Shown piece by piece: positions 1 through 64,000 of a DNA stretch of 64,000 nucleotides. The stretch is from contig OX597817.1 in assembly GCA_951406725.2 (NCBI GenBank), positions 26,412,001 to 26,476,000 of the forward strand, in the 5' to 3' direction. A program made the translations under genes and the position numbers. The notes beneath the pieces were generated by a model. It was not told the origin of the DNA and ran no database searches. It saw nothing but the letters and a program-made list of their open reading frames with translations. The DNA is from Octopus vulgaris. Lineage: Eukaryota. Numbering within the stretch: position 1 is the first letter of the stretch; every line of letters begins with the position of its first letter.

Positions 1-18
1 GTGCACTAAATAAGCATA

Positions 19-419
19 CGCAGGAATGGCTGTGTGATAAGTAGCTTGCTTACCAACCACATGGTACTTGGTTCAGTCCCACTGCGTGACACCTTGGGCA
101 AGTGTCTTCTACTATAGCCTCGGGCCGACCAAAACCTTATGAGTGAATTTGCTAGATGGAAACTGAAAGAAGCCTGTCGTATATATGTATATATGTTTAT
201 GTGTGTGTGTGTGTGTGTGTGTGTGTGGGCTTGTCCCCCCAACATCGCTTGACAACCGATGCTGGTGTATTTATGTCTCCGTAACTTAACAGTTTGGCAA
301 AAGAGACTGATAGAATAAGCACTAGGCTTACAAACAATAAGTCCTGGGATCGATTTTCTCGACTAAAGGCAGTGCTCCAGCATGGCTACAGTCAAATAAC
401 TGAAACAAGTAAAAGAGTA
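19..419 (+). mobile_element. SINE family A (tRNA-derived, internal (TA)n/(TG)n, AAGAGT-type tail), full length
   Basis: A-box TGGCTGTGTGAT and B-box GGTTCAGTCCC; about 15 related copies in the window. Confidence 0.9.
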
Positions 420-694
420 CTTAAGTTTCACTTACTATACACAAATATTTAATTTTCAAACTTCTAGAAATGTCGTAGTGGACCAGTGATTAACCGAATG
501 GATACTTGCAATCAATAATGTTTGATGCTAATTAAAAGAAACAGAAAAGAAATCTAAGTAAAGCAGCCTGGGACAGAAGAATATCTGGTAGAGCGCAAAA
601 GTTTTTTATCTTCTATTTAATATTGCAGAACCTAAAGTTAAGCAGCATTTTACAAAATAGGGTGACTGAAAATTTTAATATTTCTCTTGGCACA

Positions 695-1330
695 AGGTGG
701 TGAACTGGCAGAATCATTAGCATGCCAGGCAAAATGCTTAGTGACACCTTGTCTGTCAGCATGTTCTGAGTTTAAATTCTTATTTCTTAACTGCCTACAA
801 GGGGCTAAACATAGAGTGGATAAACAAGGATAGACAAATGGATTAAGTAGATTATATCGACCTCAGTGTGTAACTGGTACTTATTTAATCGACCCCGAAA
901 GGATGAAAGGCAAAGTCGACCTCGGCGAAATTTGAACTCAGAACGTAGCGGCAGACGAAATACCTATTTCTTTATTACCCACAAGGGGCTAAACACAGAG
1001 GGGACAAACAAGGACAGACAAATGGATTAAGTAGATTATATCGACCCCAATGTGTAACTGGTACTTATTTAATCGACTCCGAAAGGAGGAAAGGCAAAGT
1101 TGACCTCGGTGGAATTTGAACTCAGAACGTAGCGGCAGACGAAATACCGCTAAGCATTTCAACTGGCGTGCTAACGTTTCTGCCAACTCTCCTGAGTTTA
1201 AATTCTGATAAGGTTGGCTTTCCTTTTGAGGATCGATAAATCAAGTACCCAAGTTGAATACTGGGGTCGATGTAATCGACTAGCAACCTCCTTCAAAATT
1301 CCTGGCTTTATACCAAACTCTGAAACCAAT
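695..1330 (+). mobile_element. Older SINE family B' copy split by a younger SINE B insertion
   Basis: Head at 695-780, remainder at 1192-1330; CTGAGTTTAAATTCT duplicated at 766-780 and 1192-1206. Confidence 0.85.
781..1191 (-). mobile_element. SINE family B, full copy (965-1191) plus tandem partial copy (781-964)
   Basis: GAGGTCGACTTTGCCTTTCATCCTTTCGGGGTCGAT central domain occurs twice; copies join at GGTATTTC; 15-bp TSD. Confidence 0.9.
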
Positions 1331-2357
1331 ATTTTTCATGGCAGGATTTAGCTATGTGGATTTGTGCTACCAAAAATATGAGGACTGGAGGTAAATATTC
1401 CACTGTTGCTTATGTTATTATCACCAGAAACACAAAAGGTTATATCATATATCATAAAACTCCGAAACTGCAATTGTAACTCTTTTAAATGATGCTGCAT
1501 CAATGAGCTACTATATTTCTTATTGACTTGATTTCTCTTTTTCTTTCCTTTTTCATAAACGTTTGACATTCAAATCTACAATTATAAAATTCTGATTTGT
1601 TCTAACAAACAATGTAACGTATCTCTGCAATGAAATTTTGAAAATATGCCAGTGTTCTTTGTACGATAGATTTTTGTTTTCAATTTCGTCTTTACTCATT
1701 TGAAGAAAGACTGAAATAGATTTAAAAGATTTCTCAAAGGTCAAATCTTGAAAACTCAAAGAGATACACGCTGGGGTCATGCAACAGAAATTTCAGTGAT
1801 TTTTCAAATTCTGTTAATGTTAAATGTTTCAAAGCTTTTCAACAGTCATTTCCAATTCACAAGGGATGCACATATCATTGATTTACTTTCATATCACAAA
1901 TAGAAAAATCAATCTTGCAAAAATCACAATGCAACCGAAAGTAAATATTTTCAAAAAGTTAGTATACCCAACGGTAATGTAAAATAAAGATTTATCAAAC
2001 AAATATATTTTATTTAACAAGTCCTTAAAGATATTGCTAAACAAAGTTATAAAACTAATACATAACAATAAAGTATAATAATGTACGTGATCTATAAGAG
2101 ATATAAAATACTATCAGTGAGTTTTCCATATAAGAATCAGTGCATTTTATTCTCCATATCATATAGTTATAGGCCTCCACTTCAAATTTATCAATACGTC
2201 TTAGCTTTTTTTTAACCTTTTCAGCTTTCACTTCTAAAGTGTCATGAGACTAATTCCATCACACTATTAATGATAATTTCTTCACATAACACAATTCTTC
2301 CTCGAAACCAGCAAGTAATTATCCTGATTCTAAAGATTCTTTCTTTAGCAAATAAAC

Positions 2358-2722
2358 GTACTACTATTACTACTACTACTACTACTACTGCAGCTGCTGC
2401 TGCTGCTGCTGTTGTTGTTGTTAAGCAACAACATGGGTAAGGGTGATTAGGTGATGGTCCAGGGCTTAGGGGCGGGAGATCCCAGATCTTGGAAAAAAAT
2501 AACTTTGGTCGTCTTGTTGTAGTCGAGGACTCTTCGTTGACGTCCGACGCCACTGGGGGGTGGCCCTTGAAGTCGCCGGAAATGGAGATCTCCAGGTCCA
2601 AATTCTTGCTACTGCTGCTATTACTGCTGCTGCTGCTACTACTACTACTACTACAACTACTACTACTGCTGCTGCTGCTAGTACTGCTGCTGCTACAGTA
2701 ATAATAATAGCAACAACAGCAA
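2358..2722. repeat. Compound (CTA)n/(CTG)n/(TTG)n microsatellite enclosing a 175-bp GC-rich insert
   Basis: Seen directly; source of the poly-S/L/T ORFs. Confidence 0.85.
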
Positions 2723-2919
2723 CAAAAATAATTTCTTACATTGTTAAATGGCAACACATTTGAAGTGAAAGCTTATTGTTGACTGAAAAGCCCCAATAAA
2801 TACCTAATATTTTCAGTATTGACCTCTGGTTGTATGAGAACAGAAAGCATGAAGCTAAACTAAATATTTGACATTTAATCAGTGCTCTTCTGTTTCAGAC
2901 TCTCTGGTTTCTTCTGCCA

Positions 2920-3370
2920 GTTAAAATGAAAAGAAAATGAAGAAAATAAAAATGGCTAACACCGAAAGGAAAATGAAAGTAAAACAAAAAGATAAAAAAA
3001 GATGCATGTGAAAAATGATAAAACAGACAAAATAAATTGAAGAAAATGTAATAAAAACCCAAAGGAAATAATGAAAGTAAGAATGGCAAAAAAAAAAAGA
3101 AAAGAAAATATAAAGACAATTAAATGAAAATATGCTCTCCCTCAGGAAATTTGAAAAGTACAAAGTCAAAAAGAAAAGAAAGATGAAAACAAAGCCAGGA
3201 AAGTTAAGAAAATGAAAACAAGGATAAAGAGAATAATTAAGAATAAAATCCCGACAAAGAAAACAATAAATAAAAATAAGGGCAACACAGAATTGGGAGA
3301 ACAAAAATAAAACAATAACAAAAATAAAACAAAATAAGGTAGAATAATGGAGAAATCAAAAGAAATAATC
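2920..3370. repeat. A-rich low-complexity purine tract
   Basis: Degenerate AAAAT/GAAAA units; source of the F/L-rich minus-strand ORFs. Confidence 0.75.
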
Positions 3371-3634
3371 TGAGGCAGCAGACTGGTAACCAAACAAATG
3401 GAATAGATTAAGTGTCAAAGATTGTCTTACATAGAATCTGATAACAAAGACATGACCAGTTATAAAATAAGCATATGTAACATAACATGACAAAGTGTCT
3501 AGAAAGAAATACAATTAGTAAAATTAACTTGTTAAAAGCATGAGAAACATTTATGAAACTAGCAATATGCCAAGGAATTTCCTTATATTTCTTCATACCT
3601 GCATTAAAAGTTTTGTTGATGGTATCAAATTTAA

Positions 3635-4054
3635 TATTTCGTTTTTGGATTTGGTTTGCAAAATTCTTTATATGAGTTCGTGTGTTGAAGCATATTCTGT
3701 TGTGTCTGGGGAGAGTCATTTTTTTTTGGTGCCTTATAATTTAACACACTCACCGGTAAAATTTCCACTTTCTTTTCTTACTTTTATTTTCCTAAAATTT
3801 TTGTTGCATCTTGCAACCTTTTCAATAGTCTTGACTCTATCCGTTATTTACACTGTGTTCCTTTTTGTTTGTTTGTGCACATGTGTGTGGGTCAGTGTGT
3901 GGCAGTGTAAATAATGGACAGAGTCAAGACTATTGAAAAGGTTGCAAGATGCAACGAAAATTTTAGGAAAATAAAAATAAGTGGAAACTTTACCAGTGAG
4001 TGTGTTACATTATAAGGCACAAAAAGAAAATGATTCTCCCCAGACACAACAGAA
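3635..4054 (-). mobile_element. Fold-back Penelope-type non-autonomous element (family C), copy 1
   Basis: Inverted arms 3692-3855 and 3903-4057, 47-nt spacer; TATCAAATTTAA flanks both ends (3623-3634, 4055-4066); second copy at 51238. Confidence 0.85.
3930..3966 (+). ncRNA. Minimal type-I hammerhead ribozyme motif, U3:A8 variant
   Basis: cta-TTGAAAA-g-GTTGCA aga TGCAAC-GAAA-at-TT-tag; stem III is the palindrome AATT. Mirror copy at 3792-3828 (-) has GAAA mutated to AAAA. Confidence 0.65.
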
Positions 4055-4708
4055 TATCAAATTTAAATTATTTTTTTAATAAAGGTTTCCTTTCACTGAC
4101 TTAAAGAGAGCAAGATGGATTGCACCAATGACTCTTTCAAGAGCCCCTTGACTGGCAAATGAAGGTAGAATGTCTCCTCAGATCAAAGACCATACTTAGT
4201 TGCTTGCAACAAAGTAGTCTCTGCTAAAGATATTTCATCTCTTTTTACCATAAAGTTGCCCAGAATAAGGTCGAAGAACTTCCAAATACAACGATCTTGA
4301 AACTGAAGCAGACAACATGTGATGCATAATATTATAAACAGTATGAATAATAACTGAAACATCAGGTAGGATAAAAAAGAATAGTAAGACTTCCAAATTG
4401 ACACATGGCCCACAAAATATCCCCTGCTAAACACAACTCACATCTTATGTCATTATATTTCTAATTCAGTTGTGCAACCCACAACTGCACAATTGTAGAA
4501 TTCATGCAACACACATGCAAGTGCCTCCTTATGATATTACACTACCCACTCAATATATATTTTACATGATCATCATCTAACATTTAATACATATACGAGA
4601 CATTTACTTCACAACAACATAGCACAACTTACAGGGTACATATTCTACACAACATAAATAATACTTAAGTAATACCAGAAACAAAACAAAACAAAACAGA
4701 CACATGCA

Positions 4709-4871
4709 GTTCTATATTTAAGAGATGAGGAATTATTTAAATTATTTACATTTGACGGATACCTTAGGAATGAAAACCCAGGTTCGAAATTTCCCCAAGA
4801 CACCTGATGAAGACTGAAGAGTATATCAACAAGATGTGGACAAATATCCCACAAATGTAAATAATGTAAAT
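4709..4871 (+). mobile_element. Short Penelope-type element (family F) with inverted 5' head and internally deleted hammerhead
   Basis: gacac-CTGATGA retained, GAAA half deleted relative to copies at 23418 and 41170; AAAACAGACACA at 4693-4704 and 4872-4883. Confidence 0.75.
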
Positions 4872-5061
4872 AAAACAGACACAATTCTAAACTCCCAAAA
4901 GATAATGTTTTGCACCACAAGAACACAGTTCATATGCTACTGTTGAAAACAGTAATTTACATATAATAAATGTGAGGAAGAACAAAGGAATGACTCATGA
5001 AAGAACTCCAAGAGTTGCGTAATCTGACCACAGTTTAGGAAAATATCCAAAGAAAGTTCTA

Positions 5062-5380
5062 GGCGTTCCTTCGTTTTAACTCAACAAAACCATAACAAGA
5101 CCTTGGCTGTTTCCATGACAACTCTACAATTCACTTCAGATATCTTCGTGTCCTCCAAACATACACACATGAAGCAGGTAAGAACAGATATGCAAGGCTT
5201 TTTGCTGGCATAATTTCGTTATATCTGTATTCCACAACACATAAATACATAAAAACAGAACACGCACAGTGTCACAGAGGTCACGAAGGTCACGAAGATA
5301 TCTGAAGTGAATTGTCGAGTTGTCATGGAAACAAACGAGGTCCTTGTTATGGTTTTGTCGAGTTGAAACGAAGGAATGCC
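5062..5380. mobile_element. MITE, Merlin-like DNA transposon derivative
   Basis: About 90-bp terminal inverted repeats (GGCGTTCCTTCG...CGAAGGAATGCC); 8-bp TSD AAGTTCTA at 5054-5061 and 5381-5388. Confidence 0.85.
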
Positions 5381-5924
5381 AAGTTCTATGTAAGATTTTA
5401 ATGAAAATATAGGTTACGGGAAAAACGTGGACCTGATGTAATAGAATAACATTTGGAACGAACTAAGTATATAAGCAAAGACATGGAGAATAAAATGCAT
5501 ACCAACCATAGATCAATCAATACCAATAAAAGAGAAGGAGGATAAATATATTAAGGACATTCTATAAACAAGTGGGCTACGTGAAATTACATTGAGAAAT
5601 GAGAGCCATTTGCAAATGAATCAAAGAAATAATAGTTAAGTATTTAAGGGAAAAGCATAAAACAATGCTGAAGGATATAACATGTGGAAACAGGATTGGG
5701 AATACAAAAAAAAAGAGAAATGAATATATTTACGCAAAAAAATCCTAAACGATCTCAAAAAATGATCAAGATTGATTTCGGGGTGTTTAAAGCGGAAAAA
5801 GTTTACAAGTATTTTCTCACCTTTGACACAGAATCTTGTTTAATGTACCATAGAATACGTGTCGTGGAAAACTAAGGAGTCACACTTTTTATACTAAAAG
5901 ATAAAATATCATATATATATTCCT

Positions 5925-6130
5925 TATTCTTTACTTGTTTCAATCATTTGACTGCGGCCATGCTGGAGCACCACCTTTTCGTCGAACAGATCGACCCCCT
6001 AGGATTTATTTTTTGTAAACCTAGTACTTATTTATTGATCTCTTTCATCAAACTGCTAAGTTACGGGGATGTAAACACACCAACATTGGTTGTCAAACGA
6101 AGGTGGGGGGACAAACACAGATACACACAA

Positions 6131-6192
<62 letters not shown>

Positions 6193-6612
6193 GAATGGAG
6201 TTGAACGACTAGTTAACAAATATCCTTTATTCTCGACATATGTTTCGAAGGCTGCATATTCTTAATTCCAAAGGAATAAGGAGTACATTATGCAGATTTC
6301 TCATCAGAAAAATCAAGGAACTTATGTCGACATCAAAATGCACAAAAAACTTTTAGCTGACCGCTCTCAAGGAGCCCATATATAAATACATTTATGTTGT
6401 GCAAGATTTCTTATGTGAAGTCGTGTGTTGAAACAAATATTGTTATATTTCGGAATGGTCATTTTGCCAGTTTAGCTCATCGACAGAATTCTTTCGGTTT
6501 CCATCTATCAAATCCATTCATGAGGATTTGGTCAGCCCACAACTATAGTAGAAGAGACTTGCCTAAGGTTCTACGCAGTAGGACTGAGTCGGGAACCATG
6601 TGGTTGGGAAGC
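5925..6612 (-). mobile_element. SINE A interrupted in its (TA)n tract by two Penelope-type fragments (6190-6378 and 6394-6478)
   Basis: 3' half at 5925-6140, 5' half at 6488-6612. Confidence 0.85.
6230..6312 (-). ncRNA. Type-I hammerhead ribozyme, canonical core, long stem II
   Basis: ttttt-CTGATGA-gaa..CTGCATA..TATGCAG..ttc-GAAA-catatg-TC-gagaa followed by AATAAA; GUC triplet; palindromic stem III ACATATGT. Confidence 0.8.
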
Positions 6613-7089
6613 TAAGATGAAGGGAATTCTTACAGTGACTATCCACACTTTTTCTCTGGCAGCAGATATTCCTGAATATATTATGCAGTGTGTTACTATT
6701 TACCTGTCGTGTTTGAAGGTGGTCATATGTGATTTACAAAATATTTGACTGCTTTTTATAGAATGTTGAGCAATTGTGTAGTGGTGGATTTATGTATTGG
6801 CTCAGGTTATCCCATGTGTACCACTAATAAGGATGCACTGATATGAATGATAGTTGATGGCATATACTTCCTGCTACACAAAAAAGATCTATCACCTTGG
6901 GAGGTGAAAGGAAACTGAAGGATACTGAATGTGACAAGAAACTTACTAGTATATTGGCAGAATGCTACTAGAAGAGGCAAATTGTACATTGACAGAATGG
7001 TACTAGAAAAGACAAACTTTAAAAGAATTACCAAGCAAGAAGCTGGACTATCTACCAAAAAGCATATGGTATAATCATGCGATGTTTGA

Positions 7090-7308
7090 AGGCGGTGAGC
7101 TGGCAGAAACGTTAGCACACCGGGCGAAATGCGTAGCCGTATTTCGTCTGCCGTTGCGTTCTGGGTTCAAATTCTGCTGAGGTCGACTTTGCCTTTCATC
7201 TTTTCGGGGTCGATAAATTAAGTACCACTTACGCACTGGGGTCGATGTAATCGACTTAATCCGTTTGTCTGTCCTTGTTTGTCCCCTCCTTGTGGGTAGT
7301 AAAGAAAT
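7090..7308 (+). mobile_element. SINE family B
   Basis: Full head and AAAGAAATA tail; CATGYGATGTTTGA TSD. Confidence 0.9.
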
Positions 7309-8102
7309 ACATGTGATGTTTGATATCAATAATGGAATAAATTTTTCATATCAATACAGGAATAAAACCTTATTGGGATGAACATGAACTTGGTGACTCA
7401 ACTTAAATGTGACATGTGGGAAGAATTTACAGCAAATAGAAAATTCAGTGTATCACTATTTCTGCTATTACAAAAAATATTTTAATCTGCATTTATTATA
7501 TATTTCAAAAGATCAAAACAAGATACTTAGCCATGAATAACAAATCAATAATGTAATATCCCATGATAATTATTAATCAAAACTAGTAAGGAGATGGCTG
7601 TAATCTTGGTTTATTCAGTCAGGATTTGAAGTAGTAACATCGAAAGGTATTTTGATGCTTCTTCTTATGTGATTATAAAAGGAAGGAGAGTAATGAAATA
7701 TAAATGGATCGCTTACTTTTGGTTGCAATGTAAAACCAAATGTTGCATATATTTGCTTGTTACATGATGACGAAAGGAAAAAGAATGCAAGACAAATCTC
7801 TCGGGCATTCAAATGTTATTCCAGTTGTTGTTGTTAAGAGGAAAGTCAACTATAACTGAGCCTGTATTAACCATCATATAAAACTTTTAAGATATGATTT
7901 ATCAGAGACTACATTATCTAATGTATCCTTCATATAAGACAGTAGGTTATGATTTGAAGAAAACTTGGCTGCTATTTTTGGTTGGTTGAATGAATCCTAT
8001 TTTAATTGTCGTAGATGTCCTGGACAGATTATCAAAACAGCTACTTAAGTAACTTTGACTTATTTAAATTGTGAGCCAGATTATGGAAAATATATCTTCT
8101 AT

Positions 8103-8501
8103 AGGCGTAGGAGTGGCTGTGTGGTAAGTAGCTTGCTTATGAACTACGTGGTTCTGGGTTCAGTCCCACTGCATGACACCTTGGGCAAGTGTCTTCTACT
8201 ATAGCCTTGAGCCAACCAAAGCCTTGTGAGTGGATTTGGCAAACAGAAACTAAAAGAAGCCGGTCGGATATATGTGTATGTGTTTGTTTATGTTTGTATG
8301 TCTGTGTTTGTCCCCTTCCCAACATCGCTTGACAATCGATATCCCCGTAACTTAGCAGTTTGGCGAAAGAAACTGATACAACAAGAACTAGGCTTACAAA
8401 GAATAAGTCCTGGGGTCGATTTGCTTCGACTAAAGGCGGTGCTCCAGCATGGCCACAATCACATGACTGAAACAAGTAAAAGAGAATAAAGAGTAAAGAG
8501 T
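8103..8501 (+). mobile_element. SINE family A
   Basis: Matches 19-419. Confidence 0.9.
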
Positions 8502-8544
8502 ATCCTGTAAGAAAGAATCCTTAAAAACAAGGAGCCTGTTCCTT

Positions 8545-8768
8545 CCTTATGTATTAGCTTGAAATTTTGGCAGAAGGCCAGCAATTTTGGAGGAGGGGTA
8601 AATCAATTACATCACTCCCAGTGCTCAACTGGTACCTATTTTATCAACTCTGAAAGGATAAAACACAAAGTTAATTGCAGCAGAATTTGAACCCAGAACA
8701 TAAAGCTGGATTAAATGTCACTAAGTATTTTGGCCAGTGTGCTAATGACGTTGCCAGCTCACCACCAT
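8545..8768 (-). mobile_element. Degenerate SINE B'
   Basis: Recognisable central domain and head. Confidence 0.75.
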
Positions 8769-10653
8769 TCCTTCCCTATATATTAAGGCATTAATTCTGT
8801 GCTATCATTGATCTAGAACAGAATTATATTGATAAGTACTTTAGCTCCTAACTAAAACATTAATATACTGAAGGAGAAGAAAAAAAAATACTGACAGCTA
8901 ATCAATCTAACTAATAGAATATTAGTAAACCGTTCTCCAAAATATTCTGTAATAAGGTGACAGAACATTTGGCAATTCACCAAATAATTAGAGTAAAGCA
9001 GAACGAGGGTAAAACAAAGTTCTAGAAACAGCTGACAACTCCATATTAAGAAATAATGATGTAAAATTAAAAAACAGAAACTTGTCATGTTTGGGTGAGC
9101 TGATTATAAAACAAAAAGCTCTTTAATTGAATCTCATAAATCTAGAAAGTTTTCAAATATCAGAATATTCTGATGAACATCTTATGTTAGGAAAGTGGCA
9201 TAAAGTTCAGTAAACCATTTAGGAGTATAAACAGGAATAAATGTAATAATTCAATTATCACTGTACTTGCAAAATTCTTACAAGTTATTAGGTTAAATTT
9301 CACCAGCTGAAATCTAAAGCTAAAGTAGAGAATAAAATGAACTTACAAACATAAAACCAGAGAACTATAATGCATGCTAATAAAAGTAAACCTCGTATGA
9401 CAATGCTAGAGTTGAATATGTCACATAATAAAAATGAAACCCCTCTAAAAGAGAGAATTATCTAGAAGTAATTAAATCTCTTTGAGGCAGGTATCAGATG
9501 TATCTATCATATATAAACAGGACAACACTTCTAGTCATTTTGAGAACACATACAAGTCTTATATGAATCCCAAAATGATACCTAATATTTTGCAAGGCCA
9601 TTAAAGTGTAACCTTTGCAAACTGTAGTTGGAGGGGTGATAAAGTCTTAAATCCATTATGAAATCTATTTAAACTAACCATTCAGTTCTATTCCTTAAAA
9701 GATAAAATTATGTAACACCTTTTTAATCATCTACTTATTTTGGAAAACGCATTTAGTCTGGCTTGGGTGTACCAATCCCAATATAATCTTCCATTGATAT
9801 TTTTAAAAATAACTTTAGTCTGAGGAAAAGGAGCAAAGCACATGATATTTTTGAGGGCTCCTTTAGCAGGTAAGATGAAAGGATTAAGTTTTCCTCAGCC
9901 TGGAGCTTGAGCTGAATGCCTACAACAGAATGAACTCTGCTAAAGTCACACAAAGACAGTGATGTTAATCTCAAGATCAGGAAAGATCTCATCAGTGGGT
10001 CACTATTTAAAAATCAAATTTTTGTTTATCAAATTTCACTCAAATAGTTTTAGTCAACTGGTCAAGATTACAGCAATAGCCTAAACAATATTATTGAGAA
10101 AGGAGGTTTTCTCAACTACACAATTAAGCCTGCACCCATAGTAGTAATATTAACTGTCTGTATCACCAGACACATGGGAAGTGAGAAACTACAAAGAAAT
10201 TTTGCTGACAGAACTATAGTGGAACCATATTGTAATATGCAATAGGTTTACAAGCTTTCTCATAATTTTCCATTTTCGTTTTTTCACTGGTAAATTCAGA
10301 AGATATGCATTCATTTGTTTAAAGAAAATGACAGCTTATCAAAAATGTAAAACTAAGTTCCAGAAAATATTAATACAAGAGTCAAAAAATCTTGATTAAG
10401 CAGCCTAGATTACTAAAGTTATCTAAAAAGACATACAGTTAAGAATATCTAATTTAAAATCAGAATTGCTTTCAGTTACCATGGGCAACAGTTCAACAGC
10501 TGTTCAGCTATTGCTGTCTTTAGCACCAGTTTCTTAAGTCATGATACAGCATTGCTACCAACTCCACAAGCATCAAATATACTTACTAGGTTTCTTATGC
10601 AGTAGTTGAAATTTCAAATACATACATACATGCTTACACACACATATATATAT

Positions 10654-10844
10654 AGGGAGAGTTTATGAAAAAAAACAAAAGATGAAGACAGGTGGTGTAC
10701 AAAACAAACAGATATATTAGTATAATGCTCAGGAATAGAAAAAGTCTTTTACGTTTCAAGCCTACGCTCTTCTACAGAAAGGTACACAGAAAAAACAAGG
10801 AGAGAAAAAAATGTGTGTAGTGGCTAACGATCTATCATGGCGAC
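10654..10844 (-). mobile_element. Short Penelope-type element in (TA)n
   Basis: Bounded by TA repeats, contains a hammerhead-like motif, shares TTCCTGAGC motif with 40440-40636. Confidence 0.65.
10746..10781 (-). ncRNA. Minimal hammerhead-like motif with A6U
   Basis: cttt-CTGTAGA-a-GAGC gtag GCTT-GAAA-cg-TA-aaag; stem III palindrome ACGT; GUA triplet. Confidence 0.6.
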
Positions 10845-10883
<39 letters not shown>

Positions 10884-11529
10884 TCATCATCATTAAACGT
10901 CCGTAGAGAAAGAGAGGCAGAGACAGAGATAAATTTACGAATCATGTACTTTCTATATTGTTATGAGTGTATCTAATATTTCTTGTTAATATCTGATTCC
11001 TTCTATGATTGTGAAAAGTCTAATACATTTTTTCCTGTGCTTATGCACGTGTGTGTTTTGTATGTTTATTAAAGTATCTTACTGAGTTGAATAAACGTCA
11101 GCATGAATTCTCTACAGTTTGTGTTCCAACAGCTTAGCCCAAGATTCATGCAAACTGATGTGATTCAGTTTTACTAAAGGACATCATCATCATCATCGTC
11201 GTCGTCATCATTTTTGTGTCCACTTTTTTATGCTGGTATGGGCTGAGAAGGTCAGTTTAACATAGTATCTCTCTACGTGTTGCTACATAAACCATTTGAT
11301 TCTTTTCTGAAAAGTTTACAAATAAAAATATTGTTCAGAGTAGTCTATGATAAAACATCTAATGGTTTTAGTTTATGAGGAAGCTAGTAATATTACAAAA
11401 TCAATGAAAACAAAAAAAATTCAATAAATTTAAAATTAGCATTTTAAACCTAAATGCAAAGTGTCATGGCAGTAAAGCAATACATATGGTGCATATCTTC
11501 ATGAAAATAATCATCAAATAATCATTATA

Positions 11530-11985
11530 GACACAAGGGTGGCTGTGGGATAAGAAGCTTGCTTCTCAACCACGTGGTTCTGTGTGGCACCTCTTTTACT
11601 ATAGCATCAGGTTGACCAAAACCTTGTGAGTGGATTTAGTAGATGGAAACTGAAAGAAGTCTGCCTTATATATATATATATATATAAATTAGAAAGAAAC
11701 ACACCTTTTATCAATTCAATAATGAAAAATTAAATTATACCATCTAGGAAATTACATATTATAGAAAGATTAAATATAACGATGATTAAGTAATGTGCAA
11801 AATAATAAATAAAACGTATATATTTGGTAGAATAACGTTTTATTTATTATTTTGCACATTACTTAATCATCGTCATATGTTTTATCTTACATTTAATCTT
11901 TCTATAATATGTAAATTTCTAGATGATATAATTTAATTTTTCATTATTGAATTGATAAAAGGTGGTTTTTTCTAATTTTTATTTA

Positions 11986-12034
<49 letters not shown>

Positions 12035-12370
12035 GAAATTTGATTTAGTATTTCTAAATTGGATTTTTCCCTTTAAATTTGGAATAACATTCCCTCATAT
12101 TATATATATATATATATAGTTGTGTCTAGGGAGAATCATTCTATGGATGTGTGACTTTGTGTCTGTTTGTTTGTTACCACCTCTTGATGAAGGTGTTCAT
12201 TTGCTTATGTCCACAAAATTTAGCAATTCAGTGAAAGAGACCAGTAGAATAAGTACCAGGCTTTTAAAAAATAAGTATTTGAATCGATCCATTTGACTAA
12301 AAATTCTTCAATGTGGTGGCTCCAGCATGGCTGCAGTCTAAAGACTTAATCAAGTAAAAGATAAAAGAAA
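11530..12370 (+). mobile_element. SINE A interrupted in its (TA)n tract by a 290-bp palindrome and two small fragments
   Basis: 5' half at 11530-11670, 3' half at 12145-12370. Confidence 0.8.
11686..11980. repeat. Long AT-rich inverted repeat (fold-back), probably the 3' end of a Penelope-type element
   Basis: Arms about 11686-11817 and 11834-11978 are reverse complements; terminus resembles 36345-36370. Confidence 0.8.
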
Positions 12371-12828
12371 AAGATTAAAACCTCAACATCACCTTACATA
12401 TCCCGATATAGCGTATTTAAAATATATCAACCAGTTATCATTAATAGCATAATATAATCAATAAATTATTGTTTCCTCTAAATAAATTTCATGCAATCAT
12501 ATTTTCTAGATATTCTTCCTTACTAAATAAGTTTACTGTTAAAATTATTTGTTTTGAAAAATTTAACAGATGTAACAAGTCTTAGGATTACATTTGATAA
12601 ATTTATGAACTTAACAATGCATACTAGACGATAATGGAACAATATTATATTGTAAAATAGTTCAAGAAAAGAAAAAACAAATGGTACTTTATAATCGACT
12701 ACTTTGATTTATACATTTGCCAATTTCGGTTCTTTCCTTTTATAATTGTCTTCTCTAAATGCAAAAATATTGAAAAACTATAAAGTAATTTTGTTATTGG
12801 TCATTCATATTAGATAATAAATAACATA

Positions 12829-13216
12829 GGCATAGGAGTGGCCGTGTGGTAAGTAACTTGCTTACAAACCATACGGTTCCGAGGTCAATCCCACTGCATG
12901 GTACATTGGGCAAGTGTTTTCTGTTACAGCCTCAGGCCAACCAAAGCATTGTGAGTGGATTTGGTAGATGGAAACTGAAAGAAGCCCGTCGTATATATGT
13001 ATATATGTTTGTGTGTCTGTGTTTGTCCCCCCAACATTGCTTGACAACCAATGCTGGTGTCCTTACGTCCCCGTAACTTAGTGGTTCGGCAAAGGAGACT
13101 GATAGAATAAGTACTAGGTTTACAAAGAATAAGTCCTGGGGTCGATTTGGTTGACTAAAGGTGGTGCTCCAGCATGGCCGCAGTCAAATGACTGAAACAA
13201 GTAAAAGAGCAAAGAG
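12829..13216 (+). mobile_element. SINE family A
   Basis: Matches 19-419. Confidence 0.9.
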
Positions 13217-13562
13217 TAACATCTTTTATTTATAAAAACTACCAGGTTTTGATCTGCAAAGAGCTTTTCCTTAAAACAGCTTCCAGTCATAACTTCTTCA
13301 ATTTCAGCGGAGAAAAAATAACACACATAGCTTTTTTTTTATTTCTTTGCCTCTGAAACTTTTAGAGGAAAGGAAGAAGAAATCATAATTCATACATAGT
13401 CCTCAGACCTGGGGTTCAAGTCTAGATATTTGCAATAAAAGTGGACTCCACTAAAGACACTCAAAGTTCAGGCAGTGTTGTTCAACAGAACAATGAATTA
13501 AGACTATAGCCCAAGTACAGGTATTGCTCGTACAACATGTTGCCACCTGAACTTTGCCCAGG

Positions 13563-13745
13563 CTATTCTATTCTAGTGGTGATACTCTTTGAGCATCCAC
13601 CTCCACTACTAACTTGGTCACCCAGGTAGCGGAAACAATCAACTACTTCTAGTTTTTCCCCCTGGAGTGTGATGGAATCTGTTTTCTGTGTGTCTGTGGT
13701 GCCTATTGTCCCTGTGCATCTGCCGCACATGAAAGCTATCACATG
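13563..13745 (-). mobile_element. RTE-clade LINE reverse transcriptase fragment
   Basis: GEKLEVVDCFRYLGDQVSSGGGC...ITTRI matches the RT domain 7 FxYLG motif. Confidence 0.8.
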
Positions 13746-14121
13746 TTGCCACGGTCTAACTCTCAAAATTTTGACTGACCTGAATCTAGGGTAGAAGACA
13801 CTTGTCCAAAATATCACAGAGTAAAATCAAATGTAGAGTCATATAACAGCTAACTGGATTTCATATCTACATGGCTATGCTTATTGTGTGCTGTATGGAG
13901 TAATCTAGGCAGTTCTACAGTCCTGTTTCTTTCCCGGACTCTTTCATATGTTGTACACAAAGGAAAGGCAACTATTTTGTCCTAGTAGCAGCAGAACCAA
14001 TGTAATCAAGTGAATGGAGTTTCCTTCCATATTGCTGATATGTTACTTTATTAATGAGAAGGAAATTCATTAAAATCCGTTTTTTTTTTTTTTTCGTTTT
14101 TATTGTATTGTTTTTATTAAA

Positions 14122-14278
14122 GCGTTAGGAAGGGCATCCACCTGTAGAAACTCTGCCAGATTAAGATTGGAGTCTGATGCAGCCATCTGGTTCGCCAGAC
14201 CTCAGTCAAATTGTCCAACCCATGCTAGCATGGAAAGCGGACGTTAAACGATGATGATGATGATGATGATGATGATGA
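14122..14278 (+). mobile_element. Retroposon family E (RTE-type 3' tail, (GAT)n)
   Basis: CCAACCCATGCTAGCATGGAAAGCGGACGTTAAACGATGATG terminus. Confidence 0.85.
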
Positions 14279-14579
14279 CAAATTATCCAGTTCCAGATGG
14301 AAAAATAAAGTGATAAGAATGTTTACAAAATGTATAATTCATTTCTAATAGCTGTTAAGTCACAAGAATAAAAGAAAAACAAGAGACCATATTTGCTTTG
14401 TTTTGATTAAGAAAATTATGTCTAAACCTGGTGTTAAGCATTCATTTGATAGCTAAAAGCAATGAACTGTAATCTGAAACCTATATTAGAGTAGAGAACA
14501 ATAATAGCTTGTACTTATTTCATCAAGATTCTGTCCTGCATTTGGATTATGGTGGCAATAAGGAAACATATATTTTTTT

Positions 14580-14930
14580 TTTCAATTCAATTCAATTTTT
14601 ATTGGCTCAAAAAGCAAAAGCAAGGACATGTAGGGGGACAGGGAGTTATGAACAGGGAGGGTGGTCATACAAAGAGTTCAGGCCATTTCTGGTCAAGAGA
14701 GACTTTGAACCGAGCGGTCATCGGTATCTTCACTAGTTCGTCCGGCAGCCTGTTCCACGGATCCGCAACCCAGATGGAGAAAGCCCCTCTCCTTCGATTG
14801 AGATGAAATTGTCGTAGATAGAACTTTTTGGAGTGACCCTGCAGCCCATACTCTGGAGCAGGAGTGAAGAACAGCTCTTTTGAGAGGTTACACTTTTCGC
14901 TTATAATGTTGTGAGCGAGAATGAGATCCA
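14580..14930 (-). mobile_element. CR1/L2-type LINE 3' fragment
   Basis: LQGHSKK...RRGAFSIWVADPWNRLP...FKVSLD C-terminus; (TTGAA)n tail. Confidence 0.85.
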
Positions 14931-15039
14931 TATTAAAAGTCCATGAAAATGGTATATGCAGAAGATGGGATTCTTATAGTAGAGACAAACTGTTGAAGAA
15001 AATTAAAACTTGGAAAAGTGGCCACAGATCAAAGGCAAT

Positions 15040-15109
15040 AAGTGACAGGCATTCACCTTTTGAAATATAAATATAATTAGTGACAGACATTCACCTTTTG
15101 AAATATAAA
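15040..15109. repeat. Local 31-bp tandem duplication
   Basis: AGTGACAGRCATTCACCTTTTGAAATATAAA occurs twice. Confidence 0.8.
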
Positions 15110-15384
15110 CAAAGATATCGGTTTATGTAGGCAGGGAGTCAATATAGGCTAAGTTGAGGTAAAAAGTACACAGCATATGCAATGAGATCGTTATTAAACT
15201 GACAATAAAATAAAGCTTTATGTACATCTGATACATTGGAGGAGCTTGCAACAAGGAAGTATAGACTTTTAAAATAGTACAATTGGAATAGAAGATAAAT
15301 TCTGTTATATAAAGCATAATTCATACCAGGGTTAGGGCTTGCAGTAATCTATATCAAAAAGAGTATGACCTGTTGTAATATTGA

Positions 15385-15592
15385 TTTCTAATTTTGGCAA
15401 AAGGTTGTCTGAATGAAACAGCTGATTATACTGACTCCAGTACTTGACTGATAATTTATTTTATCTATCCCAGAAGGATTAAGAGGCGAAGAACACCCCC
15501 ATGGCATTTGAAATTAGCATGTAAAGCCACATAACTAACTACAACAAGGTATTTTGTTTATCACTTCGCCAATTCTGCCAAATTCACCACCC
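15385..15592 (-). mobile_element. Highly degenerate SINE B'
   Basis: Colinear remnants of the central domain and head. Confidence 0.55.
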
Positions 15593-16281
15593 TGTAATCT
15601 GCTGCAATATTAATTTATGAGTTGTTAACTGAACTGAGGAAGTAACAAAGCAATAAAAACCAACAGATTTGAGCTAGATAGACAGCAACATTTTTCTATC
15701 ATTCATTCAGTTTACAACTAAGAGTGGCAGTCCCTGCACTGAGGAATTTAATTTTAAGGAAGTTTACTAGAGCTAGGCACTAAACTCCATTCCATTTCTG
15801 ATTTTCTTGTGGATTTCAGAACAGGTTATTTTAAATAAAGTTTATTCACCTGGCATTCATTGTGTCAAAGGTTACAGAACAAGGTATAAAATCTATTTAA
15901 AAAAATGATCTAGAATTTAAAGATAAAAAGTCATCATGGCTTAGATGTGCTATTTAAGAAAAAAGGTGAGTGAAAAAAAACCACTGCCCACAATGTGTTG
16001 CTGCTTGAGATGTAGAAAGTGTAAACACAATGAGTAGAATGAGATCTTTTAAAGAATTATAGGAAAATTTATTTTAAATTCATTTATTTAACAAGAATAG
16101 GACTACATATAAAAGACTAAGACATTTCATTCAATGTAGTTGATGGTATTTGGTATCCAAGTGATTAAATGAGTGATGGAGGAAAATTTCGGATACAGAT
16201 AGCTGAACATCGAAAACATCTTAAAAACCATGTGATGTACATGGATGATGAATGATGTCAGAAAGGCATGTGTAAAAAGAT

Positions 16282-16495
16282 TCGAGCGAGGTCGTTACCA
16301 GTACCACCTGACTGGCCCTCGTGCCGGTGGCACATAAAAAGCACCCACTACACTCTCGGAGTGGTTGGCGTTAGGAAGGGCATCCAGCTGTAGAAACTCT
16401 GCCAGATCAAGATTGGAGCCTGGTGCAGCCATCTGGTTCGCCAGCTCTTAGTCAAATTATCTGACCCATGTCAGCATGGAAAGCGGATGTTAAAC

Positions 16496-16525
<30 letters not shown>
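16282..16525 (+). mobile_element. Retroposon family E
   Basis: Matches 14122 and 50150; (GAT)n tail. Confidence 0.85.
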
Positions 16526-16526
<1 letters not shown>

Positions 16527-17940
16527 TGGTCAGAGAAAGGTACACACTGTAGAGAAAGGGTTGAAGAAGATTTGAGACAATGTGAGAAGAAGTGGTTAAC
16601 TTATTTCTCATGTGTTGCAGTGCAAAGATGAAACAACAGACGGTCAAAACAAGTAGTAATGTGTTGCACAGTAGGCCTAGTCTACCAACACGAGAATGGG
16701 AAAAAAATAAATACTTAAAATGATGAATGATGATAATAGTTGTACATAAGTGTATCTATCAATCCTGTTATGAGTCAGTCAAGTATCTGAGAATAACTTT
16801 TTTTTTACCTCAGTGTACGCATATGTGATTGCATGTACTGATATAATCTGACATACATATATGCTACCAGAGAAATTAATATTTCGAAAATGCGTATACA
16901 TACAAAGATGTATTATTTTATTAGTTCACACACAGACACACACAAACACGTGCACACACACACACATATGCACACGCACACATACACACACAACAATAAC
17001 AAAAAGTATTATTTTGAAAAACATTTCCAAGTATTGCTCTTTGATTTTTGACAGATGCTACATTGAACCAATTATACTTATCTTCAAGTAACTCCAATAT
17101 ATTTCCAGTTAGCATTTACAAATAAATATGACAGTTTACAAAAGTATATACACACATATATATATAACAAGAAAGCATATGCAGAAATATACACTATAAA
17201 TGCAGAAATTTATTCACATAAACACACATTTGTGATCAAATATGTTTTTTTATGTGAATAAATGTACATTTACACTCACTAAGAATAATTTCAGCTCTTA
17301 AAATGTACATATACATTCATAAATACACATTGGATAAATATACATGCTTCACTCTAAATAACTTATGCACTCTTCAGTACAAATGTAGAATAAAAGTATT
17401 CTTCAACATCAAGATTGTCTTGTACTCACATAGAGTAAAAAAATATTAGTGCTTCTTTTATTTAAAGACGAAACAAAAATAAAGATAAAATAAAATTAAC
17501 TTTTCCATTACTTTTCTCATTGCCTATAATCAGATAAAAACAAACCCCAGAAACTTCCAATTTATGTTATGTTTATTTTTGTTATTACTGTTCTTATTTG
17601 TGCTATTTGTGCTATTCTGATACCATTTAATATTCATTTCCCATGTTTATATATTGGTATAATATCGATCATCACTGAAGACAAACTACCCACTGTGGAG
17701 TATATTTTTAATTCTTCAATCATTGATGCCCTTCCCAACAGCTACTTAATGGTGGCACTAATTTCGATAAATATACCATAAAATAGAAACAAAGTTACTA
17801 TAAATATCTTTTCTGTGATATACATTTAAAAAGGAATGATCGATTGTTTGCATAATTAGTAATACATCTAGGTAGCCTCAGATGGAAAATATGCTGGTTG
17901 CCTATTGTAGAAAATATGCCTTGTGCCTATAGTAGAAATG

Positions 17941-17994
<54 letters not shown>

Positions 17995-17995
<1 letters not shown>

Positions 17996-18253
17996 TATGT
18001 TTGACTTTTGCTTTATGTCTGTACAAGTTGGCTCCAAGTCTCACCCAGAGACCTCAAGAGAAAACAGGTTGGAAGTTCACGTTGTTGTTATGCCTAGTGT
18101 GCCATATATTTGGGGGTTTTTTTGGTGTTGTACAAGTGAATGTCTAATAAATAAATTTAAAAAAAAAAAAAAGAGTTTGTTTTAAACCTTGGGGTTACAT
18201 AAAGAGTATTTCGCATAGGATATGAGCAGTTCCCATGAGCACTATCTGTTGAA

Positions 18254-18257
<4 letters not shown>
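17995..18257 (-). mobile_element. R4/Dong-clade LINE 3' end in (TAA)n
   Basis: KIQQIVLMGTAHIL..IL C-terminus; flanked by (TTA)n. Confidence 0.75.
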
Positions 18258-18313
<56 letters not shown>

Positions 18314-18427
18314 CATCATCATCATCGTTATTATTATTATTATTATTATTGTTGTTGTTGTTGGTGGTGGTGGTGTTGTTGTTGTTGTTATTATTATTAT
18401 TATTATCATTAGTATTACTATTATTAT

Positions 18428-18500
18428 TGAGTGAGAGAGCAGTGCGTGCCATCAAAGGGACACTGGGGTAAAATATATGAAGCCCAGTATACCCATCATG
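18428..18500 (-). mobile_element. Dong-like LINE 3' tip
   Basis: Matches 23657-23730. Confidence 0.8.
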
Positions 18501-18654
18501 GGAGAATAATTTCTCTCTTTTACAATGACAGAGTATTCAACACACTTAGCTCAATGTTGCACATGATTCTTGAACACCGGTGTTACAAGATGTTAGGTTT
18601 CATCAGCCAGAAACACCTGGAAGTTTGTGCCTAAAGCAAGCTGCTGCTTGCTTT

Positions 18655-18960
18655 AGACACAAACTTCTGGTTGAAATATCTACCAGGAATACACAAAAAG
18701 CTGGCTGAAAATTTTAACAATATACTGGCAGAGCCAGACACAATGCCTGAATGGCTCACGAAAGGGAAAACCATCTTAATTCCCAAATCCAATGAGACAT
18801 CAAAACCAGAAAACTACAGACCTATAACCTGTCTCCCTACAATGTACAAAGCATTTACTGCAGTAATATCACAAAAAATTAAACAAGCACCTGGACGAAA
18901 ATAACCTGTTTCCAGAAGAGCAGAAAGGATGCCGCAAAGGCTCATATGGCTGTAAAGACT
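18655..18960 (+). mobile_element. R4/Dong-clade RT fragment (frameshifted)
   Basis: FWLKYL...PEWLTKGKTILIPK...PENYRPITCLPTMYK, then LFPEEQKGCRKGSYGCKD. Confidence 0.9.
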
Positions 18961-19104
18961 TGATGAAACATTGGTGTCCCAAAATCTCATGTACCTGTGA
19001 ACCAATTGAGTTGAACGTGCAGTTGTCATAAAAGAGAGAAGTTATTCATTTATGATGGACACTATAGCAACCAGTGTAATTTGTGTCTGAACTAGTCTAG
19101 ATTT

Positions 19105-19469
19105 ACTCTTTTACTCTTTTACTTGTTTCAGTCATTTGACTGCGGCCATGCTGGAGCACCACCTTTAATCGAGCCACTCGACCCCGGGACTTATTCTTTT
19201 GTAAACCCAGTACTTATTCTATCGGTCTCTTTTGCCGAACCGCTAAGTAACAGGGACATAAACACACCAGCATCGGTCGTCAAGCAATGCTAGGGGGACA
19301 AACACAGATACACAAACACACACACGCATATATATACATATATATATATATACATATATACGATGGGATTCTTTCAGTTTCCGTCTACCAAATCCACTCA
19401 CAAGGCTTTGGTCGGCCCGAGGCTATAATAGAAGACACTTGCCCAAGGTGCCACGCAGTGGGACTGAAC
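19105..19469 (-). mobile_element. SINE family A, 5' truncated
   Basis: Reverse complement of 19-419. Confidence 0.9.
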
Positions 19470-19671
19470 AAATAATTCTTTCAGATTTTGCTGTACACAG
19501 AGCAAATAATGGCTTTTTAAAATAGGGATGATTGTAAACATAACTATCTAAAGTTTCTGTTTATTCTGAATGACATATGCAGTTTGCATGCTTGTGTGAG
19601 TATGTGTGTGTGTGTGTGTGTTTGCATGTATATTCTCCCACACACATCCACACACATGTGCACATACGCAC

Positions 19672-19704
<33 letters not shown>

Positions 19705-19710
19705 CACATA

Positions 19711-19893
19711 GGTGTAGGAGTGGCTGTGTGGTAAGTAGCTTGCTTACGAACTACATGGTTCCGGGTTCAGTCCCACTGAGTGGCACCTTGGGCATGTGTC
19801 TTCTACCATAGCCTCGGGCCAACCAAAGCCTTGTGAGTGGATTTGGTAGAAGGAATCTAAAAGAAGCCTGTCGTATGTATATATATATGTATA
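19711..19893 (+). mobile_element. SINE family A, 5' half
   Basis: Ends in the (TA)n tract. Confidence 0.85.
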
Positions 19894-20244
19894 TTTGAAA
19901 ACATAAATTATTGGTTTGGTCCTGAGGTGTGCATTTAATCTACCAGGATAACTTAGGCTCTAAGCATGTATAGAGCAACTAACTTTGAAGATAGAGAACT
20001 CTAATAGGGAAGCCTGAGTTATGTTGTTGATTGAGCTGGTGGTATACATTTTCACCAAATTTCTGCTATGAGCATTTCCAGAATATGTAGCTGATGCTGC
20101 ACAAGTCCTTACCTCTGAAAATAAAGCACTTGTGCAAGTGGTCTAACCTCTAGAGGCTATTGGACCTTAATATCTATCATTCATGTAGTGTTTGTCGGAC
20201 CTATTATTATTATTGTTATTATTGTTATTATTATTATTATAATT

Positions 20245-20398
20245 AGGCAGTGAGCTGGCAGAATCATTAGCATGCTGGGCAACTTTGCCTTTCATCCTAT
20301 CAGGGTCGATAAATCAAGTACTAGTTGCGTACTGCGGGTTGATCTAATCGACTGTCCCCCTTCCCCAAAAATTCAGGCCTTGTTTCTATAATAGAAAA
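20245..20398 (+). mobile_element. SINE B', internally deleted
   Basis: Head joined directly to the central domain. Confidence 0.8.
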
Positions 20399-20449
20399 GA
20401 TTACTATTATTATTGTTGTTGTTGTTGTTATTATTATTATTATTATTAA

Positions 20450-21483
20450 TATTAGTGATTCGATTGTAAGATATTTTATTGGTTGAACGATATTTCAACA
20501 GTAAGTCTGTCTTTGTCAAGTTCAAAATAACAAGTGATAAAAATTCAAAATTATATAAATTTAAATGTAAAGTATGAACGAGAGCAACCAGTGTCCACAC
20601 GTTGATGGAATGACATCATCAGTTTTTAAGTTACAATTTTATAACAAACGAAAAGAAAAAGACAGAAAAAAAACAGAAAAAAGGAGAAATAAAGAGAGAA
20701 AGAAGAATATTATTCAAACATTTTTATATAAATTTGATGATATTCTCCTGTCATCTTATTCATTCCTCCAGGGCATAATGTTAATAACCCGCAAGCATAT
20801 TTCTCCTCATACATTCTGAGAAGTGAAAGTGAAGCAGATTCAGAATATTTTCTGAGAATATGCACTTTCAAGTCTTCTTCAAAATTGCAGCCGCTTGAAA
20901 CGAAATGTTCAGAAAGTTCTGTTGAACTACTGTTATTGTGCCTAACATCGAATGTGTCCATTAAACTTTGTACAACCAATATAATTTAAGTTTTGTTTCA
21001 TGCATTCTGCAGCGTACACCAAATGGGTGCCTTTACATGTTCCACCTTCTGTATAAATCATAAAAGAAATGTTATGATTTCGGATGGAATTCACTTCATT
21101 CATGTTGTTGCAGACGCTTGAAACGAAATGTTCAGAAAGTTCTGTCGAACTACTGTTATTGTGCCGGACGTTCATTCTGTGCCCATTAATCCTTTTGTTT
21201 AATTGTTCTGTTGTAACAACCAACATAAATTAATTTGTGTTTTGTGCATTCTGCAGCGTACACCAAATGCGTATCTTTACATGTATAAATCTTTACAGAA
21301 ACGTTATGATTTCTGATGGAATTCACTTCACTCATGTTGTTGCACAATGAACAGGGCTTACTCCTCTTGCGGCTGTTCTTTAAGGTTCGTTTTCTTGGAG
21401 TCTGATATAGAGGTCAATAATTCTCTTATATTCTTACTCCGTCTAAAGGCTACAATAGGCGGCTGAGGAAATATCTGTTTGAA
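20450..21483 (-). mobile_element. Inverted 3' arm (pseudo-LTR) of a Penelope-like element, with an internal duplication of the GIY-YIG segment
   Basis: Reverse complement of 22033-22829; LVYAAEC motif present twice. Confidence 0.9.
20483..20525 (-). ncRNA. Minimal type-I hammerhead ribozyme, U3:A8 variant
   Basis: TTGAAC-TTGACAA-a-GACAG actta CTGTT-GAAA-ta-TC-GTTCAA then AATAAA; 6-bp stem I; AUC triplet. Confidence 0.8.
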
Positions 21484-22829
21484 GGATCTGGGAAGGATCA
21501 CAGGATAGTTTAATGGACTTCTTGCATTTCTGTGACTGTTATACTAGAAACTATAGCTTTAAGTCCAGCATAAAATTTACGTATAATTTTTCAAAAACTA
21601 GCGTTGAATTTTTAGACACAAAAGTCAAGTTTTCTGGAGGCAAAATAGAGACAGAGTTACTTTGCAAGTCCACGTCATCCCACATTTCTCTTCTCCGCCA
21701 CTCTGATCATCCACATCATCTTATTCTCTCAAATCCGAAATCCCAATTTTTGAGGATAAAACGGATTTGTACTTCATAGGGGATTACTGGAAACATGTAA
21801 ATGCTTTTGTATGTCATTATGTCAAACATAGTTACAGTGAATCACAATTAAAGGAAATAGCAAATGAAATAGCTAATACTAGCAAAGATAGTCAAACCTA
21901 CACGCATAATTTTAGCAAACACAATACAATAGATGACAGAATTCCTTTAGTGATTAGCTGGCACCGATATTTCGCTGGCATTTCAAAAGTGTTGCATGAA
22001 AGTTACCAGCATGTGGCGAAAAAAATCCTCGTTTCAAACAGATATTTCCTCAGCCGCCTATTGTAGCTTTTAGACGGAATAAGAATATAAGAGAATTATT
22101 TACCTCTATATCTGACTCCAAGAAAACAGACATTGGAGTATCTGCACGCTGTACCTTAAAGAACAGCTGCAAGAGAAGTAAGCCCTGTTCATTGTGCAAC
22201 AACATGAGTGAAGTGAATTCCATCAGAAATCATCACATTTCTGTAAAGATTTATACAGAAGGCGTAACATGTAAAGATACCAATTTGGTGTACGCTGCAG
22301 AATGCACAAAACACAAATTAATTTATGTCGGTTGTTACAACAAAACAATTTAACAAAAGGGTTAATGGGCACAGAATGAACGTCCGGCACAATAACAGCA
22401 GGTCGACAGAACTTTCTGAACATTACGTTTCAGGCGGCTGCAATTTTGAAGAAGACTTGAAAGTGCATATTCTCAGAAAATATTCCGAATCTGCTTCACT
22501 TTCACTTCTCAGAATGTATGAGGAGAAATATGCTTGCGGGTTATTAACATTATGCCCTGGAGGAATAAGATGACAGGAGAATATCATCAAATCATCTTCT
22601 TTCTTTTCCTTTTATTTTTTTTCTGTCGTTTTCGTTTTTCTGCTTTTTTTCTGTCTTTTTCTTTTCGTTTGTTATAAAATTGTAACTTAAAACTGATGAT
22701 GTCATTCCATCATCGCGTGGACGCTGGTTGCTCTCGTTTACATTTAAATTTCTATAACTTTGAATTTTTAACACTTGTTATTTTGAACTTGTCAAAGACA
22801 GACTTACTGTTGAAGTATCGTTCAACCAA
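21484..22829 (+). pseudogene. 5'-truncated Neptune-type Penelope retroelement: RT C-terminus/thumb, Cys-rich linker, GIY-YIG endonuclease, 3' UTR
   Basis: SVEFLD, SDHPHH..SQFLRIKRICT, PPIVAFRRNKNIRE, C..SCKRSKPCSLC, LVYAAEC..IY.G...RVNGHR, LLTLCPGG; frameshifts and stops. Confidence 0.9.
22783..22825 (+). ncRNA. Mutated copy of the U3:A8 hammerhead
   Basis: Same stems as 20483-20525 but TTGTCAA and GAAG in the core. Confidence 0.65.
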
Positions 22830-22896
22830 CAAACGAACCACGCTCTTCGTCTTGACTCTTTATCTTTGTGAAGGGTTAAGTCAATCCTTTTTAAGA

Positions 22897-22935
<39 letters not shown>

Positions 22936-22964
22936 CATCATCATCATTATTATTATTATTTGAT

Positions 22965-23302
22965 GAAAACTCATGATGGAAAATGTCAGCTGTCCACATC
23001 CAGCAGACTAAGGTGACACTTGTTTATTGAACATACCTTAAGAACCCTGAAAAGTCTTGCAGTTCTAAGAAATGATGATTTTTCTTGGTGTTCTACTGTT
23101 ACAATTGTACCAGCCTTTTTGAGCCTTATTGATAGTTAAGTGTTGATACATCCAAATGCACCAATTACTATTGGTACCATGTTTACTCACCTCATTAAAA
23201 ACAACCTTCGTATTTCCCACTTCAAATCATCATAGCTGTTCAGTTTTCTTGTTTCTCTTTGATCTTGTTGTCACCGGGACATGCTATGTTGATTATCAGG
23301 CA
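22965..23302 (-). mobile_element. R4/Dong-clade LINE restriction-like endonuclease C-terminal fragment (a different family)
   Basis: CLIINIACPGDNKIKEK...DLKWEIRRL...VPIVIGAFG; flanked by (TTA)n. Confidence 0.8.
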
Positions 23303-23320
23303 TTGTTATTATTATTATTA

Positions 23321-23417
<97 letters not shown>

Positions 23418-23586
23418 GTTCTATATTTAAGTGATGAGGAATTATGTACATTATTTACATTTGATGGATATTTGTCCTCATTTTGTTTCTTGTTAACACA
23501 GCGTTTCGGCTGATATACCTTTCAGCATTCATTAGGTGTCTTGGGGAAATTTTGAACCTGGGTTCTCATTCCTAAGGTATTTTTCG
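23418..23586 (-). mobile_element. Family F Penelope-type short element with degenerate hammerhead (23495-23540)
   Basis: gacac-CTAATGA..CAGCC-GAAA-cg-CT-gtgtt; homologous to 41170-41345. Confidence 0.75.
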
Positions 23587-23656
23587 GTGTTGTTGTTGTT
23601 GTTATTATTATTATTATCAACAACATCATCATTATTATTATTATTATTATTATTAT

Positions 23657-25400
23657 TGAGTGAGAGAGCAGTGCATGTCATCAAAGTGACACTGGGGTAA
23701 AATATACGAAGCCCAGCATACCCATCATGACTACTCGTCCGATAAGGGTACACCAGGCACATGCATCACGAACATATGTGTGCGACATGGTGATCTCAAA
23801 TCAAGATAAACAACATATGACCTTGCAGTTGAGGCCCAGTTAGAATTTTCTTCAGGATGAGTAGCCCATCCCACTCAAAAGGTCCCTGAATAAGGGTTTT
23901 TTAAGGATGTTGAACGAAACATTCATGTTTCCAAAGGTGAATTATCCAAACCCTAAAGAATTCCTTTCAACACATGGCTATGATGTTACCCACTATTTCT
24001 GCTCATGATCAGAGATGCACATATCATCAACCACTAAGAGACATGCTCAACTGGTTAAAGTCAAACAACTGACAAACAAATCTGTGGTATTGAGCAGAAT
24101 ATTTGCTGTAGCCCATCTTTTATACCAAGACAAAACAATGCACATGATAACATTTCCAATCAGTTAAGATCAGAAGCCATGAGAGCCACTGCCTGAGGAT
24201 GTGTACTGTGCTTAGCAATGCTCTTGTCTCTATGTTATGTATATCAGTAAGTCCTGATGTTTTGGTTATATATTTGTCTGCATGTCTTTTAAACATGCCT
24301 AATGCACCTTTTATTATAGGGATTATTTCTATTTTTAAGCTCCACATTTGGATTGTTTCTATTTCTAGATCTTCATATTTCAAGAGCTTCTCAATCTCTT
24401 TTAGAGATAAATTGTTATCTGTTGGAGCTAATATATCGATTAGAAAGCATGTTTTTATATAGTTGTCCCTAACAACAATATCTGGCTATTTGCCTTGATT
24501 TCTCTGGTTTTTGTATATTTGCATTTTTGTATATTTACATTATATATTTGTAATTGTCTACAATCTTTTCTGGGGTATGCTTATACCATCTTTTTCCTGT
24601 TATCATCCCATAGTGTTGGGACAACTTACAGTGCATAAAAGTCCCAATTCTATCATGTTTGTGGATATATTCCTTCTTGGCTGGGAACAGACAACTAATA
24701 TGATTTATTGTTTCTTCCCCACCACCACATATTCTGCAATTATTTATTGTATATTTTCCCTACATCATGTGTTTTTGGTGATTTAATTACGTTACAATTT
24801 AAATGTCTTCTTCTCTACTTTGAGACCTGAACTTTTCAAGCAATGTTGAGATTTTATTTTGTCTATTTCCTATCCGCTTTAACTCAGATTTTAGTGAAAT
24901 TTATAGCTTTTGATGTTTCTTCTTTTTCTTCGTATTTGTCAGGTGTTATGATCCTTACCTTGTATTTTTTATTTTCCTTCGACAGAAAACTGTTTTTTAG
25001 TCTTGCTCATACTTTGTGGTTATATGTGTCAGTTTTCCTTGGTTCTGACGTAAATAGTTCTGTACTCTTACGGCAGATATTTTATAATAGTCTTTTAGCT
25101 GTATGAGGCCTCTACCACTTTCAATTTTTTTATATACATAACATTTCTATGTCAGATTTTGGGCGGTGTATTCTAAATTCCATCATTAGTTTTCTTGTTT
25201 TCTTGTTTAGTTTCGTTAGTTCATTTAGTGTCCCATTAAAAATACAGTAACAGTAACTTATAAATGATACAGCTAGAGTGTTGACAGCTATAATCTTACT
25301 TTTCACCTTGGGCTCTATTTTAAGTATTAATCTAATTTATCTGTAATATTCTTTCATTTTTTCATTTATGTCTCTTGTATCATATCTAGTTCATTGATTC
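23657..25400 (-). mobile_element. Dong-like LINE, decayed 3' 1.7 kb (RT end, zinc knuckle, RLE, long 3' UTR)
   Basis: KYEDLEIE..MWSLK.EIIPII.GALG; (TAA)n at the 3' end. Confidence 0.85.
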
Positions 25401-25454
25401 ATAAGTATATATATGTTTATACATACATACATAAGTATATATGTATATATATTG

Positions 25455-25665
25455 TCAAAGAGAGGGAGAAAGAGCAGTTAAAGCTAAACTCCAACGTATT
25501 GAATGGCCATTGTTTTTTAAAACGAAAATAAAATAAAAACAAATGGCCTTACATCATTTTCATACCAAGGAGAAAAGTCTGTTTTATTTTATTTTATTTT
25601 AAAAAACAGTCGCCATTCAACACATTGGTGTTTGACTTTAACTGCTCTTTCTCCTTCTCTTTGTC
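25455..25665. repeat. Inverted repeat (about 85-bp arms, about 40-nt spacer) between TA and CA microsatellites
   Basis: GAGAAAGAGCAGTTAAAG...TTGAATGG versus CCATTCAA...CTTTAACTGCTCTTTCTC. Confidence 0.8.
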
Positions 25666-25759
<94 letters not shown>

Positions 25760-25873
25760 CATATATATACATAATTTGTCACTATCAGCCCAGTGACAGA
25801 TTAGAAAGTGTGTTTGAATGGGAATGAAGAAGTGTTTCTACTAGCTCTCCTACTATATATAAATAATATATGT

Positions 25874-26253
25874 GGATTTGCAATGGCCCAGTGGTTAGGG
25901 CTGCAGACTTGCAGCCATAGGATCACGGTTTTGATTCCCAGACCGGGGGTTGTGAATGTTTATTGAGCAAAAACACCTAAAGCTCCACGAGACACTGGCA
26001 GGGGGCAGTGACGAACCCTGCTGTACGCTTTCATCACAACTTTCTCTCACTCTTTCTTCCTGTTTCACTTGTACCCATATTTCAAAGGGCCAGCTTTGTC
26101 ACACTCTGTGTCACACTGGATCTACCCCGAGAACTATGTTAAGAGTACACATGTCTGTGGAGTGCTCAGCCACTTGCACATTAACTTCCTGAGCAGGCTG
26201 TTTTGTTGATCAGATCAACTGGAACCCTCATCGTCATAACCAACGAAGTGCCA
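25874..26253 (+). mobile_element. tRNA-derived SINE, head D plus tail X
   Basis: TGGCCCAGTGGTTAGG A-box; head shared with 42795 and 58064; tail shared with 36848. Confidence 0.85.
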
Positions 26254-26304
<51 letters not shown>

Positions 26305-26310
<6 letters not shown>

Positions 26311-26668
26311 TAAATGAAATAAAACATATATGTACGTACCTACCTCTACATGTACATATACACGCATATATGAGTACAGGACACCAAAGGGACGTCGAAC
26401 ACAAAGAGAAACGAAAACATAGACACAAACCAAAGGAACTGGACATTTTTTAAAAACAACAAAAAATGGAGTACAGGACAATTAACACAACGAAAAAACC
26501 CCTTCTTCAGTCGCTAAGGTTTCATCTACTCTACGTTTCGAAGGATAAAAGCGAGACGTATCTTCGACAAGAAACTTTCCTTCCTGCGAAAAGCAAATCA
26601 ATTAAAATTCTGAGATCTTTTCGCAGAGGGATAAAAAATGGTAAAAAAACAGGACAGTAACGACACTA
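26305..26668 (-). mobile_element. Microsatellite-embedded element, probably Penelope-type 3' end
   Basis: Bounded by (TA)n and (TG)n, CpG-rich, hairpins and CGAAACGTA on the minus strand. Confidence 0.5.
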
Positions 26669-27051
26669 CGTGTGTGTGTGTGTGTGCGTCTACATTTAGT
26701 CCTGTTTTCTTATTTCATTTTCTTTATCAAGTGTGATATTGTTATTATTAACTAGCTTACTAGCTTTCCTCATTTCAATGTTCTGGTTTCAAACTTTTTT
26801 CTTTGGTAAATCCATGCACTATCTGTAGCAGTATTTTCAGTTGTTTATCATTTGAAGTAGTACAGCTTGAGATCATCCATATAAAAGAGATGACTAAGGG
26901 TTTTACCATAGCAGTTACATTCACATCCACTTCTGTTTAGCATGTTCGTTAGAGACATTAGTTCCATACCAAACTGAAAAGGAATGGAAGGATCAAGTTT
27001 CCTTGGAATATTCCTCTTCTAATAGTGATGGCTTTAGTTTTATAATTCCCT

Positions 27052-27246
27052 CAATTGTCTGTTGTGACTGGCAAGCAAATCCGTGATATTGAGCAGAATA
27101 TTTGCAGCTGCTCATCTTTTACACTAAAACATGTACATGTGAACACTTCCAACCAGTTAAGATCAAAAGCCTTGAGACCCACTGCCTGGTATTGCATCAG
27201 GGCACTTCTCCTTCTTTTCCTCTTTTTCCTTCTTCTTCTTCTTCTT

Positions 27247-27312
<66 letters not shown>

Positions 27313-27857
27313 GAGTTCATACCATCAAAGTGACACTGGGTTAAAATATACGAAACCCAGTATACCCATCATGACTACCCGTCTGATAAGAGTACACCAG
27401 GCACATGCATCACAACCATATGTGAATGACATGGTGATCTGATATCAAGATAAACAGTGCATGACTTTGCAGGTGGAGCCCAATTAGAATTTTCTTCTGG
27501 TCGAGTAGCCTATCCCGCACAAAAGGTCCTTGAATAAGAATTGTTTAAGGATGTTGAACGAACGACCCATGTTTCCAAAGGTGAATTATCCAAACCTCTA
27601 AGAATTCCTTTCAATGCACGGCTATGATGCTCCCCCACTACTTCTGCTCGTGATCAGAGATGCACATATCGTCAGCCTCTAAGGGATATGCTCAACTGGT
27701 TATGGTCAAACAACTGACAAGCAAATGTTTGGTATTGAGCAGAATATTTTCTGTAGCTAATCTTTTATACCAAGAGGAAACAATGTACATGATAACACTT
27801 CCAATCAGTTAAGATCAGAAGCTACATGAGCCACTGTCTGGTACTGCATCAGGGCAT
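27052..27857 (-). mobile_element. Dong-like LINE 3' UTR pieces (27052-27206 and 27312-27857)
   Basis: Match 23675-24200. Confidence 0.85.
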
Positions 27858-27865
27858 TTATTATT

Positions 27866-27918
<53 letters not shown>

Positions 27919-28112
27919 TATTATCATTATTATTATTATCATTATCATCATCATCATCATCATCATCATTATTATTATTATCATCATTATTATCATCAAC
28001 ATCATCATCATCATCATCATCATCACCATCATCATTATCATTATTATTATTATTATCATCATCATCATCATCATTATTATCATTATTATTATTATTATCA
28101 TCATCATTATTA

Positions 28113-28143
<31 letters not shown>

Positions 28144-28168
28144 CATCATCATCATTATTATCATTATA

Positions 28169-28206
<38 letters not shown>

Positions 28207-28240
28207 CATCATCATCATCATCATTATCATCATTATTATC
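27858..28240. repeat. 380-bp compound (ATC)n/(ATT)n microsatellite
   Basis: Seen directly; source of the poly-H/Y/D/N/M ORFs. Confidence 0.95.
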
Positions 28241-28770
28241 TTCACACAAATCCATACACACACAGACACATATTCATGTGTGTATTCATATGTTATATTT
28301 GAGAGAGTGGAGATAAACAATTGATGGTGCATTATTTGGGTTTTGAACCAGCAATCAAAAATTGCAATTTTAAGTCATGGTATATATATATATATATAAA
28401 TATATGTTGGATGATTGCAGTGTTGTAGAAATACAGAAATGTAATATGGCTTTTATCATAAATAAAAGTGAATTACACCATAGATATAAAAACCTTCGGA
28501 TCTGGACTTTACTGCATCAAACTTGGAATACTCATCCATCTGTTATTTTTGTTGTCATTGTTATTGTTGTGGCTGAAATGTTTGAAAATAATGTATCACT
28601 ACAAAGCCTGCCTGTTGCATGCAGTTTCCTAATTAGTGATGCAGATCATGATCTAATCATTGCAGCAAAATTGATTTAGAGACAATATCAAACGATGATA
28701 GCCTTGTGGAAGCATGTGCCTTTATTTTAAAGGAAGAAATAAATAATATAGTTTATCAGCTCATCCATAC

Positions 28771-28916
28771 CTGATTGACTGAGCTGTATTTATCCATTCC
28801 ATATATCACAAATTATTCATTTCAAGAGAAGGCCTTTATTCTCTTTGACATCATTGTTATCGGAACGTTTCTACAAAACAATGTTTGTGATATTGCTGTT
28901 ATTATATTGATGATAC
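28771..28916 (-). other. Candidate spliced exon (non-coding or 5' UTR)
   Basis: Long polypyrimidine acceptor TTTCTCTTCACTCCTTTCCATTTATTGCTACAG|G and donor CAG|GTATGG; stops in all three frames. Confidence 0.3.
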
Positions 28917-29164
28917 CTGTAGCAATAAATGGAAAGGAGTGAAGAGAAATATCATTGCAAAGGGTATAGTGTACTTTTAATTTAAAACATTTTCTGACCG
29001 GTCATTTTACTATATTTTGAGATCTGTAGAACTATTCTACTTTCCTGTTGCTAACCCTCACCTGATACCAATTAAGTAATATTTCCTCATGACCAGGCAT
29101 GTTTCCATGTAAAATTCAAAACGAGGGACACTGCTTGCACGATGGTGGTATTTATTTACAAATA

Positions 29165-29397
29165 AGGCGAGCGAGCTGGCAGAAACGTTAGCACGCCGGG
29201 CGAAATACTTGCCGGTATTTCGTCTGCCGTTACGTTCTGAGTTCAAATTCCGCCGAGGTCGACTTTGTCTTTCATCCTTTTGGGGTCGATAAATTAAGCA
29301 CCAGTTACGCACTGGGGTCGATGTAATCGAATTAATCCATGTGTCTGTCCTTGTTTGTCCCCTCTGTGTTTGGCCCCTTGTGGGTAGTAAAGAAATA
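29165..29397 (+). mobile_element. SINE family B
   Basis: 18-bp TSD GGTATTTATTTACAAATA. Confidence 0.95.
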
Positions 29398-29589
29398 GGT
29401 ATTTATTTACAAATATCTCTTGAAGTCAAAGCAAGGAGACAATAACCGATATATACTTATATATACATACAGGGTATCACATGTAAATTCTCTCAGTGAA
29501 TTCTCTAGTGAGTTCACTAGAAGTTGTTGACAGTTCCTGCTAATTAGATGATCTAATTAGCAGTGGAGAAGTGTGTTTCAAGAGAGCAT

Positions 29590-30125
29590 TGTAGTTAGTG
29601 ACAGTAATGGCTGGAAAAGTTAAGAAAGCTATGATTTCTGTTGGCAGCAGAGGGACTCTCTATGCAAGTGAAGAGCTGATTGCTTAATGTTTGAGTATAG
29701 AAGAAAATGTAGCATGACAGCAAAATATGGGAACTGAATGCATGCAGAGGATGTGTGAGGGATTGAAAATATTCAGGCGAGCTATCTCAACTGGATGGTT
29801 ATGTTATTGTGCATTAATAATGATGTAGAATTAGCTGAGAGAAAAGCTAGGGGTAAAGTAAAGAAATGTTGGGTGAAAAGAGAGAAAACTGAGCTAGAAT
29901 AGACATATGAAGCTTATGGGGATGGTGATAGTTAATAATGTGTAAATAAATTAGAAGATACCAAAGAAGGAAGAGCTTGGGAGAAGTGATGAAATATGAT
30001 CTCAGAATTATGAAGCTTATAAAAGAGATTGCAAAGTATCATAAGAACTGATAAGATGCTATACAAAAGAAAACTCATCTCAATCAAACCAGGATATTAA
30101 AAGATGGTTGTAAAATGATGATGAT
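29590..30125 (+). mobile_element. Very decayed RTE-type LINE 3' remnant
   Basis: Purine-rich remnant ending GTAAAATGATGATGAT. Confidence 0.45.
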
Positions 30126-30129
30126 AGAT

Positions 30130-30733
30130 TTGGTGATGTGGTTAATAAGCTCACTTTGCAATCACATGGTTCCAGGTTCAGTCCCACTGCATGGCATTTT
30201 GGGCAGGTGTCTTCTACTAAAGCTTCAGGTTGACTAAGGCTTCGTGCGTGAACTTGGTAAGCAGAAACTATGTGGAGGTGGGCTGGCAGAATCGTTAGCA
30301 CGCCTGGTGAAATGCTTAGCAGTATTTCATCTGCCGCTACGTTCTGAGTTCAAATTTCACTGAGGTTGACTTTGCCTTTCTTCCTTTCAGGGTCGATAAA
30401 TTTAGTACCAGTTATGCACTGGGGTCGATGTAATCGACTTAATCCCTTTGTCTGTCCTTGTTTGTCCCCTTTTGTGGACAATAAAGAAAGAAGAAACTAT
30501 GTAGAGGCCCATTGTATATATGTGTGTGTCTTTGTGTTTGTCCCCAACCATCGGTTAACAACCAGCAAGTATTTGCATACCATATTCCTGCAACTTGGTG
30601 GTTCAGCAAAAGACAATGATAGAATTAGTACCAGACTTGAAATAAACATTGGCATCGATTTATTTGACCAAATCTTTTCATGTGATGTTCCAGCATGGCC
30701 AAAGTCCAATGTCTGAAACAAAAGATAAAAGAT
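30130..30733 (+). mobile_element. Old SINE A interrupted by SINE B (30279-30492)
   Basis: AGAAACTATGTRGAGG TSD around the B copy. Confidence 0.8.
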
Positions 30734-32111
30734 ACACAATTCACAGCCACATACAAAAATTCATATATATTCCTTGCATTTCTACACTCATTGCTTCATG
30801 CACATAAACCCACTCATCCATGTTTACACACACACACATTCCAAAATACATAGATGTCCATATTGATTTTGACTAGTTGTTTATGCAAAAAAAGCTTTTC
30901 AAAATCGGTTTGTAGAAACTCAGAAAAGCTCCGGTCCTCCAAACTAAAAAGAAGCTCTCCAGTTAAAACAGTGGAAGATTCTCCGGTTTGTAATTCAATA
31001 AGCATCACTCTATTTTGTGTAATTTGATTTCATTGATAATTAACTAATTGTGCAATGTACTGATCAGAATTGGTTTATGATAAAGGGAAATATCATATTA
31101 TAAAAAAAAATAAAAATTGCAGAGGAAATGAAATGAATAGTTTTTGAACCATGAAAAGCTGTAGAAATTCAGAAGAGATTTCTTTGTTTTTGCATTTTGT
31201 TTAGCTATGAATTTCATTCTTTTATATTTGATTTGATTTCCATTTTTTTTGTTTTTTGTTTGTATGTTTTTAATAGTTATTATTGGATTTTTGAGCAAAT
31301 CATGGCAGCAATTTATGATGTATATTAAGAATTAGTGTTCTTTTATGACATTTGAAAACCAATTATTTTCAGATTTCTGCTTAATTATGTATCAATATTT
31401 GTAAGTAATTGCTTGAGATTTATTTTGAATTTTCTTTTTTGTTTTCTGCTTGTAGTGCTTAATTTATTTTCTCCATGATTCAGTGTTAAATACAATTTAA
31501 TTCCATGCAATTTATTTTTAACTCTTATGGATCTTTACATTGATCTGACAATAGCATGACTCCAGGCAAACTGTACATTAGCAAACATCAAATCTTCAAG
31601 TTCCATAAGTCATCAACAAAGCAGTGAGACACAAAGAATTTTACAAGAGATTCAAAAGGCTCGCATTTCTTTTGATACATAAACTGTGACTCACAAATAC
31701 AGTCAAACCACTTATTCAATGTCAAACTGTGTTTTCTCTGCTTTCTCTGTTACTATTAGAATAGATTTTGCTTTACAAAACCTACTGATTGTATGTTTCC
31801 TCTACAAAAACTCAATCATTTCACCTGACTTATTTCATTCTATCCCTGTGTCTGCATCTTAAGTATTTATAGAATCATTTCCATCAAATATGTATCTCTC
31901 TAGAAACTCAACAGGTTTATGTTTTCCTGTATCTAAGTAATTTCCAATTGTTAAAAATTAGATATTAAGATTATCAATTTAACACAGCTGGCCAAATTCC
32001 CCAGTCAGGGAGAACCAGGATATGCTCTGAGCTGACCTTCCACTTGTTCAACAAGAAGTGTCTTTTTACCAAACAATCCATTTCAAAATGTTTACATAGT
32101 AAAAATAATGT

Positions 32112-32323
32112 TTCTTACTCTAGGCACAAGGCCTGAAATTTTTCGGAAGGGTGTCAGTCAATTAGATTGACCCCAGTACACAAATGGTTCTTAATTTATC
32201 GACCCTGAAAGAATGAAAGGCAAAATCAACCTAGTGGAATTTGAACTCAGTACATAAAGATAGACGAAATATCGCTAAGCATTTCACCTGGCATGCTAAC
32301 ATTTCTACCAGCTCGCTGCCTTA
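32112..32323 (-). mobile_element. SINE B'
   Basis: Head, central domain and GGCCTTGTGCC tail. Confidence 0.85.
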
Positions 32324-33469
32324 AAAATAATGAGTGAATAATAAGCTTAAAGCACTATCCTAATATGCAGAAACACTTCAACAATAAATGACTTATGACT
32401 TGGCATTTATACTCGTAGGCTTTAATTGTTAGTCACATAAAACTAAAGTGTGCTAGAATGGCAACTCTATACTTACATATCTAAAATTGCAGCTGTATAT
32501 GGTACTTCCAAGATGACACCTCAGTCATTTCAGAACAATGTGATATGAAATTGTAGTCTCTAATTTAAAATGTTGACATGATTTATAGTTAAATTGAGTT
32601 GATGTGGGTTTGTGTTTACTTTTATGTAAATAAATAGGCAAGAAAAATAAGCGCAAAAACAATAGCCATCACTTGCAAGTGAATATTCCCACAAGCATGT
32701 GCTATGCTTTCGCTAATTGGTTCAGGTACAGTTTGGAATTTATAGAACAACCGTTGACATTGGCTTATGCTTATTGTCCAACCCCATACATTGCATTAAT
32801 ATTCCTTGCACTTTCTGTTGTGGTGTTGCCTTTATTGAACTCATAAGGTAAAATAAGCTGAATATCCTCTTTTGCCACTTTTGCCACTTAGAAAAAATAA
32901 TTGTTAAATTCGAACTGCACTCTTCAAAACTTGCACTAAAAATAAGTACAAGGTAAAATTACTACCTGCTTTTATTGTAAGTCGATGAAGGTAGTTTATC
33001 CCATACTCCTTTGACTTTCAGTTCATGCAATTGAAAAATCTGCATCGTTTAAAGACTGCAGTGAGATTGAGTCATTAATGAGAGAGATTTAAATTGAGAG
33101 AGATTTAACAGTTCCCTAGGCATAAAATTGTGGCTGACAAGATTCCAAATAGACTGAAAATTGAAAGATGGTGATTGCAACGATGGTCAAATGGTGCACT
33201 TAAATGAAAAGGACAAATTCAGTCAACAGTATCCATAGCAATTCATTATGAGACTTCTTGCGATATCATTTGAACAGCTGGAAATAGCAGCAAAATGTTC
33301 CTTAAATCACACACAGCTGTCAATAAAATAATGATACTAAAAGTATGAGATTGCTTCAGATAATGTATGGGCTTCATAACACATGAAACTGGCTTTTTTA
33401 TACAGCCACAGAATGAAACATATTTTATTATAAACTTGACACTTATTATTAGTATAGAGTCATCATATC

Positions 33470-33692
33470 AGTTGCCCCAGTTCACTCAGCTGTAGAAATG
33501 AGTTGCAATGTCATTGGTTTCAAGCTGTATTGACCTTTCCTTTTCCCTTAGATAACATCAGTGGTCTAGAGAGAGGAGGTTGGTATGCATGGGCAACCAC
33601 TGGCTTTCTATAAACAACCTTGCCCAGACTTGTGCCTTGGAGGATAACTTTCTAGGTGCAACCCCATGGTCATTCATGACTGAAAGGAGTCT
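33470..33692 (+). mobile_element. SINE head G/tail Z, 5' truncated
   Basis: Reverse complement of part of 34326-34663. Confidence 0.75.
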
Positions 33693-34325
33693 AATGTACA
33701 TTCTTGGTTATACTCTAACCTTTCATCCTTGGACACAGGCTCCCTTCTCATATGCCCCTGCTTCTTTCATGGGAAGGATGATTGACAGGAGCTGGTCAGG
33801 TAGAAAACTACGCTAGGCTACTGTGTCTGTTTTGGCAGGGATTTTATAGCTGGATGCCCTTCCTAATACCAACCACTCAGCAGAGTGGACTGAGTGCTTT
33901 TTACATGGCACTAGTACAGGCGAGGTTGGTTTTAGCATGATTTTACAGTGTGGAGATGATTCTTTTTACATGGCACCAGTACTGGCAGATCTCCAAGTAA
34001 CTTGCAAGACAAGGAATTTTGGAAGAGGCAGGGGCATATGAGGAGGGAGCCTGAGTCAGAGCATGAAAGGTTAGAATGTAACCAAGAGACAGAGAAGCAG
34101 AAACAGATGTCTTACTATGACAGAGGGAGAATTGGAGGAGGTGATTCAGTGTCAGATGTTTCAGCTCACACAAAGCATTGCTCAAATGAGGGTATATCCA
34201 TTGGAGCATCTTTGGGACATCATGGGGACAAAGTCAAAAACAAAGCAATGCCTTTATACCCAATTTCTGTACACCCAAATTATTCATTTCTATTTAAGTT
34301 TATGCATGTGCTTCTGAACAAGTCT

Positions 34326-34663
34326 GAGACCCCCTTCAGTCATGACACAGACCATGGGATTGCACCTAGAAAGTTACCCTCCCAGGCACAAGTCTGGGCA
34401 AGGTTGTTTGTGGAAGACCAGCAGTCGTCCATGCATATCTGTCTCCCCTCTCCTTGCCACCAGTGTTATCCAAGGGAAAGGCAAAGGCTGATACAGCTTG
34501 GCACCTGTGACGTCACAACTCATTTCCACAGCTGAGTGAACTAGAGCAACGTGAAATAAAGTGTCTTGCTCAAGAACACAACACACAGCCCAGTCCAGGA
34601 TTCAAGCTCACAACCTCACAATCTGAAGCTCGACACTCTAACCACTGAGCCATGCACCTTCAC
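34326..34663 (-). mobile_element. tRNA-derived SINE, head G (CORE-like) plus tail Z
   Basis: TGGCTCAGTGGTTAGAG head; matches 59641-59980. Confidence 0.85.
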
Positions 34664-35802
34664 AAGTACTAATATATATATTAGTATACGCACATGCATG
34701 GACATATACGCAAAGCAAGATACTCCAAATACTTATCGATATAGATGTATGTACCGGTGAGTTTTATAATTTAGGGAGTGATAACAGAGGTAGAAATGAA
34801 ATGAGACTGGAGAAAGAAATGTGTGAGTGTCTATGGGCAGAAGCTGCTGAATCTTATAGCCATGAGTATAATAGTGATCTTCACAAACAAATTAATCTGC
34901 ACCAACATGAACTCACATTGCACAAGAAGAAAATATAAATGCAAAAAGTAAAAAAATATATAGATGAAAATAATTAAAGCAAAAGGTTTTCAGAAAATGT
35001 ACCGAACTCTATATTGTAAAGAATGTTGTGTTATTTGGTAGAAATTTTCTTCTTCTTCTTCTTCATCTTCTTTTTCTTCTTCTCCTCCTCTTCCCCTTCT
35101 CTTTCCCGTCTCCTTCCTCCTCCTCCTCTTCTTCTTTTTTCTTATTATCATTACATTGCTTTTTATCAGTGAAGGCCATTAATAAAAGGAATGTTAGTGG
35201 TGTGTATAAATATATATGCATATATATATATAAATGTATGTATATTACACACATACTCACACAGATTCATGTGTGTATATATATATATATGTGTGTATGT
35301 GTGTATTTGTGCATGTATATATATATATATATATTTACATACATACATGTACACATATAAATACACACATGCATACACACCAAATATATACACTAAATAT
35401 TGTGGCAGTGTCACAGGCACTTAAAAATTGGACTTTCAAAATAATTAGGCATATGCCAATAATATATTTTCATCCTCAATTAACAAAACAGATCTATAGT
35501 TACGAAAAGAATGTTCCTGGGGAATGAAAGGGAAAAATATGATTGATAAGAAAAAATGCAGCATTAGGTGAAGAAAAAATCATGTAAATAAATTTTTTTC
35601 CACAATGGAAACAACAATTGTGAAGAGGATAAGCAAAATAATACCAACGTTTATCAAAGTGAATGAAAGAAATTCCTCTGAACAACGGTAAAGTCCTTGA
35701 TGGCATGGACTGAAAATAGAAATGTATATACATATATATACACACATATATGCATACATACGTATATATGTATACATATATATATATACATGCATATATA
35801 TA

Positions 35803-35844
<42 letters not shown>

Positions 35845-35916
35845 TATATATATATACACATATTCATATATATATATATATACACACATATACATATATA
35901 TACATATATATATATA

Positions 35917-36127
35917 TTACGGAGATGTACTCACATAGCAAGTGATTTGATCTGAGATCGTGTGCTGGAACGAAAACAATTGCAGTGTGGAAGGTGTTTG
36001 TAAGCCATTTAAGAAACACACAAAAGCCGTTCGATTCACTTCAACATTTAAGTTTAATTTGTCAAAATATTTTCGTCGCTAAAATCCGCGACCTGTTCAC
36101 TGACAAAAATCCGTCCTACATCTGTAA
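35917..36127 (-). mobile_element. Short Penelope-type element in (TA)n with short inverted termini
   Basis: TTACGGAGATGTA...TACATCTGTAA ends; contains a hammerhead fold. Confidence 0.7.
36058..36107 (-). ncRNA. Minimal type-I hammerhead ribozyme motif, G3:C8 variant
   Basis: TTTGTCA-GTGAACA-g-GTCGC ggatttta GCGAC-GAAA-atat-TT-TGACAAA; perfect 7-bp stem I and 5-bp stem II; palindrome AATATT. Confidence 0.75.
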
Positions 36128-36371
36128 TATATATATAAATTTTACAAAAATTTTTGTATAAGGTTACCGATAATGGTTCTTTTATGATACTGAACTACTT
36201 GGTAAAATTATCAATTATTAATTGATTAATTAATTTTACTCTTTATTATTATTATTATTTTTATAATTTTATAATTGTTAAATTTCTAAATGTATATAAA
36301 TTATTTTATGTATTGGCTTAAGTCTTTCTTTGTTTGATTTGCATAATAGTGGTTTTGTCTCTAATTTAATA

Positions 36372-36411
<40 letters not shown>

Positions 36412-36499
36412 CATGTTTATTAATATTTGTTTTTATACCAAGTTATAATAAAAGCAATTTAACATTAACCTTATGAATTACTCAATATTATTTTGCAGA

Positions 36500-36732
36500 A
36501 TGCAGCGAGCTGGCAGAATCGTTAGCACACCGTGTGAAATTCTTAGCAGTATTTCGTCTGCCACTACATTCTAAGTTCAAATTCTGCTGAGGTCAACTTT
36601 GCCTTTCAATCCTTCCAGAGTCAATTAAATAAGTACCAGTTACACACTGAAGTCGATGTAATCGACTTAATCCTTTTGTCTGTTCTTGTTTGTCCCCTCA
36701 ATGTTTAGCCCCTTGTGGGCACTGAAGAAATA
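36500..36732 (+). mobile_element. SINE family B
   Basis: 16-bp TSD AATATTATTTTGCAGA. Confidence 0.9.
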
Positions 36733-36847
36733 AATATTATTTTGCAGAGCACATGTTTGTTAAGCTTCTACAAGAAGAGCGGTGAAAGTGACTTCAAAGT
36801 TTCAACTTGCTAGTCTGTATCTGACTTGTGGTATCCGTTTTATTAAA

Positions 36848-37172
36848 TGGCACTCCATCACTTATGACAATGAGTGTTCCAGTTGATCTGATCAATGGAT
36901 CAACTTGCTCATGAAATTAACATGCAAGTTGCTGAGCAATCCACAGGCACATATACCCTCAATGTAGTTCACAGGGAGATTCAGCATTACACAGAGTGTG
37001 ACAAGGCTGGCTCTTTGAAATACAAGTGCTACTCATTTTTGCCAACTGAATGGGCTGGAGCAACATGAAGTAAAGTGTCTTGCACAAGTTTGCAATGCAT
37101 TGCTGGGTTTTGAACTCTTGGCATTGAGATCATGAGTTAACTACCATAACAGCTAAGCCACATACCTTCACA
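36848..37172 (-). mobile_element. SINE head G plus tail X (degenerate)
   Basis: Tail matches 26075-26253; head matches 46059. Confidence 0.75.
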
Positions 37173-38456
37173 ACTACAAATACATGTATGAAGTTAAATT
37201 GAAAAGGTAGCTGCAACTGTGCAAGATAATTGATAAGAAATTATGAGAAAATATTACTTGTTTATATATATATTTATTGTCAGAAGAAAAAAGGGCATCA
37301 TCCATGACCCACATCTGGAACTCCAAGATTGGTAAGATGAAGAGCAGAAGTAATTCTAAAACCAGAGACATAGCTGGGATACAAAAAGGGCTACTTGACA
37401 ATATTAAAGTAGGTAATACATTAAGTCTGCCTCTCAAAAACAAAAATAGTCTCTGTGATGAGTTTTTACACAGTATTTTTCTTGCAAATTTTATTCACAA
37501 AAGTCTGGCTGATTCAATTGTGTAGTAGAAGGTACTTGCTTTAGTTTCCACATTGTAAGATCAAACTTGAAATTCCTTAGTGACAATGTAAGATCTATAA
37601 TATGTTTGTAGTTCCTGTAGCAGCCTGCTAGTTGAGGGAAACTACTCTGCTAAGCTAGAAGATTCTTGAATTGTCATTTAAAACAGATATTACATTTTCC
37701 CCTTGAGTACAGGCTTTAAGATATTTATCTCAGTGCTCTAACATGGAAATATAATAAACATCCTTTCTGAAACACAAACAAAAGATATTCTAAAATCTTG
37801 TCTCCAAGAGAAGACATATCCCCCTCATCCTATTTAAACCAGGAAAAAGAGTACAGAGGTTAACAATTGTTACAATAAATCATTTCAAAGTAAGCATGAG
37901 TTATTGATGTCTTCCATAATATGGAATAATGATTTCAGTATTTTATGAAGTTTTTTAACGATCATCTGTTCCTTTGGGGTAACATAGGTTAGAAGATATT
38001 GTATATTTCAATACATTCATGTCTATTTGGAACAAGCATTCTCCAGGAAAATGCCATGCCCAATAGCAGTCTAACACTCAATCATAAAATAGCTGGACAT
38101 AAGAAAGAAACTTGTCTCGCCTCAATTTACAATTCCTTGCTAGTTGTAAGATGTGATTTCATGACCTCTGTGCCAATAATCAGATATATTAATCTATCAG
38201 CTAGCCCGAAGCAGCATAGTTTTTATGAATAACTTTTATTACATCATTTTAACCATTTCTGAGAAACTAAACTGGAAAATAGAAAGGTATATTATATTTA
38301 TATTTCATCTATGTACAATAATGCTTTTATCTCTTTTAATTTTTAGAAAACCCCCAATCTTTTGTACTCCTAGTTAGTTCATTCATATCTTATAGTTTTG
38401 TTAATTTATATGAAATATAAGTTACAAATATTAGGATTTTCCTTATAATAATAAAT

Positions 38457-38622
38457 AGGTGCAGGAGTGGCTGTGTGGTAAGTAGCTTGCTTACCAACCA
38501 CATAGTTCCAGGTTCAGTCCCACTGTGTGGCACCTTGGACAAATGTCTTCTACTATAGCCTCGGGCCGACCAAAGCCTTGTGAGTGGATTTAGCAGATGG
38601 AAACTGAAAGAAGCCTGTTGTG

Positions 38623-38653
<31 letters not shown>

Positions 38654-38890
38654 GTGTGTATATGTTTGTGTGTCTGTGATTGTCTATGATTGTCCTCCCC
38701 AACATCACTTGACAGCCGATGCTGCTGTGTTTACGTCCCTGTAACTTAGCAGTTTGGCAAATGAGACCAATAGAATAAGTACTAGGCTTACAAAGAATAA
38801 GTCTAGGGGTAAATTTGCTCAACTAAAGGCAGTGCTCCAGCATGGCCGCAGTCAAATGACTGAAACAAGTAAAAGAGAGAGTAAAAGAGA
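38457..38890 (+). mobile_element. SINE family A
   Basis: Matches 19-419. Confidence 0.9.
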
Positions 38891-39221
38891 GACCACAACT
38901 GAATTTGTTAAAGCATCAGCTGACTTACATTTTTTGTCATTACACACACACACACTCACATATTTGCATGTGTGTGTTTATGTATGCATGTAGGTTTTGA
39001 TGAAAGTAAAAGTACATGTGTATCCATGTGCTTGTTTACATTTGCACTTCTCAGAAATTTAGTGAGTGCTGATATTTTCCCTATCAACAGGTCATCTATT
39101 GCAAATTCAAATACATGTCAATAATGCAACCCTTAGGAAGAGCTTCTGGCTATAAAAACAATGCTTCAGTAATATACTCATCTATCCCATGCTAGCATGG
39201 AAAATTGAATAGTAAAACAAT

Positions 39222-39453
39222 ATATTTGTTTATTGCCCACAAGGGGCTAAACATAGAGGAGACAAACAAGGACAGAGAAAAGAATTAAGTCGATTACATC
39301 GACCCCAGTGCGTAACTGGTACTTTATTTATTGACCCCGAAAGGATGAAAGGCAAAGTCGACCTCAGCGGAATCTGAACTCAGAACATAGCGGTAGACGA
39401 AATACGGCTACGCATTTCGCCCGGCATGCTAACGGTTCTGCCAGCTCGCCGCC
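39222..39453 (-). mobile_element. SINE family B
   Basis: GAATRGTAAAACAATAT TSD. Confidence 0.9.
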
Positions 39454-40439
39454 TAATGAATGGTAAAACAATATGATGATTAGAATTATTTTGAAGGGCA
39501 GTTTCTTTTCCCTTTTTAACATATACAGGAACATATTGAAGAAGGATAGTTAAACAAAACACTGGCAAATTTTCACTGAGAACAGATGCTTCCAAGTACA
39601 TATACTGTTTTGTTAACTCAGATGAAAAATATATAATGTCAAAGGTTATTCCAAATACTGAAGATTCAGATAAAGGTTGACTGTCAGATTAAACCACTTC
39701 ATACAAATTTGCAACTGCCACAAATCCGAGGACATTCTCCTGCTCATATTTCATGTAAAAAGGTATTTTCACTGGAAATATTAGGGTGTAAAATGTTTTT
39801 TCCTACTGCTTTCTGGGATTTTGGTATGACTAGAATAAAATCAATAAGTACAATACACCTGCATCGCTGCAGTCAGGTAACTGAAATCAGTGGAAGAACA
39901 AGAGAATAAAAGAATGATGATAAATAATGTTTAAAAGTAACAGAACTTTAAGCTTCAAGACTACTAATTATGCTGTTATAAGTTCAGAATATTCTAAAGC
40001 CGATGTGTTGTGCATCTGAGCAATTACATAACATTGCTTGTTAATTTTCTGACCAAGCCTCAAGCATGTTCTTTTGTAACAATTAATAAGTTAACAACAG
40101 AAAGAGCTGTCAAATCTAAAATAAATGGCAGTGCAATAAGCCATGGAATCTCAAGCTAGAATAAGCAAAAAGTGAATGTACAAATTAGTAGAATGTTAAA
40201 AAATATTCAAGAGATTTATAGATATTGCATCATTGGTTAGTTCTTCAGGTCATTAAATCAACCAAGTTAAGATTTGAATCGCATGTGTGTCATTGATTGA
40301 ATGACAGCTAATGACACCCAGAGTTCTGAACCATCAGCTCAGTTCAGTTCACACACACACACACACACACACAAGTACACATACACGTGCATACACACAC
40401 GAGCACACACACATATTTATAAATATATATATATATATA

Positions 40440-40636
40440 AAGTTAATCCAAACAAGAAAACAAAAAGACAACAACGCAAGGATGGGGAACAAATAAAGTA
40501 TTATTGGACGCTCAGGAAAGAAGGGAAGAAGGAGGGTATGACATTTCGAGCAGAGCTCTTCGTTGGAAACATAGGAGAAAGAAAGATCCCGAGGTGGGAG
40601 GACAGAGGGAAAAAAAATGCAAGTGGTCTTCATGAG
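40440..40636 (-). mobile_element. Short Penelope-type element in (TA)n with decayed hammerhead (40536-40570)
   Basis: gttt-CCAACGA-a-GAGC tct GCTC-GAAA-tg-TC-atac; related to 10654-10844. Confidence 0.55.
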
Positions 40637-41169
40637 ATATATATATATATATATACATACATATGTGTGTATGTTCATGCATGCATGTGTGTATGTGTGT
40701 GTGTTTGTGTGTGTGTGCGTGTGCACTTTTTCTTTCAGAAAGTCAAACATCAATACAATGTCATTAATTTTCTTTGTTACAATCCATTAACAAACATATT
40801 TAACTAAGTAAATCAATTAATAAACTTCAGCAAACTCAGCTGTATGGATTTAATGTCACTAATTAAATGATAAATATCATTAATTCAATAACAGAAAATC
40901 CTTATTAAGCTGACCAATGCGATTAGAAGTAATGCTTAGGATCCCTTTGATAGTAAACTGATAAATGTCTGTTGTGTATATACCTGAAGTATAATTGTAA
41001 TTCAGTACATTTCCTCAGTGTAATATCTGTCTGTCTGTCTGTCTATCCATTTGGTTGTCTGCCTATCAAAGTTGATATTGACATCATTATTGTTATCATC
41101 ATTATCAACATCATTAACATTATCTTATGAAAATTTTCTATGCTGGCCTGGGTTGGACAGCTCATCAAT

Positions 41170-41345
41170 TTTCAAGTTCATTATTTACATTATTTACATT
41201 ATTTACATTATCTACATTCAACGGGTATTTGTCCTCATGTTGCTTGTTGTTAACACTATGTTTCGGCTGATATACCCTCCAAGCCTTCTTCAGGTGTCTT
41301 GGGGAAATTTCGAACCTGGGTTCTCATTCCTAAGGTATTTTTTGA
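41170..41345 (-). mobile_element. Family F Penelope-type short element
   Basis: Homologous to 4709 and 23418; abuts (TTA/TTG)n. Confidence 0.8.
41252..41298 (-). ncRNA. Minimal type-I hammerhead ribozyme, canonical C3:G8 core
   Basis: GACAC-CTGAAGA-a-GGCT..AGCC-GAAA-ca-TA-GTGTT. Confidence 0.7.
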
Positions 41346-41751
41346 TGTAATCATTATTATTATTATTGTTGTTGTTGTTGTTGTTGTTATTATTTTTATC
41401 GTTCCAGTTTTTTCTTATTGGGAACCACTGGTCCCGTAGTAAACTGATGCTCGTATGTGACGTTTGGCTTGGTTTCTCTGGTTGGATATCCTTCCTATCA
41501 CCACCAACTTCAAAGAATCTTTTCTTGCACGGTGGAGATGCATTTCCCCATAGCATCAAAACGGAAAAGATGAAGTAGTCCTTGAGGAAACAAGAGTAAA
41601 GAGACTTCACAATCCCAATCAACCATAAAATTGTTTTACATAATGCTAAATTTTTTATGATCTTGCTTATTTCCAACTAAATATTATTCTTATTATAACA
41701 TGTATATAATATATAAGAATTATATATAATATATAATTCTTATTATAACAT

Positions 41752-42118
41752 GTGTGGTAAGAAGTTTGTTTCCCAACCACTTGACTCCGGGTTCAGTCCC
41801 ACTGCATGACACCTTAGGCAAGTGTCTTCTACTGTGGCCTCAGGCCAACCAAAGTCTTGTGAGCGGATTTGGCTGACAGAAACTGAAAGAAGCCCATCAT
41901 GTGTGTGTGTATGTTTATATATATATATATATATATTTGTGTGTCTCTGTTTGTCCCCCACCATTGTTTGACAACTGATGTTGGTGTGCTTACATCCCTA
42001 GTAACTTAGCAGTTTGACAAAAGTGACCAATAGAATAAATACTAGGCTTATAAAGAATATGTCTTGAGGGTCAGTTTGTTCAGTCAGATGACTGAAACAA
42101 GTAAAAGAATAAAAGAAT
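41752..42118 (+). mobile_element. SINE family A
   Basis: Matches 19-419 with a 3' deletion. Confidence 0.85.
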
Positions 42119-42794
42119 ACAGTATAAATAGTAGGAATGATGTTACCATTAAATAACAAAACACGATAAAGGAGCTGAAGTGTACTAATGTAAATTCAGT
42201 TAAAGAGATGATGGATTTAACATTTTATACAAGAAAGGAAAAATATCAGACCATAGGAATTTTGTTAGAGAAAACATTTTAGAAACTATAACAAAGATTG
42301 AATCGTTTACTGATATTTTGGGTGAAAAGAACCTTTCATTAGTTGTAAGGAGAACAAGAGAATGTGTCAATATTTGTGGCAGCTTCAAGTTTTGTTTCGA
42401 GTTGTTTCATCTGAGAGCCAAATTTTGGGTATTTCTCTAAATGATGGAATACTCTTATCACAAAACAAATTTATTGAAACAAATTGACTGACAGAAAACA
42501 CCTAAGCCCAGCAAAATTTATCTATGGTCTTTATTTTTGATTTCCTATCTTAAATCACTTCAACTGCTCCAGTAAGTCGTCATAAAATGTGTTACAACCA
42601 AGGTAGGTGTTTAGAAATTTGATCTCTTTATGTTACAGTTACAGAGATGGAATATTCTCTTATTTCATCCTTTTGAAGCAGATCAATAATCATAAGCTTT
42701 TCTATCAGGAATACCCATTCTCTACTCTCTACAGATATTCTGCATCTAGGACTATGTTGTTTAATGTGTTTGTATTTGATTTGAGAGTCATTTG

Positions 42795-43098
42795 GCTTGT
42801 TCCTTCTCGAGCCACATCTGGCTCATAAGGGCCGGTTTCCTGGTTTCCTTTGGCATATAGATTCCCCACCTGGACGGGATGCCGGTCCGTCGCAGGTGAG
42901 CAGCAAGATTCAGGAGGAAAGAGTGAGAGAAAGTTGTGGCAAAAGAGTTCAGCAGAAGTTCGCCATTTCCTTCCGCCGGAGCCACGTGGAGCTTAGGTGT
43001 TTCACTCATAAACACACACATCGCCCGGTTCGAGATTCGAACCTGCAATCCTTTGACCACAAGTCCGCTGCTCTAACCACTAGGCCATGTGCCTCTAC
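42795..43098 (-). mobile_element. SINE head D plus tail V
   Basis: GGTTCGAATC B-box; CCTGCGACGGACCGGCATCCCGTCCAGG domain; AGAGTCATTTG TSD. Confidence 0.85.
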
Positions 43099-44855
43099 AG
43101 AGTCATTTGACTGGTTTGATTTGAGAGAGATTTAACTACTATATTTGATAAATCAAGCTATATCATAGAGACTTTGTCACTGTCCCAAGAATTCGTTTGT
43201 TTATCTATAACATACAAGGGAATTATATATACCATCAAAGAATAACCAGGATACATTATTCCCATTGATTATTACAGTCATCGTGTCATCATATTGCTTA
43301 GCTCTTGGTCAATCCTGATGAAATAGACATGCATTCAATAGTATTCCAACTATAAAACTTTTAGACAAAGTGTATTGCTGACTATATTATCTAATGTACC
43401 CTTTATTAGAAATGGCAGTGTGTCATTAAAGGAGATTAACTGCAATTTCTGGTGATCATATTTTCATTGATGGCATGACAATGCTATGTTAAATAGAGAT
43501 GATTGTGGTGTGAATGTGTAAATGGTATGGAGATTTTAGGTGTGTTAATGACAGTGAGGATATTTGGAAGCAAAATCCATAAATTGTAAGGTTGATACTT
43601 GTGTAAAGTGAAATAATGGATCATATAGTAATGTTGCTGACCGTGGAATTGATGTTTATCATAATATTTGCTTTCTAAAATGGACACAAGACCTCACATT
43701 TAGATAGTGGGGTTTCAGCAGATCAGAATGACCTCACTTGTTCTTAATTTAGTGGTCAAGCAGAGCAATTAAAAGCAAAGTTGACATTAGCTGAAATTGA
43801 AATGATGACACAGAGAGTCGTAAGCAAATCCTGCAAGTGGCTTTATTCAACACTCAGCCTTTTCTGTTGATCCACCACACTACCATTGTAATCATAATAT
43901 TTGAAGGCAACTGTACTGTGTAAATAAATATGAATGTTGTTAACCCATAAACATGAATAGTAAATTCAGATAACCTTCTATAATATTGTTGCTAAGTAGT
44001 TCACTCGACAGTATCATCAAGAACATATGTGTGTGTCCCTGTGAGTGTAAATATATGTATATATATATACATATGTATGTGTGTGTATGTGTGTATTGTG
44101 TTTGTGTATACATATTAAAACCATTGACATTATAAGCATTGTTCCTATCACAACAACTTGCTAACAACTCCAAATCAATAGTGAAAGTATCTCATCGATA
44201 TAAAAGGTTTTAGAATTGAAAATGTGTCATTATGTTCTCCAAAAGTGTTAATCATTATAGGGATACAAGCTTAAATTACACTGTAAAGGGAGCAGCCTTT
44301 ATGTTGAAGTAAAAGTACATTTGAGACAGGACAAAACAACACATTAAATGCTCTCCAATTTAATGATGCTGTTGTTACAATAAGTAGCATTTAGTTATTT
44401 TTATATTTTACATTGATTTTATAACCCTGTTAATATGCAATGAAGATTATACACATTTTGAATAATATTTATACAATGAAGGTACAATTACTGAATAACA
44501 GGCCATAAAACCAAAGAGTTAATAAATTTTGAGTTAATTATATTCCTATAAAATAATTATTTTATACCAGGGTACTTCCAAATGCTAATTCATGACATTA
44601 AATAGAGCAGATACCTATGAAAGTGTGGTACAGTTCTGCTAGTAGAAGTATTTTAATCTATGATCAAATACTAAAGTGTAAAAAAATGGTATTTTCTTTT
44701 CCATTTTGCTCTCTTTATTTCATATCTGAACAGCTTAAATGAATCTGTAATGTTAGTGAAACTTGATTCCGATATGTGCTGATTATTAAAATATCAGAAA
44801 ATGTTTTAAGAAAATCTTATCCAAACAATATTTGTACAAAGCCAAACACAGTTAT

Positions 44856-45262
44856 CTCTTTTACTCTCTTTTATTTGTTTCAGTCATGTGACTGTGGCCA
44901 TGCTGGAGCACCACCTTTGGTCGAGCAAATCGACCCCAGGACTTATTCTTTGTAAGCCTAGTACTTATTCTATCGGTCTCTGTTGCCAAACTGCTAAGTG
45001 ACGCGGACGTAAGCACATCAGCATCAGTTGTCAAGCGATGTTGGGGGGTGGGACAAACACAGACACACAACCATATACACACACATACATGCATATATAT
45101 GACGGGCTTCTTTCAGTTTCTGTCTACCAAATCCACTCACAAGGCTTTGGTCAGCCTGAAGCTATATTAGAAGACACTTGCCCAAGGTGCCACGCAGTGG
45201 GACTGAACCCGGAACCATGTAGTTCGTAAGCAAGCTACTTACCACGCAGCAACACCCACACC
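44856..45262 (-). mobile_element. SINE family A
   Basis: Reverse complement of 19-419. Confidence 0.9.
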
Positions 45263-46058
45263 TTTTATGTTATGGAGAATTATTTCTGTATTTGCAAACC
45301 ATTTGAAGCCAAATTTGAATATCACAACAAAGCTTGAAATGTTGAAATGTAACTGTATAAAAATATAACAATACAAAAATAATAATTAGCATATAAGGTG
45401 TGAGTGTTGCTGCATGGTAAGTAGCTTGCTTATGAACTACATGGTTCCGGGTTCAGTCCCACTGCGATTTGCTCGACCAAAGGCGGTGCTCTTATTGGAC
45501 ATTCGTTTAATGTGAAGTAAATGGATTCTCTACCAGTTTTGTTGATAAGTATTCTCACTCTTTAATCAGATTTTACACTTAAATCAAATCACTTAATAAA
45601 CTTATAATTAGCAGTGTATTCCACAAACATGTCCAAGTAGAATTGGTGTTACAAAACTGGGTCTTCGAATTTCTGATACATTCTAATTGACAGGCATCCG
45701 TGCAGTTTATGTCTATCCAATTTTGCCTGGTACGTTTGAGTTCAGCCAAGGCTACACCTCATGATTGCAAGGCAAAATTCTTAAGAATTCAGTCATGCCT
45801 ATACTCACGTGTTCATTTAAACACTCACGCACACACATGCATACACACACATGCATACACACACATGTGCATGCACATTCCACATCACACACACCCCACA
45901 TCACACACCACGCAAACACATATAAGCACACAAACACACATATATATATGTCCACAATTAAACTCATGTAAAAAGCCACACACATGCACAAAGCCATTTC
46001 AGTAGAAACATTGAGATCACAGAAGCCATTGAGAAATTTCAGGCAGTGAAGCATAAGT

Positions 46059-46283
46059 GGAGGCACGTGGCTTAGTGGTTAGGGTATCAGCACCATGATT
46101 GTAAGATTGTAGTTTCGATTCCTGGACCGGGCGATACATTGAATTCTTGAGCAAAACACTTCATTTCACGTTGCTCCAGTCCACTCAGCTGGCAAAAATG
46201 AATAACTCTGCAATAGACTGCCGTCCCATCCAGCTGCGGAACACATACGCCATAGAAACTGGGAAACTGGGCCCATGAGCCAG
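46059..46283 (+). mobile_element. SINE head G plus tail V
   Basis: TGGCTTAGTGGTTAGG head; tail homologous to 42820-42900. Confidence 0.8.
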
Positions 46284-46734
46284 GGTGCATTTATATTAAA
46301 TGGCAGTGCATCAGCATGGCCACAGCTCAGAGCTGAAACTAGAGAGAAAAATAAAATGAAATTTACTCCTGCTGTACATAGGTATACTAAGGGAACTGTG
46401 AGCAACTAAGTGCTGTAGCTCATGATCTTGAAGTATTTGTAATCAAGGACCCATCGGACCATAGAGCTATTCTCCTGCAAGGTCTCAGATGCTCCCTGGC
46501 AAAACATGAATTCTGTATCAAACATTCAACATATTTGTCCATCATAAACAAGAACAATCTTGTAATAGCTTTACTAAGATATACAGCCAACAATAGAAAC
46601 CAAATTTCAAAAGTTAATCCATAAACAAATTGTGTTGAACATGTGAATAAAAAGTGAAAAATCTAAACACATTAATAGAGAATTAGCTGTATGTAGATCA
46701 TGCTTACAAAGTCAGAAAACAGCACAGCTCCCAT

Positions 46735-47022
46735 GACTTTCGGAAATATTTTTTCATGCTAAGACTTGCTGAAGTATGGAACAAACTGCCAGCATCAATT
46801 GTTAGTTGTCAGAGCACTGCATCCTTCAAAACTTCCATGCTTCCTGAGATTTGCCAACACTGCACCTAATTTTCTCCCATTCATGCACACGCAAGCATGT
46901 ATCTGACTCATACACTGTTCACTTCCAAGACATTTGTACATTATTGCATATGCTTTATATGCACTTTTGACAAGTTGTGGTGTACCTGAGCACTGTGTAC
47001 AATAATTTCATTATTATTATTA
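46735..47022 (+). mobile_element. CR1/L2-type LINE 3' end
   Basis: AEVWNKLPASIVSCQSTASFK; (ATT)n tail. Confidence 0.75.
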
Positions 47023-47239
47023 TAAAATATATCAGATTAATTCAGAAAAGTGAAATGGCTCAGTGAATACATATGGCTTTTACAGGGCTTAAAAAAAGTG
47101 GAGGATTGCTGCAATAAGTGTGTATATCCGAGAGGGGAATATGTTGATCCTCCTGTATTTTCTTATATACAAAGCCAGGAACTTTTCTGTACCACCTTGT
47201 ATTGTTCATCCTAAGTAATAATATTTGTAACAATCCCTC

Positions 47240-47602
47240 TCATCCTTTGGGGGTTGATCGGTTCATCTTTTCAGGGTTGATAAATTAAGTACCTATTTCT
47301 TTACTACCCACAAGGGGCTAAACACAGAGGGGACAAACAAGGACAGACAAATGGATTAAGTCGATTACATCAACCCCAGAGCGTAACTGGTACTTAATTT
47401 ATCGACCCCGAAAGGATGAAAGGCAAAGTCGACCTCGGCGGAATTTGAACTCAGAAAGTAACGGCAGACGAAATACGGCTACGCATTTCGTCCGGCGTGC
47501 TAATTGATAAATTAAGTACCAGCTGCGTACTGGGGTCGATCTAATCGACTGGCCCCAACCTCCACCAAAATTTTGGGCTTTGTGCCTTGAGTAGAAAAGA
47601 AT
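47240..47602. mobile_element. SINE B' fragment (+) carrying an antisense SINE B (47294-47503)
   Basis: 17-bp TSD TTGATAAATTAAGTACC. Confidence 0.9.
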
Positions 47603-48654
47603 ATTTGTAACAATCAGACCACTCTTCATTCCTTTGTTTGTGTCAATAAATTAATAGTGGCTGAAATTTTAATAAATTTCATCAGATCTAACCTGGCTAC
47701 CTTCTTTCAGCTAATACAGAGATGATGAAAATATTAATGCCCCAACAACCAACATATAAAAGAAGCAACATAATAATTAAGAAAAATATTTGGTCTCACT
47801 AGAATGTTTGCTTGGCTATTTTTTTTTTTTTTTATTCATTTACACTTCATTTTATTTATTTACTAATTGCAAACGAATACAGAACTTGGTAGAAAGAACA
47901 CCTGGAAAATTCTCCATTATGTTGTGTGGAAAGCTTTTATTTAGAAAGCTTAGCAATTAATCTGTAATATCAAATACTCTGATACATTATTTATTCTTTC
48001 AGACTGTCTACTGTTTTGCTTCAACAGAGCTATAAATCCAGTGTAGATGTCAGTGTGTAACTGAATGAACATATTGGTGCTTCAGAATAAATATGTATAT
48101 ATGTGCTTCTATGTTGTAAGTATAAGCTAGACATATTAAAGCATATATGAAAGAGTGTGTGTGTGTGTGCATTGTTATTCAGCTGTGTGAATAATGTGCA
48201 CTTGGGTCTCTAAATGTGTACACATGCATATCTATCGACAGGTATAAATACATGTGCGTTTAAGTGTGACCGGGTTTATGATGAGTGTGCTTGTATGTTA
48301 TATCTACTGATGTGTATACTTCGAAAATTTACATATATGCAGCCATCCATGTGTGATGTGTAAGCACAAACATGATCATTAATACATCAGTAATATGCTG
48401 ATATGAATTCTATATAAAAATACAAGCCTCCATATTTACCCAATTTTAAAATATTTATATTCATTATAATAGTATCAATACATTATTGTACTGCTCACAA
48501 AGAAAAGGGATGGAACTAATAAATACTGAGATAAAAAGATAGAACAGCATATACTGAATAGGAGATCTACAGATACTGACTAAATACTAGAGGACTGGTT
48601 TCATTATTCTGTTCACATCAGATGTTCAAACTAGGTAATTCAATCAAAGCAGTG

Positions 48655-49047
48655 TCATCATCATCATCATCATTGTTCGACCATGGTCGAGACAATGGAA
48701 TTTACCATGCTACGCCAGACTTCACGGTCCATCACGGTCCAACAGGTCCTGTTGCTGGATACCTGTATCCCTGGAGATTACATCAGGGTAGGAGAGTGTG
48801 CACCCTCTGGTATTGCAAGTAGATGGCTTCCAGAGGAGAAGAGTAGAAATTGCCTCGTTTTCAGCTCTACCACAATGGCCAGCAAACTGGACTCTCCTCC
48901 CTTTCACAAGAGATGACACCGGTGGTAGTTTCCCATATATTTGCATTTTGGTTGGATGACGCTTCCACGAGAGATTTTGAGCTCTCATAAGGAGGCGAGT
49001 GTAGGTTCCATCCAACCGCCTCTCAAGCTTCTTTGATAACGTCCAGT
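48655..49047 (-). mobile_element. RTE-like LINE 3' fragment
   Basis: DGTYTRLLMRAQNLSWKRHPT...RRVQFAGHC; (GAT)n tail. Confidence 0.85.
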
Positions 49048-49610
49048 GAAGTACACTGTCATAACATGATTTTGGAATAGTTCACTCTTTATCCATGTTT
49101 TGATGGGATTTACAAAGATGCTTGCCATCTCATTTAAATTTGTGTGCCCCTTACACTTTTATTTGTCTGGAATTACAGTATTTATGAAGATCATTTTGTC
49201 CAGTTATTTCTGCGACTGTTGTGGTTCTTATTACTACTATAATGAATTTTCATATTTTCACTATTTTCTTTGGCACCTGTTACAGTTGTTGTTGAGGCCA
49301 ATGTTAAAGCCTTTAAACGTTACATTCCATAGTTAAAACATTTCAATACTCTTTTATCCCTTCCCTTAGCTTTATCATCAAACCTACAATAAACAGTTTA
49401 TTATTTCAGCCATGTCTAGGATATTGTTATATTTTCCAAGGAAGGACTTACTGCATTTTGTAATCTGTATGTTCTTAGTTTAAATCATACCAGATTCCCT
49501 TTGCCTGTCATCCTTCAGAGATCGTTAAAATAAGGACCAGTGAACTTCTGAGCTATAAACAATTGATATAACATGCACTTATCCCAAATGGGTGACCTTG
49601 TACCTATACC

Positions 49611-49840
49611 TATTTCTTTAGTGCCCACAAGGGGCTACACACAGAGGGGACAAACAAGGACAGAGAAACGGATTAAGTCGATTACATCGACCCCAGTGCG
49701 TAACTAGTACTTATTTAATCGACCCCGAAAGGATGAAATGCAAAGTGGACCTCGGCGGAATTTGAACTCAGAACATAGCCGCAGACGAAATACGGCTACG
49801 CATTTCGCCCGGCGTGCTACCGATTCTGCCAGCTCATCGC
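49611..49840 (-). mobile_element. SINE family B
   Basis: 15-bp TSD CCTTGTACCTATACC. Confidence 0.95.
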
Positions 49841-50149
49841 CCTTGTACCTATACCATTCTGGGACACCTCCTTCAAGGTTTTAGTAAATCAAATTGATCC
49901 CAGCATTTATTTTAAGCCTGGTTCTTTTTCTATCAATCACTTTTTGCCAAACCACTACGTTACAAGAATGTAAAGAAAAAAAAATTAGTGAAACATTAGT
50001 AAGTACAGATTCATCACGGCAAAAGAACTTGGGTTACAACGTATTCTTTAAAGAATTATTATGTTTGAAATATTATATAAAATGTAATATGTTCATGTAT
50101 ATGTTGTACAACTCCAGTATATAACTGGTATACTAGTGCTTATTTTATT

Positions 50150-50399
50150 AACATGTAAAAAGCACCATCCGTCCGTGGCCATTTGCCAGCTCCGTCTGGC
50201 ACCTGTGCGGGTGGCACGTAAAAAGCACCCACTACACTCACGGAGTGGTTGGCGTTAGGAAGGGCATCCAGCCATAGAAGCACTGCCAGATCAGACTGGG
50301 GCTGATGCAGCCTTCTGGCTTCACAAACCCCAGTTGAACCGTCCAACCCATGCTAGCATGGAAAGCGGACGCTAAATGATGATGATAATGATGATGATG
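50150..50399 (+). mobile_element. Retroposon family E
   Basis: Matches 16282-16525. Confidence 0.85.
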
Positions 50400-51237
50400 T
50401 ATAGTTGAATTGTAAAATGAACTGATCCCAGCCTTTTTATGTGCCAATACTGATGGAGTAAATAATTGCAGGGATAAGAAGAATAATTTTTATATATTTT
50501 TTCCATAAAGGAACAGATGAGAGATCATTACAAGTGAAACATTTTTGCAATGGATGGGGTTTATGCAGAATTGCTAATGAAAAATCTGGACCTTTAAAAC
50601 AACACTATGCAAAAGGAAGCAAATGCGACATCTCAAATAGAAGTGAACCCCAGAGGGCTTTTTGTGTAGGGGTCCCATGATTAGCCATTGAAGAACTAGG
50701 TATCTTAACTATCAAGGGCAAATACCTCATCCTAGCTATGACCTCTGGCCTACAGGTGCATGCTAAATGTAATATCATTCACCTGGGTCATTCTCATTGC
50801 TCCCATTCCCCACTTAGCATATTCACAGCCAGTACCCTCCTCTCAATTTTCATCTTCCTCACCAAATGGAACATAGAGAACTTGAGCGTTTGGTTGAAGA
50901 GAAAAATATCTAATATCAGTTTTATAAATCTTGCCCACCCTGCAGTTTGTTTTGCAATAATTTTTGTACATCACAAGACAACTGCCTGTCATTTCCAGTC
51001 AAAGGGGAGATCTGTAGCCTGTCTTCATACAAAACTCCACTGATTAAAAATAACAAGCCAAATATTTCTTTGTATGTTTGAATGAGGAGCATTATCAGAA
51101 CTTCAAATACATTTCACAAATTAGAACATCATTACATATTAATAATGACAACTAACTGAAACTAGGTAAACGATGGATGACAGTGAAATTTTTCTAAACC
51201 ACCAAACATTCACATTTCGATTAAATACTTATGAACT

Positions 51238-51630
51238 TTTTGTGCCTTATAATTTAACACACTCACCGGTAAAATTTCCACTTATTTCTTATTTTCATTT
51301 TTCTAAAATTTTCGTTGCATCTTGCAACCTTTTCAGTAATCTTGATTCTGTCTGTTATTTACACTGCTACATACTGACCCACACACATGCGCACAAACAA
51401 ACAAAAAGGAACGCAGTGTAAATAACGGACAGAGTCAAGACTATTGAAAAGGTTGCAAGATGCAATGAAAATTTTAGGAAAATAAAAATTAAAATAAATG
51501 GAAATTTTACCGGTGAGTGTGTCAAATTATAAGGCACAAAAAGAAAATGACTCTCTCCAGACACAACAGAATATGCTTCAACACACGAACTCATGTAAAG
51601 AATCTTGCAAACCAAATCCAAAAACGAAAT
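51238..51630 (+). mobile_element. Fold-back family C element, copy 2
   Basis: Arms 51238-51366 and 51414-51630; same 47-nt spacer as copy 1; AAATACTTATGAACT at 51223-51237 and 51627-51641. Confidence 0.9.
51441..51477 (+). ncRNA. Minimal hammerhead motif, U3:A8 variant
   Basis: cta-TTGAAAA-g-GTTGCA aga TGCAAT-GAAA-at-TT-tag. Confidence 0.6.
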
Positions 51631-52416
51631 ACTTATGAACTAAATATTCCATGAATTTACCAAATTGTTCTCTGGTCAGAGCCACATATAAGAAAAGTAA
51701 TTTTCTCTCTTCCTCTACCCACACATTGCACACGTGTCCATGAGCATGCACACACACACACATAACATGTTCACTCATATATGTAAAAGAATTAAATAGC
51801 TATAATGATGAAAATAAAATAAAGCATAAATCCATGTCAATATTTTTTAATTACTGTTTTTTCCAAGTTAATTAGTGTTGGTCACATAGCTTGAACATTA
51901 GTATTTGGTGTAAAACAAAATTCTTAATGTTTTAACTAAGTTCTTGGGAAAAATGAATAAATGTTTTTAAAATGATCGAATAACAGAATTACAAGATTTA
52001 TTGGTCATCAGAATTATGGATTTGTTATCATATCAACCACAATAAATTATCATTTAAAGAAATTCCCAATGACATGATATGAATATAATCAGTACTTTGA
52101 AAATAATTGATTTTGGAAAGTTGAAGCAGTGAATATTTTAGTTAATCATATACAAACAGACCACTATTAAAATATTTCATCATTATATATCATGATATTA
52201 TATTCAGAAAATTAAATAATGGAAGAGTGATGGTACAAGAAATCAAATAAAAACAATGTGGAAAATCTGGAGAAAAAGAAATATATTTTTTACATACGAA
52301 TAAAAAAAATGTCTTTCAAATAAATGTTAGAATGGAATAGAAGATCATGAATCATTAGAAAAAAATTTAGTCTCAGTACATGACTGACAAGATCATTATT
52401 TTAAATATTTTATTAT

Positions 52417-52860
52417 AAAGGTGGTAAGCAGGCAAAATTGTTAGCATTCCAGGCAAAATGCTTAGTGGTGAGTTGGCAGAATCGTTAGCACGCCGGGCAA
52501 AATGCATAGCGGTATTTCATCTGTCGCTACGTTCTGAGTTCAAATTCCGCGGAGGTCGACTTTGCCTTTCATCCTTTCGGGGTCGATAAATTAAAGTACC
52601 AGTTATGCACTAGGGTCGATGTAATCGACTTAATACTTATGTCTGTCCTTGTTTGTCCCCTCTATGTTTAGCCCCCTGTGGGTAATAAAGAAATAGGTAT
52701 TTCATCCATCTTTATGTTCTGAGTTCAAACTCCACTGAGGTCACTTTGCCTGTCATCCTTTTCGGGTTCCATAAAGTAAGTACCATTTGAGCACTGGGGG
52801 GTCGATGTAATCAACTTAACCCCTCCCCTAAATTGCAGGCCTTGTACCAAAATTTGAAAC
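52417..52860 (+). mobile_element. SINE B (52467-52695) nested in an older SINE B'
   Basis: Host resumes at GGTATTTCATC. Confidence 0.85.
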
Positions 52861-53271
52861 TAATGTTCAGTCTCACAAGGATTCTTTTGTAGTGTTATTT
52901 AACACTAACCAATTGACTTCATGTGATGATTCAGTTTGTTAGAAATAGCAACTAAATCTTCAAATCAAACCTTAATATCATAAATAAAGAAGTATACATC
53001 GGTAAATGCCAATCCCCAATAAACAAAAAAAAAAGGTATAACTTTTAATAAGCTATGGCTGCAATGAACTAAAAGATAAAACACTTACTTGGTCACTGAA
53101 TTTGCTAACAATAACAGCAAAGTCCCCTTAAATCATACACTATTAACTTTTAAAAAATGGATGAACATATTACATAACATGCTCTTAGATAGAAAGAAAT
53201 ATTTGTTATCAATGGTCAATTTGATCAGGGTTTATGTGGGCAAGACAAAAACCAGCTGTGTAGAACTGGAA

Positions 53272-53705
53272 GTGCAGATAGAGCTGTATGGTTAAGAGGT
53301 CCTCTTTGCTTCCATTTAGTTTGTAGTTCAGCCCACTTGTGAAGCATATCGGTTAAATGTCTGCATTTATAACAGTTGCCTGGCTAATGCCTTGTGAGTA
53401 AATTTGATACATAGAAACTGTGTGAAAGCCCATTGCCAATGTAGATATGTAGGTATATATGTGTTTTTGTAATTGTGTTGTACTGTTTGACAACTTTCAT
53501 TTTTTTGTTTACATCCCTGTGACTTAACAGTCTGGCAAAACAAGTCAAACAAAATAAATACCAATCTTAAAAACAGGCTCTATTTTTTTGATAATCACTT
53601 CAAGACAGTACTCTGGAGTGGCCACAATCACTTCATGACTACTCCGGGGTGGCCACAATCACTTCAAGATAGTACTCCAATGACTGTGAAATGAGTAAAA
53701 GAGTA
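53272..53705 (+). mobile_element. Old degenerate SINE A
   Basis: Colinear remnants including GCCTTGTGAGTAAATTTG and the AGTAAAAGAGTA tail. Confidence 0.6.
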
Positions 53706-55817
53706 TATAAGTTCCAAAATTTGACTGAATCAGAATTCCTTTGATAGTGTACAATATCTTCATTCAGTTTGGTCCTTCTACCAACTTCCAATTACTTGTT
53801 CATGCTATTGTATCATCTTTGCATTTTAAGTAATACATGTAGAAGGAACTATGGAAGAGAAGAACTAGGGAAGGCTTGGGCAGAAGAGATGAAATCTTAT
53901 CTCAGGTTGCTGAGCCTCACAAATATAATGAATGACTGAGACAATTGTCAAATTCATGCTGGTAAAATCCTGTTCAATTTATGCAAGCATTGAAAAATGA
54001 ATGAAAAGTGATGAGGATGATGATTATGTCACATGAAGTGTGTATGTGAGATAAAATTTCACTGTTTCAATAATAGTGAATTTCTAGCATGATATAAAGA
54101 AGTTTCTTATTCAAGCACAGTAATTGAGAAACTGGAATGAATAAGTAGTCATAAAGAGCAGGCATGATTTTATGCAGCAACTTAACTACAAATATATATG
54201 AAGATCATCTCATTACAAATTACATACATAAAACTTCAATTTCGCAAGACATTGAAAGAACATTGTCACTCATTAAAATTCAAATATATCTTATTCTAAT
54301 TATAATAGTCTTACATTAGAGGCATATCAATAAAATAAGTACCAATTTGAAATAAGCTCTGGGTATTTGAGTTAAAATAATCAACTAAACCCATAAATGT
54401 AGTATCTCAGTCTGGCAGCATTCTAATAACCGAAACCCATTAAAAAATATACAACTAGAAGAAAAATATATGAATCACATAATAATCGTGAAGAAATATT
54501 ATTTTTATAACATTTTATATATTTTTCGAAAATTTTATAGGTTCCAGATGGGTTAGACAGAACACCAACGAAACTGAAAGTTGAAAAAGTGCATTTAAAG
54601 AATGAATAAATTTCTTGAGAATATTGATTTCTTTCATAGATATCAGAAAGCCTATACTTTATTTGGTGGAGTTATTTTGTGAAGTTGATTTAATCAGTCC
54701 CTAGTACTTAAACGATTTGTATTTTATCAATTCTGTGAAGATGAAAGGAAAAGACAACATCATAAAAAATTTAAGTCAAGATTATTCTTACGTTGATAGA
54801 AGACTAATAATTTTTAAGTGAAAGGAAGTATAATTGACTGATTCAACAACTGTCCATAACTAGTATCTATCTTATGGACCTACAGGAGGCAGAGATGTCA
54901 AAAATGGAGTAAAGTTCAGTATGATATGAATTCAGAATAGAGGGATAATGTTAAAGACAGTGAAGCCTTGTGGTTTATTTTATTAATCACTCTACTACTA
55001 TAAACTGAATATCAATAACAGAGGCTCTTTTCACTTCATATTAATCATAGTATATTGTTTCACATGTAAAAGCATTGAGAGGATTGAGTATGTGTCGTGT
55101 ATATGTGTATGTATGTATAGACATGTGTATCAGTATGTGTATGTGTGTGTGAGTTGGTGATGGCTACAACAGTACTTTCAGATGTTTTAGGGCTCCTGTA
55201 GCATGAAATAGAAAATTTGCTTCTTTCCTGATATATATGTGTCACACGTATGATGATGTACAGTAGTGATAAAAAAAAAAAATGCAAAGTAAAGATCCAC
55301 AATGAATGAAGAAGAATTAGTTTTCTATGGTACACCGTATGTGCAAAATGAATTTAAGTGGAAAGGAGTGGAGACAAATTAATCAGTAAGAAAAGCTCTG
55401 AGAGATTCATGGCATGTGCCTCATATATCTTTGCTGTAACACATAAAGTGCAATGAAGTGGTAATAAATAGTATACAGGCTAGAATTAGGCCAAAGACAA
55501 TTCGATGAAATTTAATGAAAGGTACTTAGAGGGAAACGTATTTAAAATGTGCCATTAAAATGAAAGACAATTTGTGAAGGTTATGATGAACATAGATAAA
55601 ACTGTCTTTTAGACCAGAATTTAAAATAACTAAGTTGATGAATTGCTCCAAATGCTCAAAGCCCTTCACATGTTTAATGTATTCTCCCATAAACCACAAA
55701 AACTAACTGAAATATAACTGGAGAATCTTAAGATGTAATTAGACTGTCTAGTTAGCAAAATTCTTTAAAAACCAATCATCTGACAGAAACTTACACAATG
55801 GTTATCATTTAAGCATA

Positions 55818-55866
<49 letters not shown>

Positions 55867-56051
55867 CTATAATTTCTATATATATATATATATATTTGCA
55901 TAAAGTTTAATCAACATGCTGTTGTCAAGCATGTTTATTAAACTTTAAATAAATTTAATAATAACAGAGACAGAGACTATTAGTGAAATGCTTACAATTC
56001 ATATATGCATATTTATAAGGCAACTTACTTATGTATTCTCTTTACTCATTT

Positions 56052-56475
56052 AAGGCGGCGAGCTGGCAGAAGCTTTAGCACGCCGGGCGAAATGCATAGC
56101 CATATTTCGTCTGCCACTACATTGTGAGTTCAAATTCTGCCGAGGTTGACTTTGCCTTTCATTCTTTCGGGGTCGATAAATTAAGTACCAGTTACTCGCT
56201 GGGGTAGATGCAATCGACTTTATCCCTTTGTCTGTCCTTGTTTGTCCCCTCTATGTTTAGCCCCTTGTGGGCAATAAAGAAATATCTTTACTCTTTTAAT
56301 CTTTTATTTGTTTCAGTCATTTGACTGCAGCCATACTGGCGCACCGCCATTAGTCAAAACAAATTGACCCTAGAACTTATTCTTTGTAAGCTTAGCACTT
56401 ATTTTATCAGTCTCTTTTGCCAAACTATTAAGTTACGGGGTCGTAGACACTCCAACTTTGGTTGTCAAGTGATGG
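56052..56475. mobile_element. SINE B (+, 56052-56284) inserted in the tail of a SINE A 3' half (-)
   Basis: TCTTTACTC.TTTAA TSD. Confidence 0.85.
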
Positions 56476-58063
56476 AAACTGACAGATGCTAAACAACCAT
56501 AACAACAATCCCATGTACCTATGAAACAACTTCTACAGGGATGGCTGAGCTGCAAGAAATAGCAACTAAATTTCACTCAAAAGATTCCATACAGTCTGAA
56601 AAAAAAGCCAACAAATTGTCCAAGGAATGATACACCTAGAAACAATGGTAGAACGATCATACCTAGAACAGCTGAGGCCCGTCTGTCAAGAGCTGACTTG
56701 GTGCAAATAAACAACATGCAAATAGAAAGTAAAAGAGTTGGGAAGGTCAGATTTTGAGTTGCCATATCACAGATTTTTTGTGTAATTAGACAATACACCT
56801 CAATGATATTGGTTTCGTTAACTAAGGTTACAAAATACCTACCAGACTATTCGAGTACAATGCCAGTAATAAATATGAATTCTACTTGGGGAAATATTTA
56901 TTTCTAACCACTTAATTCCCTGGAGCATGAGGTAACAATCAGTTCTTGTATGTTGCTTTGGCACATATAAAAAAATGGTTAATGGTCATTAGGCTATTTT
57001 GGTTTTGAACTTTGAAAATCTTTAAACCCTCAAAGTATCAAATCATAACATTGTCTAAGGTAAAGTTTTTCAGAGGAGAAAAAGCAAGTTTCCTTTCTGA
57101 AGTTTGAAAAGAATGTGCACAAACAGTTGCATTTCATAAACTTAAGATGTTTTTTAAGCAAAGTATATTTCTAAGACAATTTTGAATGTTTAAGTCATTA
57201 ACTATGTATGTGTGATTTGCTAGATGATGTGGTCAAAAGAAAATGCTATCAAAATTGACGTTTAAAATCTCAATCACTTCTGTTACATCTTGGTACACAG
57301 TATTTTAGAACATAACCTAGTAACGATTTCTTTTCCTGTTCTTTTAGAAGAAAAAGATTCATATTCTTATTCTGAAACAGTTCAGCAGAAGATTTTGTAA
57401 ATTAAAATACAAACAAATTTTATAAAGAAAAAAGAGAATGTTTAAACTCATATTACAAAATATGACTGCCTTAAATCTAAGAATATTTTTATAAATTTTG
57501 TTGGGTTTTATTATTATTTTATTATTATGATATTTGACAACACTTACGCAGTTATTTTATACATATATAAGTATTCTTTAAATGATATTTCAATATATTT
57601 TCTAAGTGTCAACTTCTAATTGGCAAAATGAGTGACAACATCCTTAACTGTCTGTCATAAAGGATTATGGTGACTGAACAACTAAATCTGTGCACGATAG
57701 CTTGTAAAATTAGTGAGTACAAGAATATAACCTACGTGATGTATGCTAAGCCTAAACGGTAATGATCTTCTGGCATAATTACTGTGATAAATGCATTTTA
57801 GATTATGCTAAATTGCCTAGTGTAAGCCAAGCTAGAATTAATTTATAAGCCTATTAAATGTTGTTGATGTTTGTTACCACAGTTAAACCTGTTTAAGAAA
57901 TCTTTGTTTCATTGATAATTAATTGAATCAAACAGTCAACGAATGAGTTTTCCTATAACCATCCTTTTTTTAATAATAAGGTTTGTAAAAGATTTTCAGC
58001 ATGAGAGGTGAGATTTTATTTCAAAGTAGGTAAGGAGTTTTGGGGGGATATTCTAGTGACTGT

Positions 58064-58368
58064 GGAGGCACAATGGCCCAGTGGTTAGAGCAGCAGACTC
58101 GCGGTTGAAGGCTCATGATTTCGATTCCCAGACTGGCCGTTGTGAGTGTTTATTTAGCGAAAACACCTAATGCTCCACGAGGCTCCAGCAGGGGGGGGGG
58201 GTCCCTGCTGTACTCTTTCGCCACAACTTTCTCTCACTCTTTCTTCTGTTGGCCTGCTTGCTTAGCCAGTGGAGTGGCGTCATTTGAAGGCTAAAACAAT
58301 GTGAAGCGCATTGTAACCAGCGATGTGTGGCAACAACTGATAGCCTGGTCAGTCATGGTGATTATGGT
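58064..58368 (+). mobile_element. SINE head D plus tail Y
   Basis: Head matches 25874; ATTCTAGTRACTRT TSD. Confidence 0.85.
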
Positions 58369-59640
58369 GATTCTAGTAACTATACAGAAGCTGTGAGTAG
58401 CTATTTCTACTGCTTGATGGTTAAAACTAATTTATTATATCAAGGGAATAAAACATACTTTCAAGTAGCCTACAAATTTCACTGCATTAAAACATGCATA
58501 ATGTTTGATTATTATTTTAATAATCCATTGGTACTTAAATCCTCAGATATAAATTACAAGATGGGAAACTTGTAAAATGTTGAATAACTAATTCTGTAAT
58601 TACTTTCTGTTGTACATCCTCTCATCTTATAAAATTGATAGCCAGTTACTTCAGTTTACATCAAAATGAAAATAAAAAATAAACAAAGGAATAATAATAA
58701 TTTTCTATGTTATATGGAAACATTCATATTTCTATTCATAATATAGAACCAAATTTGGCTGTGAATGACATGTGGTATGGAGCATAAAATTGCTATCTGT
58801 CTCTTACAAGATGTCTAAAAGTATTCTGGGTTACCTAAGAAATTTGAATGATTGCATACAGAAGGTTATGATTGACTGTGTTTGCCTCTGTAAACATGTG
58901 CATGTTTCAGAAAAAAGATAGATAATATAGAAAATATTAACAGATCAGTGACCTAATCATTAAGATACTAAGCAAGTGAGTGAAAGAACTGTGAAGGTCA
59001 TGGAGAAGATACTGCGTTGCATATAAGAGCAGACTGATGGATTTACAATTATTGTTGTTTTGTTAGCAGCAACTGAAAAGTTTATATTCATAACCAGCTC
59101 ACCTCATCTTAAGATTGAAGCCTAGAATCACAGAGATTTGGAAGATAATGGCTACTCTTTCAGATATCTTGTGTATCAATCACTCATTTGAAGATCTGAA
59201 GCATAATCACATATTTATATACGTAGTTATTTATTCTATAGTGAATCTGCTAGCTTCGTTATTTCACATTGATCTTGTTTGACCACAGTTAACGAATGAA
59301 TAATCCAATCACTGCTAAGAGAACAGGAATTGTTGAGATAGATAGCTGTGTGATGCTGGCTGAATATCTCTGATATCAATTTTTTATATCACAAGAGAGA
59401 AAATGGTAATTAATGCTCATTTGTAGTCAGGATACAATACTATAAAGAAAAATGTTACACAGAATACATTATGGAACTACTGAGGGATATGACTCATTAC
59501 TCCAATCCTCTTATGCAGATAAATACTCAAATGTCAGTTGGAAACAAGGAACAAATTTTATGAAGTAAAAGAATTTGAAAGCCAAAGATTTCAGCTTCAT
59601 TTTAGTTTCTGGTTAAAATACTTTTGTCTGCATGGCTTCT

Positions 59641-59980
59641 GAGAGACCCCCTTCGATCATGACATAGACCATAGGATTGCACCTAGAGAGTTACCCTCCC
59701 AGGCACAAGTCTGGGCAAGGTTGTTTATGGTAGACCAGCAGTCGCACACGCATACCAGCCTCCCCTCTCCATGCCACCAATGTTATCCAAGGGGAAGACA
59801 AAGGCAGATACAGTTTGGCTCCTGTGATGTCGTAACTCATTTCTACAGCGGAGTGAACTGGAGCAATGTGAAATAAAATGTCTTGCTCAAGAACACAACA
59901 TGCAGCCTGGTCCAGGATTCGAGCTCACAACCTCACGATCGTAAGCTCGACGCTCTAACCACTGAGCCATGTGTCTTCAC
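59641..59980 (-). mobile_element. SINE head G plus tail Z
   Basis: Matches 34326-34663; CTGCATGGCTT TSD. Confidence 0.85.
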
Positions 59981-60303
59981 ACTGCATGGCTTAAACTCTT
60001 GAAAAATAAAGTTTTGGAGACTTAACACCAATAAAAAATTTTTTTACAATATTATCATAATCATTATTACAAATACTGGAGTGACAGAAATTGTAGAACG
60101 TCAGACTAAATGCTTATTAGTATATAATTTGGACAATTTTATGCTTTGATACCAAAACATGTTTAAGCCAAGTCTAATTTCCAGACTTTTAGGTTTTGTA
60201 ATATTTGAAGTATTTATTGGAGTTCAATCAACTATGCTTGCTCCCCAGTGATCTTCTAAATTTATACCAATCAAAGTCCTCCTCCTCCTCCTCCTCCTCC
60301 TCC

Positions 60304-60335
<32 letters not shown>

Positions 60336-60589
60336 GTCGTCGTCATCATCTATTTCTGAGAAATATATCACAGGGACATAACACTGTGCATGCAAATAAA
60401 TTCTGGAATACAAAAAAAAAGAAAAAAAAGAAAATGAGGATAATGATGATGGTGACAATAGTTTCTCAAACTAATAAGGGACTTTCTACACAGTTGCTGA
60501 ACCTACTAGAAATAGCAACCATTTCTCCCTGACATCAGAATCTATCACATAAGAAGAGAAAGATACTTTCAATAATGTAATCTTATATA

Positions 60590-60986
60590 TCTTTATATAT
60601 AAAAGTGAAGTTGTGTGTCTATCTTCTACGATTTAGATTCCTAACTACTCCCACATTTTGCAGTGCAGTGTAACCAAAACCGGGTATCTTATAGACGTGA
60701 TTCATATCGAGCCCTTCTGGGTACTAGCGCGCATCTACGGTGAGTCTACGATTTAAAAAAAAATTTACCATAATTTTTTTCCATTTTAAGGCATTTTTTC
60801 GCTATTATATAAGGGAAGTAACTCTCTAAAAATGTCTACGATGAGTCAACGATTTAAAAAAATTTACCATAATTTTTTTTCCATTTTTAATGCATTTTTT
60901 TTGCTATTTTTTGGCTATAAATCTCTAAAAATGCTTATATAGTTATTTCCCTTACAAACCCGAGCAACGCCGGGCGATACTGCTAG
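60590..60986 (+). mobile_element. Non-autonomous Helitron
   Basis: A|TC 5' end, subterminal CCCG..CGGG hairpin, CTAG|T 3' end, internal roughly 90-bp tandem repeat. Confidence 0.85.
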
Positions 60987-61372
60987 TATATATATAAAAG
61001 GACTTACTGTGATGTTTGGAATAGATCAGTGTTGGCATGAAGGCGAATATCAACAACAACAGTGATAAATCCTCCAAACCTATTAACTTAAGCTACTTGT
61101 ATGTATTCCTCATTGTACTATATCATCTACGTGTATTTAAACCTCCATATTTCTGCACTAGATACCTTTTTAGTCTTCTGCTCCACTCCTCTCTTTCTCT
61201 ATTGCTCTCTGTCAGCCTTTCTTTCTCTCTCTCTCAGTTTCTTTTTCTTTTTGTCTTACTCTATACAAATTTATATCTCTCTTGAATTCCTTCACTATCT
61301 CTCCCTTGTACAATCTAAACTTGAAAAGATCTACTCAAATATTCATAACTTGTATTGATATAAGAACTCAAA

Positions 61373-61748
61373 TCGCTATATATAAAGCTGAAGTTGTCTC
61401 TGTGTGTGTGGCAGGTTTGGTAGCCTTCAACTAACACTATCTCCTCTGAGACCCTTCGGCGCAAGTTGACCAAAATTACAAGTATGATAGAAGAAGGCTT
61501 GCTCTTCATTCCGTAGAAGAAAAAATTCAAATCAGACCATGCTAACACCAAAAATCATTACATCAAAAAGGTGCTTTTTTTCTATGAAAATCATTATTTT
61601 TTCCGATTTTTTGACTGCTGTGTCGTCATTTTTCAGTGTATTTCAACCAGGAAAAGCTACATAATGCAAAATTTTTACTTTTCAAAAATTCAAATTCTAA
61701 AGGGTCGAAAAGAAAACAAACCAGAGCAACGCCGGGCCATACTGCTAG
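61373..61748 (+). mobile_element. Non-autonomous Helitron, related family
   Basis: Shares TATATATAAA..TGAAGTTGT 5' end and GAGCAACGCCGGGC.ATACTGCTAG 3' end with 60590. Confidence 0.85.
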
Positions 61749-61994
61749 TTATATTGATATAAGAACTCAGATCAGTATAGGGGTTTATGTCAATCCCAAG
61801 GCTTTACTTGTACTCGTACTAAATTCATGGAACCTGGAACAATAAAAGATAAAATTCTTAATTGCAGGATTCAAAACCAGGACACATGGAGCTGCAACTA
61901 AATACAGCAAAGCATTTTCAAAATACTGCAAATATTTTCTTGGAAGATAGATTTCATTAACACCATCTGAATGAGAACATCTGGTTTTCCTCAG

Positions 61995-62000
61995 ATTATA

Positions 62001-62044
<44 letters not shown>

Positions 62045-62098
62045 ACGTTTATATATTTATTGGCTAAACTGGCAAAATGACCATTCCGAAATATAACA

Positions 62099-62152
<54 letters not shown>

Positions 62153-62169
62153 CATACATATATATATAT

Positions 62170-62212
<43 letters not shown>

Positions 62213-62215
62213 GTG

Positions 62216-62270
<55 letters not shown>
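61995..62270. repeat. (TA)n/(TG)n microsatellite with a Penelope-type terminal fragment (62058-62100)
   Basis: Fragment is the reverse complement of 6437-6477. Confidence 0.8.
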
Positions 62271-62271
<1 letters not shown>

Positions 62272-62792
62272 GAAAAACATACACTAGTGGAGGGAATTTT
62301 GCTTTACATTCCTCGATAATTTATATATCAGCTTAATTTATATATTAATCAATTGACTATGTTTTGCTTTGTTTTGCCTAAGAAAGAAATTAGTATTTCA
62401 ATTTCATCCATTAACTATTCAAAATTGTTATTGTTTTGATCAGAATGAAAAGACTAATTTCTGGTTTATTTATTTATTTATTTATCAATTTAGTTATTTA
62501 TTTTTCTTTTCTTTTACATTCTTATACTGAGGAAAAATATATTTGCTCAGCTAATAGATAACATGACTACAAACAGCTTAAAAGCAAAAATTGTTTTCCA
62601 TATTCTCTGATTATCTAAAAATTGTATTCTTTTCCTTTAAATAGGAAATAATTATAAATAAACATAACATAGTATAAAAATTGCAAACGAAAATATTTCT
62701 CTAAAAATTGGCTTTTAAATTGTGAGATTTTTTTAACTCTTAGCTATAACATTGTATTTGATTCTCTTCTCTTTAAAACATCTAAATGTGCA

Positions 62793-62859
<67 letters not shown>

Positions 62860-63244
62860 CCACAAAGTTTAGTAAACTAATGAGAATAAGAAGAAATATT
62901 TGCAATTTTGAAATGACAAAGAGAAGATCTCAAAAATGCTATCACATTTTTAAATGGATTTCAAATGAAATATTGTATAATAGTATATTTTTGATAAAAT
63001 GATTAAGGCTCATTGCATGCAAAACTTATCAGTCATGTATGAGAATGCAACTTAAGCAGAATGTAACTGCTACTATGTTTGTGCTTGTGTATGTGTGTGT
63101 GTACGTGTGTGTGAGAGAGAGAGAGAGAGATTCTGTGAGTGAATGTCTGCATGCACTTTATATCAAAACTTCCAAAATTGAACATTGTCATATAGGAGTT
63201 CCTATAGAATAATATGAATACACAAAAATTTTAATCTTACTTTT

Positions 63245-63411
63245 ATGTATGTATGGCATGAATATATGTACAAATATAATTACATATATAAATATGTATA
63301 CAAATTCAGAGTATTTAATTCAAAAATCAAAGTATACAACACCAATATAATGATAATGATCCAATACACATGCACACACACATATATATACATACATACA
63401 CACACACACAC

Positions 63412-63474
<63 letters not shown>

Positions 63475-63765
63475 CATATATATATTTATATACATACATA
63501 TAAATTCATATATATATATTTATATACATACATATAAATTCATATATATATATATTTATATACATACATATACATATATAAATACATACATACACATACA
63601 CACACACATATATATATATATATGTAAATATAAATATATATATAAATGTATGTATATACATATATATGAGCAAAATTCATATATAACTACATTGATAAAT
63701 AGATACACATACACACATATATATACACGCATACTGACAAAGACACACATGCACATATGTATAGA
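63245..63765. repeat. Degenerate (TA)/(CA) microsatellite field
   Basis: Seen directly; source of the Y/I/H/T ORFs. Confidence 0.9.
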
Positions 63766-64000
63766 TCTATTATCTGTGAATGTATGTACGTTCAGTGAAA
63801 ATACCATGCAAAGAATTATCATGTAAGTGTGTGAGACATGACTTATATGGAGATTTTTCACACTAATTTCTGATTACAATGCGAAGCACATTTGATTTGG
63901 TGAAAAACCATCAATCACACATTACTTCGATCCCAAACAGTGGCACCAACTCATTGAATTTATAGCATAAAATAGGCTGAGACCCATTCAACAACTAGTT

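Follow-up and report, generated by a model that had tools for sequence, protein, structure and literature searches.

Penelope-like elements of Octopus vulgaris carry terminal hammerhead motifs with C:G, U:A or G:C at positions 3 and 8

Hammerhead ribozymes with a pair other than C:G at positions 3 and 8 have been described before. According to Cervera and de la Pena (2014, PMC4209133), U3-A8 occurs in Penelope hammerheads of Schistosoma mansoni (about 1,300 hits), and Penelope hammerheads cut poorly in vitro. Perreault et al. (2011, PMC3088659) recorded natural U3-A8 covariation, a viroid U4C variant and stems II of 2 bp, as well as an A6C hammerhead cutting at less than 0.1 per minute; the variants in the available portion of that paper include no natural G3-C8, A6U or A9C. 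Regarding the Poseidon element PAc of the anole, Frangieh et al. (2024) showed that insertion in vitro does not need cleavage and saw none of the RNA reads end at the hammerhead site (PMC11167929). When C3G and G8C were engineered into a Penelope hammerhead, either single change abolished cutting, whereas the two together partly rescued it (PMC11167929). It has also been suggested that Penelope hammerheads may merely ride along (PMC8557442). Animal non-LTR retrozymes, as described in PMC7229834 and bioRxiv 10.64898/2026.07.22.740005, likewise carry type I hammerheads, in non-coding repeats akin to Penelope terminal repeats.

Here we present hammerhead motifs from a 64,000-nucleotide stretch of the Octopus vulgaris genome (contig OX597817.1, positions 26,412,001 to 26,476,000), hereafter the window. 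A preliminary description had placed such motifs at 12 positions; a hammerhead-shaped motif is found at all 12, the numbers given being the low ends of the sites. The cores it reported hold at seven of the 12 sites, whereas those at 10777, 22789, 23535, 40566 and 51336 (sites are named by position 3) read differently. The 12 sites belong to seven repeat families and represent nine insertions, because 20519/22789, 3825/3933 and 51336/51444 are paired arms of inverted copies. The features are as follows (coordinates within the window).

3792..3828, reverse strand: F5 hammerhead, core TTGAAAA, position 3 at 3825, U3:A8, G12 lost; opposite arm of the inverted pair 3635-4057
3930..3966, forward strand: F5 hammerhead, core TTGAAAA, U3:A8 (3933/3938), 3-bp stem I, 6-bp stem II, AATT stem III, U17
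6230..6312, reverse strand: F12 hammerhead, core CTGATGA, position 3 at 6307, C3:G8; long, irregular stem II
10746..10781, reverse strand: F2 hammerhead, core CTGTAGA, position 3 at 10777, C3:G8; U6 replaces A6 family-wide
20457..22934, no strand: F4 element ends arranged as an inverted pair, carrying disrupted coding remnants of the GIY-YIG side at about 21654-22567 (forward) and 20713-21498 (reverse)
20483..20525, reverse strand: F4 hammerhead, core TTGACAA, U3:A8 (20519/20514), 6-bp stem I, 5-bp stem II, ATAT stem III, C17
22783..22825, forward strand: second F4 hammerhead, decayed, core TTGTCAA, position 3 at 22789, A6U and A15.1G; opposite arm of the 20519 insertion
23495..23540, reverse strand: F1 hammerhead, decayed, core CTAATGA, position 3 at 23535, C3:G8; G5A and changes in stems II and III
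35918..36123, reverse strand: short F9 copy, hammerhead followed by the putative start codon and first 30 or so codons of the element frame, ending in a (TA)n run
36058..36107, reverse strand: F9 hammerhead, core GTGAACA, G3 (36100):C8 (36095), stem I of 7 bp, an extra G, stem II of 5 bp, stem III a 6-nt palindrome, U17 at 36065
40536..40570, reverse strand: F3 hammerhead, decayed copy, core CCAACGA, position 3 at 40566, C3:G8; the family mostly has C4 for U4
41252..41298, reverse strand: F1 hammerhead, core CTGAAGA, position 3 at 41293, C3:G8; stem III decayed
51303..51339, reverse strand: F5 hammerhead, core CTGAAAA, position 3 at 51336, C3·A8 mismatch; opposite arm of the inverted pair 51236-51631
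51441..51477, forward strand: F5 hammerhead, core TTGAAAA, position 3 at 51444, U3:A8

The window motifs follow the type I order (stem I, core, stem II, GAAA, stem III, UH, stem I). F4, F5 and F9 have an extra base after position 9, a G10.1-C11.1 pair and a palindromic stem III; stem III of family F13 is an imperfect palindrome. The type I order, the additional base (lying between 9 and 10.1), the G10.1-C11.1 pair, the palindromic stem III and the terminal-repeat position are shared with the motifs of PMC4209133, and as in the elements described there, most copies are single and dispersed, with some opposite-strand pairs. The text and partial alignment of that source contain neither a G3-C8 core nor octopus, and its available part describes no three 3:8 states inside one clade.

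Some stems are short (3 bp for stem I of F5, 2 bp for stem II of F6), and none of the 111 matches at E<=10 in an Rfam search of the window is to a hammerhead family, as might be expected of chance matches within AT-rich repeats. That explanation is refuted for practical purposes by the following comparison. Under a strict descriptor (positions 3 and 8 free, the rest of the core exact, stem I of at least 3 bp, stem II of at least 4 bp, palindromic stem III), five of the 12 window sites pass (3933, 51444, 51336, 36100 and 20519), against a mean of 0.07 and a maximum of 1 when the window was dinucleotide-shuffled locally 100 times. In a random genome sample of 40 stretches (400 kb, contigs C1-C8) there were five matches, all with paired 3:8, against 0.125 in shuffles. 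Reversed-pattern controls were near zero, and the motifs keep a constant place behind Penelope-like frames in five families.

Those five, found in the terminal-repeat position of a Penelope-like element, are F4, F5, F6, F9 and F13. Coding frames lie upstream of the hammerhead in the GTGAACA (F9), TTGACAA (F4) and TTGAAAA (F5) families, and frames of the reverse transcriptase/GIY-YIG type are linked to the hammerheads of F4, F5, F9 and F13; for F1, F2, F3, F12 and further families none was found in the approximately 0.9 Mb of genome sequence examined. F9 has a single frame of up to 1,025 aa, with a reverse transcriptase (YVDD motif present) followed by a GIY-YIG domain (25.4 bits versus the Pfam cut-off of 22.6). 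Pfam RVT_1 did not match the 1,025-aa frame; two homologs of the protein are named reverse-transcriptase-domain proteins. The linker before GIY-YIG reads CX3CX2C (the Neptune/Nematis definition being CX2-5CxxC together with placement among reference sequences). The link between hammerhead and frame was established from loci L105, L117 and L159-L164, and the frame start was placed, provisionally, by likeness to the N-terminal region of F13. A GIY-YIG frame beside a G:C copy (L015/L053) was rejected as the F9 parent, since it belongs to F6, which has its own U3:A8 hammerhead.

Element copies show partial tandem repeats, inverted 5'-truncated copies and an optional tail, as do Penelope-like elements. 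The two 3' ends of F9 copies are separated by about 55 bases and both fall within the first 30 codons; this tail of about 55 bases is longer than the 30-40 described for Penelope-like elements (PMC8557442). PAc is similar in that its repeat overlaps the frame start, two internal reverse transcription start sites yield the tail and uncut RNA is the main template (PMC11167929). The start codon lies inside the hammerhead in PAc, whereas in F9 it probably lies about 90 bases downstream of G3; PAc naturally has C3:G8, its G3:C8 form being engineered, whereas G3:C8 in F9 is natural (PMC11167929). Non-coding monomers in head-to-tail tandem arrays, the arrangement reported in both retrozyme sources, were not found among the copies, which are dispersed or inverted, 5'-truncated ends of coding elements that run into frames. 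The motifs outside CUGANGA, which the preliminary description took for a retrozyme repertoire, belong to Penelope-like element ends and not to retrozymes. The sequence evidence supports reading the window motifs as minimal type I hammerheads at the ends of such elements.

A genome search by family with positions 3 and 8 left free, as had been proposed, gave paired family norms, but also altered and mismatched sets. G3:C8 was found in 5,534 of 6,024 genome matches for F9. A query with the flanks only retrieved 30 loci, nearly every one with the core GTGAACA, and the F9 subfamilies differ in loop II with G3:C8 constant. U3:A8 is the norm in F5 (95 of 100 among the first matches listed of 626), in F4 (94 of 100 among the first listed of 246, no compensated double 3:8 change being found among F4 matches) and in F6 (98 of 100 matches listed). 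C3:G8 occurs in all nine local copies of F1 and in four of the five exact-flank genome matches of F12, the fifth having U·G. A pattern built on a shared stem II gave 7,513 matches with G3 (G:C in 95 of 100 among those listed) and 10,665 with another base at position 3 (paired in 88 of 100 among those listed, 53 as C:G and 35 as U:A), against 6 and 2 matches for the reversed-pattern controls. For a fourth state, A3:U8, a generic pattern limited to motifs with a 4-nt stem III and an extra purine gave 143 matches versus 94 in the reversed control, nearly all stemless. A rule that position 17 avoids pairing with position 3 was rejected: F9 has U17, yet U3 families with A17 occur. The literal CUGANGA core is not the norm in F9 (GUGAACA) or in F4 and F5 (UUGANAA). 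The earlier proposals that these cores are family norms (G:C, U:A, C:G) and not decayed CUGANGA, and that a consensus search overlooks them, were both borne out; in the window Rfam overlooks them too. The supposed novelty of U3:A8 was overstated, since it has been known in Penelope hammerheads since 2014 (PMC4209133). Among the 3:8 forms only G3:C8 appears to be new, no natural example having been found in a literature search that was not exhaustive.

Several families retain C3:G8 and are altered, without compensation, at other conserved positions of the core. U6 replaces A6 in F2 (96 of 100 among the first matches listed of 16,679), C4 replaces U4 in F3 (74 of 100 among the first listed of 11,827) and C9 replaces A9 in F13 (37 of the 43 F13 rows among 100 matches listed, and all six loci with near-identical long frames). 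In one F9 subfamily, G8 is present in 85 matches (82 G3·G8 and no C3:G8, in the one loop subfamily tested), versus 26 with A8 and 59 with T8, an excess which seems to indicate that a mismatched source multiplied. Multiplication of such cores (U6, C4, C9, G3·G8), together with the spread of related Naiad elements without canonical hammerheads (PMC8557442), would suit vestigial hammerheads whose cores are founder accidents and whose paired states arose by drift. We disfavour this reading as quite improbable. All six families off C:G are paired (five U:A, one G:C), though single changes give mismatches, and G:C requires two transversions. When N8 was reshuffled among 14 families, the all-paired outcome had p = 5.6e-5, the families being non-independent and four of them based on 1-4 copies. 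Stem I and stem II covary as well.

The pair can further be followed among relatives. Stems and elements had been taken as unrelated among families, which does not hold: the C-terminal protein regions of F9, F13 and F5 share 44-54% identity and form a single clade (SH-aLRT 98, in a quick version of the protein tree, made without named reference sequences, where the branches of F4 and F6 are very long and their placement is unsure). F5 (TTGAAAA) and F9 (GTGAACA) share protein and downstream sequence as well as a stem II in collinear position. The hammerheads of the three families align in register, with CG 3, GC 2, UA 2 and other 1 in the 3:8 column, and two stem II pairs covary (in this alignment, A1, row L092 missed the core and contributes no letters at the counted pairs). 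Positions 3 and 8 thus do change jointly among C:G, U:A and G:C, but in related and not, as had been claimed, in three independent families, so that the covariation is stronger but less independent. Within one clade with collinear hammerheads, a pair that forms only in the active fold has thus truly covaried. Evolution has likely preserved a cutting-shaped fold across the three sister families.

Alternatively, the fold might be kept as a compact structure with a non-cutting job, such as binding the element protein, translation start or positioning of the reverse transcriptase, with 3:8 as a structural contact and cutting slow or incidental. The family-wide U6, C4 and C9 cores beside a retained C3:G8 speak for such a role, as does F2, where only the free position N7 is variable (44 T, 25 A, 20 C and 11 G among 100 matches listed) and the other positions are fixed, a sign of constraint despite U6. 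None of 48 F9 segments ends at the predicted cut site, and cleavage is dispensable in vitro for the anole element (PMC11167929). We nevertheless consider this account unlikely: G12, A13, A14, A15.1, U16.1 and a position 17 other than G are retained in these families, the 3:8 pair is a feature of the active conformation, and the anole hammerhead cuts with protein (PMC11167929). By nearest-neighbour energies, in which core contacts are unscored, the double hammerhead is less stable than other dimers, at -27.2 versus -31.3 kcal/mol in F9, -11.6 versus -19.6 kcal/mol in F4 and -6.2 versus -17.1 kcal/mol in F5. Selection on catalysis, as claimed earlier, is too strong a statement given the altered and G3·G8 sets and the dispensable cleavage; the 3:8 covariation stands.

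Our preferred explanation, to which we assign a probability of roughly 0.68, is that these terminal-repeat hammerheads occupy C:G, U:A and G:C states in sister families and that selection keeps the fold, the G3:C8 form being a predicted slow cutter. The three states are likely found because selection on source elements retains an active ribozyme fold, and cutting by the G3:C8 form would then be slow, either as a dimer or aided by the element's protein. The repeat would comprise the 3' end of one unit and the 5' untranslated leader of the next. Reverse transcription would begin at two sites within the first 30 codons, giving the two 3' ends, and would proceed through the uncut hammerhead. In part of the transcripts two hammerheads may dimerise via the palindrome in stem III and be cleaved after position 17. 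Selection appears to be intermittent, Watson-Crick pairing at 3:8 being restored over family time while elements with imperfect cores still multiply. A more far-reaching version, which is possible but doubtful, holds that natural G3:C8 hammerheads work in more than 7,000 copies, that one young lineage passed through C:G, U:A and G:C via a G3·G8 intermediate which survives, and that families with U6 and C9, tens of thousands of copies in all, cut with the aid of the element's protein. If so, the consensus would greatly understate the plasticity of the natural hammerhead core, and many ribozymes would be hidden in animal genomes.

Search descriptors should leave positions 3 and 8 free: the single shared-stem pattern yields 18,178 matches, the majority not CUGANGA, and Rfam reports no hammerheads in the window. 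The natural counter-cases (U6, C4, C9, G3·G8) and young long-frame elements occur in the same genome, so that the explanation is testable with natural sequences. That an active-fold-only pair has switched between three Watson-Crick states across sister families argues, on evolutionary grounds, for selection on the fold. Thousands of Penelope-type copies in the octopus genome carry these hammerhead-shaped motifs, putative ribozymes with C:G, U:A or G:C as their central pair.

The preliminary description had placed hammerhead-like motifs at 12 positions of the window, and a hammerhead-shaped motif was present at all 12; the set is regarded as real Penelope hammerheads. Sites are named below by the position and strand of the base at hammerhead position 3 (N3), and the repeat families bearing the motif are labeled F1 to F14.

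36100(-): F9
3825(-), 3933(+), 51336(-) and 51444(+): F5
20519(-) and 22789(+): F4
10746-10781(-): F2
four remaining sites: F1, F3 and F12

The 12 sites belong to seven families and count as nine insertions, because three pairs are the arms of inverted insertions. Five sites (3933(+), 51444(+), 51336(-), 36100(-), 20519(-)) satisfied a descriptor that allowed any base at N3 and N8, against a mean of 0.07 and a maximum of 1 hit in 100 local dinucleotide shuffles of the window; the remaining seven have either decayed or belong to families whose core has changed throughout. The cores originally described fit seven of the 12 sites but not the rest, 51336 having a C3·A8 mismatch. Rfam gave no hammerhead among 111 matches to the window at E<=10. 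A slightly stricter descriptor, run on 400 kb of contigs C1-C8 sampled as 40 regularly spaced stretches of 10 kb, yielded five hits (three U:A, one C:G, one G:C; control 0.125 per shuffle over 8 shuffles). Two further dispersed repeat families in the window have a SINE-like length of about 220-230 bases, one at 9-227, 8096-8314, 12821-13039, 19703-19921, 38450-38668 and 41729-41947, the second at 781-1195, 39223-39453, 47294-47524 and 49611-49841.

The F9 hammerhead lies behind a reverse-transcriptase/GIY-YIG frame (up to 1,025 aa), the best 150 matches of its endonuclease ranging from 100% down to 80% identity, many at 98%. The F4 and F5 hammerheads likewise lie behind frames of this type, and the window F4 insertion holds coding remnants. 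A search of about 0.9 Mb for a host coding frame of F1, F2, F3 and F12 found none; their presumed place with Penelope-like elements rests on layout. Elsewhere in the genome, L053:7458-9899(-) holds a frame of 814 aa that by eye appears to be of the LTR-retrotransposon type, having reverse transcriptase, RNase H and integrase-like motifs.

In the active hammerhead C3 pairs with G8; a G8C change severely impairs it, and adding C3G restores activity in part (PMC8495972, PMC3088659). A further study reports the same for a Penelope hammerhead that needed protein in order to cut (PMC11167929). The minimal hammerheads of Penelope elements show weak cleavage, in dimeric form (PMC4209133). Under the proposed mechanism, two copies would join via stem III, with cleavage following position 17, and over family time sources keeping a 3:8 pair would be favoured. 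C:G could become U:A via a U·G wobble, a core type that occurs in the 2014 hammerhead alignment (PMC4209133 supplement), and C:G to G:C would require a mismatched intermediate.

Tallies per family with N3:N8 free gave paired norms throughout. Genome matches were counted over the 2.8-Gb assembly (227 contigs), in which the window occupies 26,412,001-26,476,000 of contig C4; a protein that NCBI assigns to Octopus vulgaris matches this assembly at 100% across residues 8-803, and the genome is taken to be of that species. Tallies of 100 are visual counts of the first rows among the matches listed, which lie on the first contigs. F9 was G3:C8 in 5,534 of 6,024 matches (reversed control 0). A query of only the 140 bases downstream of its hammerhead found 30 loci with cores almost all GTGAACA, and in contigs of four runs from four organisms, counting only those at least 85% alike, no alternative letter exceeded 5% at G3 or C8. 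U:A was the norm in F5 (95 of the first 100 listed; 626 matches), F4 (94/100 listed; 246 matches) and F6, outside the window (98/100 listed; 796 matches); no double change at 3:8 was found within F4. C:G prevailed in F1 (9/9 local copies), F2 (96/100 listed, of 16,679), F3 (95/100 listed, of 11,827) and F12 (4/5). All 14 families are paired at 3:8 (8 C:G, 5 U:A, 1 G:C; reshuffling p = 5.6e-5, over families that are non-independent and of which four rest on 1-4 copies).

F7, F8 (outside the window; among loci L009, L060, L144, L150, L152): hammerhead families with U3:A8, 1-4 copies seen each
F10, F11 (outside the window; among the same loci): C3:G8 with long palindromic stems III, 1-4 copies seen each

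F6 (L053:2940-2985(-), L059-L087) is an abundant Penelope-like family with 23,145 first-look protein candidates; in its U3:A8 hammerhead, stem II is 2 bp and stem I 7 bp long. For A3:U8 as a further state, a generic pattern covering 4-nt stems III with an extra purine gave 143 matches versus 94 in the control, nearly all of them lacking stems. A small repeat with a putative A3:U8-type core and GAAACAUC, lacking a clear stem II, made up about 10 of 100 listed (C3, C4, C6, C7, C9, C12, C14). A few F9-like hammerheads that differ in loop II and tail (L182:300-370(-) and contig C1 matches) perhaps represent further G3:C8 families.

The preliminary description had 3:8 covarying in three independent families; the C:G, U:A and G:C states stand, but F5, F9 and F13 form one clade. 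F13, the family of the protein closest to F9 (58% identity), has near-identical copies, frames up to 1,312 aa and a C3:G8 hammerhead. The three share 44-54% identity across about 270 C-terminal residues, and their 3' ends are collinear, every pairwise score lying above all 2,000 shuffles. Among 79 homologs the clade received SH-aLRT 98, with F13+F5 at 97 within it (quick method; P0001 and homologs aligned over <230 residues excluded; breaks in F5 entered as X). F4 and F6 lie far from this clade on long branches, and therefore their U:A probably has an origin separate from that of F5. An alignment of nine clade hammerheads has CG 3, GC 2, UA 2 and other 1 in the 3:8 column, and two stem II pairs vary on both sides (rows hand-picked and related, so that the shuffle figure of 0/500 is not a probability). 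Patterns built on the shared stem II matched 7,513 times with G3 (G:C in 95/100 listed) and 10,665 times with non-G3 (53 C:G, 35 U:A and 12 unpaired among 100 listed), with 6 and 2 control matches.

Natural U3-A8 hammerheads are already published (PMC3088659), including Schistosoma Penelope elements (PMC4209133), and U3:A8 covariation in Penelope-like elements is thus known. The literature search found no natural G3-C8 or octopus hammerheads, only engineered swaps (PMC11167929, PMC8495972). The searchable portion of the 2014 supplement (PMC4209133) shows no cores other than CUGA and UUGA, GUGAAC is absent from the 2021 supplement, and G3-C8 is not reported in the available parts of PMC6765202, PMC6155905, PMC13725137, PMC4918200 or bioRxiv 10.64898/2026.07.22.740005. 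The accessible part of the 2026 O. vulgaris repeat annotation lists Penelope families and leaves ribozymes unmentioned. Provisionally, the novelty lies in a natural G3:C8 family of high copy number, in the occurrence of all three paired states within a single clade, and in U6 and C9 cores that prevail across whole families; cutting of the octopus motifs is predicted.

Like the Penelope-like elements described in PMC8557442, the octopus copies are truncated at the 5' end, occur in part as inverted fragments and terminate at either of two 3' ends. From G3, 48 F9 segments at 30 loci end at +113 to +129 (17) or +176 to +188 (31), the query favouring the longer end. Both clusters follow an ATG at +92, matching the two reverse transcription start sites inside the frame's start in the anole element (PMC11167929). 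On the 5' side, 25/48 begin at -25 to -19 and 3/48 extend into the upstream region; none of the 48 begins at the predicted cut site (+36). Five alignments stop at +27, at fold-backs across the palindrome, and are not exactly placeable. Inverted F9 junctions at L093, L104 and L115 have the stem III palindrome at their midpoint, as fold-back there would produce. The 48 segments appear to be copied from uncut RNA, as in the anole study (PMC11167929). The 25 starts at 19-25 bases before G3 (L162:5897-5943, window 36120-36123) have a splice-acceptor-like AG with a branch-point-like CTAAC upstream, also readable as initiator-like TCAGAT; because a common upstream exon was not seen among the segments, a putative transcription start is the preferred reading over a splice acceptor.

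Three large families (F2, F3, F13) have fixed other core changes without visible compensation. F2 (core CUGUNGA, 16,679 exact-flank matches) has U6 in 96/100 listed, nearly fixed, with all four bases at N7; the literature search found no natural A6U hammerhead. F3 has C4 in 74/100 listed of 11,827. F13 (L165-L170), whose copies are 99% identical and which is the youngest of the families observed, has C9 for A9 in 37/43 rows among the matches listed and at 6/6 long-frame loci, A9 copies being a minority; its stem III is an imperfect palindrome. Within the F9 subfamily whose loop is 9 nt long, G8 occurs in 85 matches (G3 in 82 of them, C3 in none), A8 in 26 and T8 in 59 (excess of G8 over A8, p = 1.7e-8). 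Four G8 loci examined (L184-L187) look older and three have other changes in common; a source with the mismatch therefore appears to have spread, possibly a relic of the C:G to G:C step, or an offshoot. Folding energies favoured dimers other than the double hammerhead. Given the fixed core changes, the G3·G8 set, these energies and the lack of starts at +36, the suggested selection on catalysis holds in part: the 3:8 pair looks selected, but cutting would not be needed in every round of transposition.

What the first reader, a model, noticed from the sequence alone, without database searches (positions are those of the whole stretch)
36058..36107. Natural G3:C8-swapped hammerhead in a 210-bp TA-inserted element
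Minus strand reads TTTGTCA GUGAACA G GUCGC-ggauuuua-GCGAC GAAA AUAU UU UGACAAA. Stems I (7 bp) and II (5 bp) are perfect, U4 G5 A6 A9 and G12 A13 A14 are intact, and exactly positions 3 and 8 are reciprocally exchanged. I know the G3:C8 swap mainly as an engineered rescue mutant, and natural examples seem rare; that is recollection, not a search. The predicted triplet UUU is a weak one. Retained CpGs suggest a young copy. The 5' end is a short inverted copy of the 3' end, as expected for Penelope-type insertions.
Basis: partly seen in the sequence, partly recalled or inferred. Interest (0 to 1): 0.8.

Follow-up and report, generated by a model that had tools for sequence, protein, structure and literature searches.

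The report
Swapped-core hammerhead in octopus Penelope retroelement
This is the short end-piece of a very common octopus jumping gene (a Penelope-like element) whose predicted self-cutting hammerhead RNA has two paired core letters exchanged throughout the family, so it is likely a natural version of a variant otherwise made in the lab, although cutting has not been shown.

Summary
The minus strand at 36107-36058 is a minimal type I hammerhead with G3:C8 in place of C3:G8 and the other core letters intact; nothing as strong appeared in 15 random 64-kb windows. It lies in a 208-bp piece inside a TA microsatellite. That piece is the 5'-truncated end of a Penelope-like element (PLE). An ATG 56 nt after the predicted cut opens 31 codons matching Octopus proteins (28 of 31 residues), which link by homology to a 1047-aa reverse transcriptase plus GIY-YIG-type ORF. 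The swap is family-wide: in 4 of 4 runs (300-10,715 contigs each) no reversion to C3 or G8 reaches 2%. A second loop-II subfamily keeps the core, and the one common stem variant is a wobble. The 'inverted 5' end' is not supported, and U17 is ordinary in PLE hammerheads (24 of 56). Natural U3:A8 is published; I found no natural G3:C8 in nine paper searches, but one key paper was unavailable. This scan noted the swap before on other DNA (protist PLEs, phages). Cleavage is untested. Verdict: new variant of a known kind, interest 0.45.

The parts
35917..36124 (-). 5'-truncated end-piece of a Penelope-like element: end of the pseudo-LTR, hammerhead, and a tail that runs into the ORF
   Evidence: Depth of laid contigs falls from about 60,000 to 155 at 36128 and heterogeneous AT-rich loose ends lie before 35916/35917; ORF match
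36058..36107 (-). Minimal type I hammerhead motif, stem I of 7 bp
   Evidence: Sequence, descriptor scan with chance control, fold
36094..36100 (-). First core box GUGAACA: G3 (36100) and C8 (36095) in place of C3 and G8
   Evidence: no C>G change anywhere and no unaccounted G>C change at >=2% in 4 of 4 runs
36093..36093 (-). Unpaired nucleotide between A9 and G10.1 (here G)
   Evidence: a bulge at this place is a stated trait of PLE hammerheads (PMC4209133)
36075..36092 (-). Stem-loop II, 5 bp, closed by G10.1-C11.1; the loop differs between subfamilies
   Evidence: Pair probabilities 0.99-1.0 in the whole piece; other loop in the loose ends behind 36080
36066..36071 (-). Palindromic helix III region AAUAUU (A15.1 to U16.1), likely pairing between two copies
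   Evidence: Self-complementary; dimer use inferred from PMC4209133
36064..36065 (-). Predicted cleavage site, 3' of U17 (36065)
   Evidence: Position inferred from the hammerhead numbering; not tested
35916..36008 (-). First 31 codons of the PLE ORF (ATG at 36008; stop at codon 26 in this copy); the element's 3' end falls about 92 nt into the ORF
   Evidence: 28 of 31 residues identical to P0004, tblastn E 6e-13
35725..35916 (.). TA-rich microsatellite, left flank (insertion target)
   Evidence: Sequence
36125..36138 (.). Short TA run, right flank
   Evidence: Sequence

Best explanation
This is a 5'-truncated copy of a high-copy octopus Penelope-like retroelement, and its hammerhead carries a family-wide G3:C8 core pair that likely still lets the RNA cut itself weakly after U17, probably as a dimer or with help from the element's protein. 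Shown: the motif, its place 56 nt upstream of the ORF start, the 3' end about 92 nt into the ORF, the TA target, and the constancy of G3 and C8 across copies. Inferred: the element's RNA is read in the minus direction; reverse transcription started inside the ORF's first codons, primed at a nick in the TA repeat, and stopped 17 nt past the ribozyme, leaving this solo piece. Inferred from hammerhead chemistry: positions 3 and 8 need to form a Watson-Crick pair, so the exchange keeps the active fold, at a lower rate. Helix III is only a palindrome, so two copies in a tandem transcript would pair through it. This single copy is probably silent; the ribozyme would act in the parent's tandem transcripts.
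For: Motif beyond chance. Family: 19 of 24 listed runs, under 5 organism labels, hold at least half of the 16 sampled words; 7751, 10715, 4713 and 300 contigs laid. No C>G change at any place and no unaccounted G>C change at >=2% in 4 of 4 runs; in X9 neither 36100 nor 36095 has any change at >=2%, in X2 36095 has none. Loose-end consensus behind 36080 (72, 79, 61, 7 contigs) has another loop II but the same stem II arm and core. The only stem change at >=10% in X2, 36062 (12.3, 15.1, 7.4, 14.8% in the four runs), turns a U-A pair into a U-G wobble on the minus strand. ORF chain: window codons to P0004 (O. sinensis) and P0005 (O. bimaculoides), to P0006/P0022 (O. vulgaris, reaching the DKSG motif and RT motif A), to the 1047-aa P0020 at 37%, E 4e-98; Atlas neighbours of P0020 score 0.96-0.98, several with RVT_1 or GIY-YIG on part of their members. 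The engineered C3G/G8C double change partly restores cleavage in an Anolis PLE hammerhead, whose insertions also end inside the ORF start and which cleaves only with protein added (PMC11167929).
Against: No cleavage data; contigs cannot show RNA ends. In the whole 211-nt piece stem I has pair probability only 0.10-0.14 because other folds compete; in the 66-nt fold stem I extends by a G3-U17 wobble, which is not the active form. Constancy across copies can come from descent from one master: 1 place at >=10% in 50 nt of motif against 9 in 141 nt beside it is too few to test, and loop-II differences are under-counted by clipping. Contigs with several changes near the core are clipped, so divergent cores are under-seen; one loose-end group of 9 contigs in X2 (agreement 0.58) shows a degraded core, and 828 loose-end rows were not shown. 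One C>T place in X2 and X16 and two in X5 are hidden and could include 36100; two G>A places in X5 and one in X16 could include 36095. Ribozyme mutants did not affect insertion in vitro in Anolis. No single DNA record joining this motif to a full ORF was seen; Pfam found no RT or GIY-YIG family on P0020 itself.
Confidence: 0.68

Rival explanations
1. Same PLE origin, but the motif no longer cuts: the swapped core was fixed by a successful master copy, and the hairpin is kept only as a fold that the element's protein binds, or is not under selection at all.
For: Hammerhead mutants did not affect insertion in vitro and no RNA-seq ends were found at the cut site in Anolis; PLE minimal hammerheads cleave poorly in vitro; stem I is weakly populated in the whole piece; the excess of constancy in the motif is not testable on 10 places.
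Against: Exactly the two paired positions are exchanged and every other core letter is canonical; two loop-II subfamilies share the core, and the common stem variant keeps pairing.
Confidence: 0.25
2. The piece is a non-autonomous tandem retrozyme unit that travels as a small circular RNA, not a plain truncation product.
For: Head-to-tail joints from 36108-36118 back to 35988 occur in runs X5 and X9 (depth up to 1587.5 in X5); a 2026 preprint derives animal retrozymes from PLE pseudo-LTRs (10.64898/2026.07.22.740005).
Against: This copy is single, ends inside the ORF start as PLE insertions do, and other copies extend further 5'.
Confidence: 0.04
3. The piece is a TA-targeting miniature DNA transposon with short terminal inverted repeats, or the swap is private decay of this one copy.
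For: TA on both sides and a 7-letter inverted match at the ends.
Against: One end is coding sequence of a reverse-transcriptase ORF; the other continues in further copies; the swap is in the bulk of laid contigs of four runs.
Confidence: 0.03

Closest known systems
Minimal type I hammerheads in the pseudo-LTRs of metazoan PLEs (Cervera and de la Pena 2014, PMC4209133)
   Same: Type I topology, unpaired base after A9, G10.1-C11.1 pair, palindromic helix III, U-rich 5' flank, many solo copies from truncated elements, U17 common.
   Different: G3:C8. Of the 56 representative motifs in their Fig. S3, by my reading 53 have C3:G8, 2 U3:A8, 1 U3:G8, none G3:C8; their descriptors asked for C3:G8 or U3:A8. 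The bulge is G (consensus H; 1 of 56 has G). No cephalopod is among them.
Natural U3:A8 hammerheads (Perreault 2011, PMC3088659; about 1,300 hits in Schistosoma mansoni, PMC4209133)
   Same: A natural compensatory change of the 3:8 pair, in one case in a PLE family.
   Different: U3:A8 keeps pyrimidine at 3 and purine at 8 (two transitions); G3:C8 reverses the pair (two transversions).
Anolis Poseidon element PAc and its engineered C3G/G8C mutant (Frangieh 2024, PMC11167929)
   Same: Hammerhead at the pseudo-LTR/ORF junction, insertions that end inside the first codons of the ORF, AT-rich targets; the double change partly restores cleavage.
   Different: There G3:C8 is a lab mutant and the ORF starts inside the ribozyme; here it is the natural family state and the ATG lies 56 nt after the cut. 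The 3' end is about 92 nt into the ORF, against 111-118 for the main start site there.
Neptune/Nematis-type EN+ PLEs (linker CX2-5CxxC; TA bias), as described in Craig 2021, PMC8557442
   Same: [quoted passage not shown]
   Different: No tree was built and the octopus parent's own endonuclease was not seen, so the clade is not assigned.
Non-LTR retrozymes of animals
   Same: Non-coding-sized unit with a type I hammerhead, derived from a PLE end.
   Different: This copy is not tandem and includes the ORF start.

Membership tests
Minimal type I hammerhead of PLEs | Stems I and II around the core, open end in stem I | tested here: met
   7 and 5 Watson-Crick pairs
Minimal type I hammerhead of PLEs | U4 G5 A6, A9, G12 A13 A14, A15.1-U16.1, H17 | tested here: met
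   All present
Minimal type I hammerhead of PLEs | C3 and G8 as in the published consensus CUGANGA | tested here: not met
   G3 and C8; the pair is kept but reversed. Hence filed as a variant, not a plain member
Minimal type I hammerhead of PLEs | Unpaired base between 9 and 10.1; G10.1-C11.1; palindromic helix III | tested here: met
   36093; 36092:36075; 36071-36066; traits listed in PMC4209133
Minimal type I hammerhead of PLEs | Self-cleavage after N17 | not testable with these tools
   Only contigs were laid; they cannot show RNA ends
Rfam hammerhead families | Score at a family's threshold | tested here: not met
   0 matches at gathering; no hammerhead family among 3 matches at E<=10
Penelope-like element (EN+) | Hammerhead in the pseudo-LTR next to the ORF start | tested here: met
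   ATG 56 nt after the predicted cut; 28 of 31 residues match P0004
Penelope-like element (EN+) | ORF with PLE-type reverse transcriptase | tested here: met
   By a chain of proteins: P0004 to P0006 (79%), its cluster member P0022 with DKSG and RT motif A, 37% to P0020; Atlas neighbours
Penelope-like element (EN+) | C-terminal GIY-YIG endonuclease in the parent | tested here: inconclusive
   GIY-YIG-like stretch seen by eye in the 37% relative P0020; the octopus fragments stop earlier; Pfam silent
Penelope-like element (EN+) | 3' end (tail) inside the first codons of the ORF | tested here: met
   End at 35917; AT-rich loose ends before 35916/35917 and, in 16 contigs each of X2 and X5, before 35979
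Penelope-like element (EN+) | Inverted 5'-truncated copy beside the 5' end (often, not always) | tested here: not met
   Only a 7-letter match in this copy; opposite-strand joints at 36113-36123 occur in single contigs of other copies
Neptune/Nematis clades | CX2-5CxxC linker and place in the RT tree | tested here: inconclusive
   Linker seen in P0020 only; no tree built
Non-LTR retrozyme | Two or more tandem units, each with a hammerhead | tested here: not met
   Single copy in the window; go-back joints exist in other copies
Tc1/mariner-type MITE | Terminal inverted repeats at fixed ends | tested here: not met
   5' end continues in other copies; 3' end is RT-ORF coding sequence

The most novel reading that the evidence does not exclude
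A whole animal PLE lineage runs on an active reversed-core (G3:C8) hammerhead, with U17 co-selected because C17 would trap G3 in a Watson-Crick mispair; such cores are invisible to CUGANGA descriptors, so part of the PLE families reported as hammerhead-less carry hidden ribozymes, and all the 3:8 pairings are used in nature (this one window also holds C3:G8 and U3:A8 candidates).
Probability: 0.3. Interest if true: 0.65.

Novelty: new variant of a known kind. Interest (0 to 1): 0.45.

Why it matters
The 3:8 pair is the tertiary pair that forms in the active hammerhead. Its natural covariation is in print as U3:A8; G3:C8 I found only as an engineered rescue. A family that fixes G3:C8 in thousands of laid contigs under several organism labels is a natural test of whether PLE hammerheads are kept for cutting: each single change abolishes cleavage in the Anolis PLE ribozyme, so the lineage either crossed an inactive step or went round it. 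It also has a practical side: published surveys asked for CUGANGA (PMC8557442; PMC4209133) and Rfam does not see this motif, so counts of PLE ribozymes and claims of their absence need a search with positions 3 and 8 free. The element type, its ribozyme layout and the tolerance of the pair are known, which limits the surprise.

Tried and rejected
No whole genome is held for the window, so copies were judged from contigs of public runs. No second copy lies in the window. DNA pattern scans found no relative: metagenome contigs 0 and 1 match (L001 shares only 23 letters and nothing downstream: chance), viral contigs 0 and 1 match (L002 has no tblastn match to the PLE proteins), genome contigs 0. 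Scans for loci encoding relatives of the ORF found none in viral or genome contigs or phage records, so I could not read the hammerheads of the distant relatives P0007-P0031. A word search with P0004 residues 1-225 among longer proteins found none of 995 candidates; the full HMMER scan did. PDB sequence search with P0020 gave nothing meaningful. Likeness between this piece and the end of the neighbouring PLE remnant is within shuffle range (39 and 48 of 200 shuffles as good), and that remnant's ORF does not align to P0020: not the parent. The methyltransferase half of P0004 is taken as a gene-model fusion, not part of the element (inference). Summed depth was not turned into a copy number. Lunse 2017 and Przybilski and Hammann 2007 are not held; supplementary file 1 of PMC4209133 could not be searched and part 3 of file 2 was not read; they may bear on whether natural G3:C8 is already in print.

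Full report
Observation. The minus strand at 36107-36058 reads as described: a 7-bp stem I, the box GUGAACA, one extra G, a 5-bp stem II closed by G10.1-C11.1, GAA, a palindromic AAUAUU, U17 and the second arm of stem I. Relative to the hammerhead consensus only positions 3 and 8 differ, and they are exchanged. A descriptor with these two positions free finds this motif as the only hit in the window at stems I>=7 and II>=5, and 0 hits in 15 random windows of matched local composition. The 66-nt stretch folds better than all but 2 of 200 shuffles. Rfam does not see it.

The family. No genome was held and the window has no second copy, so I used public runs. Of 24 runs listed, 19 under 5 organism labels hold at least half of the 16 sampled words. 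I laid 4 of them, one each of labels A, C, D and E, at 80% likeness and a 2% threshold: 7751, 10715, 4713 and 300 contigs fitted. Depth drops sharply at 36128 and unrelated AT-rich loose ends lie before 35916/35917, so the piece is an interspersed repeat with a fixed 3' end. A return to the canonical core would show as C>G at 36100 and G>C at 36095 on the plus strand. No run lists any C>G place, and every G>C place is accounted for elsewhere. The table showed 40 of 48 rows; bookkeeping leaves 1 C>T place hidden in X2, 2 C>T and 2 G>A in X5, none of either in X9, and 1 of each in X16. These could include 36100 or 36095, though CpG sites at 36112 and 36168 are likelier (inference). A second subfamily, seen as loose ends behind 36080 in 72, 79, 61 and 7 contigs, has a different loop II with the same stem II arm and core. 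The one change at >=10% inside the motif in X2 is 36062 (7-15% over the four runs), which makes a U-G wobble in stem I on the minus strand. Against this: 1 such place in 50 nt versus 9 in 141 nt is too few to test; clipped contigs hide divergent cores; one group of 9 contigs in X2 shows a degraded core; 828 loose-end rows were not shown.

The parent. An ATG at 36008 on the minus strand, 56 nt after the predicted cut, opens 31 codons with a stop at codon 26. They match the first 31 residues of an Octopus sinensis gene model, P0004, at 28 of 31. Residues 1-224 of P0004 find 17 proteins at E<=0.001, among them P0005 (O. bimaculoides, 90%) and P0006 (O. vulgaris, 79%). [quoted passage not shown] Its Atlas neighbours score 0.96-0.98 and several carry RVT_1 or GIY-YIG on 16-77% of members; Pfam gives nothing on P0020 itself. 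So the piece is the end of a pseudo-LTR plus a tail about 92 nt into the ORF. This parallels the Anolis element, whose insertions end at reverse-transcription start sites inside the ORF (PMC11167929). The link is a chain of proteins; I saw no DNA record with motif and full ORF together, and scans for such DNA failed.

The ends. One side is ORF codons 27-31; on the other, 33 contigs of X5 continue past 36124 with a shared sequence and other copies differ within the match. I read the 5' end as a plain truncation 17 nt upstream of stem I. True inversions occur in other copies (opposite-strand joints at 36113-36123 in single contigs), as do head-to-tail joints back to 35988, which would give the tandem hammerheads that a dimer needs.

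Mechanism. Shown: anatomy, position and family-wide state. Inferred: in the active hammerhead 3 and 8 form a Watson-Crick pair; single changes abolish and the double change partly restores cleavage, also in a PLE hammerhead, which cut only with protein added (PMC11167929; PMC8495972 passage). Helix III is only a palindrome, which points to dimers (PMC4209133). Folding models are lukewarm: stem II is certain, stem I has probability 0.10-0.14 in the whole piece, and the short fold adds a G3-U17 wobble. A C at 17 would make that a full pair; one paper notes, as data not shown, that a G3-C8 variant is less active with C17 than with G17 (PMC3884650 passage). U17 may thus be favoured here, but it is common anyway: 24 of 56 published motifs by my count. 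I put 0.68 on a weakly active ribozyme and 0.25 on a non-cutting relic or binding fold.

What is known. PLE minimal hammerheads with this layout are described (PMC4209133: main text parts 1-2 of 4, supplement file 2 parts 1-2 of 3). Natural U3:A8 is described (same paper; PMC3088659, passages). None of the 56 motifs of Fig. S3 has G3:C8, but the descriptors could not have found it; the Naiad survey likewise asked for cuganga (PMC8557442, passages). Nine paper searches and passage searches in PMC6765202, PMC6155905, PMC10085705 and PMC13725137 gave no natural G3:C8 and no octopus hammerhead; of the 2026 retrozyme preprint I read part 1 of 5. Lunse 2017, the most relevant survey of PLE hammerhead variants, was not held, so 'not in print' is provisional. 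Earlier notes of this scan report the same swap in three protist PLEs and three phages; I did not check them. None covers this DNA.

Verdict. A real, family-wide natural G3:C8 hammerhead motif in an abundant octopus PLE, with its parent ORF traced.

Noticed in passing
window 41254-41298, minus strand (C3 at 41293): A canonical C3:G8 minimal hammerhead (CUGAAGA, bulged A, stem II, GAAA, 5-bp stem I) of another repeat, next to (AAT)n tracts; likely another PLE end.
   Followed up: partly
window 20475-22860: Decayed PLE remnant: a GIY-YIG-like frame by eye at about 22000-22530 on the plus strand and a 640-bp inverted copy of its end at 20475-21112. The inverted copy holds a U3:A8 hammerhead candidate (minus strand, position 3 at 20519); the plus copy near 22780 has two core changes. 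A CUGAUGA box lies about 90 nt upstream in both copies without a clean GAAA. With the finding and the 41293 motif, three different 3:8 pairs occur in one window.
   Followed up: partly
window 36148-36200: The right flank holds a separate repeat of lower abundance (summed depth up to about 17,000 in X2 against about 2 million for the element).
   Followed up: no
window 35979-35988 (family copies in runs X2, X5, X9): A second, shorter 3' end about 30 nt into the ORF, and head-to-tail joints back to 35988; these may mark a second reverse-transcription start site and tandem hammerhead units.
   Followed up: partly
proteins P0004, P0005, P0006, P0022, P0014: Several Octopus gene models are pieces of this PLE ORF; P0004 fuses its N-terminus to a methyltransferase domain and P0014 is named a kinase, probably annotation artefacts.
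   Followed up: partly
window, e.g. 20-417, 8101-8496, 12814-13219, 19106-19469, 38445-38890, 44855-45268; and 958-1189, 29162-29410, 36499-36743, 39212-39459, 49606-49841, 52467-52702, 56046-56288: Two abundant interspersed repeat families of about 400 and 240 bp, 76-90% alike, probably SINEs.
   Followed up: no
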